Source of the DNA: a virus | Strand: one strand, 5' to 3' | Virus record (IMG/VR): IMGVR_UViG_3300045988_112819 | Length of the DNA stretch: 64,000 bases | Part shown: positions 1 through 64,000 of the stretch, one piece after another | Layout of the letters: each line of letters starts with the position of its first letter | Position numbering within the stretch: the stretch's first letter is position 1 | The notes under the pieces: model-generated | What the model was told of the DNA's origin: nothing | The model's input: only the letters and a program-made list of their open reading frames with translations | The model's database searches: none | Position numbers and translations under genes: made by a program

Positions 1-175
1 CGGTATCAACAATCTTCTTACCATAGGCTTTTGCATATTCTGCATCGCTATAGTAGCGAACATCTCGATGATTCTTAGTATTTGGATGCTCTACAGTAAC
101 ATAATATTTACCATTTTTAATAAAAGGCTCTTCAGTAATGCGCTTATAGGACTGAAAACTAGGTGCAACAGGCAT
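1..175 (-). CDS. hypothetical protein, N-terminal part only (gene continues past the window start); begins MPVAPSFQSYKRITEEPF
   Basis: ATG at 175-173 preceded by AAGGAGG; open to position 1. Confidence 0.5.
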   Translation of the reverse strand, partial: MPVAPSFQSYKRITEEPFIKNGKYYVTVEHPNTKNHRDVRYYSDAEYAKAYGKKIVDT

Positions 176-188
176 AATTTAAACCTCC

Positions 189-410
189 TTAATGATTTTC
201 ACGAAGTTCATCAAGAGCGTTCTTGCTCAAGCTAATGCAGCCTTCGCAATCCCAAGGGATAATCTTTACAGAACATAAATCTTCCTCGCTGTAGTAATCA
301 GTTACATTTCTGAGAGCTTCAGCGAAATTGCTACCGTAGGTAATGCCCTGATAAGTCTCTACCTGATAGTCTTCAAACACTTCTACCTCGTATTCGTAGT
401 AATTCTTCAT
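189..410 (-). CDS. hypothetical small protein (73 aa)
   Basis: ORF track; AAAGGAG RBS 8 nt upstream. Confidence 0.6.
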   Translation of the reverse strand: MKNYYEYEVEVFEDYQVETYQGITYGSNFAEALRNVTDYYSEEDLCSVKIIPWDCEGCISLSKNALDELRENH

Positions 411-470
411 CTTTTGATACTCCTTTCCTCATCTTCTATAATTATTATATCATTATTTTTTAATTTTTGC

Positions 471-505
471 AAAAGAAAAAGAGCTTCCTTGAGGAAGCTC
501 TTTGC
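471..505. terminator. intrinsic terminator hairpin (gagcttcc/ggaagctc) flanked by A- and T-tracts
   Basis: 8-bp GC-containing stem, 4-nt loop, T-run. Confidence 0.55.
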
Positions 506-560
506 TAAGATATAGTAATTTTATATTAACTCCATAAATACTAAGAAGTCATATGTGATT

Positions 561-848
561 CTATCCCAAAAGGAAAAAATTATATCTTCCATATCTGATT
601 CTGTTAAAATTGCGTATTCCATTATGCTTCCTCCTTAATCTTGTAATCATAATCAAGATTTTTAGAAATTCACCAAAATCATATCCAGAGATAATTCTAC
701 CGAATTTTGCGATGAACTGAGTCTGCGCGAAAAGAATAGCAAGTCTATATGCCTCGTCCGCAATCATATACTCAGGAGTTTCTCTATCAATAGGGAAATG
801 GCTCTCGAAAGTTTTATTTTCGATAGAACAAGTAATAATAGCAGTCAT
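561..848 (-). CDS. hypothetical protein (95 aa)
   Basis: ORF track; AAAGGAAG RBS. Confidence 0.5.
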   Translation of the reverse strand: MTAIITCSIENKTFESHFPIDRETPEYMIADEAYRLAILFAQTQFIAKFGRIISGYDFGEFLKILIMITRLRRKHNGIRNFNRIRYGRYNFFLLG

Positions 849-974
849 GGCATTTACTTCCTTTCTTATTTTATATATTTATTATATATTATAATAAATA
901 TAATTGCAACAAGAGAAAAATAGAAGATGCGTGTGTAGGCGAGATTGGAAATTCTCCAATCTCGCCTATTAGGA

Positions 975-1838
975 TTACTTAGATGTGTCTCCAGTGAGGA
1001 AGCTAAAAGGATTAGAGTTGCCCATCATAGCAGAAAGCATAAACATTTTACCCATATCGTTTCCATTATTGCCATCATTATCGCCAAACACCATGCTTGC
1101 CATCATCATAGGCATGAGATTGCCAAAAGGCTGGTCAGGAGAAGGTGCAGTATTACCAAAGTTTACGATAGGCATAATCTTGGTAATAAAGTTAAAGCCA
1201 AAGGGATTAGAGGTGGGAATTACAGTTTTAACCTCAGACTCAAGGATATCAATGACTTCAATGTTACCTTCAGAAATTGACGAAACGAACATGGGGTGAT
1301 GCTTATGGATAATCATGTCGCCTTCCTTTACAGCAGAAGCCGCGACAGGCATACGATATACCATATTCTGGAAGGTGAAAGTAAAACCAGTCACATCAAT
1401 GGTCTGCTTAGAGGTAGGATTATAGGTAAAATATTCACCCTTAGAATTACGAATAGCCAAGCCATAAGGAGAAAAAGCTACCTCGTCCCCGCAAGGGCCG
1501 AAATCAATATTCATATTAAAAGAGGACTTATTGGGCTTAGGATTAGTAGTAGCAGAATTAGAGTCAGTATACATTGCCTTTGTCAACCTTTCTTTCATAA
1601 TACTTACAAAACCGTAAGTGACGGGAATGTCATAGTGAAAAGAGCCACTATTTAAGAGTAGAAAAATTTCTCCACAGCGAATTTTAGTTTCAACTTCAAA
1701 AGTTAATTCTGAGGAAGCTAATTTCTTTAATAGTCTCCACGAATCATACGGAATTTTATAATATCCTGTTTTGGAATTAACTTTTTCTGTATATTTGTCA
1801 AGAATTGGGTCAATATCTTTAGAGCTAAGGCGATACAT
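975..1838 (-). CDS. hypothetical protein (287 aa)
   Basis: ORF track; no TAG. Confidence 0.6.
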   Translation of the reverse strand: MYRLSSKDIDPILDKYTEKVNSKTGYYKIPYDSWRLLKKLASSELTFEVETKIRCGEIFLLLNSGSFHYDIPVTYGFVSIMKERLTKAMYTDSNSATTNPKPNKSSFNMNIDFGPCGDEVAFSPYGLAIRNSKGEYFTYNPTSKQTIDVTGFTFTFQNMVYRMPVAASAVKEGDMIIHKHHPMFVSSISEGNIEVIDILESEVKTVIPTSNPFGFNFITKIMPIVNFGNTAPSPDQPFGNLMPMMMASMVFGDNDGNNGNDMGKMFMLSAMMGNSNPFSFLTGDTSK

Positions 1839-1840
1839 AA

Positions 1841-2377
1841 TTATACCTTCAATCTCTTGTTAAGTTCAGCAATTAGCTCCTCATTAGTAAAGTCACTAAG
1901 AGACTTCTCATTTTTATCAAGAATGAAAGCCGGCGCGAGCCCGCGGCCGTAGTTGTAGTAGGTGTAGTACGCAGACCCATCGCCGTTGACAGAGCAAACG
2001 CGGTTCGAGGCCCAATTATCTTTCTCAGGAGATCCCCAAGGGGTAACAAGCCAGAACCAATTCTTGATATGAGGAGTTAGAATATGATTATACTTGCGAT
2101 ATTCGTCGAAGGTAAGGGGTGCAACAGCGGTATTTAGCGAACCATATCCTTTATATCCATCCATTGCGGTCAGGTCGACATCGCGCGGAATAGCCTTGAT
2201 GCCAGTTTTCTTAAGCCAAGCCTCAGCGCCCTTCCGCAATGTACTCTCTTTATAGTTATTAGAATTTCCAAAAACAAAATCAATTCCTACTTCAAGTGCA
2301 ATTACGAAGGGGTTACCATCAATTTCGTCAAGAACAAGGCACTTTACTCCATTTACAGTAATAGTCTTTCCAATCAT
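1841..2377 (-). CDS. second DGR target: C-type-lectin/FGE-like (DUF1566-like) protein carrying variable repeat VR2 at its C-terminus (...NGDGSAYYTYYNYGRGLAPAF)
   Basis: Start MIGKTITV at 2377 with AAAGGAAG RBS (ORF track begins at an upstream ATG, 2443); C-terminal 82 bp aligns gaplessly to the TR with all 17 mismatches at TR adenines. Confidence 0.6.
   Translation of the reverse strand: MIGKTITVNGVKCLVLDEIDGNPFVIALEVGIDFVFGNSNNYKESTLRKGAEAWLKKTGIKAIPRDVDLTAMDGYKGYGSLNTAVAPLTFDEYRKYNHILTPHIKNWFWLVTPWGSPEKDNWASNRVCSVNGDGSAYYTYYNYGRGLAPAFILDKNEKSLSDFTNEELIAELNKRLKV
1930..2011 (-). repeat. DGR variable repeat 2 (VR2), remote from the cassette
   Basis: Shares the GC-rich ccggcgcgagcccg end with TR/VR1; 17 of 17 differences from TR fall where TR has adenine on the coding strand. 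Confidence 0.7.
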
Positions 2378-2393
2378 ATTTCTCTTCCTTTCT

Positions 2394-2585
2394 TTAATTA
2401 GAATACTCTTCAACCATTTGAGAAAGCATATCAATTTCATCATCTGTTATGTTATCAAAAAAGATACCGTATTTTGCGCAGATTTGAGCTTGCTGAGATG
2501 GATCGTTCATAGTACATGGCTTTGAAGCTAATTCTCGAGCAGCCAGTTCAAAAGCGCCAGTGTATGCGAGAAATGACATATCCAT
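2394..2585 (-). CDS. hypothetical small protein (63 aa)
   Basis: ORF track. Confidence 0.5.
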   Translation of the reverse strand: MDMSFLAYTGAFELAARELASKPCTMNDPSQQAQICAKYGIFFDNITDDEIDMLSQMVEEYSN

Positions 2586-2588
2586 ATT

Positions 2589-3023
2589 TTACACCTCCTC
2601 TATAGAATCAAATTCATGAATTAAGATTGTTCCATCACTGATTTTTTCTGCGCAAACAATGTGTTTAATTTCATATTTATTTTCATCGGGACAGTAAACA
2701 ATATGTCCACTTTTTAGCAAGGAAAGAAAGTCACTTTGATAGTAAGTACGACCTCCGAACTCGTTGCAAATTTTAAGGCGAATTTTATATCCTTCATCAA
2801 CAGAATAGAGATCTCTTACATTATTATCTACTTCGCATAACCGCCAAGTTGGGTCTCCATTATTAATGCTGACTCCAAGAACCGGAATAGGACTATAAGT
2901 TTCTTGAATAGCGAAGAATTTAGCTCTTTTGAGTTGGTCTGTATCAGAAAAGCCGAGGAACTCGCAGATTCTTACAGTGGAGTTCTTATATCCTTCTGAT
3001 TTAATCAGTTCACTAATCTTCAT
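2589..3023 (-). CDS. hypothetical protein (144 aa)
   Basis: ORF track. Confidence 0.6.
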   Translation of the reverse strand: MKISELIKSEGYKNSTVRICEFLGFSDTDQLKRAKFFAIQETYSPIPVLGVSINNGDPTWRLCEVDNNVRDLYSVDEGYKIRLKICNEFGGRTYYQSDFLSLLKSGHIVYCPDENKYEIKHIVCAEKISDGTILIHEFDSIEEV

Positions 3024-3070
3024 AACTTTTACTTCCTTTCCTTAACTTTCTATATATATTATATAATAAT

Positions 3071-3116
3071 TTTATAAAAAAATAAAGACGCTCTTTTAAG
3101 AGCGTCTTTATTTTAC
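3071..3116. terminator. bidirectional intrinsic terminator (aaagacgctc/gagcgtcttt)
   Basis: 10-bp stem flanked by A-run and T-run, immediately downstream of 3113..3625. Confidence 0.7.
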
Positions 3117-3625
3117 TCAAGGTCGATTACATAATTCTCTTGGATAAATGAATCTTCTGGAATATAGATGGTATACTCGGTAGACCATGGCCCAAGCAGG
3201 AAATTCAAAACTGGGTTTTTAAAACGGATTTTGTTTTCTTCTATGTATGGGGCATCATCTGTATTCTTAATATAGGACTGATCTGCCTCAATAGATTTGG
3301 CGGTTATACCTTTATCTGTTTGATACAGGAATGAGTAATAGAGCCCATCTTCTGTATAATAACGGCCTACGTAAGAACTAAAATTATCACTCAAAGCAGT
3401 AATAGAATATGTTTGAGTGGTTTTTGCAGAATAAGTTGCAGGTTCAATAAAAATAACAATACCACAAATTATAATCGCAAATAAGAAAGCGATAAACGCT
3501 GAAAGTACAACTCCGAGAATTGTAGAGAATAGATATTCTGCAAAAGAGTCACAGTCTTTATATAATACTATAAGCGATGTAACCATGAGTAATATAAAGA
3601 ATCCAATAGCTAATGGCATGAGCAA
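3113..3625 (-). CDS. membrane protein with N-terminal transmembrane helices (170 aa)
   Basis: ORF track; hydrophobic segments; AAGAGG RBS. Confidence 0.6.
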   Translation of the reverse strand: MLMPLAIGFFILLMVTSLIVLYKDCDSFAEYLFSTILGVVLSAFIAFLFAIIICGIVIFIEPATYSAKTTQTYSITALSDNFSSYVGRYYTEDGLYYSFLYQTDKGITAKSIEADQSYIKNTDDAPYIEENKIRFKNPVLNFLLGPWSTEYTIYIPEDSFIQENYVIDLE

Positions 3626-3859
3626 AACCTCTTTTCTTATTTATATAAATATATTACCATATTTTATTAAGATACGCAAGTAAATCTTATGGATTATAAC
3701 GAACCGTCATAATTTCTCACGGATGCGGGAATTTTTAGGCAGAGAAATTGGCAATCCCGCGATTTTAAAAACGATCGGAATATCCAAAAGAGGTAAAAAA
3801 TTGAGGTAAAATTTCATATGTACGTAGAGGAAGTATATCATGATTTTGAGAAAAATATT

Positions 3860-3910
3860 TAATTATTGGGTAAAGTTAATTTGTTTTTACCCTTTATTTT
3901 TTATATAATA
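3860..3910 (+). promoter_or_regulatory. candidate promoter (TATATAAT -10) ahead of the 3928 gene, divergent from the 3625 gene
   Basis: AT-rich, TATAAT at 3904-3909, weak -35. Confidence 0.3.
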
Positions 3911-3927
3911 TAAGGAGGTGATAGAAG

Positions 3928-4566
3928 ATGAAAGGAAATATATCAAAAAGATTTCCTGCTAATGTAACTCTTGATACCTAGACTTTTTTAAATGACAAAA
4001 AGATTGATGGAGAATTATATGCGTTATTTTAGGAATTATCATATGTAGATAAAAATGGATAGACAGTGGTTTCAAAAGATGATGTTCCTTCATAGAGTAG
4101 TCTATGTGAGAAACTTGGTATAAAAACTCCAAAGACTTATCGAGCGCACAGAGATTATCTTATAGCTTAGGGTTATATAATTGATGATGAAGAAAATAGG
4201 TAGTATATTCTTCCTATGAAAGAAGATATTTTCTTTATGATTCCATTGTAGACTTTGAGATTTATAAATGATACTTTGAAGGAATAGGTAATCAAGGTTT
4301 ACACATATTTAGGGCAAAGATGGAAATATAAAGAATCTTTAGGCACGGATGAAAAATATAGTTTTACTCTTAAGGAGATCGGTGAACATATAGGATTAAA
4401 AACGGAAGGAAGTTCAAGAAATTCTTAGATTGTGACAAATGCGCTACTGTGTTTGTCAAAGCTTGGTCTTATTGAGTATGAAAATTATTATGATTAGAGT
4501 AATGGTAAACCTGTTCCTCGTATGAGATTAATCTAGTTTAATTTAACTATTGAGCTGAATGGGTAA
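3928..4566 (+). CDS. winged-helix DNA-binding / replication-initiator-like protein (212 aa), 9 in-frame TAG read as sense, TAA stop
   Basis: AAGGAGGTG RBS; continuous only with TAG as sense; HTH-like segment FTLKEIGEHIGLK; followed by iteron-like repeats. Confidence 0.5.
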
Positions 4567-4608
4567 TTTTATCTATCTACGAAAGGGTAATTTTATCTAT
4601 TTACGAGA
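4561..4608. repeat. tandem 24-bp direct repeat x2 (gggtaattttatctatctacgaaa), iteron-like
   Basis: two adjacent near-identical copies at the 3' end of the initiator-like gene. Confidence 0.6.
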
Positions 4609-4660
4609 GGTAAAAAATCATATTATATCTAAATAATATACTAAATAATTTATCTAAGGG

Positions 4661-4704
4661 GACTTCGATATTTCTTCGAGCTTCGCTCTCAGAATATCGA
4701 AGTC
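4661..4704 (+). promoter_or_regulatory. 12-bp perfect inverted repeat (gacttcgatatt / aatatcgaagtc) between the two plus-strand genes
   Basis: seen directly; 20-nt loop. Confidence 0.4.
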
Positions 4705-4739
4705 TCATGTGCCCGCGATTATGATGGAGGATAAAAAAT

Positions 4740-4988
4740 ATGGAAGTATTTAAACCGATTAAGGTAGAAAATTATCAATTCATGAAAAATGGATTAAATT
4801 AGTATGAACCAGTACTGGTTTACTTTAAAGATGATGAAGAAGAAGGTAAGGTATATTTTGTAAAGAATAAATTTGATGATAAGTTAGAAGAATGGATGGA
4901 AGAGAATTTAAAGGTAGAAGGAAGAAGTAGAGTTATAGTAGATAAGTATAGATATCTTTACTCAAGATTTAGAGGATTCTATAGCTAA
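4740..4988 (+). CDS. hypothetical small protein (82 aa), 1 in-frame TAG; possible +1 continuation into a coiled-coil ORF to 5130
   Basis: GGAGG RBS; the downstream frame is open 4912-5130 without a start codon. Confidence 0.4.
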
Positions 4989-5295
4989 GCTAACCGCAGG
5001 AATAACCGATTTAGAAAAACGAATTGAAAAGTTAGAAGAAGGTTTTAGAAAAATCGAATCGAAAAATCGAGGTAAAAGTGGAGAGATGTACGATTTAATG
5101 GAGAAGATAAGATAGATAAACTCTTTGTAAAAGAAGGAATATAGTTATATAGAATAAGAGAAAGAGATAAAATTATAGAAGATTGAAGAAAACTGTGGAA
5201 ATAGTGGGGTTGGGTGCCGATCGGGTCTAGGTACGAACCATCACAACACTCGTCACAACGATCGTAAACCTAGCCTTCCGCGATTATAATATATA

Positions 5296-5340
5296 TAAAA
5301 AAGGAGAGAAGCTACAATACTTCTCTCTCCTTTAATCTTT
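5296..5340. terminator. bidirectional terminator (aggagagaag ... cttctctctcct)
   Basis: imperfect hairpin flanked by A-run and T-run between convergent genes. Confidence 0.55.
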
Positions 5341-5349
5341 TTCCTCTTG

Positions 5350-5805
5350 TTACTTTAAATGCTTCAAAAACTCCATAATACTATCTTCATCAGACTTAGT
5401 ATTACCCTTAACCTGAGGCACACTCTTTGCGAGAGCATCAGAAATAGAGTCAACAGCAATGTCAATTACTTCATCAAGACTCTCTGCATTAACAACTTTA
5501 GCAGAAGTCTTAGCAGTTACAATCATAGCCTGCATAAACTGCTTAATATCATTTGCTGTCCACTTAGGATTGCTCTTGCTATAAACCAATGCAGCCACAC
5601 GACCAACGTCATCCTCAGTGAGAGACAAATCATCAACATTTTCATAGAAAGTAGACTCAATCTCATCCAGAAGAATATCTCGTTCACGGTCTGCGGCGTT
5701 AGCCTCGGAGATTCTATTCATAGCATCAGTAAATGCCTTTGCAATCTCCTCCTGAGTGGAACCATTCTGCATTGCATCACGAATCATAATCTCATAACTA
5801 TTCAT
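5350..5805 (-). CDS. hypothetical acidic protein (151 aa)
   Basis: ORF track; flanked by ccgatcgggtctag direct repeats at 5217 and 5911. Confidence 0.6.
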   Translation of the reverse strand: MNSYEIMIRDAMQNGSTQEEIAKAFTDAMNRISEANAADRERDILLDEIESTFYENVDDLSLTEDDVGRVAALVYSKSNPKWTANDIKQFMQAMIVTAKTSAKVVNAESLDEVIDIAVDSISDALAKSVPQVKGNTKSDEDSIMEFLKHLK

Positions 5806-6335
5806 AATAAGTTCTTTTAGTTAGAAAAAGCGTTATGATGCTTCTTAAACTAAAATCCTCCTTTTCTTTATCTTATATATATTATATTATATTTTTTATA
5901 TATTGTCGAACCGATCGGGTCTAGATAAAAAGATCGCTTTAACGGAATCCCGCGGAAAAGATTTTTCCTTTTCAAATAGTTAGCAACATCTTTGCTATTG
6001 TTTGCTGTATCTTTAATAGTTTTAATTCTGTGAATATCAAGAAATTTTGAGAAAAACGAGGCATTTTTTGCTTATTTTTAAGTAAATTTGTTAGAAAAAC
6101 GCGCATTTTTGCAAGATTTTAGAGGTTTTTTGTTATATTTTGCGATAATAAGAGGTAAAAGATCGCGGGCCGATCGGTTTATCTAGCTAAAATCTCTATT
6201 TTTGAGCTATTTTTATCATAAAATTGTGTTAAACCGATCGGTTTCGCGAAAGAAATCTCTGGTCGTATTTGTTTTTCATAGCTATATCTTTGCTATTGTT
6301 AGTTGTATTTTAGAAAGTTTTGGTACTGTGAATAC

Positions 6336-6363
6336 TTGACAATTTTAAGATTTTTATTATAAA
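6336..6363 (+). promoter_or_regulatory. sigma-70-type promoter (TTGACA-16-TATAAA) inside the repeat region
   Basis: consensus -35 at 6336-6341. Confidence 0.45.
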
Positions 6364-6456
6364 AAATTGGACGAGAGAGCCAATATTGCTGGACCGATCG
6401 GAGCTAGATAAAGAAAGAAGTAAAGTAGGGCCGATCGGTGTTTGGAAGAGGGCGTT

Positions 6457-6591
6457 ATGAATTTTGGGAAAATCGCTATGAAGTTGCGTTATGGCCAAGT
6501 TGCTATGAAAATTTTGCGCTATGGTCCGATCGGGAAAACTCGGGCCGAGTCGCCCGCGACCGGCCCGTCGAGTTTAGGAAATATAAAATAA
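6457..6591 (+). CDS. possible small ORF (44 aa, internally repetitive IAMKLRYGQVAMKILRYG) overlapping the CCGATCGG sites
   Basis: GAGGG RBS 4 nt upstream; could equally be a non-coding transcript. Confidence 0.2.
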   Translation: MNFGKIAMKLRYGQVAMKILRYGPIGKTRAESPATGPSSLGNIK

Positions 6592-6619
6592 AAAGAGAGG
6601 CCAAAGCCTCTCTTTTCTT
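6584..6619. terminator. bidirectional terminator (agagaggc caaa gcctctct)
   Basis: 8-bp stem, A-run and T-run. Confidence 0.65.
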
Positions 6620-6869
6620 AATCCTCGTTTTCTAAATTGATTTCTCCTATACAGTTACACCGTATCGGAGATTCAAAAACAAATTCATCTCCATATCCAA
6701 CGATAGTTATTTCTCCATACTTTTTACAATACTCGTCTATCTTTTCGATTAGACTATTCCAATCTTTCTCTTGCGCTTTTTGTTTTCTAAGTGCCACTTC
6801 TTTATAGGCGGTAGCACTCAACCATTGCAACTCCTCATCATTCAGTTTGTCGAAATCAATATCAACCAT
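6618..6869 (-). CDS. hypothetical protein (83 aa)
   Basis: ORF track; AAAGGAG RBS. Confidence 0.65.
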   Translation of the reverse strand: MVDIDFDKLNDEELQWLSATAYKEVALRKQKAQEKDWNSLIEKIDEYCKKYGEITIVGYGDEFVFESPIRCNCIGEINLENED

Positions 6870-6886
6870 CTAAAAATCTCCTTTCT

Positions 6887-7339
6887 TTAATGAAAAATCT
6901 CAGCCGGAATTTCACTAAAAACTTGCTTAAATTGCTCCATAGTCAGTTCTCTTGCCGCTCTCTCAACCCTTTCTTTTGCCCAGTCGCAAACCATTTCGCA
7001 GGAAATAAATTTAATTTCATACCCAGTAATGGCGTAGATTTTAGGCGACCACTCAAATCTTTTTGTATCAGCCATATTTCCAGTTAAAATCATATATTCG
7101 CCGGTGGCTTGATTTTCTTCTGACTGTTCAACCCAACATTGAACTATATTTTCAACATAGTTTTTTCCAGTTTTAACCGCTTCTTTTTCGGTTCGAGCAT
7201 TGATTAAAAAGGTAGAAAGCATAATATCATCACGAAATGATACCGTAAATTTATAAGGCTTCTTAGAGAAGATGCCCTTGCGACCTTCACACCAAAAGGT
7301 AACTTGAAAATTAACACGAAATTGTTTTAAGCTTTCCAT
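6887..7339 (-). CDS. hypothetical protein (150 aa)
   Basis: ORF track; AGGAG RBS. Confidence 0.65.
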   Translation of the reverse strand: MESLKQFRVNFQVTFWCEGRKGIFSKKPYKFTVSFRDDIMLSTFLINARTEKEAVKTGKNYVENIVQCWVEQSEENQATGEYMILTGNMADTKRFEWSPKIYAITGYEIKFISCEMVCDWAKERVERAARELTMEQFKQVFSEIPAEIFH

Positions 7340-7344
7340 TTCTT

Positions 7345-7485
7345 TTATCTCCTGTAATAATCTTCAATATAAAATTTCATTTCTTTTTCTGTACTTTGTC
7401 CTAATACCGAATAAATAGTGGAAATGTCAAGGCAAGTTCTTTTAATTAAGAAACGAATGATAGAGTTTTTAAGTTTATTCATCAT
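7345..7485 (-). CDS. hypothetical small protein (46 aa)
   Basis: AGGGAGG RBS 7 nt upstream of ATG; below the ORF-track size cutoff. Confidence 0.4.
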   Translation of the reverse strand: MMNKLKNSIIRFLIKRTCLDISTIYSVLGQSTEKEMKFYIEDYYRR

Positions 7486-7511
7486 TTCTTTTACCTCCCT
7501 TCCATGGTTAA

Positions 7512-7540
7512 ATGATACCACATTTTCGGGAGAAAGTCAA
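7512..7540 (-). promoter_or_regulatory. sigma-A promoter TTGACT-17-TATCAT (second TTGACA at 7544-7549)
   Basis: consensus hexamers, exact 17-bp spacer. Confidence 0.6.
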
Positions 7541-7642
7541 GCTGTCAAGTTGCACAAATTTTCAATTCAAAATTGTTGAAAATGACAATAGAAGAAAAAT
7601 TCGGACCGCGGCGCACGCTGGCGGTCCGCTCAAAATTTTGCA

Positions 7643-7676
7643 TAAAAAAAATCTCCCCATAAGGGGAGATTTTTCT
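7643..7676. terminator. intrinsic terminator (atctcccc ataa ggggagat) with A8 / T-run
   Basis: seen directly. Confidence 0.7.
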
Positions 7677-8039
7677 TTAGTTGAGAATTATTGGATATGC
7701 CTTGCGAATAACCACCGTAACCATGGCCGGGGGAGTGTCGCACAAGAAACGGTCATTTCTGATAAAACGACCAATTCCCATATTCTGCCACAAAGTCCGG
7801 TTTACATCCTCGTATCGTAGGGTATTATACTTGGAAAGTTTGATATACCAATCATAGATAAAGGAACCATCTTCCGGCATGGTGTAATCTGGAACCCGCT
7901 TATAATTTCTCGTATGTTCTGCGGCTCTGCGCTCAAGATCATTTGTCGTGCCAATCTTGAGAATATAGCGCCCCTTTTTGTCGATATAATGTCCGACATA
8001 TAGAAACTCTTTTCCCCTTGTCTGTAAACTAACTATAAC
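7677..8039 (-). pseudogene. GIY-YIG nuclease gene without an in-frame start (VGHYIDKKGRYILKIGTTNDLERRAAEH...); the ATG and RBS at 7999 are in the -1 frame, so probably a 1-nt indel at the tcgg(g)aca run or a programmed shift
   Basis: clear GIY-YIG motif in a frame open 8039-7677; ORF track splits it into two overlapping ORFs. Confidence 0.5.
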
Positions 8040-8083
8040 TTACCTCTTTTCTGGTAGGGCCGGGGTAGGCCGACCCTACCACG

Positions 8084-8497
8084 TTATTTCTTCGGTTTAC
8101 GCTTTTGCACAAGCGTCAACTCGAAACTATCCCCACCAATAGAAAACGCAATCTGTCTTTCCTTGTTAGTAATAGACAAGTCAGCGATAGAGAATTGACT
8201 GTTTTTTTCCAAAAACTCTGCCAATTCCGCGATTATACCGCCTTTCGTGGCGTTTGGCTTGCGTTGCCGGGGCGTAAACTTATATGCCGTTGGAGCCTTT
8301 CTCGTCCCCGCATGGGCAAACTTTTGGGCAATTTTTGCCTTATCTGGCGGTAAATCGTATTCAGTCTTTTTATCAGCCTCTACCGCTTTATCATAGGCCA
8401 ATAACTCCGCCTCCTGTTCCGGCGTTAATTGTAGGGCTTTATACCTTGCAATCCGTTCAGCGTCACTAATGCGACTGGATATAATATCACCCCCCAT
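8084..8497 (-). CDS. hypothetical basic protein (about 137 aa; alternative GTG start at 8524 inside the hairpin)
   Basis: ORF track. Confidence 0.55.
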   Translation of the reverse strand: MGGDIISSRISDAERIARYKALQLTPEQEAELLAYDKAVEADKKTEYDLPPDKAKIAQKFAHAGTRKAPTAYKFTPRQRKPNATKGGIIAELAEFLEKNSQFSIADLSITNKERQIAFSIGGDSFELTLVQKRKPKK

Positions 8498-8508
8498 ATT
8501 ATAAGTTA

Positions 8509-8531
8509 GGGCGGGGATTTTCACCCCGCCC
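8509..8531. repeat. hairpin GGGCGGGGATTTTCACCCCGCCC, copy 1 (identical copy at 11149-11173), directly upstream of a gene start
   Basis: exact repeat of a GC-rich stem-loop. Confidence 0.6.
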
Positions 8532-8540
8532 TATACGGGG

Positions 8541-8951
8541 TTACGCCATCTTAAAGAGGGACTTGCCCTTCTTCTCCGTGCAGACCACTCGACCATCGAG
8601 TTTCAACTGCCGCACAAGGGCGGCGACCTTCTGGTTAGAATAGGCCGTCAGATCAGGAATAGCCTTGAAAATTTCCGTGCAGGTTACGCCATCGGTATCG
8701 GCATCCAGACCAGCCAGATACTCCATAATCTGCTCCTTAAAATTCTCGTTCTCCTGCTGGGTGGGAGTCAGCTTCTTGTCACCGCTAGAGCTATTCTTCT
8801 TACGCAGAAGCTCCAGCTCATGGTCAATGACAGTAATAGCCACCTCGATGGTAGTGCCATACTTTACCTCGCCGTCAGTCAAGAGGGCCTTAATGTCCTC
8901 AAAACGCTGGGCCTTAGTAATGCGGATTTTCTTCTCGTCCATAATATACAT
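8541..8951 (-). CDS. hypothetical protein (136 aa; likely start MDEKK at 8942)
   Basis: ORF track. Confidence 0.6.
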   Translation of the reverse strand: MYIMDEKKIRITKAQRFEDIKALLTDGEVKYGTTIEVAITVIDHELELLRKKNSSSGDKKLTPTQQENENFKEQIMEYLAGLDADTDGVTCTEIFKAIPDLTAYSNQKVAALVRQLKLDGRVVCTEKKGKSLFKMA

Positions 8952-8990
8952 CCTTTCTGGTTTTTAGGACTGTCCTTGTCCTTTGATTAT

Positions 8991-9291
8991 ATTGTACCAC
9001 ACTATTTGGTACTTGTCAAGAGGTTTTTCAAACTTTTTTCAAGAACTTTTGCTCTTTACTTGTTTGCCCTCTCAACCTCCCTTATAGTGTAACACACTTT
9101 GGAAAGTTTGTCAAGCCCTTTTTATTTAATTTTCAAGGTGCATTGCCTTGTTTTCTGTACTTATTATAGCACATCTTCAAAGGCTTGTCAAGAGATTCTT
9201 GAAAGATTTTTGAGAAATTCGCTGTCGCTGTCTGCCGTTCGTCTCTCTCACTTTCTGAATGTATTTTACCACAAGCAAAAGCAGATTGCAA
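8991..9291 (-). promoter_or_regulatory. cluster of four tandem consensus sigma-A promoters (P1 8991-9019 TTGACA-17-TACAAT; P2 9086-9114 TTGACA-17-TACACT; P3 9163-9191 TTGACA-17-TATAAT; P4 9263-9291 TTGCAA-17-TAAAAT), each with a TGTGg extended -10
   Basis: four repeated about 30-bp promoter units 77-100 bp apart. Confidence 0.6.
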
Positions 9292-9432
9292 GCGTCAAAT
9301 TGCACAAAAATCGGAATTTTGGGAGAAAGTTTTTGTGCAGAATTTTACACAAAACGGGGTTGAAATTTTTGTGCAACATTTACAAAGAAAAACTCGGGTC
9401 GCGCCGCTCCTGCGCGACCCGCTCAATTTTGT

Positions 9433-9464
9433 ATAAAAAAAAGAGGGGTAAAACCCCTCTTTTA
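9433..9464. terminator. intrinsic terminator (agagggg taaaa cccctct) with A-run / T-run
   Basis: seen directly. Confidence 0.7.
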
Positions 9465-9476
9465 GTCGGAAACGTC

Positions 9477-9626
9477 TTAAATAGCGTTCCCGATTTTGAA
9501 GCACTTGGCCGAAGGCGACCAAAGAGAACCGGCCTTGCGCTTAGCATCAGAACGGGCACGGTCAACATCCTTGCCGACACCCACAAACACATGGCCTGCC
9601 GCAGTCTTAAAATAGAAATTCATCAT
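9477..9626 (-). CDS. hypothetical small protein (49 aa)
   Basis: AAAGGGAG RBS; own promoter and terminator; below ORF-track cutoff. Confidence 0.45.
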   Translation of the reverse strand: MMNFYFKTAAGHVFVGVGKDVDRARSDAKRKAGSLWSPSAKCFKIGNAI

Positions 9627-9674
9627 AACAAAACTCCCTTTCTTTTATGAGGGTTATTCCCTCTTGATGATTAA

Positions 9675-9703
9675 ATTATACCACAATTCGGTGAAGCTGT
9701 CAA
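9675..9703 (-). promoter_or_regulatory. sigma-A promoter TTGACA-17-TATAAT
   Basis: consensus. Confidence 0.6.
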
Positions 9704-9746
9704 GGTTTTTTACATACTTTTCAGATATTTTTTATGGAGCGGGGCG

Positions 9747-10571
9747 TTAAGCCCCGACTCGAATAGTAGGTACATTCCGCATACTTGCGGAAAGCTGACG
9801 CTGAAAGTCTGTCATAGGAGGAAATTCCTTCCTATTCTCATACAGGGCCTTTCTCATGGGCTTATGTTGGCGCATACAGTACCACATGATTTCCGCCTCA
9901 ATGAGAACATCTTCAAGCCCCGTATGACTTTCCTCAAAATCGGTATTTCCAGAGATAAACCGCCACACGATTTCCGCAGTCTTACGGGGAACGCCATTGG
10001 CTTGGATATATCCATTTTCCTGACAGAATTTCTTATAAGTGGGCATATTGCAGATAACATCTTGTGTCATCTTCATAATATCCCAAATTTCCACACTGTC
10101 AAACGGGAACCAGTAGCGAAACTTAGAGCAAGTGACCCATCGTTGAGTGACCCGCAGAGCGTTATCGTCAAACCGGGCATTATAAGCAGCCACTTCCTTA
10201 ATTCCGTATCGCTCGATAGTATCAAGCATAGCCTGACGGATTTCATAAGTAGTAGCCATCTTGCGAGTGCCGGCCCGCAATTCCTCAACATAGCGGGGGA
10301 TTTTCCAATTATAATAGGCCGTCCGCATTAAGTCTCGCTCGTCATTGAAAATGTCCCGATTTACAAAACTTGCAGTTTCGTAAATATTGCCCTTGGTATC
10401 TACTACAGCCCAACCGCAGTCATATACCAGTACATTTGACATATCCATGCGGACACGCTCAGGAGTAATAATCTCCCCATCCTCTCCGATTTCAGCGGGA
10501 ACGGTTTCGGTTAGTGTGTTGGCGGTTTCAGTGTCAACCACCAGCACATAATGTCTGCGCTTATCAATCAT
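9747..10571 (-). CDS. DEDDh-family (DnaQ-like) 3'-5' exonuclease (274 aa)
   Basis: Exo I VVDTET, Exo II AYNARFDDNAL, Exo III HTGLEDVLIEAEI. Confidence 0.65.
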   Translation of the reverse strand: MIDKRRHYVLVVDTETANTLTETVPAEIGEDGEIITPERVRMDMSNVLVYDCGWAVVDTKGNIYETASFVNRDIFNDERDLMRTAYYNWKIPRYVEELRAGTRKMATTYEIRQAMLDTIERYGIKEVAAYNARFDDNALRVTQRWVTCSKFRYWFPFDSVEIWDIMKMTQDVICNMPTYKKFCQENGYIQANGVPRKTAEIVWRFISGNTDFEESHTGLEDVLIEAEIMWYCMRQHKPMRKALYENRKEFPPMTDFQRQLSASMRNVPTIRVGA

Positions 10572-10605
10572 AATCTATCAAGTCCTTTCTTCTCTTGATG
10601 GTATT

Positions 10606-10634
10606 ATTATAGCACATTTAAGGCTTGGTGTCAA
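10606..10634 (-). promoter_or_regulatory. sigma-A promoter TTGACA-17-TATAAT
   Basis: consensus; second promoter TTGCAA-17-TATTAT at 10766-10794. Confidence 0.55.
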
Positions 10635-10893
10635 GAGGAAAAGGAAAGTTTTTTTGGCTTAATCCTTTCAGTAGCTAATTGAAATTTAGCCGTATACTTT
10701 GCTTCCTTTACTTTCTAAGAGTTCGCGACCTCTTGATTTCTTGGCCTCTCCCTCCTGACATGATAATAATACCATACTTTTGGGAGAATTGCAAGATGGC
10801 AAATTGCACAACTTTTCGCCGCCAAAATTGTGCAACATCTACAAAGAAAAAAATTCGGCCCGCACCGCCCAAGCGCGGGCCGCCCAAACGACA

Positions 10894-10934
10894 ATAAAAA
10901 AATACCCCTCTCAATAATGAGAGGGGTATTTTTA
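10894..10934. terminator. intrinsic terminator (atacccctctc aataat gagaggggtat)
   Basis: 11-bp stem, A-run / T-run. Confidence 0.7.
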
Positions 10935-11126
10935 ATATCCAATATATTCCCTATTGATTAGTTCATCTATCCCATATACCAGATCATCAAGAGAGACAGG
11001 AAAATCATCATCAATTTCATTCTCTTCCATGCTCCGGCTAATCTGGCTTATGAGAATTGAAGCATTTCTCAATGTTTGTTTTTCCGTTGAATCAAAAATG
11101 AGCCTATTAACTTTCTTAATTTGCAT
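10932..11126 (-). CDS. hypothetical small acidic protein (64 aa; start MQIKK)
   Basis: AAAGGGAG RBS; ORF track extends to an upstream ATG inside the hairpin. Confidence 0.5.
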   Translation of the reverse strand: MQIKKVNRLIFDSTEKQTLRNASILISQISRSMEENEIDDDFPVSLDDLVYGIDELINREYIGY

Positions 11127-11148
11127 TGACAAAACTCCCTTTCTTTGT

Positions 11149-11173
11149 GGGGCGGGGATTTTCACCCCGCCCC
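11149..11173. repeat. hairpin GGGGCGGGGATTTTCACCCCGCCCC, copy 2
   Basis: identical to 8509-8531. Confidence 0.6.
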
Positions 11174-11177
11174 CCAT

Positions 11178-11639
11178 TCAGTCCAAATTGTTGATATATT
11201 CGATTATGTCTGTCTCTCCTGGATTTATTGTATCTCCTAAATGCCAACCGTACCTAATTTTATCATTATCATCAAAAAGGATAAACGGCGGTTCATAGAA
11301 ACTACGGAATACACATTTGGCTTTGGTCGTTCCGTATGCCACACAATGACATTTATGGGCCGGAAATTTATACCTTGCAAGCCATTCCTTTTTTGCGGCT
11401 GTGACTGCTTTCTTATATTCGGGAGTGCTTTCAGGTGGTAGCCATGTAATTACTCTAATTTCCCATCCGTTATTGATTGCCTTTAGAAGCGCATTTCGGA
11501 GGGCTTCCATGTCCCACATAGGGGCCGCGTCTCGGAATGGGGTAGGGTCTCCATTGCGGAGTTTTTCGAGCCAATTAGGGACTGCATACAAGTCCGCGAT
11601 AGTTCCATCCATGTCAAAGCAGAGCATTTTTTTAGTCAT
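11178..11639 (-). CDS. HAD-superfamily hydrolase, likely 5'(3')-deoxyribonucleotidase-like (153 aa)
   Basis: motif I FDMDGTIADL; AGGAG RBS; promoter TTGACA-17-TATAAT at 11664-11692. Confidence 0.5.
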   Translation of the reverse strand: MTKKMLCFDMDGTIADLYAVPNWLEKLRNGDPTPFRDAAPMWDMEALRNALLKAINNGWEIRVITWLPPESTPEYKKAVTAAKKEWLARYKFPAHKCHCVAYGTTKAKCVFRSFYEPPFILFDDNDKIRYGWHLGDTINPGETDIIEYINNLD

Positions 11640-11645
11640 TGTATA

Positions 11646-11894
11646 TCAATCTCCTTTTGTTTTATTATACCATTTATTGCACACCTTGTCAACAAGTTTT
11701 TCAAAAAAAGTTTTACGCCGATATACCTTATAAGGCATTGACATATAATCTATATAGATCAGAGGGTCTTGTAAAAGCACAGTTCGTATATAAATCTCAT
11801 AATTAACCGGGGTAGTAGTATGCCCGAATTGTCTACGATAAATTTCAGCCACGGTTAAGTATTCATTGGGCTGAATAAACTTTGAAGGTTTCAT
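11646..11894 (-). CDS. hypothetical protein (82 aa)
   Basis: ORF track; AAAGGAGGGG RBS; promoter TTGCAA-17-TATTAT at 11922-11950. Confidence 0.55.
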   Translation of the reverse strand: MKPSKFIQPNEYLTVAEIYRRQFGHTTTPVNYEIYIRTVLLQDPLIYIDYMSMPYKVYRRKTFFEKLVDKVCNKWYNKTKGD

Positions 11895-12052
11895 TTAGTA
11901 CCCCTCCTTTTTTCTGTACTAATAATACCATAATTTAAGGATAATTGCAAGATGGCGAATTGCACAAGATTTCAAGACAAAAATTGTGTAGAACTTACAA
12001 ATAAGAAAACTCGGCGCGCCGCGTGCGTCAGCGCGCCGTCGAATTTTTAGTG

Positions 12053-12084
12053 TATAAAAAAGAAGGGCCGAAGCCCTTCTTTTA
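12053..12084. terminator. intrinsic terminator (agaagggc cgaa gcccttct)
   Basis: seen directly. Confidence 0.65.
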
Positions 12085-12540
12085 TCTTTCAGCCATATTT
12101 GAAAAATACCTTGCGACTAATTTAACCATTTCGTGAATAGATTCATCATTGTGCAGATTTTTGTAACAAATGAATCCAATTTGTCCCCCATCAGAAAAAA
12201 TGGGAGTAATAAACATAGATTTCCACGCTGTCGCAGGTTGGCTGATATTACTCCATTCATCTGGTGGTATAGAAATTTTGAAAGAACTAGGCCCGCTTAA
12301 AAGTTTATCTGAATCGAAGATCGCCGCGGAAATGTGATTAACAGAAAGGGCATTTCGCATTTCGTGGGCATGGTCAACGAAAAAAGATAGTGGAGAATAT
12401 TTCTTGAAGGCTATACAGTCGCCATCAAGAAAAATTTCCATAGGGTCGCCTTCTCTAATTCGCATACTCCTACGAATTTCTCTAGGAATAACAATACGCC
12501 CTAGGTCATCAATATGTCGAACAATACCAACAGCTCTCAT
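12082..12540 (-). CDS. SpoVT-like regulator: AbrB/SpoVT swapped-hairpin N-domain plus GAF-like C-domain (152 aa)
   Basis: GIVRHIDDLGRIVIPREIRRSMRIREGDPMEIF matches the AbrB/SpoVT N-domain. Confidence 0.65.
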   Translation of the reverse strand: MRAVGIVRHIDDLGRIVIPREIRRSMRIREGDPMEIFLDGDCIAFKKYSPLSFFVDHAHEMRNALSVNHISAAIFDSDKLLSGPSSFKISIPPDEWSNISQPATAWKSMFITPIFSDGGQIGFICYKNLHNDESIHEMVKLVARYFSNMAER

Positions 12541-12548
12541 TTTTTTAT

Positions 12549-12584
12549 CGCGGGAGCATAGAATACAAGTCCTATACTCCCGCG
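12549..12584 (-). promoter_or_regulatory. 36-nt hairpin (cgcgggag...ctcccgcg) between the GGAGG Shine-Dalgarno and the ATG of the SpoVT-like gene
   Basis: 8-bp GC stem; SD-to-ATG spacing is 44 nt unless folded. Confidence 0.45.
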
Positions 12585-12594
12585 CCTCCTTTCC

Positions 12595-12993
12595 TTAAAG
12601 CGATTTCCGCAGTTCGTCCAGCAGAGTAGACAGAGTTTTCATGTCGCCGCCCATTTCCAGCTTGACGCAGATCAGACTTGCATTTTCCTCTACCCACTTT
12701 GTCACAGTGGACAGCTCTTCATCCATCGTTTGGTTGATGGGGTTGTAAAGACTGCACATATTTGACTTGGCACACTCCTGGTCATAATAGCGGCGGAGCT
12801 TATATCCCTTCGCTGTGGCGCGCTCAATAATCCTTGTATTCAGCGCCTCAATCTCTTTTCGGCCTTCCTCGATGAAATCCTCAAACTCTTTCATAGCGTC
12901 CGCATACTTGGCTCTGATTTCCTCTCGCTTGGCGTTCGCAATCTTGTTGACCTCATCATTGATATAGGCTTCAATCCTCTTAGTAACACGCAT
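12595..12993 (-). CDS. hypothetical coiled-coil protein (132 aa)
   Basis: ORF track; promoter TTGACA-17-TACAAT at 13054-13082. Confidence 0.6.
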   Translation of the reverse strand: MRVTKRIEAYINDEVNKIANAKREEIRAKYADAMKEFEDFIEEGRKEIEALNTRIIERATAKGYKLRRYYDQECAKSNMCSLYNPINQTMDEELSTVTKWVEENASLICVKLEMGGDMKTLSTLLDELRKSL

Positions 12994-13090
12994 TTCTAAA
13001 ACTCCCTTTCTTATTTTAATTTATTTTTGGGGGGCTGCCCCTTCCATAGTCTTATTGTACCACAGAAGGGGCAGTTTGTCAACCCCTTTT

Positions 13091-13321
13091 TTACAAGGAA
13101 AGTAAATCCATCATAGTCATTTCATCAACTGTCTTATCGGCTTCCTCATCGAAAATACCCTTGATAATATCGGCCGCGTCATCGGGAGTACACATGCCGA
13201 TCCGCAGGAATTTTCCAAAAGACTGGAGCATTGCCTGTGCTGCTTCTCCTGGGCAGAACTCCTCCATGGTCTTATGCAGAAGAATAATCCCCTGTCTATC
13301 CTGCTCAGTCATTCTATACAT
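13091..13321 (-). CDS. hypothetical acidic protein (76 aa)
   Basis: ORF track; promoter TTGACA-17-TATAAT at 13373-13401. Confidence 0.55.
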   Translation of the reverse strand: MYRMTEQDRQGIILLHKTMEEFCPGEAAQAMLQSFGKFLRIGMCTPDDAADIIKGIFDEEADKTVDEMTMMDLLSL

Positions 13322-13405
13322 AGCAATATTTCCTTTCTGGTTTAATGAGTTTTCCTTCTCTTTACATTATTGATTATACCACTGTTTAAGCGGTTTGTCA
13401 ACCCT

Positions 13406-13558
13406 TTACATCAAATTTTTTGCCAAATATGCGAACATTAGAATTTCTGCGGCAAACATGATTTCAAGCCGAATACAGCTCTTTTGAGCAGCCGCCATTA
13501 ACTGCCATGCAAGGCAGGCCACAAACGCAATCAAAACAATCATTGTGAAGGTAGTCAT
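13406..13558 (-). CDS. small membrane protein (50 aa)
   Basis: AAAGGAG RBS 8 nt from ATG; one hydrophobic helix. Confidence 0.4.
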   Translation of the reverse strand: MTTFTMIVLIAFVACLAWQLMAAAQKSCIRLEIMFAAEILMFAYLAKNLM

Positions 13559-13587
13559 ATATATACTCCTTTTCTGGTTAAGAGGGT

Positions 13588-13821
13588 TTATACCCTCTTA
13601 ACCTCGATAATCTCCATATCGAAATCTTCCCAATATGCGCCCATGAGAAGGTCATGCCGCAAGTCCCCTTCATTCTCATAGTCCATATCTTCCAGAATTT
13701 GGCTCCACTCGCTTTCGGAATACTGGGCCTTGAGCCAGTCCCATCCCGCATGGCGTGCGCCAGTTTCAGTATCAGAAACGCCGATAATCTTTTCTCTACT
13801 GTCAGCCATTACCAGATACAT
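13588..13821 (-). CDS. hypothetical acidic protein (77 aa)
   Basis: ORF track; promoter TTGACT-17-TATACT at 13875-13903. Confidence 0.55.
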   Translation of the reverse strand: MYLVMADSREKIIGVSDTETGARHAGWDWLKAQYSESEWSQILEDMDYENEGDLRHDLLMGAYWEDFDMEIIEVKRV

Positions 13822-14021
13822 AACTCATTCTCCTTTTGTTTCGAGGGCTTTTGTTCTCCCCTCTTGATGATACAAGTATAACAGATAACAGATAGAAAGT
13901 CAAGCGATTTTGGGAAAAAATCTTCCATCAGATTGCACAACAATTCGAGCCTAAAATTGTGCAAATTGCCTCTTGATAAAAAATTCCGGCCGCGCCTGTG
14001 GTGCACGGCCGGGCGAACGAA

Positions 14022-14053
14022 TAAAAAAAGAACCTCCTGAATTTCAGGAGGTC
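14022..14053. terminator. intrinsic terminator (acctcctga att tcaggaggt)
   Basis: 9-bp stem after an A-run. Confidence 0.6.
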
Positions 14054-14094
14054 ATTAATTTCTGCATACCAACAACTCCCTTTCTTTTGAGAAG

Positions 14095-14328
14095 TCAATC
14101 GGCATTTTCAACAATCTTTAATCCGTTTGCTTGGATAATTTTCATAGCTTCTTCAAGTGAGGAATCAACCGATCCGCAGTCAATGCAGATGTATTTTCTG
14201 CCATCTTTTACCATAGTAGTGAAATAGTATTCCTAACCGGAAGTAAGTCCCATTTGTTCACGCAAACGAATCGGAATCATAATTCTACCACTTGAATCCA
14301 ATTTGCGAGAGAAAGTAGTTTCTTGCAT
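14095..14328 (-). CDS. AbrB-family swapped-hairpin DNA-binding protein (77 aa), 1 in-frame TAG as sense
   Basis: RKLDSSGRIMIPIRLREQMGL matches AbrB VDELGRVVIPIELRRTLGI. Confidence 0.6.
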
Positions 14329-14394
14329 TTTGATAAATAAATTCTAGTGACCTAGGCTCGTGCGAAAAACGACTCCATCACGGGAATCGCCGAT

Positions 14395-14532
14395 TTAGAA
14401 CAATCGGAAGGAACATTTACCACTCGCAAGGCATTTCTGGCAGAACTGAGACATAGGACAATTCTTGCAAGAATCCTAGTTCAAACAGAACTCCAAAATA
14501 ACCGCGAGTGCTTTCAGCACTTCTAAGGTCAT
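14395..14532 (-). CDS. Cys-rich small protein (45 aa, CxxC x3), 1 in-frame TAG
   Basis: AAGGAG RBS; TAA stop; same frame as the AbrB gene downstream. Confidence 0.4.
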
Positions 14533-14580
14533 TAGAAAAACTCCTTTCTTTATTTTTCTATAATTATTATAATATATTTT

Positions 14581-14620
14581 TTTGAAAAAATCAATAGGGC
14601 CGGCATTACGCCAGCCCTAA
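14581..14620. terminator. terminator hairpin (tagggccggc attacg gccagcccta) followed by a T-run on the minus strand
   Basis: seen directly. Confidence 0.5.
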
Positions 14621-14737
14621 TCTCTGTAGCCAAACCAGATGGTATTTACCAATGTGAAGTAGAACTGTGCCATATCCCTTATTTGTCCAAACAGTGGAAC
14701 CGATAGGATATGTATGCGGTAAACGCTCAATACTCAC
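14606..14737 (-). CDS. possible small protein (43 aa) from a GTG overlapping the upstream TGA (GTGA)
   Basis: GGAGGTGG RBS at 7 nt. Confidence 0.25.
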   Translation of the reverse strand: MSIERLPHTYPIGSTVWTNKGYGTVLLHIGKYHLVWLQRLGLA

Positions 14738-14949
14738 TTTAGTTCCACCTCCTCGAAAGCTCCAATTTTTAGCAGATAATTATATAAGGCTCTATCTTGC
14801 TTGTCGCCGGTATTAAAATCAAGTGTACAAACACAGCCGGTAACATTGGAATTGAGAGGATGACCCAAACACCAGCCAGCCATATTACAAATTGTGTTTC
14901 CAAACTCCACAGACTTTTCTGCACTTTCAAATTTAATAACAGCAATCAT
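14734..14949 (-). CDS. hypothetical protein (71 aa; start MIAVIKF)
   Basis: AAGGAG RBS; ORF track begins at an upstream ATG (14988). Confidence 0.55.
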   Translation of the reverse strand: MIAVIKFESAEKSVEFGNTICNMAGWCLGHPLNSNVTGCVCTLDFNTGDKQDRALYNYLLKIGAFEEVELK

Positions 14950-15012
14950 ATTTATTTCTCCTTTTTTATCGTGGGGAGTGGAGGCCATAAACCTCCACTC
15001 CCGCAGGTTTTC

Positions 15013-15252
15013 TTAACCATCTACATAAATGATTAGATTGTTGCCTCTTGCTTTAATGCCAGTTACCGGAAGTCCCAGCACCCATTCCTTAGACGCCTCA
15101 ATGACGTCTCCTCCCAGGGTTATCTTGTGATCAGGTAGCTCATGGTAATGAGCTTGAGTATTCTCATTGATAATTTCGACCCCTTCCCCGTCAAAGAACA
15201 TGGTATCTTCTGCGAGCGGAGAAAGCAGACCTGCAATCATTTTCAAAGTCAT
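15013..15252 (-). CDS. hypothetical protein (79 aa)
   Basis: ORF track; promoter TTGACA-17-TATTAT at 15307-15335. Confidence 0.6.
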   Translation of the reverse strand: MTLKMIAGLLSPLAEDTMFFDGEGVEIINENTQAHYHELPDHKITLGGDVIEASKEWVLGLPVTGIKARGNNLIIYVDG

Positions 15253-15469
15253 TTCTTTTACTTCCTTTCAAATTCTTTTTGTGACCTTGTCCCTCTGGAC
15301 AAGTATATAATAACACATGACAAGAGGAATGTCAAGTAATTTCGGGAGAAAATCTTTTGTCGAATTGCACAGACTTTCGATCATATAATTGTTGAAACTG
15401 CCGGATAAATAAAAATTTGGGCCGCGGCGCACGCTGGCGGCCCGGCGAAAAGTCAATATGGAAAAGTGC

Positions 15470-15515
15470 ATAAAAATGACTGGCAATCTTTGTGCAGATT
15501 GCCAGTCATTTTTAT
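15470..15515. terminator. intrinsic terminator (tgactggcaatc ... gattgccagtca) plus T-run
   Basis: 12-bp stem. Confidence 0.7.
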
Positions 15516-15519
15516 TCCT

Positions 15520-15753
15520 TTACAGCTCCATGGTTTCCATGAGATAGCCTGTGCCCATCGGCACCTCCCGTAGATTGCTGGGACTTATACGCAACTTATA
15601 TTTCCTATTGATTTTATTCGCCGCACTTGTCTTATCTCTCGCTTGGACAATTACTGGTATATGGAGTTTATTCAGAGTGGGCTTATTAAGACTGAAATAT
15701 CCCATCTCTCTGCGCTTGCGGCCCATGGCGTCGATATAAGTCCCTCTATACAT
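15520..15753 (-). CDS. hypothetical small basic protein (77 aa)
   Basis: ORF track; GGAGG RBS. Confidence 0.6.
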   Translation of the reverse strand: MYRGTYIDAMGRKRREMGYFSLNKPTLNKLHIPVIVQARDKTSAANKINRKYKLRISPSNLREVPMGTGYLMETMEL

Positions 15754-15766
15754 TTTTTTCCTCCTA

Positions 15767-15913
15767 TTATTTAGTCATGAGAACGAACATATTATATTCG
15801 CTGTGCTGTGGGTTTGGCTCACAGTTATCCGCCACTATATCAGCCCAACTAAGAACTGCCCAGAGTAGGAGAGCGGCACAAATGCCGCCTCCTATCCGCT
15901 TAATAATTCTCAT
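15767..15913 (-). CDS. small membrane / secreted protein (48 aa)
   Basis: GGAGG RBS; ATGA overlap with the upstream stop. Confidence 0.4.
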   Translation of the reverse strand: MRIIKRIGGGICAALLLWAVLSWADIVADNCEPNPQHSEYNMFVLMTK

Positions 15914-16212
15914 TTCCATTTCTTTGCCTCCTGTTCTTTAACCCATTCAGTACCGATTGTATCTCCGACCATAGCAACCTTATATTCGTCTTCGCTTGCA
16001 ATTCTGGTATGCAGATTGCTATTGATAAACTTTCTATTGATATAAGCCCAGTGTGGCATATAGGCCACTCGCATGGCATTAAAAGCATCCAGGTCTAAGA
16101 TGATGCCGTCCTCTACCTCTGCGGAACGCACATTCATCTTATACCGCAAAAGTTTAATAAATTCACGCTTTCTAAAAGTAGGCCCAACGAACCACTTAAT
16201 ATAATTGTTCAT
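15910..16212 (-). CDS. hypothetical protein (100 aa)
   Basis: ORF track; GGAGAAAGG RBS. Confidence 0.6.
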   Translation of the reverse strand: MNNYIKWFVGPTFRKREFIKLLRYKMNVRSAEVEDGIILDLDAFNAMRVAYMPHWAYINRKFINSNLHTRIASEDEYKVAMVGDTIGTEWVKEQEAKKWK

Positions 16213-16258
16213 AGTCTTTTATCCTTTCTCCCCGTATAGCCGTTAGGTCAGCTTCTTT

Positions 16259-16405
16259 TTAATCTACGATTTCTCCACTGGATAAATCCACAATCCAATG
16301 ATTAGGATTGACTATCTCGTGACTGACCTTCCATCTTGCCATTGAAAGGGTGGATGGTTCATAATAGCGCATTTTCTCATTGGCTAAAACTTGTAACTGA
16401 TACAT
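16259..16405 (-). CDS. hypothetical small protein (48 aa)
   Basis: AAAGGGG RBS. Confidence 0.35.
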   Translation of the reverse strand: MYQLQVLANEKMRYYEPSTLSMARWKVSHEIVNPNHWIVDLSSGEIVD

Positions 16406-16435
16406 ATAGTATGCCCCTTTCTTTTAATTATTATA

Positions 16436-16469
16436 ACCCTGCCTTGCCTTGTGTTTTGCAAGGCAGGGT
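16436..16469. terminator. hairpin (accctgccttgc ... gcaaggcagggt)
   Basis: 12-bp stem downstream of 16480. Confidence 0.5.
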
Positions 16470-16479
16470 TTATAAACTG

Positions 16480-16854
16480 TTATCCTCTAATTTCTTCTTC
16501 TTGGGTCTTTGTCGCCCAATCAAAAGAGGTACGAACATCGGAAGGTCTGCGGAATTGCTCTGCTTCGGCCTCTGTCCCGCCTAATGCCATAGCATAGGCT
16601 TTCCAGTCAACCGTTCCTTTTGCGGTAGTTTCTTTATATACCACCGCTTTCGCCTTACCCTGCATTTGTACCGTGCCATATAGATAACTTGTTTTGTCCG
16701 TAGCCTTAAAAGCCTTACCTAATCTGGAGAATAGCTCTTTAGCCTTAGCCTTAGCTGCTTTCTCCGCCGCCTCCGCCGCAGACTTAGCCATCTTAGCGGC
16801 CATATACTCCATAATAATGGCTCGATCTTCATTGGTAAAATCAATCTTTTTCAT
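16480..16854 (-). CDS. hypothetical Ala/Lys-rich protein (124 aa)
   Basis: GGGAG RBS; promoter TTGACA-17-TACAAT at 16908-16936. Confidence 0.55.
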   Translation of the reverse strand: MKKIDFTNEDRAIIMEYMAAKMAKSAAEAAEKAAKAKAKELFSRLGKAFKATDKTSYLYGTVQMQGKAKAVVYKETTAKGTVDWKAYAMALGGTEAEAEQFRRPSDVRTSFDWATKTQEEEIRG

Positions 16855-17303
16855 ACTCTTTTGACTCCCTTTTTTTTTGTGGTGTGGTTCTCTTTTGTTC
16901 TGTCTGTATTGTATCAAACCTTTAGCAGTTTGTCAATACCTTTTTTGAAATTTTTTTAATTTTCAAAGTGCCGTGCTTTTGTCTCTGTCCTACTGGACAA
17001 GTCCAGTTTACCACCAAAATGCTCACTTGTCAATAGTTTTTTTGAAATTTCTTTCTCTCTCTTTTGCACAAAATAAATAACATCTTGTTGTGCAGTTTGC
17101 ACAAATCCTTTACGCGCGCGTATTCCTTTAGGGGGCGTGCTTTCTTGCTTTCGTACTTTAACGAGTGAAAGAGGCCAACTACACTTCAATACTTTACCAT
17201 GTGAAAGAGGGGCGTGTATTTTGGGAAAAACTGGAAATTTTTTTGTAAAATCGTTCTGCCACGCCATTTCAAAATCTAAATCGACTTTTCAATCTCAATA
17301 ACG

Positions 17304-17336
17304 AAAAAGAGAGAAGAACTCACTTCTTCTCTCCGC
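17304..17336. terminator. intrinsic terminator (agagagaagaa ... ttcttctctc)
   Basis: seen directly. Confidence 0.6.
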
Positions 17337-17463
17337 ATTTACACTTCTTTTTTAAATTATATATAATATGATCTTCTACTTTGTAAATTGGATATAATTC
17401 TCCACAGACTGCGCATATATTATAATAATGCTTGCCGTCAAACCATACTAATACTTTATCCAT
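17320..17463 (-). CDS. small Cys-rich zinc-ribbon-like protein (47 aa)
   Basis: CxxC and CxC pairs; overlaps the upstream gene end. Confidence 0.35.
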   Translation of the reverse strand: MDKVLVWFDGKHYYNICAVCGELYPIYKVEDHIIYNLKKKCKCGEKK

Positions 17464-17698
17464 CGTCGGTTGCCTCAAAACTAAAAATCAAATTATATCC
17501 ATCCTCAGTTTCTATCGTTTCATATCCTTTTAAGATATATCCATCCTCTAGTTTAATATTAATCGCATCAGATCTCCACATTGTAGGAATATACTCTAGC
17601 CTTGGATAACGATTGTTCTCCTCCACGCAAGCAGTCAACAATAGTAAAATCAAAACTATATTAATTATAAAGCTGATACTTCTTCCCAATTTTGTCAA
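17456..17698 (-). CDS. lipoprotein (signal peptide MTKLGRSISFIINIVLILLLLTAC with LTAC lipobox) from a TTG start
   Basis: GGAGG RBS 8 nt before TTG; ORF track begins at an upstream ATG (17728) overlapping pth2. Confidence 0.5.
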   Translation of the reverse strand: MTKLGRSISFIINIVLILLLLTACVEENNRYPRLEYIPTMWRSDAINIKLEDGYILKGYETIETEDGYNLIFSFEATDDG

Positions 17699-18098
17699 TT
17701 TCTTCCGCCTCCATTGGCCTAAATCCAATACACGTCAAAGTCCCTTCCGGGCCTTCGCGTTCTAATTCTGTTCTACAAGCATCATAGATAAGCCAATAAT
17801 CCTTATTCTCTTCCCATCCTAATTCTTCTGCTATCTTAACAGCCTTTAACAAATCATTCTTATTCTTCGCTCTACAAACTACTTTGGTCTCCGCTTCCGC
17901 TATCCAATTATGGAATAAGTCTCTATCGAGGCTTATTCCTATATGATATATAAGACCGTCTCTTTCTTTAACAACTTCTTTACTTCCCCAATATAACTTT
18001 TCCAAAAGAAAAGCAATAGAAGCATGGGAAACTTGTGCGGCAAGTTTCCCTGGAGACATATTTAAGTCTCGCCTCGCAATAATTAATTGCTTGAACAT
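17661..18098 (-). CDS. peptidyl-tRNA hydrolase, PTH2 family (145 aa)
   Basis: MSPGKLAAQVSHAS and C-terminal TLTCIGFRP match Pth2. Confidence 0.65.
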   Translation of the reverse strand: MFKQLIIARRDLNMSPGKLAAQVSHASIAFLLEKLYWGSKEVVKERDGLIYHIGISLDRDLFHNWIAEAETKVVCRAKNKNDLLKAVKIAEELGWEENKDYWLIYDACRTELEREGPEGTLTCIGFRPMEAEEIDKIGKKYQLYN

Positions 18099-18850
18099 TT
18101 TTCCAAAACCTCCAAGAAAATTCTAAAATTGCGGGAATTGCGGTTTGGAATCGCAAAATAGATATTTGGAATATTATAATTGCGGGCTGCGTTTACGAGC
18201 AAGATGGCGACCGTTGATGGATCTTGCATAAAAACACCACAGCCCCAGGCTCCCGCGATTAAATTTTCCACTCCCTTAGCCTCGGCAATTCGATACATAA
18301 AATTAATTCTCTCTTCCATTATCCTATTGTTTAGAGAAAGAGGAACTTGCTGATAAGTATGTGCTGTTCTATAATTAGGAGAAGCACAAGTAATTACATC
18401 AGCTAATTTTATACTATCGTCTTTTTCAAAGACTACATCAGGAGTATAGATAGCTCTATCAAGATATAGGGCTCGATTCAGTCTCTGTCTATTCCATGCG
18501 TAATAAGTATCATCAAAAGCAAGAAGAATAGGGTAAAGGTTGCTTTCGTGACACAATGCCTCTTCTTGTGCGGAGCTACCTCCAAGGAAATAACCACCTG
18601 GATGTTTATAGCTTGCATAATTTAAGATCGCAGTCTTGCTCCAATCGGTTAAACCGAATAGACAGGATACGCTATCTTGGTCTTTAAGATAAAAGGTATT
18701 ATGGTGGGTTTCTCGCGGTTTTTGCGGAAAAGGAAGATTGGGGCCAAAAATTTCAGAGTTTATAATTGCGCGATCTGTATCTTCCTTGAGTCTCACTTTA
18801 ATGTCTGCGTAATGCGATTGCGCGTGTTGTTTGAGCTCTTCTCGTTTCAT
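18083..18850 (-). CDS. PARG-like macrodomain protein (DUF2263 / TIGR02452), 255 aa
   Basis: HPGGYFLGGSSAQEE (GGG-x6-8-QEE signature) and GAWGCGVFMQDP; AAAGGAAAC RBS at MKREEL. Confidence 0.65.
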   Translation of the reverse strand: MKREELKQHAQSHYADIKVRLKEDTDRAIINSEIFGPNLPFPQKPRETHHNTFYLKDQDSVSCLFGLTDWSKTAILNYASYKHPGGYFLGGSSAQEEALCHESNLYPILLAFDDTYYAWNRQRLNRALYLDRAIYTPDVVFEKDDSIKLADVITCASPNYRTAHTYQQVPLSLNNRIMEERINFMYRIAEAKGVENLIAGAWGCGVFMQDPSTVAILLVNAARNYNIPNIYFAIPNRNSRNFRIFLEVLEKCSSN

Positions 18851-18893
18851 TGCAGTTTCCTTTCTTCCGTGCGGTTGGGCAGAAGTGGATAAT

Positions 18894-19082
18894 TTAATTA
18901 TCCCAATCTTCAAATAAAGTGTGTAAACTATTTGTTTCCGCCGCCAATCTCTTTAAATATTCTTTAAGAATTTTATTTTCTTTAACTTTAATTGCATAAT
19001 CGCAAGTATTGTCGCAGTCTGGTGTGTACTACCGACCGAATCTATTATAACAATAATCAATACAAGGACACATTTTACTCAT
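18894..19082 (-). CDS. Cys-rich small protein (62 aa), 1 in-frame TAG
   Basis: ATG overlaps the upstream gene end. Confidence 0.35.
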
Positions 19083-19428
19083 ATTTACACCCATTCATTC
19101 TACAGTCTATTGTGCATTGCCCTGACGCTCCTTCACAAGGAATAGCATCAGGATAGTATTCAAAATAAGACGAGGTTAATAGAACTTCATATCCAAGTTC
19201 CCGCAGTATTCTTTCTGCGACATATCTATCTCTTAATTTAATCCATTCTTCTCTATTTACTTTTGTTTCTTCATATATTTTTCGAGATTCTTCCATATCT
19301 ATTGTTATGATACCATCGGTGTTAGTTTTAAATACTGAAGGACTTTGTGTATGATAAAATTTTCGAAAGGGATTGTTAATATGAAGAACTTCTTCAGCAT
19401 ATTTGTCAAAATCTCCCGAAAATTTCAT
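19075..19428 (-). CDS. hypothetical protein (117 aa), start overlapping the folD stop (TAATG)
   Basis: ORF track frame; coupled start. Confidence 0.5.
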   Translation of the reverse strand: MKFSGDFDKYAEEVLHINNPFRKFYHTQSPSVFKTNTDGIITIDMEESRKIYEETKVNREEWIKLRDRYVAERILRELGYEVLLTSSYFEYYPDAIPCEGASGQCTIDCRMNGCKYE

Positions 19429-20213
19429 TATCTTTGCGCCTGTTTCGCTAACTATAAACAATTTTTCATCAACCCCAATCTTGTTAATAGACCTACTCCT
19501 CCGAGGACAGGAGTTGACCATACATTATTTCTTTTTGCGATTTCATCAATTTCTACAAAATCACCAAGAATAATTCCTGCTTCATTTCTGCGAATACCAA
19601 CATCTATAACAATAGCGTTAGGACAGGCTTCTCTTGTTAAGCTAAATTTTCCTACCGCAGAGACAATTAAATCTGCTTGCCTTGTTAAATAGAGTTTTGT
19701 ATTTATATCTGTTTTGCTATGACATACTGATACGGTCATATTTCTATCCAGTAGAGCTTTAGCCATTGGCTTTCCTACAATATCGCTTCTTCCCAAAACA
19801 ACAGCAGATTTACCTTCGTAGTTAAAACCACATTCATCCAAATAGTCTATAATTCCTCTTACTGTTGCTGGAGTAATATTGCTCATAGGATTTAAACCAT
19901 CCGCATCTTTAGAGATAGGTATTTGACTATAATTGAAATCAATTCCATTTGCTACTGGCATTTGAACTATTACCGCATCCCAGTCTTTTGCATGGCCTAA
20001 GAGTAATCTTAACTCTACTGAACTATTCGCTCTAAACACTTCTGCTTCCCAACCAAGAGCATTAAAGTCTTTTATTTTATTACGAATATAAATTTGATTC
20101 GCGAGATCCTAGGCTGTTGCGTCGATAATCATGAGTGATGGAACATTACCACTAATCTCCCGCAATTTGTTTACCTATTGTTGAAAATATTCTTTTATAT
20201 TAATCTATTGCAT
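19428..20213 (-). CDS. folD: methylenetetrahydrofolate dehydrogenase/cyclohydrolase FolD (261 aa), 4 in-frame TAG as sense
   Basis: VIVQMPV...KDADGLNP, GKSAVVLGRSDIVGKPMA, VIDVGI, TPVLGGVGLLT match FolD; GGAGG RBS; ORF-track fragment ends at a TAG. Confidence 0.75.
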
Positions 20214-20532
20214 CTGGATCAAGCCTCCAAGGGTCACTAGTATCGTAATCAATCATTTCATAGAAAGATATTTCATTTTCATTAACTTCTAATACCTAGT
20301 GAGGAATACACTATACTTCATAGTCAAAATCTTTATTAATATGGTAAGAAGTATATATATGAATAGCAATAGGTCTAGGATCATTAACTCCCTAAATATC
20401 CCATAAACTTATTGCTTTATTTTGGAAGATTTCCTAAGCATACTATGGAGATATAGCAATACTGATTATTAAGATATTAAAATAATACTATGCTTTTTCC
20501 GGTAAATCTAAATATGGTTCGTCAAAGAACAT
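20200..20532 (-). CDS. hypothetical protein (110 aa) with 7 in-frame TAG, translationally coupled to folD (its 3' end contains the folD RBS and ATG)
   Basis: open only with TAG as sense; AGGAG RBS; TGcTATAAT extended -10 upstream. Confidence 0.4.
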
Positions 20533-20603
20533 TGGCAAACAAATCTCCTATCTTATTTTTATAATTATATTATAGCATTTTTAAATAAATTAATCAAATA
20601 AGA

Positions 20604-20632
20604 TTTGACAATCTAGTTTTTTTTTGTTATTA
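20604..20632 (+). promoter_or_regulatory. promoter TTGACA-17-TATTAT for the plus-strand late operon
   Basis: consensus; divergent from the minus-strand promoter. Confidence 0.6.
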
Positions 20633-20657
20633 TATGAGTATAAAAGGAGATGACAGT

Positions 20658-21704
20658 ATGATAAAATTAGATTATACTATTGAGTCTCCAGAAGAACGGA
20701 AGGCACTTGTCGAAAAAATAATCGCAGAAAATCCGAACCTTAGTTCGAGTTATTTAGAAATATTAGCAGATTATTTAGTTCTATGTATGGAAAAGCAAGA
20801 GAAAAAAGAAAAGAATATATTAACAGATAATAGAATGGCTACTGTTAATAAAAGAGAATGTTCTTTCGAAGGGCTTGCGTCATAGATGGAAAATGGCGAG
20901 GATGGCATTTATGGTTTAATGTCAGAAAATAAAAATGTTATATTTTAGCCAAAGATTTCTATTACACAGAAAGATTTAGATACTATACCATGTTTAAAAT
21001 AGTTGAGAGAAACCATTAATGTCTGGGAGGGCGCTTTAAAACGCGCTGCTGGGACAAAATAGGCATATATGATGAAAAAAGCATTAATAGAGATGCGAAA
21101 AGATTAGTATATCATTAAGCAAGCATATTAGAAACCTATTATACCATGTAAATTAACGAGATCCGTAAGAACTCATATTCCTCTTGATGATTAGAGTTAT
21201 CTTAATGGACAGGAGGTAGTAGTAAAGGGTATTTCGCTAATGGACGCCAATGTTGTTTCTGCTATTTTATGCAATTATTCAAAATTAAAAGAGGATAGTT
21301 ATGATTAGTTTGAGGGAGATACATGGTATTTAATTCAATCATTTGAAGAAATATGTGATAAAGCTCTCAAAGACTTTCCAATCTATTTACGAATTGTTGA
21401 ACTCAAAATTGATAAAAAGTAGAATAACGAAATATAGGAAATATTAAAAAATGAGTTTGGTAAAACATATAGTGTTGAATATATTTCTAGCCTATGGAGA
21501 AATAAGATTCCTAAACTCATTGCGGAAGAGGCTTTAGAAGATTTTTTACGTTGGTAGTATAAACAAAAAGGATACCCAATGAAAAAATGTTCTAAGTGTG
21601 GGCAATTAAAGCCAGCCCATAATCAATTCTTTTCAAAGAATAAGACAAGCAAAGATAACTTATATAGTATCTGTAAGCGCTGTCGCAATAAGAAAAGAGG
21701 TTGA
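20658..21704 (+). CDS. hypothetical protein with C-terminal CxxC zinc ribbon (348 aa), about 11 in-frame TAG; first late gene
   Basis: AAAGGAG RBS; TGA stop. Confidence 0.6.
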
Positions 21705-21710
21705 TTATAA

Positions 21711-22880
21711 ATGAGCCATTATTGTAAAAAATGTGGTAAAACTATGGATGATACATAGTTTTATACATCAAAAAATTTAGAGAAGTATCCTCCAGATGGA
21801 AAGATGGATATTTGTAAAAAGTGTCTTACTATGCACGTAGATAACTGGAATCCAGAAACTTATAAATGGATTTTATAGGAGATTGACGTTCCATATATTA
21901 AAGAAGAATGGAATGGTTTATTGGAGAAATATGGAAAAGATCCAAAGAAAGTTACTGGATTAACTATTATTGGACGCTATTTATCTAAAATGAAATTAAA
22001 GCAATGGAATAAATACACTTGGGCAGATACAGAAACGCTAGAGAAAGATTCCATTGATAAAAAAGTTCTTAATATGAAAGCTCAAGGATTTACAGAAGAT
22101 GAAATCCAAGAGCAGTTGTCTATTGATAGAACTCCTCCAAAACCAAAAGAATTAGAGGATGTTTAGGCCCCTGTAGGAACTCCAGAATATGAAGATCCAG
22201 AGGAAGATGATGATTTTGGTGATTAGCTAACCGAAGAAGATAAATTAGTATTACGTCTTAAATGGGGCCGCGGATATTCTTGGGAAGAAAGAGTAAGAAT
22301 GGAGCAGCTTTACAATGATATGATGAGTTCTTATGATATTCAAGGAGCAGGCCATAAAGATACTCTTATTATGGTATGTAAAGCTAGTTTAAAAGCAAAT
22401 TAGTTAATTGATGCTGGAGATATTGATGGCTTTTAGAAGATGCAAAAAGCCTATGATAGTTTAATGAAAAGCGGCAAATTTACGGCTGCTTAGAACAAAG
22501 GCGAATCCGGTGAATTTGTAGATTCAATAGGTGAATTAGTAGCCCTTTGCGAAAGAGAGGGTTTTATTCCTAGATATTATACGGAAGGACCCCAAGATAA
22601 AGTAGATAGAACTCTTTAGGATTTACAGCAATATACTCATACTCTAGTTACAGAGGAAATGAATCTTGGTAATATGATCGAAGCTTCGTTAAGAGAAATA
22701 GTTAAAGACAGAGAACGCGAGGCAAATATTGATGTTGAAGATAGCGATGAGGATGAAGATTTATTTAATTACGAGCATCCAGAATTAACAGAAGAAGATT
22801 ATCAAGAGTATGAAGATATGAAAGAGTCGGAAAGAGACAAAGATGAGGAAATGTTAAATAATATATTAAAGGAGGTTTAA
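21711..22880 (+). CDS. hypothetical protein with N-terminal zinc ribbon (389 aa), about 9 TAG; small-terminase candidate by position only
   Basis: AAAGAGG RBS; directly upstream of terL. Confidence 0.5.
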
Positions 22881-22883
22881 TAT

Positions 22884-24629
22884 ATGGCATTAAAAGATTT
22901 ATTAAACCTTTCAAATAATAATAAGAAAATTGGTCTTTCCGAAGAAAGAGTTCGTGCGATAATTCCAGCAGCAAGATAGTATATAGCTTTTTGGAGAGAA
23001 TATCCAGATATGTTTATTGACTTTTTGTAGACCGGAGGAGACGAGACAAGAAAAAAAGAAATTAATTTTTATTTTTATTAGAGAGTTTTCTTGCGGGCGG
23101 CCATGAGATATAAGTATGTATACATGGTATTTCCCCGTGCCTATTCTAAGTCATTCTTATCAGTAATGGTGCTTATGTGTAGATGTATATTATATCCTGG
23201 ATGTAAGCTATTCATTACTTCTGGTGGAAAAGAACAGGCAGCAGGTATAGCAAAAGAAAAAGTCTAGGAAATTTGTAATGCGATTCCCGCGCTTTAGAGA
23301 GAGATTGATTGGCGAAGAGGTAAGACTTAGGAAGGAAAAGATTATTGTAAGTATATCTTCAAAAATGGATCTTATTTTGACAACGTTGCTGCTAGAGAAT
23401 CTTCTCGTGGTAAGCGTAGACATGGAGGATTAATTGAGGAGTGCGTTGGTGTAGATGGAGATATTTTAAATGAAGTTTTAATCCCTCTAATGAACGTTGA
23501 TAGAAGATGTTTAGATGGATCTGTTCATGAAGAAGAAACACTCAATAAATCCTAGATTTATGTTACTACTGCGGGGTGGAAAAACACATTCCCATATAAT
23601 AAGTTGATTACTTTGCTAGTGCGCATGATACTAGAACCCGAAAAGAGTATTGTAATGGGCGGAACATGGAGAATTCCTGTGCTAGTGGGATTACAATCCC
23701 GCAACTTTGTATAGGAGTTAAAACAAGATGGTACATTTAATGAAGCATCATTTGATAGAGAGTATGAATCTAAATGGAGTGGCACCGTAGAAGATGCCTT
23801 CTTTAATGGTGATGCTTTTGATAGAAGTAGAAAATTGCTTTAGCCTGAATATGAATCTTCCGGGCGCTCTTCTGCTCAAGCATATTATGTTCTTTCTGTT
23901 GATGTAGGAAGAAAGAAATGTCAATCTGTTGTATGTGTATTTAAAGTAACCCCTCAGTCTCAAGGACCAGCGATTAAGTCTCTTGTTAATATATATACTA
24001 TGGATGATGAACATTTTGAAGATTAGGCAATTAAGCTAAAAAGATTATATTATGATTATAAAGCTAAAATTATTGTTATTGACGGTAATGGACTTGGTGC
24101 TGGATTGATGGATTATATGGTTAAACCACAAATAGTGCCAGATACCAATGAAGTTTTTCCTGATTTTGGTGTAGCTAATGATGAGGATGGAGAATACAAA
24201 CGATTTAGAACAGATAATACAGAATATGATGCTATTTATGAAATTAAGGCAAATGCGCCAATTAATACCGAAGCCCATAGCAATGTTTAGACATAGTTGC
24301 GGGCTGGAAAGTTAAGATTTTTAATCGACGAAAAAGTTGCTAGAAATAAATTACTTGGTACCAAGAAAGGTCAAGCCATGAAACCAGAAGAGCGGGCAGA
24401 ATATTTAAAACCATTCACTTTAACTTCTATATTAAGAGAAGAAATGCTAAATTTGCGAGAAGAAAATGAGGGTGTAAATATTATTTTAAAACAGGCAAAT
24501 AAGTCTGTGCCCAAAGATAAATTCTCTGCGCTTGAATATGGATTATATTATATTAAATAGGAAGAAGATAGTAAACGCAAGCGTAAAAGTAGAAGATTTT
24601 CAGATTTTATGTTTATGAGTGAGGTGTAA
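22884..24629 (+). CDS. terL: terminase large subunit (581 aa), 13 in-frame TAG
   Basis: ATPase-like segment MVFPRAYSKS and nuclease aspartates IVIDGNGLG; continuous frame joins the ORF-track pieces 24105 and 24297. Confidence 0.75.
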
Positions 24630-24632
24630 GAT

Positions 24633-24989
24633 ATGAAGGCCAGTCGTGGAGAAATTAAAATTCATGAGATATTAGAGCAAAATGGCATGAACTTTAAAGA
24701 AGAGTATGAGTTTCCTGGGCTGAAAGCACCAAGTGGCAGGCCACTTCGTTTTGATTTTGCTGTTTTTGATGATGATGGAAATCTTGATTTTTTAATTGAG
24801 TATCAGGGTAAATAGCATTATTAGGCTGTTAGTAAATTTGGTGGAAATAGAGGATTATACCAATAGAAATATAATGATAATCAAAAGCGTAGATTTTGTG
24901 CATTAAAAGGTATTACCCTCATTGAAGTTCCCTATACGGAGGAAAATATCATCTCTTATGATTATTTAATGAGTAAAGCTGGATATTAA
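24633..24989 (+). CDS. PD-(D/E)xK-type nuclease-like small protein (118 aa), 3 TAG; possible homing endonuclease between terL and portal
   Basis: FDFAVFDDDGNLDFLIEYQGKQHY (D...EYQGK). Confidence 0.4.
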
Positions 24990-25006
24990 CACCTGGAGGT
25001 GATATT

Positions 25007-26632
25007 TTGTTAAAACGTCGATAGGAAGAAATAAGAGCTAAAGGTTTTGATCTACTAGATCGAGGTATTATTACTCGTTATCAATAGGAAGAAGATTTTT
25101 TGAACTATGATACTGTTGATTATGCAAAAATGCGAGTTGGATTACGGTCTGTGGATGATGCGCTTATTAATCTAGGCACATATAAAAAGATAAATAGAAA
25201 TTATGGAGATAAAAAGTTTGTATTAAATGCTATTTATAAGCATGATTACAAGACTTTAAGAGAGATTTCTAATTACTTTTATGAAAGTAGCGGTATTTAT
25301 TATAGATTATGTAAATATTTAGCCTTCTTATATAGATTTGATTGGTATATTACTCCATACACAGTAGATGCGTAGAAAGATAAAGATAAGCTATTGAAAG
25401 ATTTTTCAAAGGTCTTGCTTTACCTTGATAAATCTAGTGTGAAGAGAATGCTTGGAAATATATCATTAGATATTATTAAAGAAGGAGCTTATTATGGTGT
25501 AATTGTTGATTTTGGAGATAGATTTGCAATTTAGAAATTACCAGCTTCATATTGCAGAAGTAGATATTTCTAGGGCCCTAATCCAATAGTAGAATTAAAT
25601 CTTTAGTTTTTTGACACTTATTTTGCCAATCCGCAATATAAAATCTAGATATTAAAGATTTTTCCACAGGATATTCAAAAGGCATATATTCTTTATAAAC
25701 AGGGAAAATTAAAAGGGGATTATCCAGGTGATACTACTGTATGGTATCCACTAGATCCTAGTATTTCTGTAAAGTTTAGTCTAAATGATAATGAATTTCC
25801 TTTTCTAGCTGGGGTTATTCCTTCTATTATTGATTTGGATCAAGCACAAGAATTAGATCGTCAAAAGACAATGCAACAATTATTAAAAATTATTATTTAG
25901 AAGTTGCCTCTTGATAAAAATGGAGATTTGATTTTTGATGTTGATGAAGCAAGGGATATTCATAATAATGCTGTAACTATGTTAAAACGAGCTATTGGTG
26001 TAGATGTATTAACAACTTTTGCAGATATTGAAAAAATTGATACAAAAGATAATAATTCTAATACAACAACAGACGATTTGGAAAAAGTTGAACGTACAGT
26101 TTATAATAACTCAGGTGTAACTCATAATTTGTTTAATGCAGATGGCAATATTGCAGTTACAAATTCTATTTTGACAGATGAATCTAGCGTAAGAGATATT
26201 CCTCTCATGTTTACAGATTTATTAAATCGAGTAGTAGAGAAATTTAATCGCAAAAATCATTATGAGTTTAGAGCGGAAATGTTAGAAACTACCTAGTTTA
26301 ATTATAAAGAGTTATCTAAATTATATAAAGAACACGCTCAACTGGGTTATTCTAAGATGTTGCCACAGATTGCTTTAGGTCACTCTCAATCGAGTATATT
26401 AGCTACATTAACATTTGAGAACGAAGTATTGAATTTGGCAGAAATTATGATTCCACCTATGAGTTCTAATACCAGAAGCGGAAAAGATTTGGGTAATAAT
26501 AATTAGTCATCTAAAACTAATTCTTAGAATAAGTAGACAAGTTCAACTAATACTAATGGAGCCGGCAGGCCCAAAAAAGAAGATGGCGAAAAGTCAGATA
26601 AGACAATAGCTAATCAAGAAAGTTCGTCATAA
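25007..26632 (+). CDS. portal protein (541 aa) from TTG, about 14 TAG
   Basis: GGAGGTG RBS 6 nt before TTG; size and position; continuous through 25100 and 25904. Confidence 0.65.
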
Positions 26633-26646
26633 AGGAGGGATTGAAC

Positions 26647-27894
26647 TTGCATATTAGTGTTCCCATTTTAAATACGATGGAATATATTTAGAACACTTAG
26701 ATTTCTCCTCTAGTTAGTAAAGGTGTCTGCAAAGTTTGCTACGTTGGGTAGCAACCTAACCGCAACCATACTGTAATTACCAAAGAAGTGGCCGCGGAAA
26801 TGGGACGTAAACTACCAGGAAGTCCTATTGTTGGATATTTTAATCATGAAATAAATGATTTTGAAGGCCACAATAGAGAAATTATTGTTCGAGATGGTAA
26901 GTTTGCTATTGTTGATACCACAAGACCATATGGATTTGTTCCTACAAATGCAAATGTATGGTTTTAGAAGTTCAATGATGAAGGCGTAGAAAGAGAATAT
27001 CTTGTGACAGATGTATACATTTGGACTAGCGTTTATCCAGAATCTAAAAGAATCCTGGAGAATGGCAATAACCATTCTATGGAATTGAATGAAGAAAATC
27101 AATCAGGATTTTGGACAAAAGATGATAAAACAAATGAAAGAATCTTTATCTACAATGAGGCATTGATTGAGAAATTATGTGTTCTCGGAGAAAATGTTGA
27201 GCCTTGTTTCGAGGGAGCTCAATTTAGTTCTCAATTTTCTTTAGAGAATAATCAAGAGTTTTAGAAACTTAAAACTATGATGTATTCTATGATGGATCAA
27301 TTAAAAGAAACTTTAAATAAAGGAGGCTCTCAAGAACCTATGGAGAAAGAGAATAAAGCACCTACCGATTTCAAGAAAAATACTCCTAATCCCGAAGAGG
27401 ATAAGAAGACTTCTGAAAATCCTGCTCCAACTTCCGAGAAAGAGAAGGAAAAGAACGCTCCTCAAGATAAGAAGTATAATCTTGAAGAAGTAACAGAATA
27501 TACAGAGTTACTTACAAAGTTTACCGATCTAGAGACTAAGTACTCTGCTCTTGAGCAAGAAAAAACTAATCTAGATAATGAAGTTGCAGCACTAAGAGAA
27601 TTTAAACTTAATGCTGAACGTCAAAGTAAACAACAAATGATTGATAGTTTCTATATGTTAAGTGATGAGGATAAGAAAGATGTCGCTGAGCATATTGATA
27701 CTTATTCTTTAGATGATATTGAAGCTAAATTATCTATTCTTTGTGTTAGAAATAAAGTAAATTTCAATCTTGAAGAAAAGCATAAAGAAGAAGATAATAC
27801 CCCAAAGGGACTTTTTAATTTAAATAATCCAGAAACTGACAACGTTCCTGATTGGGTAAAAGCAATTCGTGAAACTGCTAAAAGCAGTATTTAA
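26647..27894 (+). CDS. scaffold protein, possibly fused to a prohead protease (415 aa), TTG start, 5 TAG
   Basis: AGGAGGG RBS; C-terminal coiled coil TDLETKYSALEQEKTNLDNEVAALRE; sits between portal and capsid. Confidence 0.5.
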
Positions 27895-27907
27895 GGAGGA
27901 TTAAAGA

Positions 27908-28597
27908 ATGGCTAAGAGTTCTAAAAGATTAGGTAATGCCACTTTTGTCCAGTATGGATATGGTCAAGTGGAGCCAAACCATCTTTCCGCTCCAAGAAAT
28001 GGTCAAGTATATGCTCAGCTTCCCGCAGCTAGCACTATTGAGATTCTTGAGAACGGTCAATTTGTAAAGTATGATTATGCAAAAGGCGTATGCGATTTTA
28101 GTACGGAAGCTACTTCTGGCGCCTGGATGATGGTATTTAATGAAGTAAAGATTTATAGAGATCGCGAAACTGATGCTGATTTTGCTATGATTAAGGATAA
28201 TTATAATGCTCGTGTATATAGTCCAATTGGACAAACAGTTTCTACACTTGCTACAATAAGTGATTATACCGGAGAAGCTGTGCGCGAAGGTAGTGATGTA
28301 GCATATAAGAAAAATATGGAGACATTTACTTATCCTGCATTGATGCCAGAAGGAACTAAAATGGTACCTCGCGTAATTAAGATTAGTATTGGCGATATTT
28401 GGACTACTAATACCATTAAGGCTAATGCCGGAGAACTTGCAGTAGGCGATCGTCTAAAGATTGATACTGATGGATATTTAACTAAAGATACTGAAACTTC
28501 TGCTAAAGGTGGAGATTTAGATCCTATCTTTGCAGTAGTAAAAGTGTATACTATGCCAGATCTTCAACCTGGTGTAAAAGTACAGCGTGTAGGTTAA
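27908..28597 (+). CDS. capsid-associated structural protein (229 aa), TAG-free
   Basis: ORF track; AAGGAGG RBS. Confidence 0.5.
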   Translation: MAKSSKRLGNATFVQYGYGQVEPNHLSAPRNGQVYAQLPAASTIEILENGQFVKYDYAKGVCDFSTEATSGAWMMVFNEVKIYRDRETDADFAMIKDNYNARVYSPIGQTVSTLATISDYTGEAVREGSDVAYKKNMETFTYPALMPEGTKMVPRVIKISIGDIWTTNTIKANAGELAVGDRLKIDTDGYLTKDTETSAKGGDLDPIFAVVKVYTMPDLQPGVKVQRVG

Positions 28598-28616
28598 TTG
28601 GAAGGAGTGAAGAAGA

Positions 28617-29669
28617 ATGTTAGATAAAGCTAATTTACTTAGTTTAATGAAAACTGTCGCTAATGCAAATCCTTCTGGTACCTATAGCTATCAAGGAGAG
28701 TCTTTTAGCTATGACGCTTTAAATACTACTTTGCGTAATGAGCTAAATGAATTTGTTGGCACAGATGAACTTTATAGAGAAAATAAAAATATTCTATTCT
28801 CTTTAATTGAGCAGACTATGGACGAAGTTGTTCCTAATCGTTTACTCAATTCTTATGGCAATTTTGCTGAGATTAGAACTTTCGCACAAGGCGACAAGCC
28901 TGTATTTACTCGTAGAACTGGACTTACTCGCGCTAAGCAATTCATTACTCGTGTGGGGCTTGCTGGTGTGTATGAGACCTTTAAGCTTGGTTCTGAGAGC
29001 TTCGAAGTTGGAACAAGCGCCATTGGTGGAGCTGCTCGTATCGGATTTGAGGAGTTCCTTGATGGAAGAGTAAACTTTGCAGAACTTACTCAAATTGTAA
29101 CAGAGGGTATGCAAGAGCTTATTTATAGAGAGATTGCTCAAGCTCTTATGGGTTCTATCAATCAGCTTCCCGCGGCAAACCGTTGTGCTGTTGCTGGTTT
29201 TGACGAACCAACTATGGATTATCTTGTAAATACTGCTACTGCTTATGGTCAGCCAACTATTTATTGCACTCGTGAGTTTGCAGTAAAAATGATTCCAGAT
29301 AATGATGCTTGGATTTCTGACAACATGAGAGATCAGTATTGGGGAACTGGTTATCTTGCAAATTACAAGGGAACTAGAGTGGTAATTCTACCTCAAACTC
29401 TTGAGGATGAGACTAACTCCAAAAAGATGATCGATCCAGGTTATGCTTGGATTATTCCTGGTGGAGCTGAGAGCCGTCCTGTAAAAGTTGCTTTTGAAGG
29501 TACTACCCACGTGCGCGAACGCAATGATAATGACGACTGGTCTCGTGATATTCAGGTTTACCGTAAGGTTGGTGTCGGTGTAATGATGGCGAATAACATC
29601 TTCTCTTATGTTGATACTGAACTTCAAGGCGAGCTTGATAATACTAACCCAAATCCAAATAATGGTTAA
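28617..29669 (+). CDS. major capsid protein (350 aa), TAG-free
   Basis: ORF track; size and position; GGAAGGAG RBS; followed by an attenuating terminator. Confidence 0.6.
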   Translation: MLDKANLLSLMKTVANANPSGTYSYQGESFSYDALNTTLRNELNEFVGTDELYRENKNILFSLIEQTMDEVVPNRLLNSYGNFAEIRTFAQGDKPVFTRRTGLTRAKQFITRVGLAGVYETFKLGSESFEVGTSAIGGAARIGFEEFLDGRVNFAELTQIVTEGMQELIYREIAQALMGSINQLPAANRCAVAGFDEPTMDYLVNTATAYGQPTIYCTREFAVKMIPDNDAWISDNMRDQYWGTGYLANYKGTRVVILPQTLEDETNSKKMIDPGYAWIIPGGAESRPVKVAFEGTTHVRERNDNDDWSRDIQVYRKVGVGVMMANNIFSYVDTELQGELDNTNPNPNNG

Positions 29670-29675
29670 TTGACA

Positions 29676-29710
29676 GGGGATAGGGAAATATCCCTATCCC
29701 CTTTTATTTA
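29676..29710 (+). terminator. intrinsic terminator (ggggataggga aata tccctatcccc) plus T-run
   Basis: 11-bp stem after the capsid gene. Confidence 0.65.
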
Positions 29711-29733
29711 TTGAGAAAAAGGAGATAAAAATT

Positions 29734-30267
29734 ATGAAAAATAGTTGCACTGTTTATAATAAGAGCGCAGGTCGTGTTGTATATAGATTGCCTGAATTGG
29801 GCGTGCGCCGTATGTTTTACCCTGGAGAACATAAGGAACTTGAAGTATCTGAACTAGAAAAGCTAGTACAAACACCTGGAGGCCGCAAATTAATTTATAA
29901 TTACTTGCTTGTGGATGATAGAGAGATTGTTGAATATCTTATTAATGGTAGGGTTGAACCAGAGTATTGGATGAAAGAAGAAGAGATTGATTCTTGGATG
30001 AATACGTGTTCTTTAGATGAATTTAAGGATGCTCTTGATTTTGCTCCAGAAGGCACTAAAGATCTGATTAAATCCCATGCTATTTCTCTTCCCTTAAATG
30101 ATATGTCTAAAAGAGACGCTTTGGAAAAACAATTAGGATTTAATGTTACTAAAGCATTAGAATTAACAGCAGATGATAAAAAGAATCCTAAGGAAGAGAA
30201 ACCTGTAAGAAGAGTGTCAACTACAAGTGAGGATGCTCCAAAACGCAGAGTAGCTATTTCTGATTGA
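29734..30267 (+). CDS. hypothetical structural protein (177 aa), TAG-free
   Basis: ORF track. Confidence 0.55.
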   Translation: MKNSCTVYNKSAGRVVYRLPELGVRRMFYPGEHKELEVSELEKLVQTPGGRKLIYNYLLVDDREIVEYLINGRVEPEYWMKEEEIDSWMNTCSLDEFKDALDFAPEGTKDLIKSHAISLPLNDMSKRDALEKQLGFNVTKALELTADDKKNPKEEKPVRRVSTTSEDAPKRRVAISD

Positions 30268-30286
30268 CATAAGGGAGGTTATAGCC

Positions 30287-30829
30287 ATGGATAATAAGAA
30301 ATATCCAATTTAGGGCGATCCGACCCCCTTTGAAGAAATTTATGATAGATTTTTTGGTAAAATTACTGATGATATGTATATGGAATGGACATAGGAAGAT
30401 ACCGAAAAAGATTTATATAATATCTTAATGGATGCTCTTCCTGGTTTTGAATTCCCTCGTTTTCCATTATACAGTTTTACCAATATAGAAAACAATGATG
30501 AAGAGACTGGAATAGCAACTATTATTCCAGCCTTTTCTGCACATTTAACGACAGAAGAAATAAATATTCTTGCTATTCTAATGTATAATACTTGGTTACA
30601 ACGCCAGGTGGCTTCAATAGAATAGACGAGAATGAAATATTCTGGAACAGATTTTAAAATGACTTCCTAGGCCAATCATTTAGCCAAATTAATAGAGTTG
30701 AAAAAGGAAGCAGAACGTCAAAGTCATCATATGCAGCGTCTCTATAAAAGAAGAAAACTAATTGATGATCAAGGCTCTTATAAATCAAACTGGTCAACAT
30801 TAAGAGAGACGAGTGTTTTTGATGGATAA
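30287..30829 (+). CDS. head-tail connector-region protein (180 aa), 5 TAG
   Basis: AAGGGAGG RBS. Confidence 0.5.
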
Positions 30830-31130
30830 ATATGATATTAATTTCCCATTAGAAACAAAAGAGTAGGATTTAAAGAGATTGATTAATTAGTTATGGAAGT
30901 TAATTCCAATGAGAGAGAATAATGAAGACTGGGTAAACCATTTGAATGTAATAACAGAAGAAATTAGTGGATTAGTTAAAATGTATAAAGATAGAGTTGA
31001 GGGACTTATTTTATTGTCTAAACTGGAAGGGTTATCTTCAAATGTCTGTAATGATTTTATGATTTATCGAAAAACAGTCTTTAGATGTATTGATTTGTTG
31101 GCGTAGGTGATTAGAGATGATGAATCTTGA
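30822..31130 (+). CDS. hypothetical protein (102 aa), 3 TAG, start overlapping the upstream stop
   Basis: frame continuous with ORF-track 30909. Confidence 0.45.
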
Positions 31131-31134
31131 ATTA

Positions 31135-32109
31135 ATGCGAAAAAGATTTGAATGGTAGGGTGGTATTCACTAGGAAGATAGAATGATCAAAGATAAATGG
31201 AGAACTCTTTAGAAAGCATTATTATATTCTTATCAAGCCTGTACCGTTCAATTAGTCTAGAAGTCAACCTAGGTTTTAGATGCAACGTTAGATGCTGTTG
31301 ATCCAGATATGAATATTTATCCTATGTGTCGTGCGCTTATTAATCCAGATAAAGTGAAACAGGACTATGATGATAAGATAATCTCCATAGATCATATTAA
31401 TCAATATGGGCCTGGAGATGTCTTTGAGTGGAAAAAAACTGGCACTCACTGGATAATTTATCTTGAAGAAATAACTGAGGACGCTTATTTTAGAGGGGAA
31501 ATAAGACGTTGTAGATATAGAATTAAGTTTAAAGATTAGGAAGGGAATTGGTGTTAGACTTGGGCTGCGATTCGAGGTCCAGTTGAAACCCAAATCGAGT
31601 CTATTTAGAAGAATCAAGAAAGATTGGATAAACCTAATCTTAGCTTAAACATACTTATGCCAAGAAATGAGAAAACTATTCATGCTTTTGATAGATATAG
31701 CGAATTTTTGTTCGCTGGAAGATGTTGGAAAGTTTAGGCTCCAGATGATATAAGTATGAAGAATGTAATTGAAGTTAGTGCAGAAGAAGATTATATAAAT
31801 AGAGACACTGATGATATAGAAAATAGTATGAAAGATGGTTTAATATTCGAACCAGAAGATCCTACTCCAAATAGCGGGATTATGGGAGAGACTTTTATTA
31901 AACCAATGATAGAAGAATCTTATTCTGTAGAAGAAGCTAATGGAGCTTGGTCAATATTAGAAAAGAATGTTCCTGTAACTTTATGTCCAAATGGAAATAA
32001 ATCTGTTTAGTTGGTGTGGAATAAAACTACTCATGGTCAATTCACTCTAGTATGGAAGAAGGATAATACTGTACTGGAAAAAGTTATTGTAGTAGAATCT
32101 TTATTTTAA
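31135..32109 (+). CDS. hypothetical structural protein (324 aa), about 10 TAG
   Basis: joins ORF-track 31309 and 31756 in one frame. Confidence 0.5.
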
Positions 32110-32124
32110 GGAGAGTGAATTGAA

Positions 32125-32661
32125 ATGAAAAAAAATACTTATGAGTATCCTAAATCTAGTTTGTTAGGTATGTAGAAAGATGCTTCTCTGATTATGGAAA
32201 GAATACTTTCTAATTAGAATGTTTTGAAATTATTAACTTATAATACTAGAGATTGGAAAAGTAAACCGACCGTTACAGGAGATATGATAAAGGAAATGAT
32301 TGATACTAAGTAGATTTCTGCTGTTCCTAAGATAAAGGTTGATAGACCAGAAAAATCTTATTTAAGATTGATCTATGGCACTATGGTTAGAAATTCTACA
32401 AATCCTGAATATAGAGATAATACATTTGGTATTGATATTATTTGTCATTATGATAATTGGGATTTGGGAGATTATGATTTACGACCTTATCGAATTGCGG
32501 GAGAGATAGATTCAATGCTTGATGGAACTCATTTAACGGGTATAGGAGAGCTAGAATTTGTATCAGCTACGCCATATATATATGATGAAGAATTTGCTGG
32601 TTTGTCTCTAACATATCTTGCTATTCGCGGAAATGAAGATAAGGTAAATCCACTTGCTTGA
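32125..32661 (+). CDS. hypothetical structural protein (178 aa), 3 TAG
   Basis: AAGGAG RBS. Confidence 0.55.
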
Positions 32662-32677
32662 TTATAGACTAGCTTTA

Positions 32678-33403
32678 ATGGCCGGGATTGATATTCCCAT
32701 TCCTGAATTACAACTTACTATTCACGTTCCCGTCATTAAAGAGATAGCTCTTATGGGAGAGACAAAATTTTTTATGGCAGTTCAATATTTATGTTTAGAT
32801 AAAGAATCATTAATATAGGACGAAACTCTTTTATCATCATTAACTAATTTTCAAGTATTGATGAAGGTGTTAGAATAGTCACAGGATAAAGATAAAAAAA
32901 ATGCTGTTATTATGCTACTTACATTATTATTTCCTGATTATATACCAGTAATAACTAGAAATTCAATAATTTTAACTAAGCAAGGAGAAAATTAGCCTTT
33001 GTTAATAGATGATAATAACTTTGATATTTTTCAAAGCGTACTAAAAGAGATTTTGTGTGTAAACAGTCTATTTTAGGGAAATAATGTTATCTATAATCCA
33101 GCTAATGACCGAGCTAAAGAAATTGCTGAAAAGTTAATGCGCGGTAGACGAAAAGTAGCAGAAATCAAAAGCAAAGGAAATAATGAGAGTGTTCTAACAC
33201 GCTATATATCTATCTTGACAATCGGATCTAATACAATGAGTTTAGAGGATTGCTTAAATCTAAATATGTTTTAGATATTTGATTTGATGGAAAGATATAA
33301 TGCGTTTATTGAATGGGATGTTGACTTGCGGGTTCGTCTTGCGGGCGGCAAACCAGATAAACCAGTTGAATCATGGATGCGAGATATACATCCTAAAAAT
33401 TAA
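32678..33403 (+). CDS. hypothetical protein (241 aa), 6 TAG
   Basis: continuous frame; TAA stop before a strong RBS. Confidence 0.45.
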
Positions 33404-33417
33404 GGAGGAATTAGCTC

Positions 33418-34809
33418 ATGCGTTTTGGTATTCGTGAGATTTGCGATGTAGTACTTCGTGCCAAAAGCTATCAGACTTTAGGTAATCGTAAGTTCTATAA
33501 AAATGAACCAGTTTTGTACTTTGACACTTTAAGAACCTCTACTCTTGAAGGTGCTGCAACAACTGTATACGCACAGGGCGGACGTGGATATACTAGATTG
33601 ATTGCTTGGGAAGGTGAGCGTACTCTAACATTTACAATGGAAGATGCTTTACTTTCTCCAGAGAGCTTCTCTATTCTTTCTGGTGCAGGTCTGCTTGATG
33701 CAACAAAAGAAGCTCCAATTTACGTTCATCAAACTTCTCAGGTAGAAGTTGAAACAGCTAACACTATCGTGATTCCTGATAAAGCTTGCTGGAATGGATT
33801 TGCAGATCATGAAAATGAAATGTATCATCGTTCTGCTGACATTTTTGTAATGGTATTAGGAGATGATGGTCAAGTTAATGCTGAACCATGCATTCCTGTT
33901 TCTGTTTCTTATACAGAGGACGGAAAATCAACTTTAACTTGCTATTCTCATGCGGGAGTGCTCCCATCTGGTACTATCGTTTTAGTTGACTATTATGTAA
34001 AGCGCACTGGTGGCGCCCAGATGATTGAGATTACCGCTGATAAGTTTGGTGGAAACTATTATCTTGAAGCTTCTACTCTATTCCGCCGTGAGAGCGATGG
34101 CGTAGATATGCCTGCTGAATTTATTATTCCTAACTGTAAGGTTCAGAGTAACTTCACATTCAGCATGGCTGCTAACGGTGATCCATCTACCTTTACATTC
34201 ACAATGGACGCTTTCCCAGACTACACTAAGTTTGATCAAACTCATAAAGTTCTTGCCGCTATTCAGGTAATTACTGATGAAACTGGGGAAACCGAAGGAT
34301 CTCGTGAGCCATGCTCTGAGAATGTTGGTACTTATGAGAGTGAAGCTGCTGATGTAACTGTAAATTTTGTTTCTAACAGTGCCACAGAGGCGGAACTTGA
34401 TGTAACTGGTACTGTAACAGGAAAGGCTTATGATACTGAGACTTATGGAGATACAATTCCAGAAGCCGCACAAATTAGCCTCCAAATTCCAGTAGAGAGC
34501 GATAGTACCAAGTATACTGTAGTAATAACTAATCCAGCATATGAGAAATACTTCTCTACTGATGACTGTATTGAGGGCAATACAAAGACTCAAACCGTAG
34601 ATGGCGCAGAATTGGCAGATGGCCTATTAGTAATTCTTACTAAGGAGAGTAATACAACTCCTATTACAGCTAAGATTACTAAGATTAACGGAGACTTTGA
34701 GAAGAGTTATACTATTAATAACAAGCTCAGTTTTGCAGAAAGCACAAGCACTTATTCTGGCGCAAAAATGCGCAATAAGTTAGTCTCTGTTAGCGATGAC
34801 ACCATTTAA
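33418..34809 (+). CDS. major tail protein (463 aa), TAG-free
   Basis: ORF track; AAGGAGG RBS; strong terminator after it; lies before the chaperone and tape-measure genes. Confidence 0.55.
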   Translation: MRFGIREICDVVLRAKSYQTLGNRKFYKNEPVLYFDTLRTSTLEGAATTVYAQGGRGYTRLIAWEGERTLTFTMEDALLSPESFSILSGAGLLDATKEAPIYVHQTSQVEVETANTIVIPDKACWNGFADHENEMYHRSADIFVMVLGDDGQVNAEPCIPVSVSYTEDGKSTLTCYSHAGVLPSGTIVLVDYYVKRTGGAQMIEITADKFGGNYYLEASTLFRRESDGVDMPAEFIIPNCKVQSNFTFSMAANGDPSTFTFTMDAFPDYTKFDQTHKVLAAIQVITDETGETEGSREPCSENVGTYESEAADVTVNFVSNSATEAELDVTGTVTGKAYDTETYGDTIPEAAQISLQIPVESDSTKYTVVITNPAYEKYFSTDDCIEGNTKTQTVDGAELADGLLVILTKESNTTPITAKITKINGDFEKSYTINNKLSFAESTSTYSGAKMRNKLVSVSDDTI

Positions 34810-34814
34810 TTTTA

Positions 34815-34850
34815 AGGGAGGACTTAATAAAGTCCTCCCTTTTTCTTTTT
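34815..34850 (+). terminator. intrinsic terminator (agggaggact taataa agtcctccct) plus T10
   Basis: seen directly. Confidence 0.7.
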
Positions 34851-34868
34851 ATAAGGAGATATAGGAGT

Positions 34869-36311
34869 ATGGATGTTAATATTTATGATTATGTATAGCG
34901 TTGGTCTTTAAATTATATTGTTTATCATAGTAGTCATTTAAGAGAATATGGAGATGTAGAGTCCGCAAATATTCTCTTTAGTGGATAGTATCAAGAGGCA
35001 ATGAGTAAAATGAAGACTGCGGGAATTGAGACTTAGATTGCATCAATTCAAGAATAGATGCAATCTAAGGGTCCAGTTGCCGCGAGCGGATTGAGAGTTT
35101 TAAGTGATTTATAGATTGGTACCTTATTGGATTCTACTCTTGATTAGATCGCGGCAGGTATTAATGAAGGAATTGAATTAGCCGGTGGATAGGTAAATTT
35201 TGAAAATTATAATACTATATTACAATAGGCTGGCAATTTTAATAATTTGTTGGCTAATGGGACACCTGATATAAAAAGAGTTAATGATTTTTTTAGATTA
35301 TTGATATAGGCTCTTATGAAAGCCAATATGATAAATGTCAGTGTTCTTGATGCTTTAACCTAGATAGGAAGATCGCTAGTTGGTACTAGTTTTTAGATAG
35401 ATAATTCTTAGCAGCACTATGTTATGTCCATTGAAGATGGGGATATCAATGTAGCGAAAGAAGTAATAGATTCGTTGAGTAGAGCGGTTTCAAGATTAAA
35501 TGAAGGTGGAAGTGTAAACTCTAGATCTTTTGCTAATACAATATCATATATTTTTAGAAAAGTTATTGGAAATTAGATTAGTCAAGCTATAGTCGCAGAA
35601 GGTATATCTATTGGAATTAATACTGCGGATAGTATATTAGATACTGCTATTAAGTAGTCTGGTGGAAAATTAAAGTGGGTTGATAGAGGATAGAATACTA
35701 CTTCTGACAATGGAAGTAGAGGTGCTGTTAAAGTTTTTAATAATGATGTTTTTAATTTGTCAGTAACTAAGGGTAATCAAGTATTTAATATAGAAATTAG
35801 TGCTAATGTTAATGCAAAGTGGTAGAATAAAAAGAAATCTGCAAATAGAATTTAGGTTTTTTCAAATATAAATGTAGGGGATTATTTTTCTGGTTAGCCA
35901 GAAAAATATCTTGCTTATAATATGATTGCTCATAGATTCACTGGATCAGATTTTGAAGAATCTTTTAATAATATTCGTGCATCGGTAGCCGCCTCATTTT
36001 TTAATGAATGGGTTTCTTCTGGCGGTCTAGCTTCTTCTAAAGGACATCTTGGTCAGTTACTTATTGTTAATGGTAAAGTTTTTTCTATTTAGCGTATTAT
36101 AAATAATATTTGTGATGACATAGTTCGCAATAGCGGTCATGAAATAGTTTCTATTGGGGGAGAAAATTCTACTGGTAATAAGTGGTATGGAAATACTGGT
36201 CCAAATGTATTAGACGCTTTAACTCGTAGTAATATAGTTAATGAAGTCATAAGTAAATTAACAATTTCTGCTACATTAAACAATAATATATTGTCTAAAT
36301 ACGCATATTAA
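34869..36311 (+). CDS. hypothetical tail-region protein (480 aa) with about 24 in-frame TAG (about 5% of codons)
   Basis: AAGGAG RBS; the densest TAG usage in the window. Confidence 0.45.
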
Positions 36312-36315
36312 AAAC

Positions 36316-36344
36316 TTGACAATAGTTAATTTTTCTAGTATAAT
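36316..36344 (+). promoter_or_regulatory. internal consensus promoter TTGACA-17-TATAAT ahead of the chaperone and tape-measure genes
   Basis: perfect hexamers. Confidence 0.6.
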
Positions 36345-36376
36345 AAAAATATAAATGAGATAAAGGAGTTTTTACA

Positions 36377-36916
36377 ATGAGTGAAATTACTTTTAAAGAT
36401 TTGGGTTTGGAGCCTAAAATTAAATATACAGAAGTAAAAATTGGAGAAGATAAGATTTTATCTGTGGTTAATTATCTTCCGATTGCAGATAAAACAAATC
36501 TTATTACTTTTGTCGCAGATTTAGCGATAGATGAGATGACTGGGTGTTTTAGTCCGGTAAGAGTAGAAACTTATTTTGCTATTGCTATTTGCAGATGGTA
36601 TGGTGGAATTGTTTTTGAGCAAGAAGATGTGCATGAAAATATTGCCAAAACTTATGATACACTAGAGACTAATGGTGTTATTGATGCAATTAGAAGTGCT
36701 ATTCCAGTAGATGAATTGTCTTTTATTGAAGACTTAGTTAGAGATACTTTAAGCGATATAGCAAGATATAATAACTCTGCCGCAGGCATTATCCAAATGA
36801 TGAATAAAAATGCTTCTGGATTAGATACATATATTACTGATATAATGGAAAAAATTAAAAATGGTGAGAATCTTGAAACTTTATCAGTAATTAAAGATGT
36901 GGTTGGAAAAGATTAA
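36377..36916 (+). CDS. tail assembly chaperone-like protein (179 aa), TAG-free
   Basis: ORF track; sits immediately upstream of the tape measure. Confidence 0.45.
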   Translation: MSEITFKDLGLEPKIKYTEVKIGEDKILSVVNYLPIADKTNLITFVADLAIDEMTGCFSPVRVETYFAIAICRWYGGIVFEQEDVHENIAKTYDTLETNGVIDAIRSAIPVDELSFIEDLVRDTLSDIARYNNSAAGIIQMMNKNASGLDTYITDIMEKIKNGENLETLSVIKDVVGKD

Positions 36917-36949
36917 TAAATCTAATATAATTTACAAATTAGATAGAGA

Positions 36950-36996
36950 ATTAAAAGGCTCTTGAGATATAATTCTCAAGAGCCTTATTTGTTTTA
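36950..36996 (+). terminator. intrinsic terminator (aaggctcttgag ... ctcaagagcctt)
   Basis: 12-bp stem plus T-run. Confidence 0.65.
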
Positions 36997-37021
36997 TGGG
37001 TGATAAAGGAGGAAAAGGATT

Positions 37022-40000
37022 GTGGCTAATAATAGAAGATTAAATTATTAGATTGGGTTTGATGTTGATACTGCTGAACTTTACAGAGCAGTAAACGAGG
37101 CAGTTCAATCTTTAAATAAAATCAGTGCCGGTTCTAAAGTTACAGCAGAATTGCGACAAGCTTCTTAGTCTGCGCTAGAGTTATCTACTTATATGCATTA
37201 GGCATTTAATCAAGGGACTGGAAAGTTAGATTTAGTAGCTTTTGAAAATAGTTTAAAATCTAGCGGAAGAATTCTTAAAGATTATGCCAACTCGTTAATT
37301 TCGATTGGTACCGAGGGGCAAAAGGCTTTTTTAAATGTAGCAACAGCGATTCAAAAAGCGGAGCTTCCAGCATTGCGCACTGGCAAAATATTCGATTAGT
37401 TATGGATTACTATGAAAAATACTATGAGATGGCAGATTACCTCCACCGCGTTAAATAGTTTTGTGGGAACCATAGAATCAGCTTATGGGTATGCACAAGA
37501 TCTAAATGAATCATTAACAAATATTCGTATAGTTACTGAAAACTCTGCGGAAGACATGGCTAAATTTGCTCAATAGGCAAATGAAGCAGCAAAAGCATTA
37601 AGTACAACTACTGTTGAATATAGTGATGCTGCTTTGATTTATTATCAATAGGGTCTTACTGAATAGGAAGTTTTAGATAGAACTGAAACTACTATTAAAA
37701 TGGCTAATGCCGCAGGAATTAGTGCATAGACCGCTTCGGATCAGCTGACCGCAGTTTGGAACAACTTCTATGATGGAAGTAAGAGTCTTGAATATTATGC
37801 TGATGTAATGGTGCGTTTAGGCGCCGATACAGCGTCTAGCTCTGATGAAATTTCAGAAGGTATCCAACAATTTGCCTCTGTAGCAGATACAGTTGGATTA
37901 AGTTACGAATATGCTGCTTCTGCTCTTGCTACTGTCACTGCTACGACACGTGAGTCTGCTAATACAGTAGGTACAGCATTTAGAACTTTATTTGCTCGTA
38001 TCCAAGGCTTAAATCTTGGAGAAACTCTCGATGATGGCACTACATTAAATAAATATTCTAAAGCTCTTGAAAAAGTGGGTATTGATATTTTTGATGTTAA
38101 TGGTGAGATTAAAACTATGGATACCTTACTTGATGAAATGGGTTCAAAATGGGAGACCTTATCTAATGACTAGTAGATTGCTTTGGCTTAGACCGTAGCC
38201 GGAGTTCGCCAATATACTCGTCTTATTGCACTTATGGATAATTGGGATTTCTTTTAGGAGAATTTAGCTAGTGCTTATGGAGCAGAGGGATCTCTTTAGG
38301 AACAGGCAGATATTTATGCTGAATCTTGGGAAGCTGCTAGAGATAGAGTAAAAGCATCTGCTGAGGATATTTATGATAGTGTCATAAATCCAGATTTGTA
38401 TATAAATGCAGATAATGTCTTAACTCCATTTTTATCTGGTATTGCAGACGCCATTGATGCAATGGGAGGGTTAAATGGTATTTTAGCTAGTACCGCTTTG
38501 TTGATTAATGGGATTTATGGAAATAAGATTGCTGAATCAATGCGTTCTATGGTGGCTAATATAAAAGTTCTATCTGGATTAGAGTAGAATAGAGCAAGAA
38601 ATTTGTAGGCATCAGCGGCTGAGATAGCAACTCAATTAGGCTTAACAAACTCTATGTCTTAGGCTGAAAAAAATCTTTTTAATATTATGGTTGACTAGGC
38701 TAATATATAGGGCCAAATAAATAGTAACTACGACGCGATGGATGCTAATGGTCGTAGATTAATTTAGACAGAACAGTTAAAATTAAGTATTTTGCAAGAT
38801 TAGTTAAAGACATATTCTTAGTAGTAGATTTAGTCTAGGGAAAATGTATTAAATCTTAGAGATACTATTTATTTTAATATAGGAATAAAAGATGGCTGGC
38901 AAGAAGAAGTTAAAGCAGAAATAAATAAATTTAATAGTAGAAATAAAAGTAATCAAATTTAGTTAAATATAAGAGCTAATAGTAACCTTGATAAAATTTA
39001 TAATGATGTTACTACTTAGTTAACTAGTTTAATTTAGCAATCTACAAAACTTGATACAGTGTATCAAGAATTTAAAAAACTTGAAAGCGCTGGAACTGCG
39101 ACTAGAGACAGCCTTCGTAATTTATTATCTAGTATTACGGGAAAAGAACATAATTATGCTTAGATTGAATGGCTGACTTAGCAATTAGAGGGGTTAAAAA
39201 ATTAGTCTCAAAATGCAAAATTGCAAATTCGTGAACTTGGGACTATTTTATAGACTATGGGAGCCGATCCAAGAGTAGTTACTTCTTATATTAATGAATT
39301 AACAAAATTGGAGTCTGTTACTGCAAGAACAACTGAACAAGAGGCTCGATATTAGGAATTGTTAGCGAAGTTCCCTAGTGTAATTACAAAAGCATTAATA
39401 CCAACGAGAGATTGGGCTACAATATTGGTTTAGGTTGGAAGTTCTCTTTCTAGTTTAACTATGATTATGAATGCTTTTTAGAGCATTGGAAGAATTTTTT
39501 CTGATGAAGATATGACTTCAACTGAAAGAATTGTAGCTTTGTTTACTTCTCTTGGTATGTTACTACCCTCTATTATTTCTGTTTATAAAACTTTAAATAT
39601 GTTAACTACTGCTCATGCTGTTGCAGCAGCAGCGGACGCCGCGGCAACATCAGTAGAGGCTTTAGCGACAGAATAGCTTGCTATGGCGAAGCAGAAAGCC
39701 GTTATGGCTTCCGGCATCTTAACTGCTGCAATTATGGTAGCAATAATAGCGATTACTGCAATAACAAGTGCTATAAAAGCATAGCATGAAGCAACCTTGG
39801 CTGCTGCTTAGGCCTCTATTGATGCGGCAAATGCAAAAAAAGAAGAAGCACAAGCGAATAGAGAGTTAATTCAATCTACTCAAAATGCCTTATCTACTTA
39901 TCAAGAAACTGGGGATGGAAAAGAAGAGTTAGATGATTTAACTCGTTAGTTGGCTGAAGCGTATGATTTAGAAGGCAGTGCATTAGCTAGACTAAGTGGA

Positions 40001-43000
40001 TAGTATGAAGATTATAATAGTGTTTTAAAAGCTGCTCAAGAAGCTCAAAGAAGAGAACTTTAGGAAACTTTGTAGTCCCAAGAAGAAGCGTTACGTGCGA
40101 ATGAAACTCTCATTCTTGAAACCGCGAGAGAGGGCGTGGGCCACGTATATTTTGGTGGAAATTATGAGGGGTCTTTTACTGGTTTTAATGATTTTTGGAA
40201 TGGCACCGAAGAAGATACTGCATCTAATATTCTTCTCAATAATGTGGACGCTTTATATAGTAGTTGGAATGACAATGTAATTGGTGGAAGAAGAAACTTA
40301 GCTTTTTCTATAGACCCAAATAATACAGAAGAATTAATTAATTTTTATGATCAATTAAATAATGCTATTAATTTGATGAATAATAGCATGACTGTTTCGG
40401 AAAGAGGAGCATCTGGACTTTACAATGCTGCTGTTGAGTGGCGAGATAAAATGGAAGAGGTTGTCACTCAATATAAAGAAACTAAAGAGAGTATAGATGC
40501 TATTCGGGTATAGCTTGGAGAGTTTAATAATTAGACTATTACCGATGATCAAGTATCAAGTTTAGCGTAGTATAAAATTTGGGTTAACGAAGTTACAGAG
40601 GCGCTCACTTCTGCTGGATATGAAGGCGAAGAATTAAACGATATAATCAATGATTTAGTATCTACTTCTCTGAATCCTGATATTAGTGGCTTTAAAGATA
40701 TTTATGACGCAATTTTAGAGGTTGAAGAATTAGTCAATGATGAAGAATTAAAAAGTAATCTTGAATCTATTTTTACAGATGAAAATTATGATACTTCTGT
40801 ATTAAATTTATTAAATTGGGGTGCTTTAACATAGGAGACTTTTTAGGATGCCTATGACAGTGCTAAAAAATATACTGATGCTATTTCCGAAGTTGAAAAC
40901 GCAACAGAATCTTTAACTACTGCACAATCTGTCTTAGAAACTCTTGGAGATGGAGATTTAGATCGAGAAGGATTAGAATCACTTTCTAAAACTGTTGATT
41001 GGGGAAATCAAGAAAAAGGAATTATTGATTTTAATTAGTTCCTTGCTATGACTTTGGTTGAACAATAGAGTTATTTATAGAGGATTATAAATGAGTCCTA
41101 TTAGGCTGTCAATAATGGATTAATAGATTAGATTAGTGAAGCAAAAAAGAGAATAACTGAGCAATAGGATATTTTAAATCAATATAGCGATTCTGAATTA
41201 GAACGTGCAGAAAAAGTTGTTTATGCTTGGGAACAAGTTCGAGAAGCGTATAATGATTATCAAGATAGCTTAAATAGCGGAGAAGAATTTAATCTTGATA
41301 ATTATACGATTGATTGGGATTTGTTAGGTGAAAATTTTGATTGGGAATCTTTTAAAACCGAAACTGCGGATAACGTAGTTAGTGCATTTGAGTATGGGAC
41401 AAAAGAAGCTCAAGATAAAATTGATACTGTAACTTTAGCAGAGTAGCTAATTAGTAGTTTATAGGATGATATAGATTCTAGCACAGCTTAGTTACAAATA
41501 AATGCAGAATTAAATTTTTAGAATCAATTAGATTAGATTGAAAATTCCGTTGATGGAATTGTAAGTGTATTCGATGCTATTTCTGATGGAGTAAGCTAGA
41601 CTACCAATGAAGCTGGAGAACAAGTTTGGAGTTTTAGTAGAGAAGCAGCTAAGGCTATTGAATCTATCTATCCAGGTTTTATAGCTAACGCGGAATTATT
41701 AAGGGATGGTACATTTGCTTTAACAGATGAGATGTATCAAGCATTTTATAATAGTTCTTAGGGGCAATTAGCTGTTGATGCTGATACCAAATCTAATATG
41801 CTTCAAAATCTTATTTCTCTTTTAGAGGCTAAACGAGGAGAGGCTGAAGCTTCGCTTAAGATCGCTGATCAGCTAGCTTCTGGAGAATTAACTATAAACG
41901 AATTATCAGATGAGCAGAAGAGAACTTTATTAGCGGGATATGTAAATGCTTAGAATCTTGCTAATGGAGAAATGTTAGATGATTAGGTCAATAGTTTAAC
42001 CGCACAAGATACAAATTAGTAGACTTTATGGACTAATGTTAGTGAGTATTCTGCTTAGGGCGCGCAGAACATGAGTACTAATGTATAGTTAAATACTCAA
42101 AATGTTCTTGCTAATCTTGAAAAAATTAGAGATGCGGCATATGCTACTGGAATTCAAGTATCTCAAATAGGAACTGATAATGTTACTAAGCAAGATTTTG
42201 ATACTTCTGCTGTTTCTTTTGATAGTTCGGCTGCAACAACAATAGATACGAGTAACGCTGATGATTTCTTAAATTCTTTAACTGCAAATTTAGATGTAGA
42301 ACCTGTAACCGCAGACGATTTAAATATTTATGGTGATGCTAGTGAGGCACTTGAAGCTAAGCAATCTTAGGCAGTTGGAGAAGCGCTAAGGGCCATTTAT
42401 TAGGGGAGTATTGATGGGTATAATGAGGCTATAGCAGCAGCAAAAATAGCCTAGAGCAAATTATTAGATTCTATTGATGGAGCTATAGAAGGAGTAAAGG
42501 GAAGTTCAAGTGGCGGAGATAATGAAGGCACTAAGTATGACGAAGAAGATGAAAAGACTCTAAAGGATATTGAAGATAGATACCATGAAATAACTCGCGA
42601 AATTGAGAATTAGAACGATTTATTAGATGATATTGGAAATAATATAGATAGAGCCTATGGAGCCAATAAACTTCAAGCATACTAGAGAGAACTTCAAGAA
42701 TTGGAGAAATAGCAAGCTAATTATAACAAACTACTTAATGAAGCTGAAACTTATCTTACAAAAGACTAGGCAGATCTTCAAGGGTTGTTTAATAATTCTC
42801 TTATTTTTGATGAAAATGGAGAAATTGAAGATTATCAAAGTGTTCTTCAATCTATAATAGATGATTATAATAATAATTTCTTGGCAGATTATAATGCTTT
42901 TTTAGTTACCTTTAGTAATCTTACTAAAGATGAATAGGAAGCTAGATAGGCAGAATATGATAGTTGGCAGTTACAAAAGGAAGCTGCTGATGAATTATTC

Positions 43001-45748
43001 CAAGCTCGTTAGGATGCTCTCGCCCAATATGAAGAAACTCTTGACAAAATTCAAGAAGTAAAGGATGAATAGGAAGAATTAGAAAGAAATATTGCAGATA
43101 ATAGATTGAACTAGATTGAATATAAACTTGAAGTTGTAATAGAAATAAAAGATGCTAAAGATGCTGTTCGTGAATTAACTAAAAAGATCGCAGAATCATT
43201 TGGTGACGAATTAACTCATGGTATTGAAGTCGCTCATATTGATGAAAATAGTGTGAACGAAAATATAAAAATAATCAAGGATTATGAAGAAACACTTAAA
43301 AGTTATCAAGAAGAATTGGCTAACGCAACGGATGCGACTGATATTGATGGAATTATAAGTAAAATATCTGATTTATAGGGTAAAATAATTTCTACCGCAG
43401 AAGCTCTACTTGATTGGGTAGAGGGTCTTGAAGAAATGTTGCCAAATGCATTAGACGCTGCATCTGAAAGATTCGCTGAATTTACTGATCAACTTGATCA
43501 TAATGAATCAGTTCTTGGACTTATAAAAGAATTGTATACACTTTAGGGGGTTACATATAAAACCGAAGAAGGATTTGAATAGCTCCAAAAAGTAAGCGAA
43601 GAAACAATGAAAGCTCAAATAGCAAATGCGCAGTTAAATAAATAGTGGTACGACGGCATTAAATAGGAACTTTTAGAAGCCTAGAGTGCGTTAGATGCAT
43701 TAGATGGTGATGAAACAGATCCAGCATATGATGGTTTAAAAGCTAATCGAGATGCATTATTAGAAGAATATAATGAAGCTCAATAGGCGATGTTAAGTTC
43801 CGCGCAAGCCGCTATGGAAACTGCACAAGAGATGTATACTTAGGCTATTGAAAGAGCCGTATACGAATTTGGATAGGCGGTTTCTGGCGGAGTTGGCTTA
43901 GATTTGCTACAAGACAAGTTCGATCATTACATTGAGCAAGAAGATAGATATTTAGATAAAGTAAATGAAGCATATGAAGTATCTTCTTGGTATAATAAAC
44001 TTCAATAGGATATTGATAAAGCCACTAATTCTAAAATGAAAGATTAGTTGAAATAGTTACAAGAAGAAATTGATATTCGTAGAGAGAATAATACTTTATC
44101 TGAATATGATCTAGAAATTCTTGAAGCTAAGTATAATGTTCTTTAGGCTCAGATGGCTCTTGAAGATGCTCAAAATGCAAAGAATCAACTTAGATTAGTA
44201 AGAGATAGTCAAGGCAACTGGAATTATCAATATACCGCAGATGCGAGTTAGATAGCAGATGCGGAATAGAATTTACTTGATGCAGAGAATGAATGGTATA
44301 ACATAGCTAAACAATAGGTTGAAGACGTTACTGGAGAAATTATTTCTACTTGGCAAGAATGTCAGGATAAAATAAAAGAGATTTATTCTGATATGACCTT
44401 GACTGATGAGGAAAGATCTGCCCGCGCGCAAGAAATCTATTCTTATTATACGCAGAAGGTTAAGGATCTAGAGAACGAAAAACAGATCGCTATTTAGGAT
44501 ATGACCGAAGCCGGTAATAAAGCCTTAATTGATATGGCTATTGTTGCGGGAGACGAGGTAAGTGATCTAACTGGAATTACAAGTCAAGAAATTTAGGATA
44601 TTATAGCTAATTCTGGCTCTAGTATTATTGATTTGTTATTATCTGATAATGAATAGATTCAAGATATAGTTGGAAGTAATACAAAACTTATTGATTTATT
44701 TGATAATGTTTTCGCAAAAGATCTTGCTAATATGACTTCTAATGCTGGAAATTTTGAAGATTTTCTATCTAAGGCCATGAACGAAGCAAGCGGAGCGATG
44801 GAAGATTATCAAACTACTGTCTCTGGAGTTGCAGATTAGACTGGAACAAGTCTTGATGATTTAGAAGGTTATCTTGATGATGTTACAACTTCTACAGAGT
44901 TATGTTCTGATGCGGGATCAGAAGCTGTCACTTAGATGTTAGAATAGATAAGCACTATTCAAGATTTAAGTCAAGAATATTTAGATATGGCTGAATCAGT
45001 TAGAGAATATATAAGGGCTCTTGAGGAGGCTGCTAGAGCAGCTGGAAATACAATAGAAAGCGCTGGAGGAATAGATAAAGATGATTTACCTCCCGCTAAT
45101 TCAGATCAATCTTCTGATAATAACTCTAGCAATAGTAATAGCGGATCTTCCAGTGGAGGAACTGGAAGTGGCAATGGAATCCCAGAAGTAGGAGACGAAG
45201 TCATTTATACTGGTGGAACTTATTATCATGATTCTTATGGCACAGATCCAGCAGGTAGACGTGGGCCCGGCAAGAAAGTTAAAATAACTAATATAGCCAA
45301 AGGCAGACCATATCCGATTCATGTATAGTCTAATAATTCTGCATATGGCTGGTTAAAAGAAAGTCAAATAAGCGGATTTGATACAGGGGGTTATACTGGA
45401 GAATTTGATAATGCTAAATTAGCTTTCTTACACGAAAAAGAGTTAGTTTTAAATCAAGAAGATACGAAAAATATTCTCGCGGCGGTTTCTGCTATAAGAG
45501 CTTTTGAACCTAGTTTTATAGCTTCTATAGAGAAAGCGCTTGATGGAAATGCACTATCTATTTCTAATCTTATGGCATCAAGATTAGGATCTAATACTTA
45601 GATTACTCCAGCAGATAACACAGTTGAACCGTATATAAATATTGAGCGAGTTGAGTTCCCAAATGCGACATCTTCTGATGAAATTCAAGATGCTATTCGT
45701 AGTTTAGCTGATGATGCTACTCAATGGGCAAATAGAAGAAAGGGATAA
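37022..45748 (+). CDS. tail tape measure protein, about 2908 aa, GTG start, dozens of in-frame TAG
   Basis: AAAGGAGG RBS; canonical tape-measure segment RLGADTASSSDEISEGIQQFASVADTVGLSYEYAASALA and hydrophobic MASGILTAAIMVAIIAITAI; one frame links ORF-track 37808, 38396, 40136 and 44987; not every codon was checked. Confidence 0.6.
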
Positions 45749-45799
45749 TAGGGGAGATTTCCTCCCCTATTATCCCTATGAGAAAAAGGAGGATAAATA

Positions 45800-48700
45800 A
45801 TGAATACTGCTTCTGAATCTATCTTTTAGACGATAGATATTCTAGTTGATAAAGCACTATCAAAATTAACTTATGATAAGACTATTTCAGCAGAGATTAG
45901 TAGTATTGTTAATCTTGATAGCGGAGAGTATAAAGTTAAATATTCTGGAAATATAGTTTCTGCTTTTGCGGATGATGTAAAAAAGCAGTATAAAGTAGGG
46001 GATACTGTATATGTTACTATTCCCCAGGATGATTTATCTGCAAGAAAAAGAATTGTTTGTAAGACAAATGAACAATCATTATCATATGGAGAGATGCTGT
46101 CGCTTTCTAATTCAATAATAGAAAAAAGCCCAACATTTGATACAATGTATGATTATGACAAAGATGCGGAAAGGGGCGTCGTAGCAGGCGCACCAGCAGA
46201 TAGTGATTTAAGTTAGTAGATTATTTATAGTGGTAATGAAGAAGGATATCATGGACTATTCCAATAGTATGCAAATAACAATGAGCTTATTAGAATAAAA
46301 GCCTCTTTCTTAACTACTTTCCATTGTGAACATACCAAAGGAAATTATGGTTTAGATATATAGTTTTTTACAAAGAGCGGAGATATAGTTTCTTATAAGC
46401 TTGATTTAAGTTCTTTTAATGGAGATCCCTATCGCTTTTAGGTCTACAGCCCGCAATCTGTGGTTATTAAGGCTCAAAAAAATTATTTAACTGGACTTAA
46501 ATAGATTAAGTTATTTGAAGAAAATTTTGTCTATGATCGTTATGTGGAATCTGGTGTAGTTACAGATAAAGAGAATAGAACTGTACCTAACATTTTTGTA
46601 AAGGATATAGAGATTTAGTTTGTTGAATAGAAAGATTTAACAGATAATTTATATTATTTAGATATTTCGACCCCGCAAGGAAATTCATTTACCAACGAGA
46701 TCTCTTCTCTTGATTTAGTTGGTCGATTAATTTATTAGGGCGATAATATAATAGATGAACAAACTTGTAAATGTAAGTGGTTTGAGCGAGATGTAAGTGT
46801 TTTGTTAGGTAGCGATTCTTACGATAAAAATGGTGGTGTAGGATGGGCTCCCGTCACAGCGTCCGAGAGCAATACGATGACACTTAAGGCTGAGCAAGTG
46901 AAACATTAGAAGTAGTATAAATTAGTGGTTATATATAATGATAGCGTAACATTGAGTGCGGAAGTAATGATATATAATTTAACAAGTAACTATGATTTTC
47001 AGCTTAAACAAACAACAGTAGGAGAAGATATTATCATTCAAATTTAGAACAATGCGGATAACACCGTTCTTATTGGAGATTGGTATATGCTTTATCCAGA
47101 TGGAAGCTATACAGCAGTTGGATTATAGCAAAATTCCATCACAGTTACTAATTTGTTATTGTACTCTTCTGTCACTTTTATTTGTGGAGTTTATAATAAA
47201 GAACATACCGAGATTATCTCTGTATTAGAACATCTTGTCACAAATAGCTCTTCTGAAGAAGATGTAACAATTACCTATAATGGAGAAGATACATTCAGAT
47301 ATGATGCAAATGGAGATATAGCTATTGAAGACGCTGAAAAAGAACGTACTCTTCAAGTTGTTTTAACTTGGAAAGATGGTGTAGGAACTTCTTATAAAGT
47401 AGAATGGATTGGTCCAGATGGAAAAGATATTACTAATTCAAGATATAATCCTAGCGAGTCTATGATTGAAAACCTCTGGGTTGACAATAGTAATATTTTA
47501 CATTATACTATTAAGTAGAAGTATAAAGTTAATTTTAACAATAATACTATCTTAGTTCGTATAATCACTATGGATGAGCAAGAATATTCTTTCCGAAAAG
47601 AAATTCTGTTCTTAAAAGATGGTGATTAGGGTACAAATGGTACTACATACGTAAGTGCTATTAGACCATTTGATCCTGACACTGGATTGAAACTATCTGG
47701 ATTAACTCCATTAGTTTATAGAGATGAATCTTGGGTAAATGAATTACCTATAAGATGCTATGTATATAAAGATGGAGAATTAATCAATAATAATGGTAAT
47801 TACACCCTATCTTATAAATGGACTGGTGTTAATATTGAATTGCGGGAAGGCGAGAATGATGACCGCAAAATAGCAAGTGGTACAACATAGTTGATCTCAA
47901 ATCCCGCAGGCGGATATGTAAAAGTTTAGGTAACTATTAATGACAATAAGAATAATAGAGCCTATGAAATTTACTGTAATTACCCTATTGATGTTGCTGT
48001 TAATTTTAGTGATGATGAATTAAATAATATTGATATTAGTTCTATTCCTTCTTATATTAAATATACTGCGTCTGGTGTTAATCCATCCTTTTATAGCAAT
48101 AACATTGAATTTATTGTTAATAATTAGGATTATAGTCGTAATATTTCTTCTCTTGTAAAAGAAATTTTAACAGTTGAAGAAAAAGATAATCTTTATTATC
48201 TTGAACCTGCATCTAGTTTTATTTTTGAAGATAATAATATTGCTTTATTAAAATGTGAATACGAAGGAAAATATATCTACCATCCCGTTATTTTATATCT
48301 TGATACATATGGCAATGAGCTAATAAATGGATGGGATGGCACATAGCTACAAATTGATGAAGAAAATGGTTAGTATATCTTAGCTCCATAGATTGGAGCA
48401 GGAGAGAAAGATAGTTTTAATCGTTTTACTGGTGTAGTTATGGGAAAAGATAGCGTTCAAGATAAAATAGGTTTATATGGTTATAAAGCTGGAGTTAATA
48501 CTTTTGGTTTAATGGAAAATGGAACAGCGTTTTTTGGAGCTAAAAGTGGTGGAGGATAGATCATTATTGATGGAACTTCAGCGAAGATTTATGGTGGAGG
48601 GAATTCTTCAGAAGAAGGTGGGGATGCCTCTAATGGAATGACTATTACTCTTGCTGATCTTAAAGCAGATGGATCTACCGAAGCTATAAAGATTGGCGGA

Positions 48701-49714
48701 GGAGCTTTTACAGTAAAATATAATGGAACTGTAAAAGCAACCAATGCAGAAGTTTCAGGGACTATTTACGCCTCTTCTGGTAAAATTGGAGGAACGAAAA
48801 CAGGATCTAATGGTTGGACTATTGAAACCAATAGACTATATAGCGGCTCTGGCTCAACGAGAGTTGAATTAAATAGCCAATCTCCAACCAATACTTCTAC
48901 TCCTACTAATAATAATGATTTTGCTATTTGGGCAGGAAGTGCTACAGCATCAAGTGCTAAATTTTCTGTTTCTAAAGGCGGATTAATTACTGCTAAATAG
49001 GGAAATATTGGAGGTTGGATTCTTTCTTCTAATAAGTTAACTAGTGATAATTATAGAACTGGAATAGCGAGCTCAGGCACTTATCGTTTTTGGGCAGGAG
49101 CTAGTTCTAGTAGTACAGCAGATAGACCAGTCTTCTCTGGATCCTCTTACTTTTATGTTACTAGCTCTGGAGAAATGTAGTGTAAAAATGCAACAATTAA
49201 TGGTTCAATTTACGCAGATGATGGTGAGATTGGTGGCTGGACTATCAGTTCTAATAGAATTTCTGGAGGAAGAACTACACTATATTCAAATGGTAGAATT
49301 GTGTGTGATGATTTTGAATCAGATAATGTAGATATTAGTGGAGATATTAATGCAACTACTTTGACTTGCAATAACGGTGAGATTGGTGGCTGGACTATCA
49401 CTGAAAGTGATATTAGAAATGGTGTAACAAGATTATCTGATGAAGGTCTTGAAACTAATTAGGTACAGATTTATATGGGAAGGAATTGGAACACTTATCT
49501 TGGATATTTGGGGTATGTTCCAGGTGAGGATGATGATGGAGTAACTGATAATATTGGTATTGCAACTATTGGAAGAGGGTAGAGTATTATTCTTAAATCT
49601 GCCAGAAATATTGCTTTAAATACTGAAGGAGCAGGTATTTGGGTTAATGCAAATCAATTCCATATGAATGTGCCAAAATCTGGATAGGATGGTATTTATG
49701 CCCAATTTGCGTAA
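45800..49714 (+). CDS. large tail protein (about 1304 aa) with repeated GxIGGW(T/I)I motifs; may be more than one gene
   Basis: AAAGGAGG RBS; single frame through 47153, 47687 and 48638; near-identical 30-bp repeats at 49216 and 49376. Confidence 0.45.
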
Positions 49715-49728
49715 GGAGTTGATAGTAT

Positions 49729-50469
49729 ATGGGTTCTGTAACTTTACATTCTCCTTCTTACTCTAGTGTTGGATAGAGATATGCTTCAATAAGTTGTACT
49801 GCGGTAGGATGGGTATATCCAAGTGATTCTGGAACGACTACTACGGGAGATAGTAAAAACGGTTCTAGAACTACTATTTCTTATAGCAATACAGTATGGA
49901 GTTGGAGCTTTAGTGATGGAGGCAGCTCTAGTTCAAAAGAACCAACTCATAATTTTACTGGTTTAACCGCGGGAAGGGCAAACACAGTTAGAGGCACATT
50001 AAGTGCTAGATGTACGAAAACCACTACTGTAACTCGATGGTCTACTCATAGAGAAGAAGTAGGAAAAGATGAAAATGGGAATCCAATATATGAAGATGTA
50101 ACAACAACTACTGGGCCAACTACGTCTAGGACAACAGTTAGTTTAGGATCTGCATCTGATAGTGTAACTGTATATACGCAACCAACTAGCTTTTCTTTTG
50201 GATGCAGTCCTGGAGATTATATAGCAGATTATGCTACAGCCAGCAAATGGAATTAGTTAGCTGACTAGGTTGGTAAATATAAAAGTTGGAGAAACTAGTC
50301 AAATCAGTATTCTTCATACAATAATTTAAAAGTTTCTCGTGGTGATTGGATAACTGCGAGTGTTTATAATTCTATGGCATCTGCTTGCGGGACTTCAAGA
50401 GTTACCGCAGATAAAACTTTGATTAGTGCAGCTTTATTTGAAGCTTTAGCAGATGCGGTTTCGCCATAA
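49729..50469 (+). CDS. Ser/Thr-rich tail protein (246 aa), 4 TAG
   Basis: AAGGAG RBS. Confidence 0.5.
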
Positions 50470-50489
50470 GAGAAAAAGGAGTCTTAATT

Positions 50490-50861
50490 ATGAAAATGTT
50501 AAACAAGGATATTTTGGAAGCAGTTGAGAATTTAAATTCTACAATACAAGATTGCTCACTTCTTCCCGCGAGCGTATCATATGCAGTAATAAGAAATTTT
50601 AAAATTCTTTCTCCTATTGCTGAGGATATTTATAACGAACGAAAAAAGATTATTGAAAGATATGGAGAAAAAGTTGATGATATAACCTATTAGATTTCAG
50701 AGGAGAAAAGGGAAGCGGCTAATCAAGAATTAAATGCTTTATTGGCGGTTAATACTAGTGTTCCATTAGCGACTTTTTCTATTGATATTTTATAGGGGTA
50801 TGATATTCCTTTAAAAGTTATGAATACTCTATATTTTATGGTGGAGGCTGACGAGGAGTAA
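50490..50861 (+). CDS. hypothetical protein (123 aa), 2 TAG
   Basis: ORF-track start; hairpin over the stop codon. Confidence 0.5.
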
Positions 50862-50946
50862 AACTCGTCAGCCTCTTGGCCAATTATATTTATAAAAAAT
50901 ATAAGATTTTTTAAATATTTTAGATGAGAAAAAGGAGGCGTTAATT

Positions 50947-53736
50947 GTGCCAATTAGTATTTATCCGCCTACTTTGTAGAGTACATAGCCAGCATTTCTT
51001 TCTAGCGTGAACGTATATCAGATAAATTTTACGCTATAGTCAATTACGTCTTTTAATGATATAGGTCATGTACAAGTGCGGTTAGTTCGTTAGTCTAATA
51101 ATAAAAGTATTGTAAATACAGACCAATATCCAGATGGAACTATTTATAAAGCTCCTTCTGCGATAGGGTCTTTAGGAAATCAATATTTTGTATCAATTAA
51201 TAGAAGCGAATTAGCCGAATCTTGGTAGCCAGGCTATTTATACAAAGTACAAATGCGTTTTGGTATAAATCCAATGTATACTTCATTATCAGAATTTGCC
51301 ACTTGGAAACAATAGCAGATAGACGCGGGAGCCTTTTCTGAATGGTCTACTGTAATGATAATCAAGGCTATAGATACACCAATTATTAAAATAGAAAACG
51401 ATGAAGCTAAACGAGAAGATGTTATATCTACTGAAAGAATAGAGGCAACTCTTACTCCTTTGTTTATAGGAAGCTTTAATATTAGCTCTGCTAGTAATGA
51501 ATTATTGGATAGATATAAATTTGATTTGTATGAAGGAGCCTCTAAAGATCCCAATTATTTACTTGAAACATCTGGATGGTTATAGCACAATGGTTCTATT
51601 AATAATACCGATACTTATAGATTTAAAACCGTGTTAACCAATAATAAAAGCTATACAGTAGTCTACTCTATTATTACTATCAATGAATATGAAGGAGAAT
51701 CAGAGCCTTATAATTTTTCAGTTAATAGGACCTATTTGGGAGATTTAGAGGGAGTATCTATTAGAGTTGAGGATAATGATGTATATTGTCGAGAAAATGG
51801 TTGTATAAAAATATTTTGTACTGCTAAAAATGGACTTAGTGGTAGTTATGTAATAACAAGAAGTTCTGAAAAAAGTAATTATTAGATATGGGAAGATTTA
51901 AAATATCTTAAATTTTCTAATCAAGTATTAAATGATTCAGTTATTCATGTTGATTTTACTATTGAAAGTGGTATAAGATATAAATATGCCATACAATAGG
52001 AAAATTCAGCAGGGTTGCGGACTTCTTAGGTATATGATACAAGTAACCAAGGTAGAAGTGTTGATTTCCAATATAGCTATATTTATAGGGATAATATATA
52101 GTTAAAGTTATCTCTTAATTAGACATTATCCAGCTTTAAACATACTACTTTAAGAAGTAAACAAGATACCTTAGGAAGTAAATATCCTCATTTGGTTTAG
52201 AATGGTAAGGCTTATTATGCAGAGTTTCCAATTTCTGGATTAATAAGTTTTTAGATGGATGAAGATTAGACATTTTTCTCTTTAAAAGATGATGGACTTT
52301 ATTACAATAATGAATTAGTAATTCCCAAAGACAAATTTATTAAAAACAATGTAACCAGAGGAAAATGTCAAGAGAAGTAGGAAACTTATTCTGAAGTTTC
52401 TACAGATGAAAATAAATTATCTATCTCAACTAGTTTAACAAATGATAATATTTTTATTGAAAGAATATTTAGAGAAAAAGTGGAAGAATTTTTAAATGAT
52501 TTTAATTATAAGCTCTTTAAATCTTCTACCGAAGGAAATATAATTATAGGCTTGCTGAATGTATCTTTGACTCCGAATAATACGGTCGGCCGCATGATTT
52601 ACTCTTTTTCTGCTACTGCGTATGAAGTTTTAGAGAATACCATAGAAAATTTAAATGAAGTTAATATAATAAATATTGGTAAATTTGAAAGTTTGGCTAG
52701 CGAAGATAGAATAAATTCTTTCGGATAGTTAAGTGGAATTTATGGTAGAAATATAGATTTATATGCAAAGATAAGAGAGCAGGAAGAAGTTAGTATAGGC
52801 GGAGGATATAAACTTAATTTAATTCAAGTTACAGATATTTAGATTGAGCAATATCCAAAAATAGATTTGACTGCACGATTACTAGAATTAGAAGCTCTTA
52901 AATCTGAAGCCGCGGGAGATGACGAGGATACTTCTGAATATGATAGACAGATTTAGGAATGTAAAGATTTGATTCTCGCTCTTGATGGTCCTGAATCCGC
53001 AACTATCGAAATTAATGTTAATGGTTCAAGAATTTTAGTTGCTCCAAATAGAGTTTATCATTTAAATGAAAATGTAAATTCTTTATCTTTGTCCGCGTCT
53101 AGCGTTCCTATTATTGTAAATTATGTTTGCTAGTTGAATTAGGTTGAGGACGTTTCTGTTGGAGTCGTTTCTGCTATTGATGCTTCTCGCATTTGGGGAT
53201 AGATTTCTGGAATTTTTACTGGTACAGATGGAGTTTTAAAATTCTATAATTACGATTATAGAAACAGTGAAACTTATCGTATATTTAGTAATGTTCCACC
53301 AAATATGGAAAAGTTTTTAGTTAAGGATAAATAGGGAGATACTATTGTTGATAATACAACCTTTAATCTATATAAAACCATTAATATTTACGAGATAATA
53401 AAAGAAGAGACATAGAAACAAGTTGAGCTTATATACAATACTCATTTTGAATTAAATGATGATGGATAGTTGACAGATGGCGAGATTTATTATACTTTTA
53501 GTGATATTGTTTTACTTGACATTGAGGCAGATGAAGGAACTACCCTTTTAATTAGTTCTAGTCCAGATGGAAGTAATCCGTCTATTATAAAGATTGGCTC
53601 AACTGGAAGGTATACTCTTAATCCATTAGATAATATGGTTAAATATATAGCTTTAGAAAGTGCTTAGTTTTGTGTAATAAATTATAAATGTTTAACAAAT
53701 CAAATGCGCATGAAGGTGGAATAGTATTATGTTTGA
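50947..53736 (+). CDS. baseplate / tail structural protein (about 929 aa), GTG start, many TAG
   Basis: AAAGGAGG RBS; frame joins 51355, 51631, 52480 and 53470; TGA stop overlaps the next start. Confidence 0.5.
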
Positions 53737-55633
53737 TTATTTAAATGATATGGATTTCCTTATAGCTCTTGATAAATTAAATATTAAAACTCATTACGCA
53801 AAAATTATTTTACTTTCTTTTGATGAAAAACCTATTAGAGAAATATAGGGCAACATAACTGCTGGTAGTTTAAGTGTTAATGGATCGTCCTCTGTTCGTA
53901 GAACAATTAACCTAACTATGTTGGCTAATGAGAATAATAGCGATATTGAAAATATAGATAATGAGATTTCAATAAACAAGAAGGTTAAAGTTTTTGTTGG
54001 ATATAATAATCCGTTAAAGTCTTATGCAAGATATGGAGATATAATTTGGTTTCCTTGTGGATTATTTGTTTTATCTAACGCATCGGCAGCAAGATCCACT
54101 TCTGGATGGACAATCTCTATAAGTGGAAAAGATAAAATGTGTTTACTTGATGGAACCGCAGGAGGGACGTTTCCAGGCTCCATAACCTTTCATGAAAGTT
54201 ATATATAGAAAAAAGATGGAGATATAGAAATTGTATATCCAACTATCTTTCAAATTATATATGAAGCAGTCAACCATTGGGGCGGAGAAGCTATAACAAA
54301 TATTATTATTACTGACATAGAAGAAACTTGTAAGATGTTGGTTAAATATATAGGAGATAAACCCATATATTTTAGCAATAATTATGAAAGTATGGACTTT
54401 TCTCCAAGCGCTGATTTTCCTCATATGATAAGTTATGGATAGGATGCTGGATATAGAGAAACTGAATTTACTTATCCGGGAGAATTAATTTTAGATGCTG
54501 GAGATACTGTAACTACTCTATTAGATAAAATAGTTGAAGTTCTTGGAAATTTTGAGTATTTTTATGATATAGATGGTCGCTTTATCTTTTAGTAGATAAA
54601 GAATTATCTTAATACTGGAAGTCCTTTAACAGAGTTATCTCCAGAAAATTATGTAAAGAGCTATAATAATGCTAAGTTTTTATACTCTTTAACCGATCTT
54701 GATACTACTACAGCCATAACCCGCAGTCCAAAGTTTGATAATATAAAAAATGATTTTTATGTTTGGGGAAAGAGAACCACTACATCTGGAGTAGAAGTTG
54801 ATATTAGGTATCATCTTGCTATTGATACCAAACCAATAATTGACTTAGCAGGATATTATATGTGGGCTGTGAGTGATAAAGAAACGGGATTAATTATAAG
54901 ATATGATTTTAATAATATATCTTCTGATTATTCAATATCAGGATATGAAGTAGAATTAGTTGGATCTCCATGCGATGAGTGGAGAGAGGAATTATATCGT
55001 AGAGCATTAAACGCACAAGTAACAAATAGTGTATATGATAATTATTATGATTCTGAATTAATCGCCGAATGGCGCAATTTATATAATCCACTAAATGGGA
55101 AATGGGATGAATATAATCATTGGAATCCAGATGTATTTAATAATCCAGGAAATCTAAACTATTGGCTAGATTTTATAGATACCGGTTCAGAAATTGGAAA
55201 ATATTCAATAAATGAGATAGGTAGAAGGACTAAAGTAATTAATAGTTCTGATATAACTTCCGTATATAATATAGAAGCTCCTGATATTATATTTATTGAA
55301 GGATTAGACCAGGATTTGATAGCAGAATATAGAGGAATTGGTTAGAGATTTTTTGTTCTTACTTCTGAGTATTATAATTTATTTTCAATAAGCTCCACAA
55401 ATGCAAGTTGTTTTGATAAAATTAGAGAAATGTTGTATTAGAATTTAAATTATAATACAACTATATCCATTACTTGTTTACCAAAATATTATATGGAACC
55501 AAATAATATTCTTTATGTTGAAGATAAAGACAGTGGACTTAGTGGAAATTATTAGATAACCCAATTCACTTTACCTCTTTCATATAATGGAACTATGAGT
55601 ATTACAGCCACGGAAGTATTAACAAGAGTATAA
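53729..55633 (+). CDS. baseplate / tail structural protein (634 aa), 8 TAG
   Basis: GAAGGTGG RBS; joins 53918 and 54860. Confidence 0.5.
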
Positions 55634-55649
55634 GGAGGAGTAGGAGATA

Positions 55650-56240
55650 ATGCCAACTGTTGGTCAAATATATTATAATGTAATAGATAACAACAGTGGT
55701 AGTTATGTTTCTAGTGGGTAGAATATATTCAGTGATATTGTTGTCCAAGTGGGGGCCTCTCAATTTAATAAAGTTGGAGTATAGGCTCCTGCTGGGACTA
55801 AGATAGTTATGAATGAATCAAAAACTATTATGGTTGGTAGAACTGGAATATATGAACTAGATGATGACATAGCTATTACTAATATGTATTTTATTAGACC
55901 TAGAAAGTATGAGAAAGACGAAGAAGCATCTCAGTAGGCTATTGAACAAGGAACTGCGGGAATGCAAGCCGCAGACAAAAAAAGAAGTGAAGATTTGGAG
56001 AGATTTTATAAAGAAAATCCAGATATGCCAGATCAAGATACCGATCCAGAAGGATATAAGGCTTATTGGGACGCATATAATAATATTTAGACTGCTTATA
56101 TAGAGGCTTATTAGACAGCATTAAGCTTATATAATCAGGGGGTAAATGGCATTTATGTACTACCAAATCCTGATAATGTTGATGCTCCAGAAAATTATTA
56201 GGATTTATATAATGTCATTATTGACTTTATTTATGTATAA
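55650..56240 (+). CDS. hypothetical tail protein (196 aa), 7 TAG
   Basis: GGAGG RBS. Confidence 0.5.
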
Positions 56241-56254
56241 GGAGGTGTCAAACT

Positions 56255-58165
56255 ATGGAGAGTTTCTATGGAGGACCTAAAGGTATAGATTTTGAAATTA
56301 AGCAAATCTTTACTAGTAAATATTAGATGGATAGAGATTTAACAAAGGGTTGGACATCTTCTATTTTCCCTGGAGATTTCGTTATTGTATCGTATGGTTT
56401 GCCAAGTGATGCAAATTATGATATTTATAAGAATGAAGATTTATAGAATTATGGTAAAAGTTATAACTCTACCCTTTGGAAAAAAGTTTTTAATGATAAA
56501 GATGGAAGTGGGTCTGCGGGCGGCCTAAGCTATGAGATGCAGGCTTCCATGACAGGAAATACACCAAGAATTAGCTTACATGATACAGAAGTTCTTGATG
56601 CCGACAAAGATCCAAATGTAGTTTGGGATAATACAGATTTAGATAGATTGTGGCTAACTTTTTAGCTACCTTAGAGTCAAAATATTCAATTAGGTGAAAC
56701 AACTGTTCTAGACTGCAATAAAAATCCTACTGCGGAATTAGATACAACGGATATAAATAATCCAAGTTTAAAATTATCTTTGCCACAATCACAAGTTATT
56801 GAAACGGCACTGGTTGAATTATTAAATGTTGGAGAGGAACCTACAGTATCCTTAGAAACGTCTGGTTCTTATTCTATAAATAGACCGGCAATTAAATTCC
56901 AATTACCTGTATCTCAATCATTATAGGAAGGAACTACAACAGCTCTTGATTCTAATGAAACACCATATTTTGAGATAAATTTTGATGATATAAATAATCC
57001 AGTTATTAATTTCTTTTTACCTCAAAGCTAGGTAATGGGAAATCCAGAGACTATTATTGTAGGTCCAGAGGAAAACCCATCAGTTTAGATAAATAATACT
57101 AATATTAATTCTCCGGTATTAAAATTTAGTTTACCAGAATCTATTAAGTTTTATTATGGTGAACTATTAGGGGAAAGAACTGCTGGGATTTATGAAGAAA
57201 CGAATGAAGCTTTTGCAGATTATAATATTGGTGATTATTATATTAATGCACCGACCGGTTTTATTTACAAGGTAACAAAGAAGTCGGGTACAACTTGCAC
57301 TTTCCAATATGTTGCTTGTATTTAGTCTCCATTGCCTGAAATAGAAGTAACAAAATTAGATCCTTACACAAATGGCGGTAGCGGGTATGAACCAACTGCA
57401 CCTACTGTAGTAAGAGAATTTACTAATACAGAAGAAACCGCTTGGAAACTTGTCTTTGGGCTGCCATCCGCGGTTAAATACGGAGTTTCTTTTGATTTTA
57501 TAGGAATTGATGAAGAGGGATCTGTCTCTAGTAAGATTATTTCTTCTGATACAGTAAATCTTGATTTCTAGATTCCAAGAGGATCTAAATTATTTGCTGG
57601 ATTAACTGTTTCTGATACATCTTTAAATGTTACTGTTGATGGAGCTAAAACAGGAGATCTGTATTTAAATACTGATACAGGAGATATTTATTCATTAGGC
57701 TCTAATGGAACATGGGTTAAGAACAAAGGAAACTTAAAAGGTCCTGTTGGAGAAGCTCTTAAAATAGTTAAAAGTTACACTATTAACGAAACTGAAACAA
57801 TTAAGGATTCTTTATAGAATGGCGTAAATTACATCGAAGAAAATTACGATGGAGAAATCAGCGCAGAGGATATTTTCTCTATTACTTGGGTTGAATATGA
57901 GACTAATTAGGAAACTTCTTATTGGTATTATAAAGCAGCCGATGGAGTATGGGGAAGAGTTCAACTAACCGGAGGTATTGCTAACCTTATTGATAATGAT
58001 TATAATAATGAAGATGGTGGAGAGGTAACAAATAAAACTTATAGCGTTCATTATATCAACACTTTAATCGGTGGAGCTATTACAAATAAAGATAGATAGA
58101 CATATTCTGCCGAATAGATAGAAGAGTTGTTATCTTGGGGAAGTTTTAGTGATTTAATACCTTAA
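56255..58165 (+). CDS. tail fibre protein (636 aa) with five (F/L)xLPQSQ repeat units in which TAG aligns with CAA
   Basis: AAGGAGGTG RBS; frame through 57332. Confidence 0.55.
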
Positions 58166-58198
58166 TTTATATTTAGAGAGTATAAAGGAGGGCCTAAA

Positions 58199-58981
58199 AT
58201 GGCTTTATTTAAGATTTTTCGAGGACCAGAAGATAATTTGAATAGTGTACCTCTTCATGAAGGATACGCTTATTTCACAGAAGATAAAGGAAATCTCTTT
58301 ATTGATATTAGTAATGAAGAAGGTGGGCGTTTGCAGGTAAATGCCTATGCTGCTCAAGTTCTAAAGAATGATATTACTGAGATTGATATTGATGATATTT
58401 TTCTTAAAAATATGACTGCCACTGTAGCTCAGGGCGGAACTGGACATAATAGTCTAACTGTAAATGCTTTATTAATTGGTAATGGAACTAATGCGGTAAA
58501 GATGGTTGAAATTGAGGCTGGTTAGGTTGTTATCGGAAATAGCGAGAATGGTGTAACAGGATTGCAAGGAACTGGCGCTTTATTTGCCGCTACAGCTGGC
58601 GCTCCGCAATTTGGAACGCTTCCAATTTCAGTTGGTGGAACTGGGGCAATTAATGCAGCAGGGGCGAGAACTAATTTAGATGTGTATAGCAAATTGGAAA
58701 CAGATAACTAGATTAGTGGAAGTACTACGGCAGCTTATCCAGCAACTCTTTCTGCATCAGGTTGGGTATTAAATGAAGATATGTATACATATACTTATTC
58801 CAATACTTCTTTAACTTGCGGAAAAGCAGGTAATGTGCCACCTATTATTAGTTATACTTCTAATCTTGAAGAGTATAGTAAAATTGATCACGCTGATGCA
58901 TCAGTTGGGGTTGGAATTACCTTTTATACAAAAGAAAAACCAACAAATGATATTGCTATTATTATCATTGATGTAAAATAA
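58199..58981 (+). CDS. tail fibre protein (260 aa; N-terminus MALFKIFRGPEDNLNSVPLHEGYAYFTEDKGNLFID), 3 TAG
   Basis: AAAGGAGGG RBS; joins 58781. Confidence 0.55.
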
Positions 58982-58986
58982 AAAAA

Positions 58987-59027
58987 ATGGGGAGAACCTT
59001 GAAATTAAGGTTCTCCCCATTTTTTTT
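58987..59027. terminator. strong bidirectional terminator (atggggagaacctt gaaatt aaggttctccccat) with A7 / T8; end of the late operon
   Basis: 14-bp stem. Confidence 0.8.
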
Positions 59028-59484
59028 ATTTCTCGCAAGGAGGTTTACTATATAAATGATAATGCGGTTTTTCTTCTCCAAACCATTTCCATCTTAGGTA
59101 GTCGTCTAATACTATTGCCAAAAGGCTTAAAAAGAACCAGGCGATAGAGAATGGTAAACAAATCTACCCCATAAAATTCAATGGAACGTGAGAATAATCC
59201 CAAATACCTAAGCCTAGTTTTACATTTAATACTAGACCAAAGATTAATTCTAAAGCAGTTATGATTAAAGAGCCTTTTACTCCTTGAGTAAGAATAGATT
59301 CTTCCCAAAGAACGTTCTCATTCATTAGTCCTATTAATAAAAAGCATAAGCCGCCCAATAAGAACATAGACCAATGACAAGTTCCAAAGCTGATAAAAGT
59401 TTTATAGAGGAACTCTATACCGTAATATAGAGTTCCTCCAACTGCAAATAGAATTATATTTTTACTCACTGTCGGTATCTTCAT
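59026..59484 (-). CDS. multi-pass membrane protein (152 aa), 1 TAG; possible holin-like
   Basis: 4 hydrophobic helices; stop inside the terminator T-run. Confidence 0.45.
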
Positions 59485-60124
59485 AGTTTAATTCAATAGC
59501 TTTTAATTTATCTATTGAATCAGCTTCGAATATCTAAGTTTTATATTCTTGCATTAAATGATATTTGGTATATACCACATTTGAAATAGCTAAACTTAGA
59601 GCGGATAATTGCTCTAAACTCCATGGCACACATTCTTCGTGTCGAGCGTGCCACTCAAGCGTAGGATTTTCTACTTCAGCCGCGAGAGCGACTTGATATT
59701 GATTGAGATTTAAGCTAATCTCAGACTGGTCCTCCTACGTAATTCCATATTCTTTTCCATCAACCCAAGTTAGTGGGTGGGTAGCAAGATACTCTGCGAA
59801 TAGTTTCTTGTTTTCCTCTTGTTTGTCATACTTTGCCTAATCTAAATCAGAAGTGAATGTTCCATCTTCTTGATTATATATTGAATAATTAGGAGTAACA
59901 TCTGATGGAATTGTTTCTATCTCTAATACTTTTACAGCATTAGATTGATTTAATACATCGGCTTTAATTAGAGTATAATGTGTATCTCCATTTGAGCCGA
60001 TAACCCCAGTTCCCTCTTCTTCCTCGCAGGCAACGACAATACCATTTGAGGATTGCAGTTTAATGTAACGTGCTTCTGAAAGAATATCAACTACTACATT
60101 CTCTCTATTTAATAGAATATACAT
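59462..60124 (-). CDS. hypothetical protein (220 aa), 3 TAG; ATG overlaps the RT stop (TAATG)
   Basis: frame continuous past the ORF-track end at a TAG. Confidence 0.45.
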
Positions 60125-61341
60125 TACTTTATTTCAACTCCTTTAAATAATGAACGAAAATAATTGTCCATATCTTGAATTATATAAAAACAAGTTCCTT
60201 TAGAAATATGTGCCCTCCAACCTTGATAGGATTTCTAAATTTCATCTGTTGAAATTTTACCCTCTAACCATAGCGCTTGCATTTTCTTTAACTTTCTGCG
60301 CTAATGAGCCACTTTCTTTTTAAAAGGAATTTGTATTATATGATTAGTGTCTGTGAGATAAAAGTTCCACTTTAAGTATTTTAATGGAGCGTGACGTTTG
60401 CCGTCCGCATGAATAGGAGAGATTCTAGTAATAGTAGTCTTTTTCTTATTCATCTTTAATCCTTGCTTATTTAAGCGAACTTCTATTCTCTTTTCACATT
60501 CGGCTAAGTATTGACTGTCATTGTGGAATAAATATAAATCATCCATATAACGACCATAATACTTAATATGTAACTCTTCTTTGATGAAGTGGTCAATTTC
60601 GTTCAATGCTAGCAATGCGAATAATTGTGATGTTTGACTTCCTAATCCAAGACTTTTATTATCATATTCATAGTATTTGCGGCCAGGCTTAAAATTAGTG
60701 GTACTAATTCTCGTGTATTTGTGCCGTTTACTAATATAATAATCTTTTCCTGGTATGGGAGAGGAATCTTTTGTTAGCTTAAAAGAAAATGTATCTATTA
60801 AATAACAGCATAGTTGATAAATTCTTTTATCTTTTATCAAACGTTTAGCCGCTTTCTTTAAAGATTTATGGTCAATAGAATCAAAATATTTTTGAATATC
60901 AATTCTTAACCCATAAAAATCTTTTCCTAATCCATATTCTCTATGAGCTTGTTGAAGATGTTTCTTTACTCTTTTTAAAGCAAAGTCTATTCCTTTTCCT
61001 CTTAAAGTAGCACAATTATCGTAGATAAATCTAGGAGTTAATTCTGGTAATAAAACTTGTTCACATAACGCATTTTGTACCAGTCTGTCGTTGATATGAC
61101 ACGCTCTTATATCTCTTGGTTTGCCTCGTTCGATTATCGAAAAACAACTAAACACAAGCTATTCGTATTCACACGCTCGCAGATCAGCTTCTGTTTTTAA
61201 AATTGTTTCTATCCTATTCTCTTCAAAATTAATTGTACTATCTTTCCATCGAACGTTTCGGCATACCTTATAAGACGCATCATACATAGTGTCAAAACTA
61301 CAAAAACGCTCGAAAGTAGTATCTTGATTTATTTCAGACAT
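60124..61341 (-). CDS. DGR-type reverse transcriptase (405 aa), 3 in-frame TAG
   Basis: INDRLVQNALC and LRGKGIDFA resemble the Bordetella phage Brt segments FKDRLVQHALC and RPDKGTHAG; motif 4 LGLGSQTSQLFALLALNEIDHF (the SQ hallmark of DGR RTs); motif 5 YGRYMDDLYLF; AAGGAG RBS. Confidence 0.8.
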
Positions 61342-61650
61342 ACTTTCTCCTTATCATGTAGCTATAGTGGTAGCTACTCGAGCTCCACGTCTACAGTCTT
61401 ACTTTATCCACTTTTTCAGTGAAATGGTTAAGTTCTCCTTAGATGAAAAGGCAGATCTACCTATAGTATATTATTCGATAGTTGTAGAGCAAAGCTCTTT
61501 AATGGTCTCTCAATCTCTTCCCCACATAGTGAGTGCAATCCAGAGTAAACCTTAATTAGATGGATAATAATATACTCCGGGGTACTATTTAGGCGTTGCT
61601 CGTTTGCGCTGCTCCGCAGCTTAACTCGCAACATGATAGCTCCATCTAAT

Positions 61651-61750
61651 CCGGCGCGAGCCCGTTGCTGTTGTTGTAGTTGTTGTTGTTCGCAGATCCA
61701 TCGTTGTTGACATTGCAAACGTTGTTCGAGTTGTTGTAGTTACGGGACCG
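61651..61750 (-). repeat. DGR template repeat (TR), 100 bp, AAC-rich on the coding strand (encodes RSRNYNNSNNVCNVNNDGSANNNNYNNSNGLAP)
   Basis: A-specific mismatches against two VRs. Confidence 0.8.
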
Positions 61751-61780
61751 AAAGATACAGAACTTAACCGCAGAAAAATA

Positions 61781-62275
61781 TTATCGACCTCTCCTATGGG
61801 TTTTAGGAGCCGAATATCTATGCTCGACTATAAGTTTATCTCTATTTTTTCTATCTTGGATTGATTCTTTTACTTTCTTAGTCAATCTAGCTAGATGTTC
61901 AAAAGATCTTCTTTTCTTTTTGCTGTTCTGAGCATACTAATAAATACATAGGTCGATTTGTCGAAATATACTATCACAATATTCAATCGCTCTATTGTGA
62001 TATTCATTTCTTTTTGTAAGGGTTTCTTTATCTTTTAAGTTTATCCTACACGCCTCATAACAGCAAGCATGTATACCCTTTCCGCATTTAATTATATCGT
62101 ACCCGAACGCTTGAAGAGGTTGACCCTCTCCAAGCAGTCCAGGTTTGCAGATTTGTTTTCCATCCTTATCAAATTCTCTAGGACAAGTTAAGACTAAAAT
62201 GTAGCCAACCAATTCACGGGCTTTATAAAGACAGTCTTGTTTTGATAGGTGTCTATCCTTTACTTTTACAGACAT
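61781..62275 (-). CDS. Avd-like accessory protein (164 aa), 1 TAG, between VR and TR
   Basis: position typical of avd; N-terminal KARELVGYILVLT-CPREF resembles the Avd four-helix-bundle family; otherwise divergent and Cys-rich. Confidence 0.4.
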
Positions 62276-62356
62276 TTAAAATTTCCCTCACTTGAATATA
62301 TAATTTTTTTATTGGACAATTTAACCTTAACTGTCCCGAATTGTTATTTTGCTGTA

Positions 62357-64000
62357 TTATCCAATGACGAAAGCCGGCGCGAGCCCGCGGCTGCCGCCGT
62401 AGCGGTTGCTGCTCGCAGATCCATCGCTGCTGACACCGCAAACGTTGACCGAGTTGTTGTAGTAACGGGACCGTTCCCAATACCACATCGTTGAATTCGT
62501 CAACGAACCATTGGCGTTCATCTGGTATTTAACTCTAGTAGAGTTGCTTGTATAGTAACTATAGGCCGTCTAACTTCCTCCAACAGTCCACTCCTAATAA
62601 GAACTAGCATAGCCGCTAGAGCTAGTAAATCCCATCTCACATTCAGAAGGTAGCCAACATTTTGCAGTTGTTTGAACATCCGCAGTATTATTCTAATTAC
62701 CATTACTAGCAGAACTTGTCTTCTTAGTAACAGATTTAATAGAAGCGGTTGCGCTACATCTATTACCAAAATCATTGCACAAGGATTGAGCGGTTGAACC
62801 ATTCCATAACGCGTTACTACCAAATGATGTACTGTTAGGTAAAGTTCCCGCAGTCTGGAAAGTTAATGTTCCAGTTCCATCCTAATCAGCACCAATACAA
62901 ATCATTGTAGCAGCGTTGGCACCAAGTACCGCACTAGAAAGACTTACAAGTTTCTTTTTACCTACACATTTCTTTCTTTCACTGGAAGAAGCCTTAGCTG
63001 CCCAGGTCTTTAATCCAGCCCACCACTTAGCATCACCAGTAGCAGTTTCAGAACCCCACTCCCAATAGCTTGCTGTTACTGTAACAGTCTTGTTACCTGG
63101 AGCAGTATGGTTAGTTCCGGCCGCAACTTTAATAGTAATCGTGGTAGAAGAAATAGCTGTACTGCCATCACCTTTAATAGTAAGAATATTACCACTTAAA
63201 GAGAGGGTAAGACCAGTAACACTAGTTGGAGTATAGCTAATAGCTCCATCTCCCGCGCGAGTAATAGTAACTTTAACGCCAGCACTATAATTATCTCCAT
63301 CAAGAGCAACAGAAGTTGGATTTACGGTTAAACTACCCGCGGCTTTATTAATAACCCAGTTTACATCAAGATTATCGGTTGTCTTATCAGCCCATCTATA
63401 GTTGCTCTTTAGAGTAAATGTAGCTGTATAAGTTCCTGCGTTAGTAGCGGAAGTAGTTCCACCAATCGTCATATAAGTGGTATTGAAATTATTCCAATAA
63501 GAAGTTCCACTTACTGATTGACTATTACCTGTATAGGTAAGATTACTTTTCCAGGTTGGTTTAGCGACAGATTTACGCTCAACAGTTACCGTAAATTTCG
63601 CAGATTGAGTTACTTCATTCTCTGTATAAGAAACAGTAATTTGCTAGCTGCCAACTGTAGTTAAGGATGTTGGTGAGCACGTATAACCTGTGACAGCCGC
63701 GCTTTTACTATCAGAGTAACTCGCTGTAACTACCATTCCTGTTGTTTGAAGGGTGTCGCCATATTCATAGGTCATCTTAGTTGGGTTAGTAGTAACCTAA
63801 ATACTAAGAAGTTTATGAATAACAGTTACCTTCTATGCAGTTTGACAAGTTTCACCGAGTTCTGAATAAGTAATAGTTACTTCAGTAACTCCGTCTGTTA
63901 AAGGACTTGGAGTAACTTGATATCCAGTTACTTCTGCTGTTGTTACAATAACACCATCCATGCCGTAAGATGCGGTAACTACCATTCCAGCAGGATTAAA
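62357..64000 (-). CDS. DGR target: tail-fibre-like protein with repeated Ig-like (Big-type) domains and a C-terminal C-type-lectin-fold VR region (...NVCGVSSDGSASSNRYGGSRGLAPAFVIG); N-terminus lies beyond the window end; at least 6 in-frame TAG
   Basis: frame continuous from the window end through ORF-track 62882..63472 to the TAA at 62357; Big-like repeats VTGYxxxPxxLT...ITVxY. Confidence 0.65.
62374..62473 (-). repeat. DGR variable repeat 1 (VR1), 100 bp, at the 3' end of the target gene
   Basis: 17 of 17 differences from TR occur where TR has adenine on the coding strand. Confidence 0.8.

Follow-up and report, generated by a model that had tools for sequence, protein, structure and literature searches.

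A bacterial-type PARG-like macrodomain gene overlapping a Pth2-type peptidyl-tRNA hydrolase gene in a TAG-recoded gut phage

Two overlapping genes in a virus (IMG/VR record IMGVR_UViG_3300045988_112819) had been predicted, from the sequence alone, to encode a PARG-like macrodomain protein and a Pth2-type peptidyl-tRNA hydrolase forming a candidate anti-defence pair. This raises the question of whether the two products are what they appear to be and whether they serve a common purpose. The stretch of DNA analysed, referred to here as the window, is 64,000 nucleotides long and comes from a common gut phage of about 145 kb in which TAG is read as glutamine. The phage is siphovirus-like and probably infects one of the Clostridia. 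A nucleotide search of GenBank phages with a 6 kb region gave no match. Both open reading frames were confirmed at the positions originally given, on the minus strand, and the features of the region are listed in Table 1.

Table 1. Features of the region around the PARG-like and Pth2 genes (window positions)
Feature	Position	Strand	Remarks
Terminator-like hairpin and T-run	17308..17334	-	consensus scan only
Cys-rich ORF, 52 aa, CxxC...CxC	17320..17478	-	final gene ahead of the hairpin; from the ORF list
Small lipoprotein-like ORF	17456..17728	-	overlaps the 3' end of the Pth2 gene; lipobox LLLTAC
Pth2-type peptidyl-tRNA hydrolase, 145 aa	17661..18098	-	PF01981; two short insertions relative to archaeal Pth2
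Bacterial-type PARG-like macrodomain protein, 255 aa	18083..18850	-	start ATG 18850
117-aa gene without TAG	19075..19428	-	between FolD and PARG; called in L001-L006
FolD-like methylene-THF dehydrogenase/cyclohydrolase	19428..20213	-	PF02882 E=5.6e-36; 4 in-frame TAG
110-aa gene, first in the leftward unit	20200..20532	-	6 in-frame TAG
Sigma-70-like promoter candidate, TTGATT-17-TATAAT with TG	20569..20597	-	for the leftward unit; consensus scan only

The PARG-like protein carries HPGGYFLGGSSAQEE and GAWGCGVFMQDP and scores above the cut-offs of both PF10021 (E=1.1e-25, 91.2 bits, cut-off 23.5) and TIGR02452 (E=4.7e-49, 167.3 bits, cut-off 50). By phmmer, DrPARG and TcPARG were matched with E=1e-23 to 1e-20 and with the QEE and GAWGCGVF motifs aligned, at an identity to known bacterial PARGs of only 23-29%; PHROGs returned nothing. 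The AF2 model (pLDDT 94.8) has N-terminal helices at residues 3-31, and Foldseek gave TM values of 0.82 to the T. curvata PARG 3sig and 0.78 to 5zdc. The best 13 PDB matches were all TcPARG or DrPARG (TM 0.74-0.82), and canonical PARGs and other macrodomains reached TM values of about 0.5 or less. HMM and fold place the protein in the PARG class and not with the TARG1/ALC1-like macrodomains or NADAR. The original prediction relied on the catalytic QEE and GGG residues of the signature GGG-x6-8-QEE. The QEE is intact, with a spacing of 7 residues, but the third G is replaced by Y, so that the motif reads GG-Y-x7-QEE (residues 85-97); the GAWGCGVF loop occupies residues 200-207. Q95, E96 and E97 are invariant among 80 homologs, whereas Y, F, Q, N, L, M or G occupies the third-G position within the phage PARG clade. 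A longer form starting at TTG 18913 was rejected because the N-termini of homologs align at ATG 18850. We concluded from the HMM matches, the fold and the conserved catalytic residues that the protein belongs to the bacterial-type PARG class, with a predicted activity to match.

The assignment of the second product was likewise upheld. The protein carries MSPGKLAAQVSHAS, scores above the cut-off of PF01981 (E=1.4e-22, 80.5 bits, cut-off 23) and matched archaeal Pth2 structures by phmmer. Its scores lie under the cut-offs of the NCBIfam equivalog models NF003314 (82.7, cut-off 126) and TIGR00283 (65.5, cut-off 82), and it is therefore regarded as a family member and not as a certified equivalog; in PHROGs it falls into an unnamed family only. 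The AF2 model (pLDDT 92.3) gave TMt values of 0.79-0.85 to 1rlk, 3erj, 1xty, 1wn2 and 1q7s. K18, D106, T110 and E111 are invariant among 49 homologs, and the first two correspond in the alignment to the archaeal Pth2 motifs GK and DAG. Fromant et al. are said to have assigned the catalytic Lys and Asp of Pth2 to K18 and D86 in the S. solfataricus numbering. The HMM match, the fold and the conservation of the catalytic residues thus identify the product as a Pth2, for which hydrolase activity is predicted. The subfamily is common to phages and Clostridia chromosomes, with about 50% identity to the Faecalibacterium Pth2.

The reported overlap of the two genes is 16 nt long (18083..18098) and runs from the start of the Pth2 gene to the stop codon of the PARG-like gene. 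Transcription on the minus strand puts the PARG-like gene first and Pth2 downstream, the reverse of the order originally described. With GGAGG located about 10 nt 5' of the Pth2 ATG, translational coupling from the PARG-like gene to Pth2 appears plausible, and the overlapping genes are probably co-translated. The lipoprotein gene proposed to follow them is a real ORF, which likely starts at TTG 17698 and had no family match in the searches. Its counterpart lies directly after Pth2 in a second clade (L026 and L095-L107), where 45% identity and the lipobox are kept (LLLTAC / LMLTGC). Since Pth2 also overlaps this functionally unrelated lipoprotein gene, the overlap by itself says little about a shared function. 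The leftward unit holding the pair probably ends at the hairpin, as judged from the sequence, and its promoter candidate faces a plus-strand candidate at 20605..20633 from the same kind of consensus scan. As for the other members of the unit, the 261-aa FolD call contains both PF00763 and PF02882, the Cys-rich ORF has no Pfam match, and the 117-aa gene has no Pfam or PADLOC match and is weakly conserved in the phage family. PADLOC gave no matches for the pair and neighbouring genes, and a Pfam search of ten other early genes yielded nothing informative.

At the average of 2.4 TAG per 100 codons found in late plus-strand genes of the phage, the 400 codons of the PARG-like and Pth2 genes should include about 9.6; none is present in frame, in agreement with the original prediction that both are TAG-free. 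The leftward region is not uniformly so, because the 110-aa gene and FolD carry in-frame TAG codons; a FolD TAG position is aligned with Q in the L026 homolog. Since both genes of the pair lack TAG codons, they would be translatable ahead of TAG suppression, and we infer that they are expressed early.

The original prediction explained the pair by a macrodomain reversing DarT-like DNA ADP-ribosylation and a Pth2 clearing peptidyl-tRNA at TAG-stalled ribosomes. Orphan ADP-ribosylhydrolases acting against DarTG are known in phages (PMC11825919), and the sampled members of the phage family are all TAG-recoded and all carry Pth2. However, in published tests base-linked DNA adducts of DarT were reversed by DarG/TARG1-like macrodomains or NADAR and not by the PARG class (PMC11833690), which makes the first half of the explanation a poor fit and RNA a likelier substrate than DNA. 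The second half is unsupported because Pth2 of this subfamily is also found in Enterococcus phages without recoding (PMC10607447), at many phage loci showing no sign of recoding and in Clostridia chromosomes. The notion that Pth2 tracks TAG recoding was rejected by ORF coverage under read-through, and no Pth2 match was obtained for phAss-1, a recoded relative. We consider this explanation very improbable.

A shared purpose is first suggested by the linkage of the two genes within the phage family, whose members have a common layout and late genes 64-97% identical. The two genes remain neighbours across the family despite rearrangement and a PARG identity of 44-55%. They overlap in the order PARG-Pth2 in the clade of the window, in L012/L013 and in L168/L169, by 16 nt also in L013 and by 32 nt in L168/L169. 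They are adjacent in L167 and separated by three small genes in L174, and the order is swapped, as Pth2-lipoprotein-PARG, in L026, L099, L100 and L101. The co-occurrence anticipated in related phages thus holds across the family but is not obligate: siblings L095, L097 and L102-L107 keep Pth2 and lack PARG, which is dispensable in them, and in L172 no Pth2 lies within 6 kb of PARG. One apparent natural loss of both genes, L015, differs from L013 by numerous internal deletions but not by a single substitution; as this looks like an assembly artefact, it was not used as evidence. The claim that the two genes are inherited as a unit was also dropped, because their divergences over 9 lineages are uncorrelated (rho 0.12).

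These observations bear on a less favoured but serious alternative, namely that PARG and Pth2 are independent accessory genes without a shared pathway, brought together by the variable and tightly packed start of an early operon. The varying arrangement of the slot, which may hold the two genes in either order, either gene alone or both with three genes between, is as expected from this alternative, as are the absence of co-divergence and the overlap of Pth2 with the lipoprotein gene. Outside the family, about 18 of 20 unrelated PARG clusters lack Pth2 within 10 kb, most unrelated Pth2 clusters lack PARG within the same distance, and GenBank phages have one gene without the other or both far apart (LR756511). 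On the other hand, independence does not readily account for a neighbourhood that outlasts rearrangement and deep divergence in the family. Nor does it account for the recurrence of the pair in the unrelated phage L058, in an island RlaP-DHH-PARG-DUF4406-Pth2-SIR2, or for the presence of Pth2 near analogous, non-homologous ADP-ribosylhydrolases: in L159 an ARH lies 3 kb from Pth2, and in Faecalibacterium chromosomes Pth2 is followed by Macro and ARH. Moreover, RNA-repair enzymes associate with each gene independently. A Pnkp-Rnl1 fusion adjoins PARG in L170, and Pth2 adjoins RtcB in L126, Metallophos and a ligase in L111 and Pnkp-Rnl1 in L159; HAD_SAK_2 was seen twice among Pth2 neighbours.

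Such partners are missing around the pair itself. The window contains no homologs of RNA ligase, RtcB, ARH, NadR, YpsA or DUF488; with 10 kb added at each end, neither an RNA ligase nor RtcB, a kinase-phosphatase or an ADP-ribosyltransferase turned up; and the search of the 84 kb examined revealed neither a ligase nor an end-healing enzyme, KptA or a sirtuin. Apart from a tRNA array, the flanks yielded nothing but small genes without annotation. As no RNA-repair gene or ADP-ribosyltransferase was found nearby, the PARG-Pth2 cassette stands alone here.

It is also conceivable, if unlikely, that the PARG-like enzyme acts not on RNA but on protein ADP-ribosylation or on soluble ADP-ribose derivatives, Pth2 being an unrelated translation helper. 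Its targets might then include cyclic or O-acyl ADP-ribose species and similar molecules that serve in immune signalling or arise as by-products, or else modifications made by host or phage ADP-ribosyltransferases. Iyer et al. judged from gene contexts that ADP-ribose-targeting domains of phages are more likely directed against soluble ADP-ribose derivatives, the Macro domains mostly so (PMC9503650). In line with this, SIR2, CinA and DUF4406 lie beside PARG in other phages, a NadR-like kinase (AAA_28) in L172, and YpsA/SLOG and DUF488 close to the PARG-Pth2 pair in L167. Against this reading, characterised bacterial-type PARGs cleave polymeric and RNA-linked ADP-ribose (PMC11833690, PMC8120803), the neighbourhood in the window has no ADP-ribosyltransferase, TIR or SIR2 gene, and the recurring link with RNA ligase and Pnkp points to nucleic-acid ends.

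The reading we put forward, to which we give about an even chance, is that PARG and Pth2 form a compact cassette that, in the course of infection, protects RNA and the machinery of translation. The bacterial-type PARG would hydrolyse ADP-ribose held by ribose O-glycosidic or phosphate-end linkages, most plausibly on tRNA or another structured RNA that carries it at a 2'-OH or 5'-phosphate. The modification might come from a host ADP-ribosyltransferase or arise in the course of NAD-dependent RNA repair. Pth2 would act on tRNAs coming off stalled ribosomes, removing their peptide or N-acyl-aminoacyl group and returning them to the pool. The identities of the two products, the linkage within the family, the L058 island, the RNA-repair and ADP-ribosylhydrolase neighbours, the TAG counts and biochemical precedent all argue for the cassette. 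As precedent, 2'-OH RNA ADP-ribosylation by RhsP2 was reversed, among hydrolases, only by bacterial-type PARGs, which protected E. coli against this toxin (PMC11833690), and some ADP-ribosyltransferase toxins are known to attack tRNA (PMC13617354). A role for phage PTH2 in ribosome rescue after tRNA attack was proposed earlier (PMC7824862). Weighing against the cassette are the GGY third position, the isolation of the pair in the window, a dispensable PARG, genes mostly unlinked elsewhere, the lack of co-divergence, the uninformative overlap and the soluble-target view of Iyer et al. No anti-phage system that ADP-ribosylates the 2'-OH of RNA is described in the literature found.

A more specific version, which we regard as a long shot, is that the two enzymes carry out the two steps of a pathway dedicated to the rescue of tRNA that is ADP-ribosylated and jams ribosomes. 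An undescribed ADP-ribosyltransferase of a gut-Clostridia defence system or competitor would modify charged or peptidyl tRNA at the ribose 2'-OH; with Pth2 taking off the nascent chain or acyl group and the PARG-type enzyme the ADP-ribose, the tRNA would become usable again. RhsP2 and the tRNA-Thr toxin TreThr are precedents for RNA- or tRNA-targeting transferases, and the Faecalibacterium Pth2...Macro-ARH locus could be the cellular counterpart.

Should the link between the two genes be real, it would point to RNA or tRNA ADP-ribosylation as a target-and-repair axis in the conflict between phages and abundant gut Clostridia, and bacterial-type PARGs would gain a concrete biological setting. 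Should it not be, the locus is no more than a pair of neighbouring accessory enzymes of known kinds in a common gut phage with a recoded TAG. The recurrence of Pth2 near three classes of ADP-ribosylhydrolase (PARG, Macro and ARH) is a testable comparative-genomic lead.

The original prediction held that the pairing is not a described anti-defence module. This stands for the two-gene cassette, for which no description was found in the literature searched and which is absent from the surveys of PMC7824862 and PMC9503650; neither 'PTH' nor 'PARG' occurs in the text of PMC9503650, and the search found no paper on PARG in phage counter-defence by reversal of ADP-ribosylation. It does not stand for the components, as phage PTH2 is described in ribosome rescue after tRNA attack and phage Macro, ARH and NADAR domains in counter-defence and RNA repair (PMC7824862, PMC9503650). 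Since the RNA-repair toolkits of phages are already known to include enzymes of both types, the pair is not a new kind of system.

Among known enzymes, the phage PARG-like protein shares its fold with T. curvata 3SIG, D. radiodurans DRB0099 (5ZDA-G) and S. coelicolor SCO0909 (TM 0.78-0.82), together with the QEE triplet, the GAWGCGVF diphosphate loop and a similar size (about 255 aa). It differs from known bacterial PARGs in having GGY for GGG, in being phage-encoded and in being paired with Pth2. The D. radiodurans PARG is encoded in a ligase-PARG-Pnk operon (PMC11833690), which resembles L170, where PARG lies beside an RNA ligase-Pnkp gene. The phage Pth2 has the fold of archaeal Pth2 (1XTY, 1RLK, 3ERJ) and human PTRH2/Bit1 (1Q7S) and the motifs GK...AAQxxHA and DAG/C-x-TE, and differs from them by insertions of about 20 and 8 residues. 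In the islands of Iyer, Burroughs and Aravind (PMC7824862, PMC9503650), PTH2 and Macro/ARH are listed against tRNA attack, the latter as ADP-ribose processing, and relatives of both genes here lie in RNA-repair/NAD islands with RtcB, Rnl1-Pnkp, RlaP, HAD_SAK_2 and SIR2. A ligase (Rnl or RtcB) and an end-healing enzyme close by would mark such an island, and no homolog of either was found for the pair in the window with its 10 kb flanks; that context is seen for one gene at a time in L170, L126, L111 and L159, whereas L058 has both genes with RlaP, DHH and SIR2, as in the NAD-dependent RNA-repair neighbourhoods of the sirtuin type in PMC9503650. The phage hydrolases AdfA/NADAR and DarG-like (PMC11825919) likewise exemplify phage-borne removal of ADP-ribose as counter-defence, but their enzyme class (NADAR or TARG1-like macrodomain) is another, and so is the linkage they attack, base-linked DNA ADP-ribose.

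The 255-aa product of the PARG-like gene was matched in profile searches by PF10021 (E=1.1e-25) and TIGR02452 (E=4.7e-49), in both cases far over the curated cut-off. In the sequence alignment with the PARGs of D. radiodurans and T. curvata, the QEE motif and the GAWGCGVF loop are kept, and Q95, E96 and E97 are invariant in 80 homologs. The original prediction had called for HMM matches and for catalytic QEE and GGG residues; the matches and QEE were found, but the third glycine was not, the motif reading GGY at a position that is variable among the homologs. For the AlphaFold model (pLDDT 94.8), the 13 best matches in the PDB are all to the two solved bacterial PARGs (TM 0.74-0.82); TM values for canonical PARGs and for other macrodomains are about 0.5 or lower. 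A longer form of the ORF beginning at a TTG codon at 18913 is unlikely, because the N-termini of the homologs match the ATG.

The 145-aa protein matched PF01981 (E=1.4e-22) and scores under the NCBIfam equivalog cut-offs. Its model (pLDDT 92.3) matches archaeal Pth2 and human Bit1 with TMt of 0.79-0.85. All 49 homologs keep K18 and D106, the residues that line up with the motifs GK and DAG in archaeal Pth2. The profiles, models and invariant residues thus bear out the proposal that a PARG/DUF2263 protein and a Pth2 are encoded by overlapping genes. The Pth2 gene had been placed upstream; in the direction of transcription it is the downstream gene and the PARG-like gene the upstream one. The two ORFs share 16 nt, and GGAGG precedes the Pth2 ATG. 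Pth2 likewise overlaps an unrelated lipoprotein gene with a conserved lipobox; taken alone, gene overlap is simply compact phage gene packing.

The source phage, about 145 kb in size, is common in gut metagenomes; in the collection, 350 blocks index the identical Pth2 protein, with contigs reaching about 145 kb, and one Oscillospiraceae MAG has a 148,971-bp copy of the phage in its bin. Of the phages already described, those closest to it are the phAss-1 group, which is TAG-recoded, and the EF1-like phages of Enterococcus (PMC10607447). The late plus-strand genes (20589-58981) form long ORFs only with TAG read-through, and one TAG of the FolD-like gene aligns with Gln of a relative. The first leftward unit, beside the divergent promoter region, contains the pair and has the order 110-aa gene, FolD, 117-aa gene, PARG, Pth2, small lipoprotein ORF, 52-aa Cys-rich ORF and terminator-like hairpin; the promoter and terminator are candidates from consensus scans only. 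No TAG was found in the 2,736 codons of 16 early genes, the pair included, against 2.4 per 100 codons in late genes. The first two genes of the unit (19428..20532, minus strand) contain 6 (110-aa gene) and 4 (FolD-like gene) in-frame TAG, and none of the next sixteen leftward genes has any. The pair can therefore be called "early and TAG-free", whereas the unit as a whole cannot, and recoding does not map cleanly onto strand or operon boundaries. FolD may not be produced until suppression is active.

Positions of the pair and of other features in the window
Feature	Position	Strand	Remarks
PARG-like ORF	18850..18083	-	255 aa from ATG; includes HPGGYFLGGSSAQEE and GAWGCGVFMQDP
Pth2 ORF	18098..17661	-	145 aa; N-terminus MFKQLIIARRDLNMSPGKLAAQVSHAS
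Small lipoprotein ORF	17456..17728	-	conserved lipobox; with the 52-aa ORF ends the transcription unit
52-aa CxxC...CxC ORF	17320..17478	-	after the lipoprotein ORF; last of the unit
274-aa early protein	9747..10571	-	73-96% identity across the phage family; phrog_20187 match
2,914-codon frame	37007..45748	+	101 in-frame TAG; presumably giant late structural protein
Reverse transcriptase, 284 aa	60301..61155	-	RVT_1 E=7e-17; right end of the window, where the surrounding minus-strand genes contain TAG

Several other features of the phage were observed. The small lipoprotein, of which metagenome gene callers report only a 41-aa fragment, possibly serves superinfection exclusion. The reverse transcriptase may be part of a diversity-generating retroelement, and the 274-aa protein has a weak DEDDh exonuclease-like PADLOC match (E=5e-4). 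Just past the left end of the window, a tRNA array of at least 12 genes (locus L175:17090-20741) encodes Ile-tat, Leu (three), Asn, Asp, Ala, Glu (two), Met, Ser and Thr; no suppressor tRNA is among them, and the window itself is without tRNA genes.

The slot that follows FolD and the 117-aa gene was compared across the phage family, whose members have late proteins 64-97% identical and a common layout. PARG followed by overlapping Pth2 was found in the window clade (PARG identity to the window 96-100%), L012/L013 (65%) and L168/L169 (54%). The two genes are adjacent in L167 (52%) and separated by three small genes in L174 (46%). The order is swapped to Pth2, lipoprotein, PARG in L026, L099, L100, L101 and L043 (about 44%). 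PARG is absent from L095, L097 and L102-L107, which have only Pth2 and the lipoprotein gene, and in L172 PARG (45%) occurs with AAA_28 and DUF5662, with no Pth2 within 6 kb. These arrangements indicate that the PARG-Pth2 neighbourhood is long-lived and outlasts rearrangement, and that neither gene requires the other. No correlation was observed between the divergences of the two proteins. Four loci from IMG/VR 3300045988 (L015, L018, L021 and L100) differ from their siblings by numerous internal deletions, both short and long, and by 0 substitutions; in L100 the deletions produce a lipoprotein-PARG fusion. This pattern suggests an artefact of assembly or consensus rather than gene decay.

Chromosomal Pth2 genes of the window's subfamily (about 50% identity) were found in Faecalibacterium, Lacrimispora, Butyrivibrio, Lawsonibacter and Christensenella. 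In F. prausnitzii UT1 (L201:9998-13829), genes for an LMW phosphatase, a pentapeptide protein, Pth2, two unknown proteins, Macro, ARH and PNP are co-directional and lie in that order. The locus also occurs in L191, L192, L198 and L206, flanked by the LMW phosphatase/pentapeptide-repeat pair on one side and the PNP-family phosphorylase on the other; the Macro-ARH cassette is variable: five Faecalibacterium loci have it, and in four it is reduced or missing.

Among 20 unrelated viral PARG clusters, the neighbours within about 2.6 kb were heterogeneous and included RNA_ligase (2), Metallophos (2), AAA_33, RlaP, SIR2 and CinA. In L170, a 722-aa Pnkp-Rnl1 fusion lies immediately upstream of PARG, an arrangement reminiscent of the D. 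radiodurans ligase-PARG-Pnk operon (PMC11833690). The Pth2 neighbours in 9 unrelated clusters were HAD_SAK_2 (2), AAA_33 (2), Metallophos (2), RtcB, RNA_lig_T4_1, an ATP-dependent ligase, ARH ADP-ribosylglycohydrolase, NadR-like with PnuC, and a YAcAr SLOG domain, in placements such as Pth2-RtcB (L126), Metallophos-Pth2-ligase (L111) and ARH...Pth2...Pnkp-Rnl1 (L159). An unrelated 133 kb phage contig with no other genes in common with the window (L058:6615-13064) has the order RlaP, DHH/DHHA1, 127 aa, PARG, DUF4406, Pth2, 156 aa, SIR2. This island looks like an NAD-dependent RNA-repair cluster holding both genes and fits the sirtuin-centred NAD-dependent RNA-repair neighbourhoods of Iyer et al. 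(PMC9503650). Most PARG and most Pth2 clusters have no partner of such kind within 10 kb. The surveys show that Pth2 is repeatedly near three ADP-ribosylhydrolase classes (PARG, Macro and ARH), and that PARG and Pth2 are both repeatedly beside RNA-repair enzymes. The proximity of Pth2 to the three classes, Faecalibacterium chromosomes included, is the most useful new lead.

In the PARG-bearing phage locus L054, ORF coverage rises from 0.63 to 0.94 with TGA read-through, which suggests TGA recoding. Its cluster also comprises L044, L046, L048, L049, L061, L062 and L072, and an ARH gene lies about 4 kb upstream of PARG in L044, L048, L054 and L061.

The observation behind the original prediction is confirmed, and its anti-defence interpretation is partly supported. 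Reversal of DarT-type DNA base adducts does not suit the PARG class, since in published tests it is performed by DarG/TARG1-like macrodomains and NADAR. Rescue of TAG-stalled ribosomes by Pth2 is not supported, because the subfamily also occurs in non-recoded Enterococcus phages (PMC10607447) and bacterial chromosomes, and many Pth2 loci are without a read-through signal; recoded phAss-1 gave no Pth2 match. The pair is most economically read as a compact cassette that would keep tRNA and the translation machinery usable. It would be produced before TAG suppression is needed; PARG would strip ADP-ribose off RNA riboses or ends, and Pth2 would recycle blocked tRNA, possibly in sequence. Pth activity also detoxifies the N-acetyl-aminoacyl-tRNA that GNAT toxins make. 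Bacterial-type PARGs cut the ribose-ribose O-glycosidic bond of PAR (PMC8120803). In a panel of macrodomain, ARH and NADAR enzymes, no others reversed the 2'-OH RNA ADP-ribosylation made by RhsP2; the bacterial-type PARGs also shielded E. coli from this toxin and were the most active on 5'-phospho-ADP-ribosyl RNA ends (PMC11833690). Some ADP-ribosyltransferase toxins act on tRNA (PMC13617354). For phage PTH2, a proposed role is the release of tRNA from peptidyl-tRNA when host effectors jam translation (PMC7824862). The pairing had been regarded as undescribed, which stands for the two-gene cassette but not for its components, whose counter-defence and RNA-repair roles are already published (PMC7824862, PMC9503650). 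We rate the pair as a variant belonging with the RNA-repair, ribosome-rescue and ADP-ribose-processing toolkits of phages.

Follow-up and report, generated by a model that had tools for sequence, protein, structure and literature searches.

In-frame TAG as a sense codon, probably for glutamine, in the virion genes of a probable gut phage

Read with the standard genetic code (table 11), the genes of this phage for the terminase, the portal, the tape measure and the tail are shattered into fragments. The 64,000-nucleotide stretch of DNA analysed here (the window) raises the question of whether TAG still terminates translation in these genes and, if it does not, what it stands for, how it is decoded and what such a use of the codon might bring the phage. 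The window very probably represents about 64 kb of the 100 to 150-kb genome of a siphovirus-like gut phage that uses genetic code 15 and whose kin, phages that infect Bacillota, are of the SPbeta and Enterococcus H1 types. The genes in which the question arises are the following:

20634..58981, plus strand: late/virion block of about 23 long genes, in which TAG probably encodes glutamine
20634..21704, plus strand: sigma-factor-like protein, first gene of the block, 11 TAG (phrog_5767 'sigma factor', 1e-38), with a C-terminal zinc-finger/HNH-like tail
22884..24629, plus strand: large terminase TerL, 581 aa, 13 TAG (homology and two half-length PHROG matches)
25007..26632, plus strand: portal protein, 541 aa, 12 TAG (phrog_2739 portal, 2e-80, residues 73-539)
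27908..28597, plus strand: TAG-free gene (0 of 8 Gln codons), in the head module by position
28617..29669, plus strand: TAG-free gene (0 of 13 Gln codons), presumed major capsid protein from its position only
33418..34809, plus strand: TAG-free virion structural protein (0 of 12 Gln codons; phrog_2729, 2.5e-55), presumed by position to be the major tail protein
37022..45748, plus strand: tape measure protein, 2908 aa, 101 TAG (PF10145 PhageMin_Tail, 2e-29, full-length match at residues 187-394)
56255..58165, plus strand: tail-region protein, 13 TAG, without family match

An earlier note on this DNA, made from the sequence, had proposed that TAG is a sense codon, and the reading frames bear this out. 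With TAG as a sense codon, ORFs of 100 aa or more occupy 98.5% of positions 20658-58981, against 22% under table 11 and 23% with TGA as sense. The late plus-strand genes contain 280 in-frame TAG and not one in-frame TAA or TGA over 12,232 codons, as against 143 to 726 of every stop codon in their two off-frames. The longest run free of TAA and TGA extends over 2913 codons, compared to a maximum of 209 across 100 shuffles, and every late ORF is closed by TAA or TGA, as had been claimed. Re-calling the genes with table 15 also gives family matches that span the TAGs at full length for the portal, TerL, tape measure, FolD and reverse transcriptase (RT), and the sizes first given for TerL (with its 13 TAG), portal and tape measure are exact. 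Coding density and gene integrity are restored by reading TAG alone as sense, with TAA and TGA kept as stops. TAG is thus a sense codon throughout the TAG-containing genes of the virion block as well as in folD, the genes of a diversity-generating retroelement (DGR) and a few others, and TAA and TGA are the sole remaining stops. Within the late block, TAG makes up 49% of the Gln-family codons. The statement that the late region has no long ORFs under the standard code went too far, since five late ORFs (229, 350, 177, 463 and 179 aa) remain intact because they are free of TAG. The idea that the in-frame TAGs arise from pseudogenes, faulty assembly or occasional leaky readthrough and are mere artefacts, to which the fragmented look under table 11 lends its one argument, has practically no chance of being right: it is refuted by the frame counts and by the conservation of the same TAG sites across many independent assemblies, and leaky readthrough could not yield a protein with 101 TAGs.

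Which amino acid does TAG specify? The first indication came from the tail-region gene at 56255..58165, where five paralogous units place TAG opposite CAA at three positions. Both the five units and the three matches stand; the coordinates had to be corrected, the units starting at 56660, 56774, 56897, 57011 and 57125 and the whole repeat area covering 56660-57145 rather than 56690-57130. Comparison with standard-code relatives is in agreement. Over 198 TAG columns aligned with Enterococcus phage H1, Geobacillus virus E3 and Alicyclobacillus phage KKP_3916, glutamine is the best fit by 28 nats, and it faces TAG (17.7%) nearly as often as it faces CAA or CAG (19.9%). Lysine and glutamate are the next commonest residues opposite TAG, with log-likelihoods relative to glutamine of -34 and -28, respectively, and tryptophan lies at -131. 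Two more sets of standard-code relatives put glutamine ahead by 37 and 19.5 nats, the latter set consisting of genomes assigned to the standard code below. In conserved columns, glutamine faces TAG at 15 of 24 sites and no other residue at more than three (glutamate at two, lysine and tryptophan at none). Lastly, among strains that are 85-99% identical, 68 of 96 codon swaps (71%) exchange TAG for CAA (44, a two-step change) or for CAG (24). Paralogous repeats, homologue likelihoods, conserved columns and strain swaps are four independent tests, and together they support the reading that TAG stands for glutamine in this phage. Proteomic proof of glutamine at UAG comes from crAss-like phages only (Peters et al. 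2022, PMC9523058).

The earlier note had called the reassignment genome-wide. This is an overstatement, TAG use being patchy, with an early block that is essentially free of TAG and neutral as to the code. The features that delimit the use of the codon outside the late block are:

1..19427, minus strand: early-orientation block, 16 ORFs of at least 130 aa
3928..4566, plus strand: helix-turn-helix (HTH) protein inside the early block, with TAG as 11 of its 12 Gln-family codons
19428..20252, minus strand: FolD, 4 in-frame TAG, 3 of them inside Pfam matches (PF02882, 3e-37; PF00763, 4e-8)
58982..64000, minus strand: DGR region, with TAG-containing genes
60124-61341, minus strand: DGR RT, 3 TAG (RVT_1, 1e-16; phrog_1423, 4e-84)
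61648-61750 and 62371-62473: DGR TR and VR, respectively, a 103-nt repeat pair
62357-63985, minus strand: DGR target gene, 7 TAG

Apart from the first 22 codons of a single ORF, the 16 early ORFs are devoid of TAG, and it terminates none of them; these statistics refer to minus-strand ORFs, greedy calling with TAG as sense yielding spurious antisense ORFs in this block. The large early-strand genes could therefore be translated correctly by an unmodified standard-code host. The split between standard-readable early genes and recoded late genes is not absolute, because a few small early-strand ORFs and the plus-strand HTH gene carry sense-like TAGs; folD is a further exception. Readthrough of TAG in folD and in the DGR RT was rightly noticed, and both genes lie outside 20658-58981, where they had been placed. 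The retroelement has the diagnostic parts of a DGR, namely an RT, a TR/VR pair whose mismatches fall at TR adenines, and the VR at the 3' end of the target gene.

Within the late block, too, the codon is unevenly distributed. In 23-25 distantly related recoded genomes, the homologues of 27908-28597, 28617-29669 and 33418-34809 carry 0.04-0.05 TAG per 100 codons, compared to 0.7-3.1 in their neighbours. The presumed capsid protein has more than 7,400 full-length homologues; sequence and profile searches of Pfam, NCBIfam and PDB gave no match that would identify it as such, and an AlphaFold model built on a shallow alignment reached a pLDDT of 47, too low to be of use. That the products of these three loci, presumed to be the most abundant virion proteins, avoid TAG suggests that the capacity for suppression is limiting or costly.

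The decoding machinery had been expected either elsewhere in the phage or in a recoded host. ARAGORN found no tRNA gene in the 64,000 nucleotides, in agreement with the earlier note. The evidence for a tRNA with a CUA anticodon comes from six related IMG/VR contigs, all of which carry one; where they align with the window, four of these show about 97-99% identity, and the other two are more distant. In these relatives the gene sits about 22 kb outward from window position 1, in a cluster of about 30 tRNA genes that share the strand of the early genes. It has an ordinary, clean cloverleaf fold, scores 61 bits against the Rfam tRNA model and displays U35, G73 and an unpaired position 1:72, which we take to be identity elements of the GlnRS type. 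The E. coli amber suppressors supE (a tRNA-Gln with a CUA anticodon) and su7 (a tRNA-Trp with a CUA anticodon, charged with glutamine) insert glutamine at UAG, and U35 and G73 favour glutamine charging in suppressors of this type. Overall, the tRNA(CUA) of the relatives resembles phage tRNA-Trp (70-72%) slightly more than phage tRNA-Gln (67-68%). Because tRNA-Gln is no closer than tRNA-Trp, its identity as a glutamine tRNA rests on what the codons show and on how a homologue has been typed in the literature. The Sup-CTA tRNA of phage phAss-1 is 84% identical to it, and tRNAscan-SE is reported to have typed a phAss-1 Sup-CTA gene, of unspecified copy, as Gln (Babkin et al. 2023, PMC10607447). 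At gathering thresholds, Rfam models matched nothing but tRNAs and a tmRNA in the window and two tRNA-array loci, and no ribozyme beside the suppressor tRNA. Neither the window nor about 40 kb of inspected flanks of relatives showed a release-factor or aminoacyl-tRNA synthetase gene, unlike what is seen in published code-15 gut phages; for the ORFs around the suppressor tRNA of one relative, this rests on inspection rather than on a family search. These data support a phage-encoded decoding machinery that lies outside the window, as in the related contigs.

Could TAG specify another residue, such as pyrrolysine, tryptophan, glutamate or lysine? ARAGORN labels the tRNA 'Pyl', from the anticodon alone, and both its likeness to tRNA-Trp and the rank of lysine and glutamate after glutamine opposite TAG point in that direction. 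We consider this very improbable in view of the log-likelihoods, the conserved columns and the strain swaps. As to pyrrolysine in particular, lysine lies 34 nats below glutamine, the cloverleaf is an ordinary one, and a look that was not exhaustive for pylS or pylBCD disclosed no Pyl genes.

At least 291 relatives were found in IMG/VR, and in a single phage family genomes with the standard code are interleaved with TAG-recoded ones. Eight relatives appeared to gain coverage when TGA was read as sense; the gain is due to antisense ORFs inside the tape measure gene, the homologous genes contain no in-frame TGA, and TGA-recoding was rejected, these genomes being standard-code. The standard-code kin with an SPbeta-like, YonF-type terminase comprise Enterococcus phages H1, EF1 and VRE9, Geobacillus virus E3 and Alicyclobacillus phage KKP_3916. 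TerL is 48-50% identical to its counterparts in H1, E3 and KKP_3916 over about 93% of its length, and the tape measure is homologous to tail proteins of these three. The head-tail module, with its very long tape measure, is syntenic across the group. The group differs in that its structural-module genes align as continuous standard-code ORFs without in-frame stops. The matches of PHROG families 15503 and 24618 to the terminase are confined to its N- and C-terminal parts, which suggests that they were built from TAG-broken terminase fragments.

Among recoded phages, the best point of comparison is phAss-1 (OQ749652), from the proposed Phassvirus group (Babkin et al. 2023), which NCBI files under 'Caudoviricetes code 15 clade'. 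It comes from the human gut and has about 136 kb of DNA with many tRNA genes and no dedicated synthetase. Its tape measure is about 3,100 aa long, TAG interrupts the genes for this protein, TerL, the portal and the tail fibres, and Enterococcus phage EF1 is a standard-code relative. The present phage shares these traits, with its 2908-aa tape measure, the Sup-CTA homologue and at least 30 tRNAs in its relatives. The TerL proteins of the two phages are 44% identical in amino acid sequence. A blastn search of the TerL-portal region against OQ749652 gave no match; members of Phassvirus share 80-86% nucleotide identity. phAss-1 has two or three Sup-CTA copies, against one in the 20 kb examined in the relatives here. 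By sequence, this phage is a relative within the wider clade that belongs to a genus-level lineage other than phAss-1. In more general terms, it resembles published code-15 gut phages in that in-frame TAG is concentrated in structural or late genes and falls opposite glutamine, early genes are readable with the standard code, a tRNA(CUA) is phage-encoded and the kin are of the Firmicutes type, with both codes in one clade.

The hosts of the cultured relatives belong to Enterococcus, Geobacillus, Alicyclobacillus and Bacillus, and the closest matches in genome collections are whole phage contigs binned in Oscillospiraceae and Eubacterium MAGs (Clostridia). From both we infer a standard-code host. 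A host that itself reads TAG as sense, the phage mirroring its code with no switch during infection, would account for a window without tRNA or release-factor gene, and the closest matches do lie in MAG bins of Oscillospiraceae and Eubacterium. Such a host seems highly unlikely. All six related contigs carry a tRNA(CUA) of their own, the avoidance of TAG in the large early-strand genes would be needless if the host read it as glutamine, the cultured relatives infect standard-code Bacillota, and members using either code are interleaved in one family. In phages that share their host's code, about 90% of genes are recoded (Borges et al., bioRxiv 10.1101/2021.08.26.457843). Of the two places envisaged for the machinery, the related contigs point to the phage and not to a recoded host.

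What, then, might the recoding do? A model of late-gene recoding with the same architecture has been published (Borges et al.; Peters et al. 2022). Following the proposal of Borges et al., expression of the early strand after infection would lead to accumulation of the suppressor tRNA, which a host enzyme would charge with glutamine; the TAG-rich late mRNAs could be translated to full length only after the tRNA(CUA) had built up, and the recoding would gate the late genes at the level of translation. A tape measure with 101 TAGs implies that suppression would have to be well above 99% efficient per codon, and hence that some step outcompetes or disables RF1. supE and su7 are low-efficiency suppressors that compete with RF1, unlike the present case, in which near-complete efficiency is needed for a codon that occurs hundreds of times.

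Beyond an on/off late switch, TAG may serve as a graded dial on protein yield, suppression being limiting and TAG density tuning virion stoichiometry and timing; we advance this tentatively, as a possibility that falls short of an even chance. The presumed highest-copy virion proteins would then be kept free of TAG, and the low-copy tape measure, portal, terminase and tail tip would be loaded with it, together with regulators such as the sigma-like factor and the HTH protein. The phage PTH2 hydrolase and the tmRNA could help to clear failed events. The Borges et al. preprint does not comment on a near-absence of TAG from the virion proteins presumed most abundant; the published analysis of bias focuses on the lysis cassette, and none was identified in this window.

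Rather unlikely is a real but non-regulatory recoding, in which an AT-rich genome poor in TAG stops gained a suppressor tRNA and captured the codon neutrally, the early/late pattern merely reflecting expression level or gene age. Several features are those expected of such a history. TAG occupies less conserved positions, aligning with glutamine at 15-20% compared to 33-34% for CAA and CAG; the share of CAG falls from 35-38% to 18% where TAG is common, as C-to-T drift predicts; and the presumed abundant proteins would avoid TAG like any poor codon. It fits less well with large early-strand genes devoid of TAG that adjoin a block in which half the Gln codons are TAG, and with the loading of presumed regulators, the sigma-like factor that heads the late block and the HTH gene. 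The distribution of TAG looks selected, selection and neutral capture not being mutually exclusive.

The recoding described here is real but already well documented, code-15 phages (TAG to glutamine) having been known since 2014, when Ivanova and co-workers reportedly gave the first account of them in the gut, and current understanding is unchanged by this phage. An abundant family of gut phages can be annotated and classified only if code 15 is recognised, and a clade in which recoded and standard-code members are interleaved offers a clean setting for studying the origin of recoding.

The late block of the window (20658-58981, + strand; from 20634 with its first gene) has a G+C-poor background (35% over the window), and only 22% of it is covered by ORFs of at least 100 aa under the standard code (table 11). 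When TAG is read through, coverage becomes 98.5%, compared to only 23% when TGA is taken as sense. With TAG as sense, the block becomes an unbroken + strand operon with some 23 long genes, every one of which stops at TAA or TGA, as an earlier note drawn from the sequence alone had claimed. In frame, these genes (12,232 codons) have TAG 280 times and TAA or TGA not once, and their two off-frames contain 143-726 of each stop codon. The openness of the late frame is far beyond chance: the longest run free of TAA and TGA is 2913 codons, against a maximum of 209 in 100 shuffles. Translating TAG as Q gives the following products, among which the sizes that the earlier note gave for TerL, portal and tape measure are exact and the hallmark matches expected of portal, tape measure, FolD and RT are all present.

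20634-21704, + strand, sigma-like factor, first gene of the late block, 11 TAG
22884-24629, + strand, TerL, 581 aa, 13 TAG, homologous to terminases of standard-code phages
25007-26632, + strand, portal, 541 aa, 12 TAG (phrog_2739, 2e-80)
37022-45748, + strand, tape measure, 2908 aa, 101 TAG, full PF10145 domain
53729-55633, + strand, tail-protein PHROG match
56255-58165, + strand, tail-region protein with five paralogous repeat units
58199-58981, + strand, weak tail-fibre PHROG match
19428-20252, - strand, FolD, both FolD Pfam domains, matches spanning three of its four TAG
60124-61341, - strand, RT (RVT_1 and phrog_1423)

Across about 93% of its length, TerL shares 48-50% identity with the terminases of three phages that use the standard code (Enterococcus H1, Geobacillus E3 and Alicyclobacillus KKP_3916). 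Its N-terminal part corresponds to PHROG 15503 and its C-terminal part to PHROG 24618, each half-length; these two families may derive from fragmented standard-code calls on recoded phages. The product of 56255-58165 matches no family, so that its earlier designation as a tail fibre holds by position only.

Four independent tests concur in showing, at the level of sequence, that TAG is glutamine, the assignment for which the earlier note had argued. The five repeat units of 56255-58165 lie at 56660, 56774, 56897, 57011 and 57125 and read TFqLPqSQ, KLSLPQSQ, KFQLPVSQ, NFFLPQSq and KFSLPESI (q, TAG); as had been noted, TAG faces CAA of sister units at three positions. In a Codetta-style likelihood over 198 TAG columns aligned with the three standard-code phages, Q is best, leading E by 28 nats and W by 131; Q stands opposite 17.7% of the TAG columns, compared to 19.9% for the window's own CAA/CAG. 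Two more sets, made of standard-code IMG/VR relatives, again place Q first, by 37 and 19.5 nats. Where at least six standard-code homologues are available and at least 70% agree on one residue, that residue is Q at 15 of 24 TAG sites (the others being N 3, D 2, E 2 and P 2) and at 33 of 45 CAA/CAG sites. Finally, in strains that share 85-99% identity with the window, TAG swaps in either direction with CAA (44) or CAG (24) in 68 of 96 distinct events. The commonest swap is the two-step TAG<->CAA, a pattern better explained by synonymy than by mutational proximity.

No tRNA gene lies within the 64,000-nt window, and inspection, which was not exhaustive, recognised no release-factor or synthetase gene there or beside the tRNA described below. 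The earlier note had placed the decoding machinery elsewhere. Exact-match and protein-guided searches of IMG/VR for relatives gave contigs of 96-146 kb, the closest about 97-99% identical to the window where aligned. A tRNA with anticodon CUA is present in six of six related contigs, four of which include the late block as well, at 97.7-99.2% identity; of the remaining two, one aligns with this block at roughly 85% identity. Contig coordinates place the gene on the - strand, that of the early block, some 22 kb outside the window past position 1. It belongs to an array of about 30 tRNAs, tRNA-Gln(UUG) and tRNA-Gln(CUG) among them. The Rfam tRNA model gives the CUA tRNA 61 bits, and its fold is a normal cloverleaf in which the loop is CUCUAAA, U1·U72 stays unpaired and G73 is present. 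ARAGORN's label 'Pyl' comes from the anticodon alone. The tRNA is 84% identical to the second suppressor tRNA (Sup-CTA) of the gut phage phAss-1 (OQ749652); a phAss-1 Sup-CTA gene, copy unspecified, was typed Gln by tRNAscan-SE (Babkin et al., PMC10607447). Overall similarity (67% to tRNA-Gln, 70% to tRNA-Trp) cannot separate a Gln from a Trp origin, and the amino-acid assignment therefore rests on codon evidence.

The arrays of several relatives also contain a tmRNA (L018 7965-8285, L021 7792-8107, L023 7487-7802), with tag peptide DNDYFENYLAA in the latter two, and L018 has a 117-nt tRNA-like match at 10661-10777, possibly intron-containing. In the window, an archaeal/eukaryotic-type peptidyl-tRNA hydrolase (PTH2) adjoins a microbial PARG-like protein (TIGR02452) at 17661-18098 and 18083-18913 (- strand). 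One may speculate that phage PTH2 recycles peptidyl-tRNA freed at unsuppressed TAGs.

The observation in the earlier note is thus confirmed and its interpretation supported, except that 'genome-wide' was an overstatement: the large - strand early ORFs and three late genes are free of TAG. TAG makes up 49% of Gln-family codons in the late block (280, with CAA 234 and CAG 60) and about 23% in 58982-64000. The - strand of the early block (1-19427) has 16 ORFs that reach 130 aa or more, and the only TAG among them is at codon 22 of one, which probably has a later true start; none stops at TAG, and all read the same under both codes. Exceptions to the early/late split are folD, the ORF directly upstream of it and a few small ORFs whose TAG swaps with CAA in relatives. 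Within the early block itself, the HTH protein (weakly ScpB-like) of 3928-4566 (+ strand) shows the strongest TAG bias in the window (11 of 12 Gln-family codons); it is alignable in only one of the relatives covering its site. The TAG-free late genes are these:

27908-28597, + strand, 0 of 8 Gln codons TAG, P = 0.005
28617-29669, + strand, presumed capsid by position, 0 of 13, P = 2e-4
33418-34809, + strand, virion structural protein, presumed tail tube by position, 0 of 12, P = 3e-4

The depletion of these three genes extends to 23-25 TAG-recoded relatives at greater distance, where they have 0.04-0.05 TAG per 100 codons and their neighbours 0.7-3.1, a 15-60-fold difference. Systematic avoidance of TAG by what are presumed, from positional gene labels, to be the highest-copy virion proteins is the one aspect that we did not find discussed; the preprint of Borges et al. 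(bioRxiv 10.1101/2021.08.26.457843) does not take it up. The CAG share of CAA+CAG is 18% in those late genes that bear TAG, compared to 38% in those that lack it; the early block stands at 35%. The shortage in TAG-bearing genes is consistent with TAG codons arising mainly from CAG via C-to-T change.

The codon comparisons show a code in which TAG is Gln and TAA and TGA are kept as stops. The suppressor tRNA gene is carried by related phages, and the early block is code-neutral. Early transcription would supply tRNA(CUA), a host enzyme would load it with Gln, and the TAG-rich late mRNAs would then become translatable, beginning with the sigma-like factor. Such gating of late genes is the model of Borges et al., and TAG-to-Gln decoding has been shown by proteomics in crAss-like phages (Peters et al., PMC9523058). 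The 101 TAG of the tape measure would require more than 99% read-through per codon, so that RF1 must be outcompeted or neutralised.

Downstream of the late block lies a complete diversity-generating retroelement (DGR), in which TR/VR mismatches are located at TR adenines; a 164-aa ORF (61781-62275) occupies the place expected of an Avd-like accessory gene.

58982-64000, - strand, DGR with RT, TR/VR pair and target gene
61648-61750, - strand, template repeat (TR)
62371-62473, - strand, variable repeat (VR), at the 3' end of the target gene
62357-63985, - strand, target gene (Big_3 and DUF6273)

Relatives of the tail protein are encoded on at least 291 IMG/VR contigs. TAG-recoded and standard-code genomes both occur among the 79 loci examined; an apparent TGA recoding of some was rejected as an artefact of antisense ORFs. 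All matches from the genome collection come from MAG contigs, including phage contigs of about 148 kb (L115 and L116, 90-91% identity in the presumed capsid gene) binned with Oscillospiraceae and Eubacterium; this placement either hints weakly at the host or reflects mis-binning. The host is probably a member of the Clostridia/Bacillota. phAss-1 is filed in the NCBI 'Caudoviricetes code 15 clade', and Babkin et al. described a monophyletic group with Enterococcus phage EF1 among its members. With a TerL only 44% identical to that of phAss-1 and no nucleotide-level match to it, the window phage represents a new lineage of a known type. Both the recoding phenomenon and the wider phage group are already known; recoded phages of this sort form an established class, of which this phage is an ordinary member.

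Follow-up and report, generated by a model that had tools for sequence, protein, structure and literature searches.

A probable active diversity-generating retroelement with a remote second target in a TAG-recoded gut phage

We propose that an active diversity-generating retroelement (DGR) with a remote second target explains the locus described here, and we put the probability of this reading at roughly 93%. The window, by which we mean the whole stretch of 64,000 nt that was analysed, carries on its minus strand a cassette in the order target with variable repeat VR1, accessory gene, template repeat (TR), spacer and reverse transcriptase (RT); a second target, with VR2, lies about 60 kb from it. 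An earlier note had called the element a complete DGR: the cassette parts that it named are present, but the completeness is not, the remote second VR and target at about 1.9 kb having been overlooked. The kind of DGR is already known, as publications describe DGRs with recoded RTs, with DUF6273 targets and with targets in large-plus-small pairs, and what is known of DGRs is unchanged by it. What the locus offers is a clean natural case of an active DGR, with adenine-only variation over many independently assembled genomes, one TR that serves two targets, and a TR polymorphism copied into both VRs.

The host is a TAG-recoded gut phage of roughly 145 kb and lies outside the crAss-like phages. 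By its capsid-like protein it stands nearest to phAss-1 (52%), followed by Enterococcus phages of about 140 kb (36%); the phAss-1 paper mentions no DGR. When TAG is read as sense, stop-free stretches of at least 100 aa rise from 32.8 kb to 79.5 kb, and a 2,900-aa ORF appears. On sequence grounds TAG encodes glutamine, because relatives have it at those Q positions that are invariant in the RT motif GSQTSQ. The RT (three in-frame TAG), the accessory gene (one) and the large target (seven) all require this reading, which bears out the view that the element is native to the recoded phage; the small target does not require it. A search of the window and 17 flanking loci found no tRNA, so that the TAG suppressor was not located. 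Since TAG breaks the RT, the accessory gene and the target, and since the accessory protein matches no family, most of the element would escape annotation under the standard code and searches against sequence families. At the DNA level, bp 59000-64000 gave a single 97-nt match among 50,697 phage records, and therefore there is no annotated close relative of this region there.

The repeats and the two target proteins

The TR (61651-61750, minus strand) is an invariant, AAC-rich, non-coding repeat whose 3′ end is the 13-nt GC-rich element GGGCTCGCGCCGG. VR1 (62374-62473, minus strand) codes for the final 34 residues of the large target. The two align without gaps over the 100 bp, and all 17 mismatches fall, as the earlier note had it, at TR adenines of the minus (coding) strand, that is, at T on the plus strand of the TR copy. 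Over 103 nt the count is 18/18, including one fixed boundary position; as 36 of the 103 TR bases are A, the hypergeometric probability of adenine-only differences is 1.7e-10. Read in the frame of the VR, the TR gives RSRNYNNSNNVCNVNNDGSANNNNYNNSNGLAPD, with 14 AAC codons and one AAT, in agreement with its description as Asn-rich. All but one of its 36 adenines are at codon positions 1-2, and inspection of the TR codons shows that no substitution of an A can give rise to a stop codon.

After the shared GC-rich element, GGGCT(C/G)GCGCCGG, both VR1 and VR2 continue with CTTTC and the TR with ATTAG. The TR 3′ boundary motif, GCGCCGG directly followed by ATTA, is kept across RT clades with 58-100% RT identity, excepting locus L020, where a search for the TR-side motif did not find it. 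DGRs of the BPP-1 type have a target recognition element, a GC-rich hairpin or cruciform that follows closely on the VR, though not all DGRs have one. Within 120 nt of VR1 or VR2 there is no perfect stem of at least 6 bp, and hence no such GC-rich hairpin, in which respect the locus differs from BPP-1. An AT-rich, imperfect 8-bp hairpin lies 37 nt past the VR1 boundary.

The large target gene (62357-63985, minus strand) is complete in the window and, with TAG as Gln, encodes 542 aa. Pfam searches with the window protein find Big_3 Ig-like repeats, with which it opens directly, and then a C-terminal DUF6273 domain of the C-type-lectin fold; the protein ends in GGSRGLAPAFVIG. The lectin-fold tip that had been suggested from the sequence is consistent with this match and with a model of a 62%-identical homologue, which is predicted to resemble lectin-fold structures including TvpA. 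(The structural models were made on homologues, 98% and 62% identical, rather than on the proteins of the window.) That DUF6273 serves as a target domain of DGRs has been published (PMC10743442, PMC11792537). In locus L025 a further DUF6273 gene adjoins the cassette; it was considered and rejected as a current target.

The small second target gene (1841-2443, minus strand) has a longest ORF of 200 aa, free of in-frame TAG; in relatives, gene callers start at an internal Met, giving 178 aa, and call the gene in 10 related contigs. It matches phrog_9958 (1.2e-32) and nothing in Pfam, DUF6273 included. Its C-terminal region does align to a DUF6273 target profile (hhalign 96%), and its likeness to the large target is confined to the VR region. 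VR2 (about 1930-2011, minus strand), homologous to TR positions ~18-99, is 28 codons before the small-target stop, and all 16 of its differences from the TR of the window, from position 20 onward, are at TR adenines.

What do these two proteins do? It is likely that the outcome of diversification is an altered ligand or receptor specificity of both. The earlier note had proposed a diversified, tail-fibre-like receptor-binding protein; the diversification holds, but the tail-fibre part does not, since the large target has no recognisable virion-attachment domain. It may equally well be an adhesin or decoration protein rich in Ig domains, a tail fibre being unproven. One may go further and suppose, with the same active DGR, that the large target is a Hoc-like adhesin or decoration protein binding mucus or other glycans and that the small target acts off the virion. 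Ig-repeat DGR targets do resemble Hoc-like decoration proteins (PMC11792537), the only PHROG match of the large target is one of unknown function, and the small target, well away from the tail module, is part of a block of genes that are TAG-free and of unknown function. Against this, the cassette adjoins a tail/tail-fibre gene block at 45.8-59 kb, published DUF6273 targets have been interpreted as receptor-binding proteins (PMC10743442), and structural genes, including the capsid-like gene, also lack TAG, so that a TAG-free gene is not necessarily early. We regard this fuller version as possible, though on balance doubtful. Downstream of the RT there is a conserved 220-aa ORF (59462-60124, minus strand) whose start and the stop of the RT overlap in TAATG; it has weak matches to DUF4376 (1e-4) and to a tail-fibre PHROG (0.01).

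The accessory gene (61781-62275, minus strand; 164 aa, pI 9.6) lies between VR1 and the TR, where an Avd-like ORF had been noticed; the location held, and the Avd likeness is one of predicted fold. A model of a homologue is a basic four-helix bundle with a β-hairpin inserted between helices 1 and 2, and Avd is among its best fold matches, with no match in sequence. Comparison with PDB sequences by phmmer and by profile gave nothing useful, no family was found in Pfam, NCBIfam or PHROGs, and the most distant family members gave nothing useful against Pfam at E up to 5. A profile run against 1.84 billion representatives returned 28 family members only and no bridge to Avd. It is tempting to propose that the protein represents a distinct Cys/His-bearing, hairpin-containing Avd subclass unseen by DGR finders and, at the same time, that recoding splits the system in time, with the TAG-free small target perhaps off the virion; taken together, this is improbable.

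Variation between genomes

Among seven near-identical genomes, VR/TR differences are at adenines in 130 of 130 cases, and between these assemblies VR1 identity is 76-85%, as against 97-100% for the flanks. VR2 behaves likewise: over 11 genomes, again compared between assemblies, its mean identity is 79%, versus 98.7% upstream and 100% downstream, the exceptions being two of ~170 differences at non-A positions and one genome with a codon deletion. The TR is identical in nine genomes save for a C/G SNP at position 92. This is its sole non-A polymorphism, and the VR of the same genome mirrors it in 7/7, which means that the VR received TR sequence after the SNP arose. In a second clade, four genomes with 100% identical RTs have four distinct VRs, with 86/86 VR/TR differences at adenines. 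A third clade has 36/41 differences at adenines, and four of the five others lie beyond the boundary.

Comparison of the genomes thus shows that TR sequence is transferred and where the boundary lies. Because the TR is invariant while the VRs vary far more than their flanks, the element is, as judged across assemblies, active in nature. The alternative is that a cassette which formerly diversified its targets no longer does so, and that the genomes differ in their VRs because recombination or drift has sorted old variants. Each assembly does show one TR variant and one VR, and the window and locus L013 have identical VR2 sequences. However, with RTs and flanks 98-100% identical, each genome has its own VR1 and VR2, differing only at TR adenines; the four VRs beside one 100%-identical RT and the mirrored SNP, which requires transfer after the SNP arose, point the same way; and the RT, the accessory gene, the TR and the RNA helices described below are intact and constrained across clades. 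We therefore consider a fossil element very unlikely. Three of the nine near-identical contigs terminate at the TR or a VR, which hints faintly at VR heterogeneity within a single population.

The reverse transcriptase, the RNA and a proposed mechanism

The RT gene (60124-61341, minus strand) encodes 405 aa. The motifs picked out earlier are present, LGLGSQTSQLF beginning at residue 231 and YGRYMDDLYLF at 262, as are INDRLVQNALC (residue 83) and LRGKGIDFA (113), which stand opposite the quoted Brt segments in the alignment with 8ub7_A. The SQ had been taken for a deviation from a usual SP, which was mistaken, SQ being the DGR hallmark itself: LGLGSQTSQ (residues 231-239) and YMDD (265-268) conform to the [I/L/V]GxxxSQ pattern of motif 4 and to YxDD. 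The best solved relative is the Bordetella phage bRT (PDB 8ub7_A, E 5.2e-15, 58.8 bits), with LGxxxSQ and YMDD aligned. Other matches are RVT_1 (1.3e-16) and phrog_1423 (3.5e-84), and 1,092 homologues were found. These motifs and the nearest solved structure support assignment to the DGR type.

That the RT belongs instead to another class (group II intron, retron or defence-associated), the repeats being an unrelated duplication under diversifying selection, can practically be dismissed: the best-scoring NCBIfam models are indeed group II intron RT/maturase (1.3e-20) and Drt3a/Drt2, and over its last 170 residues the protein aligns with the thumb of a group II intron RT, but every NCBIfam match is far under its curated cut-off, bRT at 58.8 bits outscores the intron RT at 34.2, the motif has SQ rather than SP, and selection cannot place 130/130 differences at one base of one copy. 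The scores were 73.9 bits versus a cut-off of 300 for group II intron TIGR04416, 50.6 versus 200 for Drt3a, the best of the DRT/retron models, and 32 versus 235 for retron St85. Rfam found no family, and so no intron or retron RNA, over 59000-64000.

The RNA around the TR displays four helices, all on the minus strand. The P0 5′ strand (61759-61768), just upstream of the TR, pairs with 61426-61436, with compensatory changes in 6/9 pairs by RNAalifold. The P1 5′ strand (61640-61654) comprises the TR 3′ end and the IMH*-like CCGGAUUAGAUGGAG and pairs with 61437-61448; in the alifold consensus its 10 contiguous pairs, 99.4% paired and with compensatory changes, are flanked by two invariant C-G pairs. 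Both partner strands lie in one spacer segment, UUUCAUCUAAGG-AGAACUUAACC (61426-61448), its first 12 nt being the P1 3′ strand and its last 11 nt the P0 3′ strand; the UAAGGAG in it is invariant in 16/16 sequences. Hairpin P2 (61595-61632), directly downstream of the TR, has 12 pairs, eight with compensatory changes, and is a candidate Avd-binding stem-loop; its position is that of an element described for BPP-1 and 207/278 other DGRs (bioRxiv 10.1101/2023.10.23.563531). Hairpin P3 (61357-61395), just upstream of the RT ribosome-binding site, has 12 pairs, with compensatory changes in nine. Overall, 25/38 pairs are compensatory, where shuffling gave 10 ± 2 and the slid controls gave 2-6; for P0 and P1 together the figures are 11/19, 4.1 ± 1.3 and 0-3. 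Covariation thus supports P0, P1 and P2, which resemble the three DGR RNA elements of BPP-1, so far the only system in which this architecture is experimentally defined, and which by analogy would be their functional equivalents.

We suggest, by analogy with BPP-1, that a transcript running from the 3′ end of the accessory gene through the TR and the 306-nt spacer would fold such that segment 61426-61448 pairs contiguously with the TR 3′ end (P1) and the sequence just upstream of the TR (P0), placing P2 directly after the TR. The RT and the basic, putatively Avd-like protein would bind this folded RNA, the latter presumably at P2, and the RT would cis-prime cDNA near the GC-rich TR end and misincorporate opposite template adenines. 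The adenine-mutagenised cDNA would then replace VR1 and VR2, with the shared GC-rich element setting the 3′ boundary of replacement; the mode of integration and the priming nucleotide, too, are taken from the analogy. About 18 residues (VR1) or 15 (VR2) on the C-terminal strands of the lectin-fold domain would be randomised, and without stops because the TR adenines are almost only in AAC, AAT, TAC and GAT codons. On the improbable reading of a system split in time, the RT, the accessory protein and the large target could be produced only after TAG has come to be read as glutamine, presumably late, whereas the TAG-free small target may be expressed independently of recoding and might be a diversified intracellular or secreted binder rather than a receptor-binding protein.

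Comparison with known systems

A close parallel in layout is Bordetella phage BPP-1 (mtd-avd-TR-brt), which has the same order of target with VR, accessory gene, TR, spacer and RT. The two have in common adenine-only mutagenesis, an AAC-rich TR, a GC-rich 3′ boundary element after which IMH and IMH*-like sequences diverge, a basic accessory protein predicted here to be a four-helix bundle, and a target tip that is probably of the C-type-lectin fold. At the RNA level they share the upstream/downstream duplex, the duplex of TR 3′ end and spacer, and the stem-loop right after the TR. In contrast, the RT here has 77 residues more; some 45 aa are inserted between the region of the motif-A aspartate and the SQ motif, and the thumb-like region at the C-terminus is also longer. 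The accessory protein lacks Avd sequence similarity, has the β-hairpin insert and nine Cys, and is 164 aa long versus the 122-residue Avd chain in 8ub7. In the 306-nt spacer the pairing strand is ~200 nt from the TR end, whereas the BPP-1 priming strand is Sp 47-56. Finally, the target combines DUF6273 with Ig repeats rather than being Mtd, there are two targets, one of them remote, and TAG must be read as Gln.

As here, DUF6273 carries the VR in the tentaclin phages nd4/nd12 (PMC10743442) and in the Faecalibacterium prophages Lelie, CP11, Roos and Pioen (PMC11792537). By description rather than by sequence, such gut phages also use one TR for a large Ig-domain target and a small single-domain one, the globular domain of the latter being flanked by short helices. 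The tentaclins have the VR-bearing domain at the N-terminus, and the large target has it at the C-terminus. Unlike the published small targets, ours is 60 kb off the cassette and has no Pfam DUF6273 match, and the host, a TAG-recoded phage of ~145 kb, is neither a small myovirus nor a prophage.

RTs with several in-frame TAG are found in infant-gut persister phages (bioRxiv 10.1101/2023.08.07.552389) and Zeta crAss-like phages (PMC12386605). These recoded DGRs, too, have the RT beside a recoded target with the VR near its 3′ end, and VRs that change with time or from sample to sample. The former study quotes an RT of a different sequence, and the phage described here is, as noted, not crAss-like. 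Among lectin-fold DGR or adhesin domains, the Treponema denticola DGR variable protein TvpA and the C-terminal domain of Legionella Lcl are close known systems.

Template-directed variation at two repeats

Each of the DGR-defining features tested was found at the minus-strand cassette, all but a sequence-level identity for the accessory protein, and the DGR finding is real and well characterised. The template repeat, TR (61651–61750), and the variable repeat of the large target, VR1 (62374–62473), align gap-free, offset by 723 nt. They differ at 18 positions over a 103-nt extent, and all 18 are A on the minus strand of TR; given that TR has 36 A in 103 bases, the chance of this outcome is 1.7e-10. 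Seventeen of these differences lie within the 100 nt originally marked, and tabulating them bore out the claim of the earlier note that the copies differ only at adenines of the first (17 of 17). The first copy is also AAC-rich, as had been stated: read in the target frame, TR gives RSRNYNNSNNVCNVNNDGSANNNNYNNSNGLAPD, with 14 AAC codons and one AAT. The adenines occupy codon positions 1 and 2 in 35 of 36 cases and, by inspection of the codons, their substitution alters the amino acid and cannot yield a stop codon. At the 18th difference, TR has GGATT and VR has GGCTT; since the C is found in all VRs examined, this position marks the boundary of the transferred segment and not mutagenesis.

The RT family comprises 1,092 proteins, on contigs of up to ~150 kb. 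Activity was assessed on contigs whose RT is 98–100% identical to the one studied here, including seven genomes that carry both repeats. In these seven, 130 of 130 VR/TR differences fall at TR adenines and, of the 36 adenines, 33 have changed in one or more genomes. Their TRs are identical save at one position of the GC-rich element, a C/G polymorphism at which each VR carries the allele of its own TR (7/7). Pairwise identity is 76–85% for VR1 versus 97–100% for the upstream 600 nt and the accessory gene of the same genomes. Four genomes of a clade with a 77%-identical RT share the same RT and TR and have four different VRs, with all differences at A (86/86); in a clade with a 62%-identical RT, the count is 36 of 41, and four of the other five are beyond the boundary. 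This cross-genome pattern, used in place of the read-level check that the earlier note called for, rules out, for practical purposes, a fossil, inactive element. Judged from the VR variation between assembled genomes, the DGR is active.

Three of the nine near-identical contigs (L003, L005, and L009) stop at or beside TR or VR. Assemblies tend to break at repeats or heterogeneous sites, and these contig ends are consistent with such breaks.

A scan of the whole window with TR, in which mismatches were allowed at A only, gave one further match, at ~1927–2029 on the minus strand, which is absent from the earlier note. This second variable repeat, VR2 (~1930–2011), lies in a small ORF (1841–2443, minus strand) 60 kb from the cassette. 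Between TR position 20 and the GC-rich element, VR2 has 16 differences, 16 of 16 at adenines, and the match terminates at the boundary between GCGCCGG and CTTTC, as does that of VR1. In a comparison with ten additional genomes, retrieved through the invariant neighbouring gene, the mean pairwise identity of VR2 was 79%, versus 98.7% across the remainder of the gene and 100% over the downstream 300 nt. Differences from TR fall at adenines, apart from exceptions of three types: the position of the mirrored SNP, two individual changes at non-A bases, and the loss of one codon from the AAC run. Besides this 1-codon deletion in one VR2 (L018), whole-codon length changes in the run occur in the TRs of two other loci (L053 and L034), of which one has lost 6 codons and the other has gained 1. 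Such changes suggest slippage on top of base substitution.

The small target has 178 aa from the internal start used by gene callers, with zero in-frame TAG and 28 codons remaining past VR2. It matches phrog_9958 (1.2e-32), a PHROG without assigned function, and no Pfam family; against the profile of the large target, alignment is confined to the VR region. Its neighbour genes are likewise TAG-free and have no assigned function. One TR serving a large Ig-plus-lectin and a small lectin-only target is known in other gut phages (PMC10743442, PMC11792537).

Proteins of the cassette

The RT matches Pfam RVT_1 (1.3e-16) and phrog_1423, "reverse transcriptase" (3.5e-84), and its best solved relative is bRT, the reverse transcriptase of Bordetella phage BPP-1 (8ub7_A, 5.2e-15). 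The alignment spans the N-terminal extension, the DRLVQxALC segment, and the LGxxxSQ and YMDD motifs. A DGR-type RT with segments like those of the Bordetella enzyme, as proposed from the sequence, is supported. The present RT is 77 residues longer than bRT; it has an insertion ahead of the SQ motif, and its C-terminal region, also longer, aligns to the thumb of a group II intron RT. Readings of the protein as a group II intron, retron, or DRT enzyme can be dismissed, as the model scores are far under the cut-offs, and Rfam detected no intron or retron RNA at the cassette. Downstream on the same strand, a conserved 220-aa ORF (59462–60124), whose start overlaps the RT stop (TAATG), has weak DUF4376 and tail-fibre PHROG matches and is followed by a 152-aa membrane protein (59026–59484, minus strand; PF06541, 2.2e-11). 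Both have the orientation of the cassette in all relatives.

The large target (62357–63985, minus strand) is complete in the window at 542 aa, and its counterparts in relatives are equally long. Its Pfam matches are Big_3 and, over residues 394–546 of the scanned 547-residue window fragment, DUF6273. The model of a 62%-identical homologue, P0210 (pLDDT 88, pTM 0.85), matches FGE-like enzymes and dozens of classical C-type lectin domains. Together with the DUF6273 match, these lectin-fold matches uphold the proposed C-type-lectin-fold end of the target, and VR1 is predicted to encode the final four β-strands of this domain. No feature was found that identifies the protein as the tail fibre also proposed: it starts directly with Ig-like repeats, and its PHROG has no assigned function, although the gene adjoins the tail and tail-fibre block. 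The most divergent clade has a second DUF6273 gene beside the cassette, on the other strand (L025, 2042–2941). This gene has no VR matching TR and is possibly a past target or a potential one.

The accessory ORF (61781–62275, 164 aa) lies between VR1 and TR. Profile search included, the protein has no match in Pfam, NCBIfam, PHROGs, or PDB sequences, nor do the most distant family members match Pfam. The family is narrow, with 88 proteins in an indexed search and 28 representatives among 1.84 billion. The AlphaFold model of a 98%-identical homologue, P0121, is confident (pLDDT 88) and has four long helices, with a β-hairpin inserted between helices 1 and 2. The gene is kept beside the RT in every clade examined, and the protein is basic (pI 9.6), with 18 K/R among its last 50 residues. 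From the homologue model, position, conservation, and charge, we read it as a probable divergent relative of Avd, the BPP-1 accessory protein; the Avd-like ORF of the earlier note would rest on these grounds and not on a sequence-level match. Nine cysteines are present, of which C72 is invariant across the family, and C100, C110, and H69 are nearly so. This conservation hints at a possible metal site or disulfides, not known from bAvd.

A conserved RNA fold around TR

We aligned 16 distinct TR-to-RT regions from cassettes with RTs 58–100% identical, and RNA elements were called by RNAalifold and explicit pair counts. Five elements are supported. P0 is a 9-bp helix between sequence just upstream of TR (61759–61768) and the spacer (61426–61436); P1 is a 10–12-bp helix between the TR 3′ end with the next 11 nt (61640–61654) and the spacer (61437–61448). 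Since the 3′ strands of P1 and P0 are contiguous, a single spacer segment clamps both ends of TR. P2 (61595–61632) is a two-part hairpin directly after TR, a small hairpin (61449–61458) forms a short stem ahead of the P1 3′ strand, and P3 (61357–61395) is a hairpin right before the RT ribosome-binding site.

In the spacer structure, 97.5% of cells are paired, and compensatory changes occur in 25 of 38 pairs versus 10 ± 2 in shuffles (0 of 500 reach 25) and 2–6 in slid controls. For P0 and P1 alone, the figures are 11 of 19 pairs versus 4.1 ± 1.3 in shuffles and 0–3 in slid controls. The heptamer UAAGGAG at the P1/P0 junction (61437–61443) is invariant in 16 of 16 diverged spacers. It is Shine-Dalgarno-like, yet no ORF begins after it, and it may mark a priming site or a protein contact.

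In the BPP-1 system, spacer A56 primes cDNA synthesis in cis, held by the TR:Sp duplex beside G117 in the GC-rich TR end (PMC6182149). The cryo-EM ribonucleoprotein further shows a stem-loop directly following TR, to which Avd binds, and a "cPRT stop" duplex in which sequence upstream of TR pairs with sequence downstream of it; both were predicted in 207 of 278 other DGRs (bioRxiv 10.1101/2023.10.23.563531). It is reasonable to propose that P1, P2, and P0 would be the counterparts of the TR:Sp duplex, the Avd-binding stem-loop, and the "cPRT stop" duplex, respectively. The spacer is much longer than in BPP-1, while the covariation evidence indicates that the layout is kept. A GC-rich hairpin of the BPP-1 type was found after neither VR1 nor VR2; such a hairpin near VR is not universal among DGRs.

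Recoding, genome context, and known DGRs

With TAG read as sense, stop-free stretches of ≥100 aa add up to 79.5 kb instead of 32.8 kb, and a 2,900-aa ORF results; TGA recoding gives no such gain. In-frame TAG had been noted in the RT, the avd-like gene, and the target, and the counts agree: three in the RT (405 aa), one in the accessory ORF, and seven in the large target. Among 23 aligned related RTs, the residue opposite TAG is Gln far more often than any other, and the TAGs of relatives fall on both invariant Q of GSQTSQ, where other sequences have Q in 20 of 20 and 19 of 19; therefore, TAG encodes Gln. In two RTs (L050 and L051), TAG aligns to R and D columns, each invariant in 20 of 21 others, which may be an alignment artefact or something unusual. 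No tRNA genes, and hence no suppressor, were found in the 64-kb window or 17 flanking loci.

DGRs of gut phages with in-frame TAG in RT and target, and with VRs changing over time, have already been reported (bioRxiv 10.1101/2023.08.07.552389; PMC12386605), as have DUF6273 targets and two-target cassettes (PMC10743442, PMC11792537). What is added here is a putative Avd-like protein not recognisable by sequence, a second target that is TAG-free and remote from the cassette, and support from covariation for retention of the BPP-1 RNA layout in a distant DGR.

The window belongs to a phage genome of ~145 kb (related contigs, 137–147 kb). A minus-strand block at 1–19 kb is mostly TAG-free, and a TAG-rich structural block extends from 19.4 kb onward. 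The capsid-like protein shares 52% identity with its phAss-1 counterpart and 36% with those of ~140-kb Enterococcus phages. phAss-1 is a gut siphovirus that reads TAG as Gln and whose predicted host belongs to the Clostridia; its description makes no mention of a DGR (phAss-1 paper). The window encodes a candidate tape-measure protein of ~2,850–2,900 aa, and a tape-measure gene of like size and kind is reported for phAss-1. TAG use within the late block is uneven: the tape-measure candidate has ~100 in-frame TAGs, and none occur in the capsid-like gene or in a few further structural genes (27908–29669, 33418–34809, and 36377–36916).
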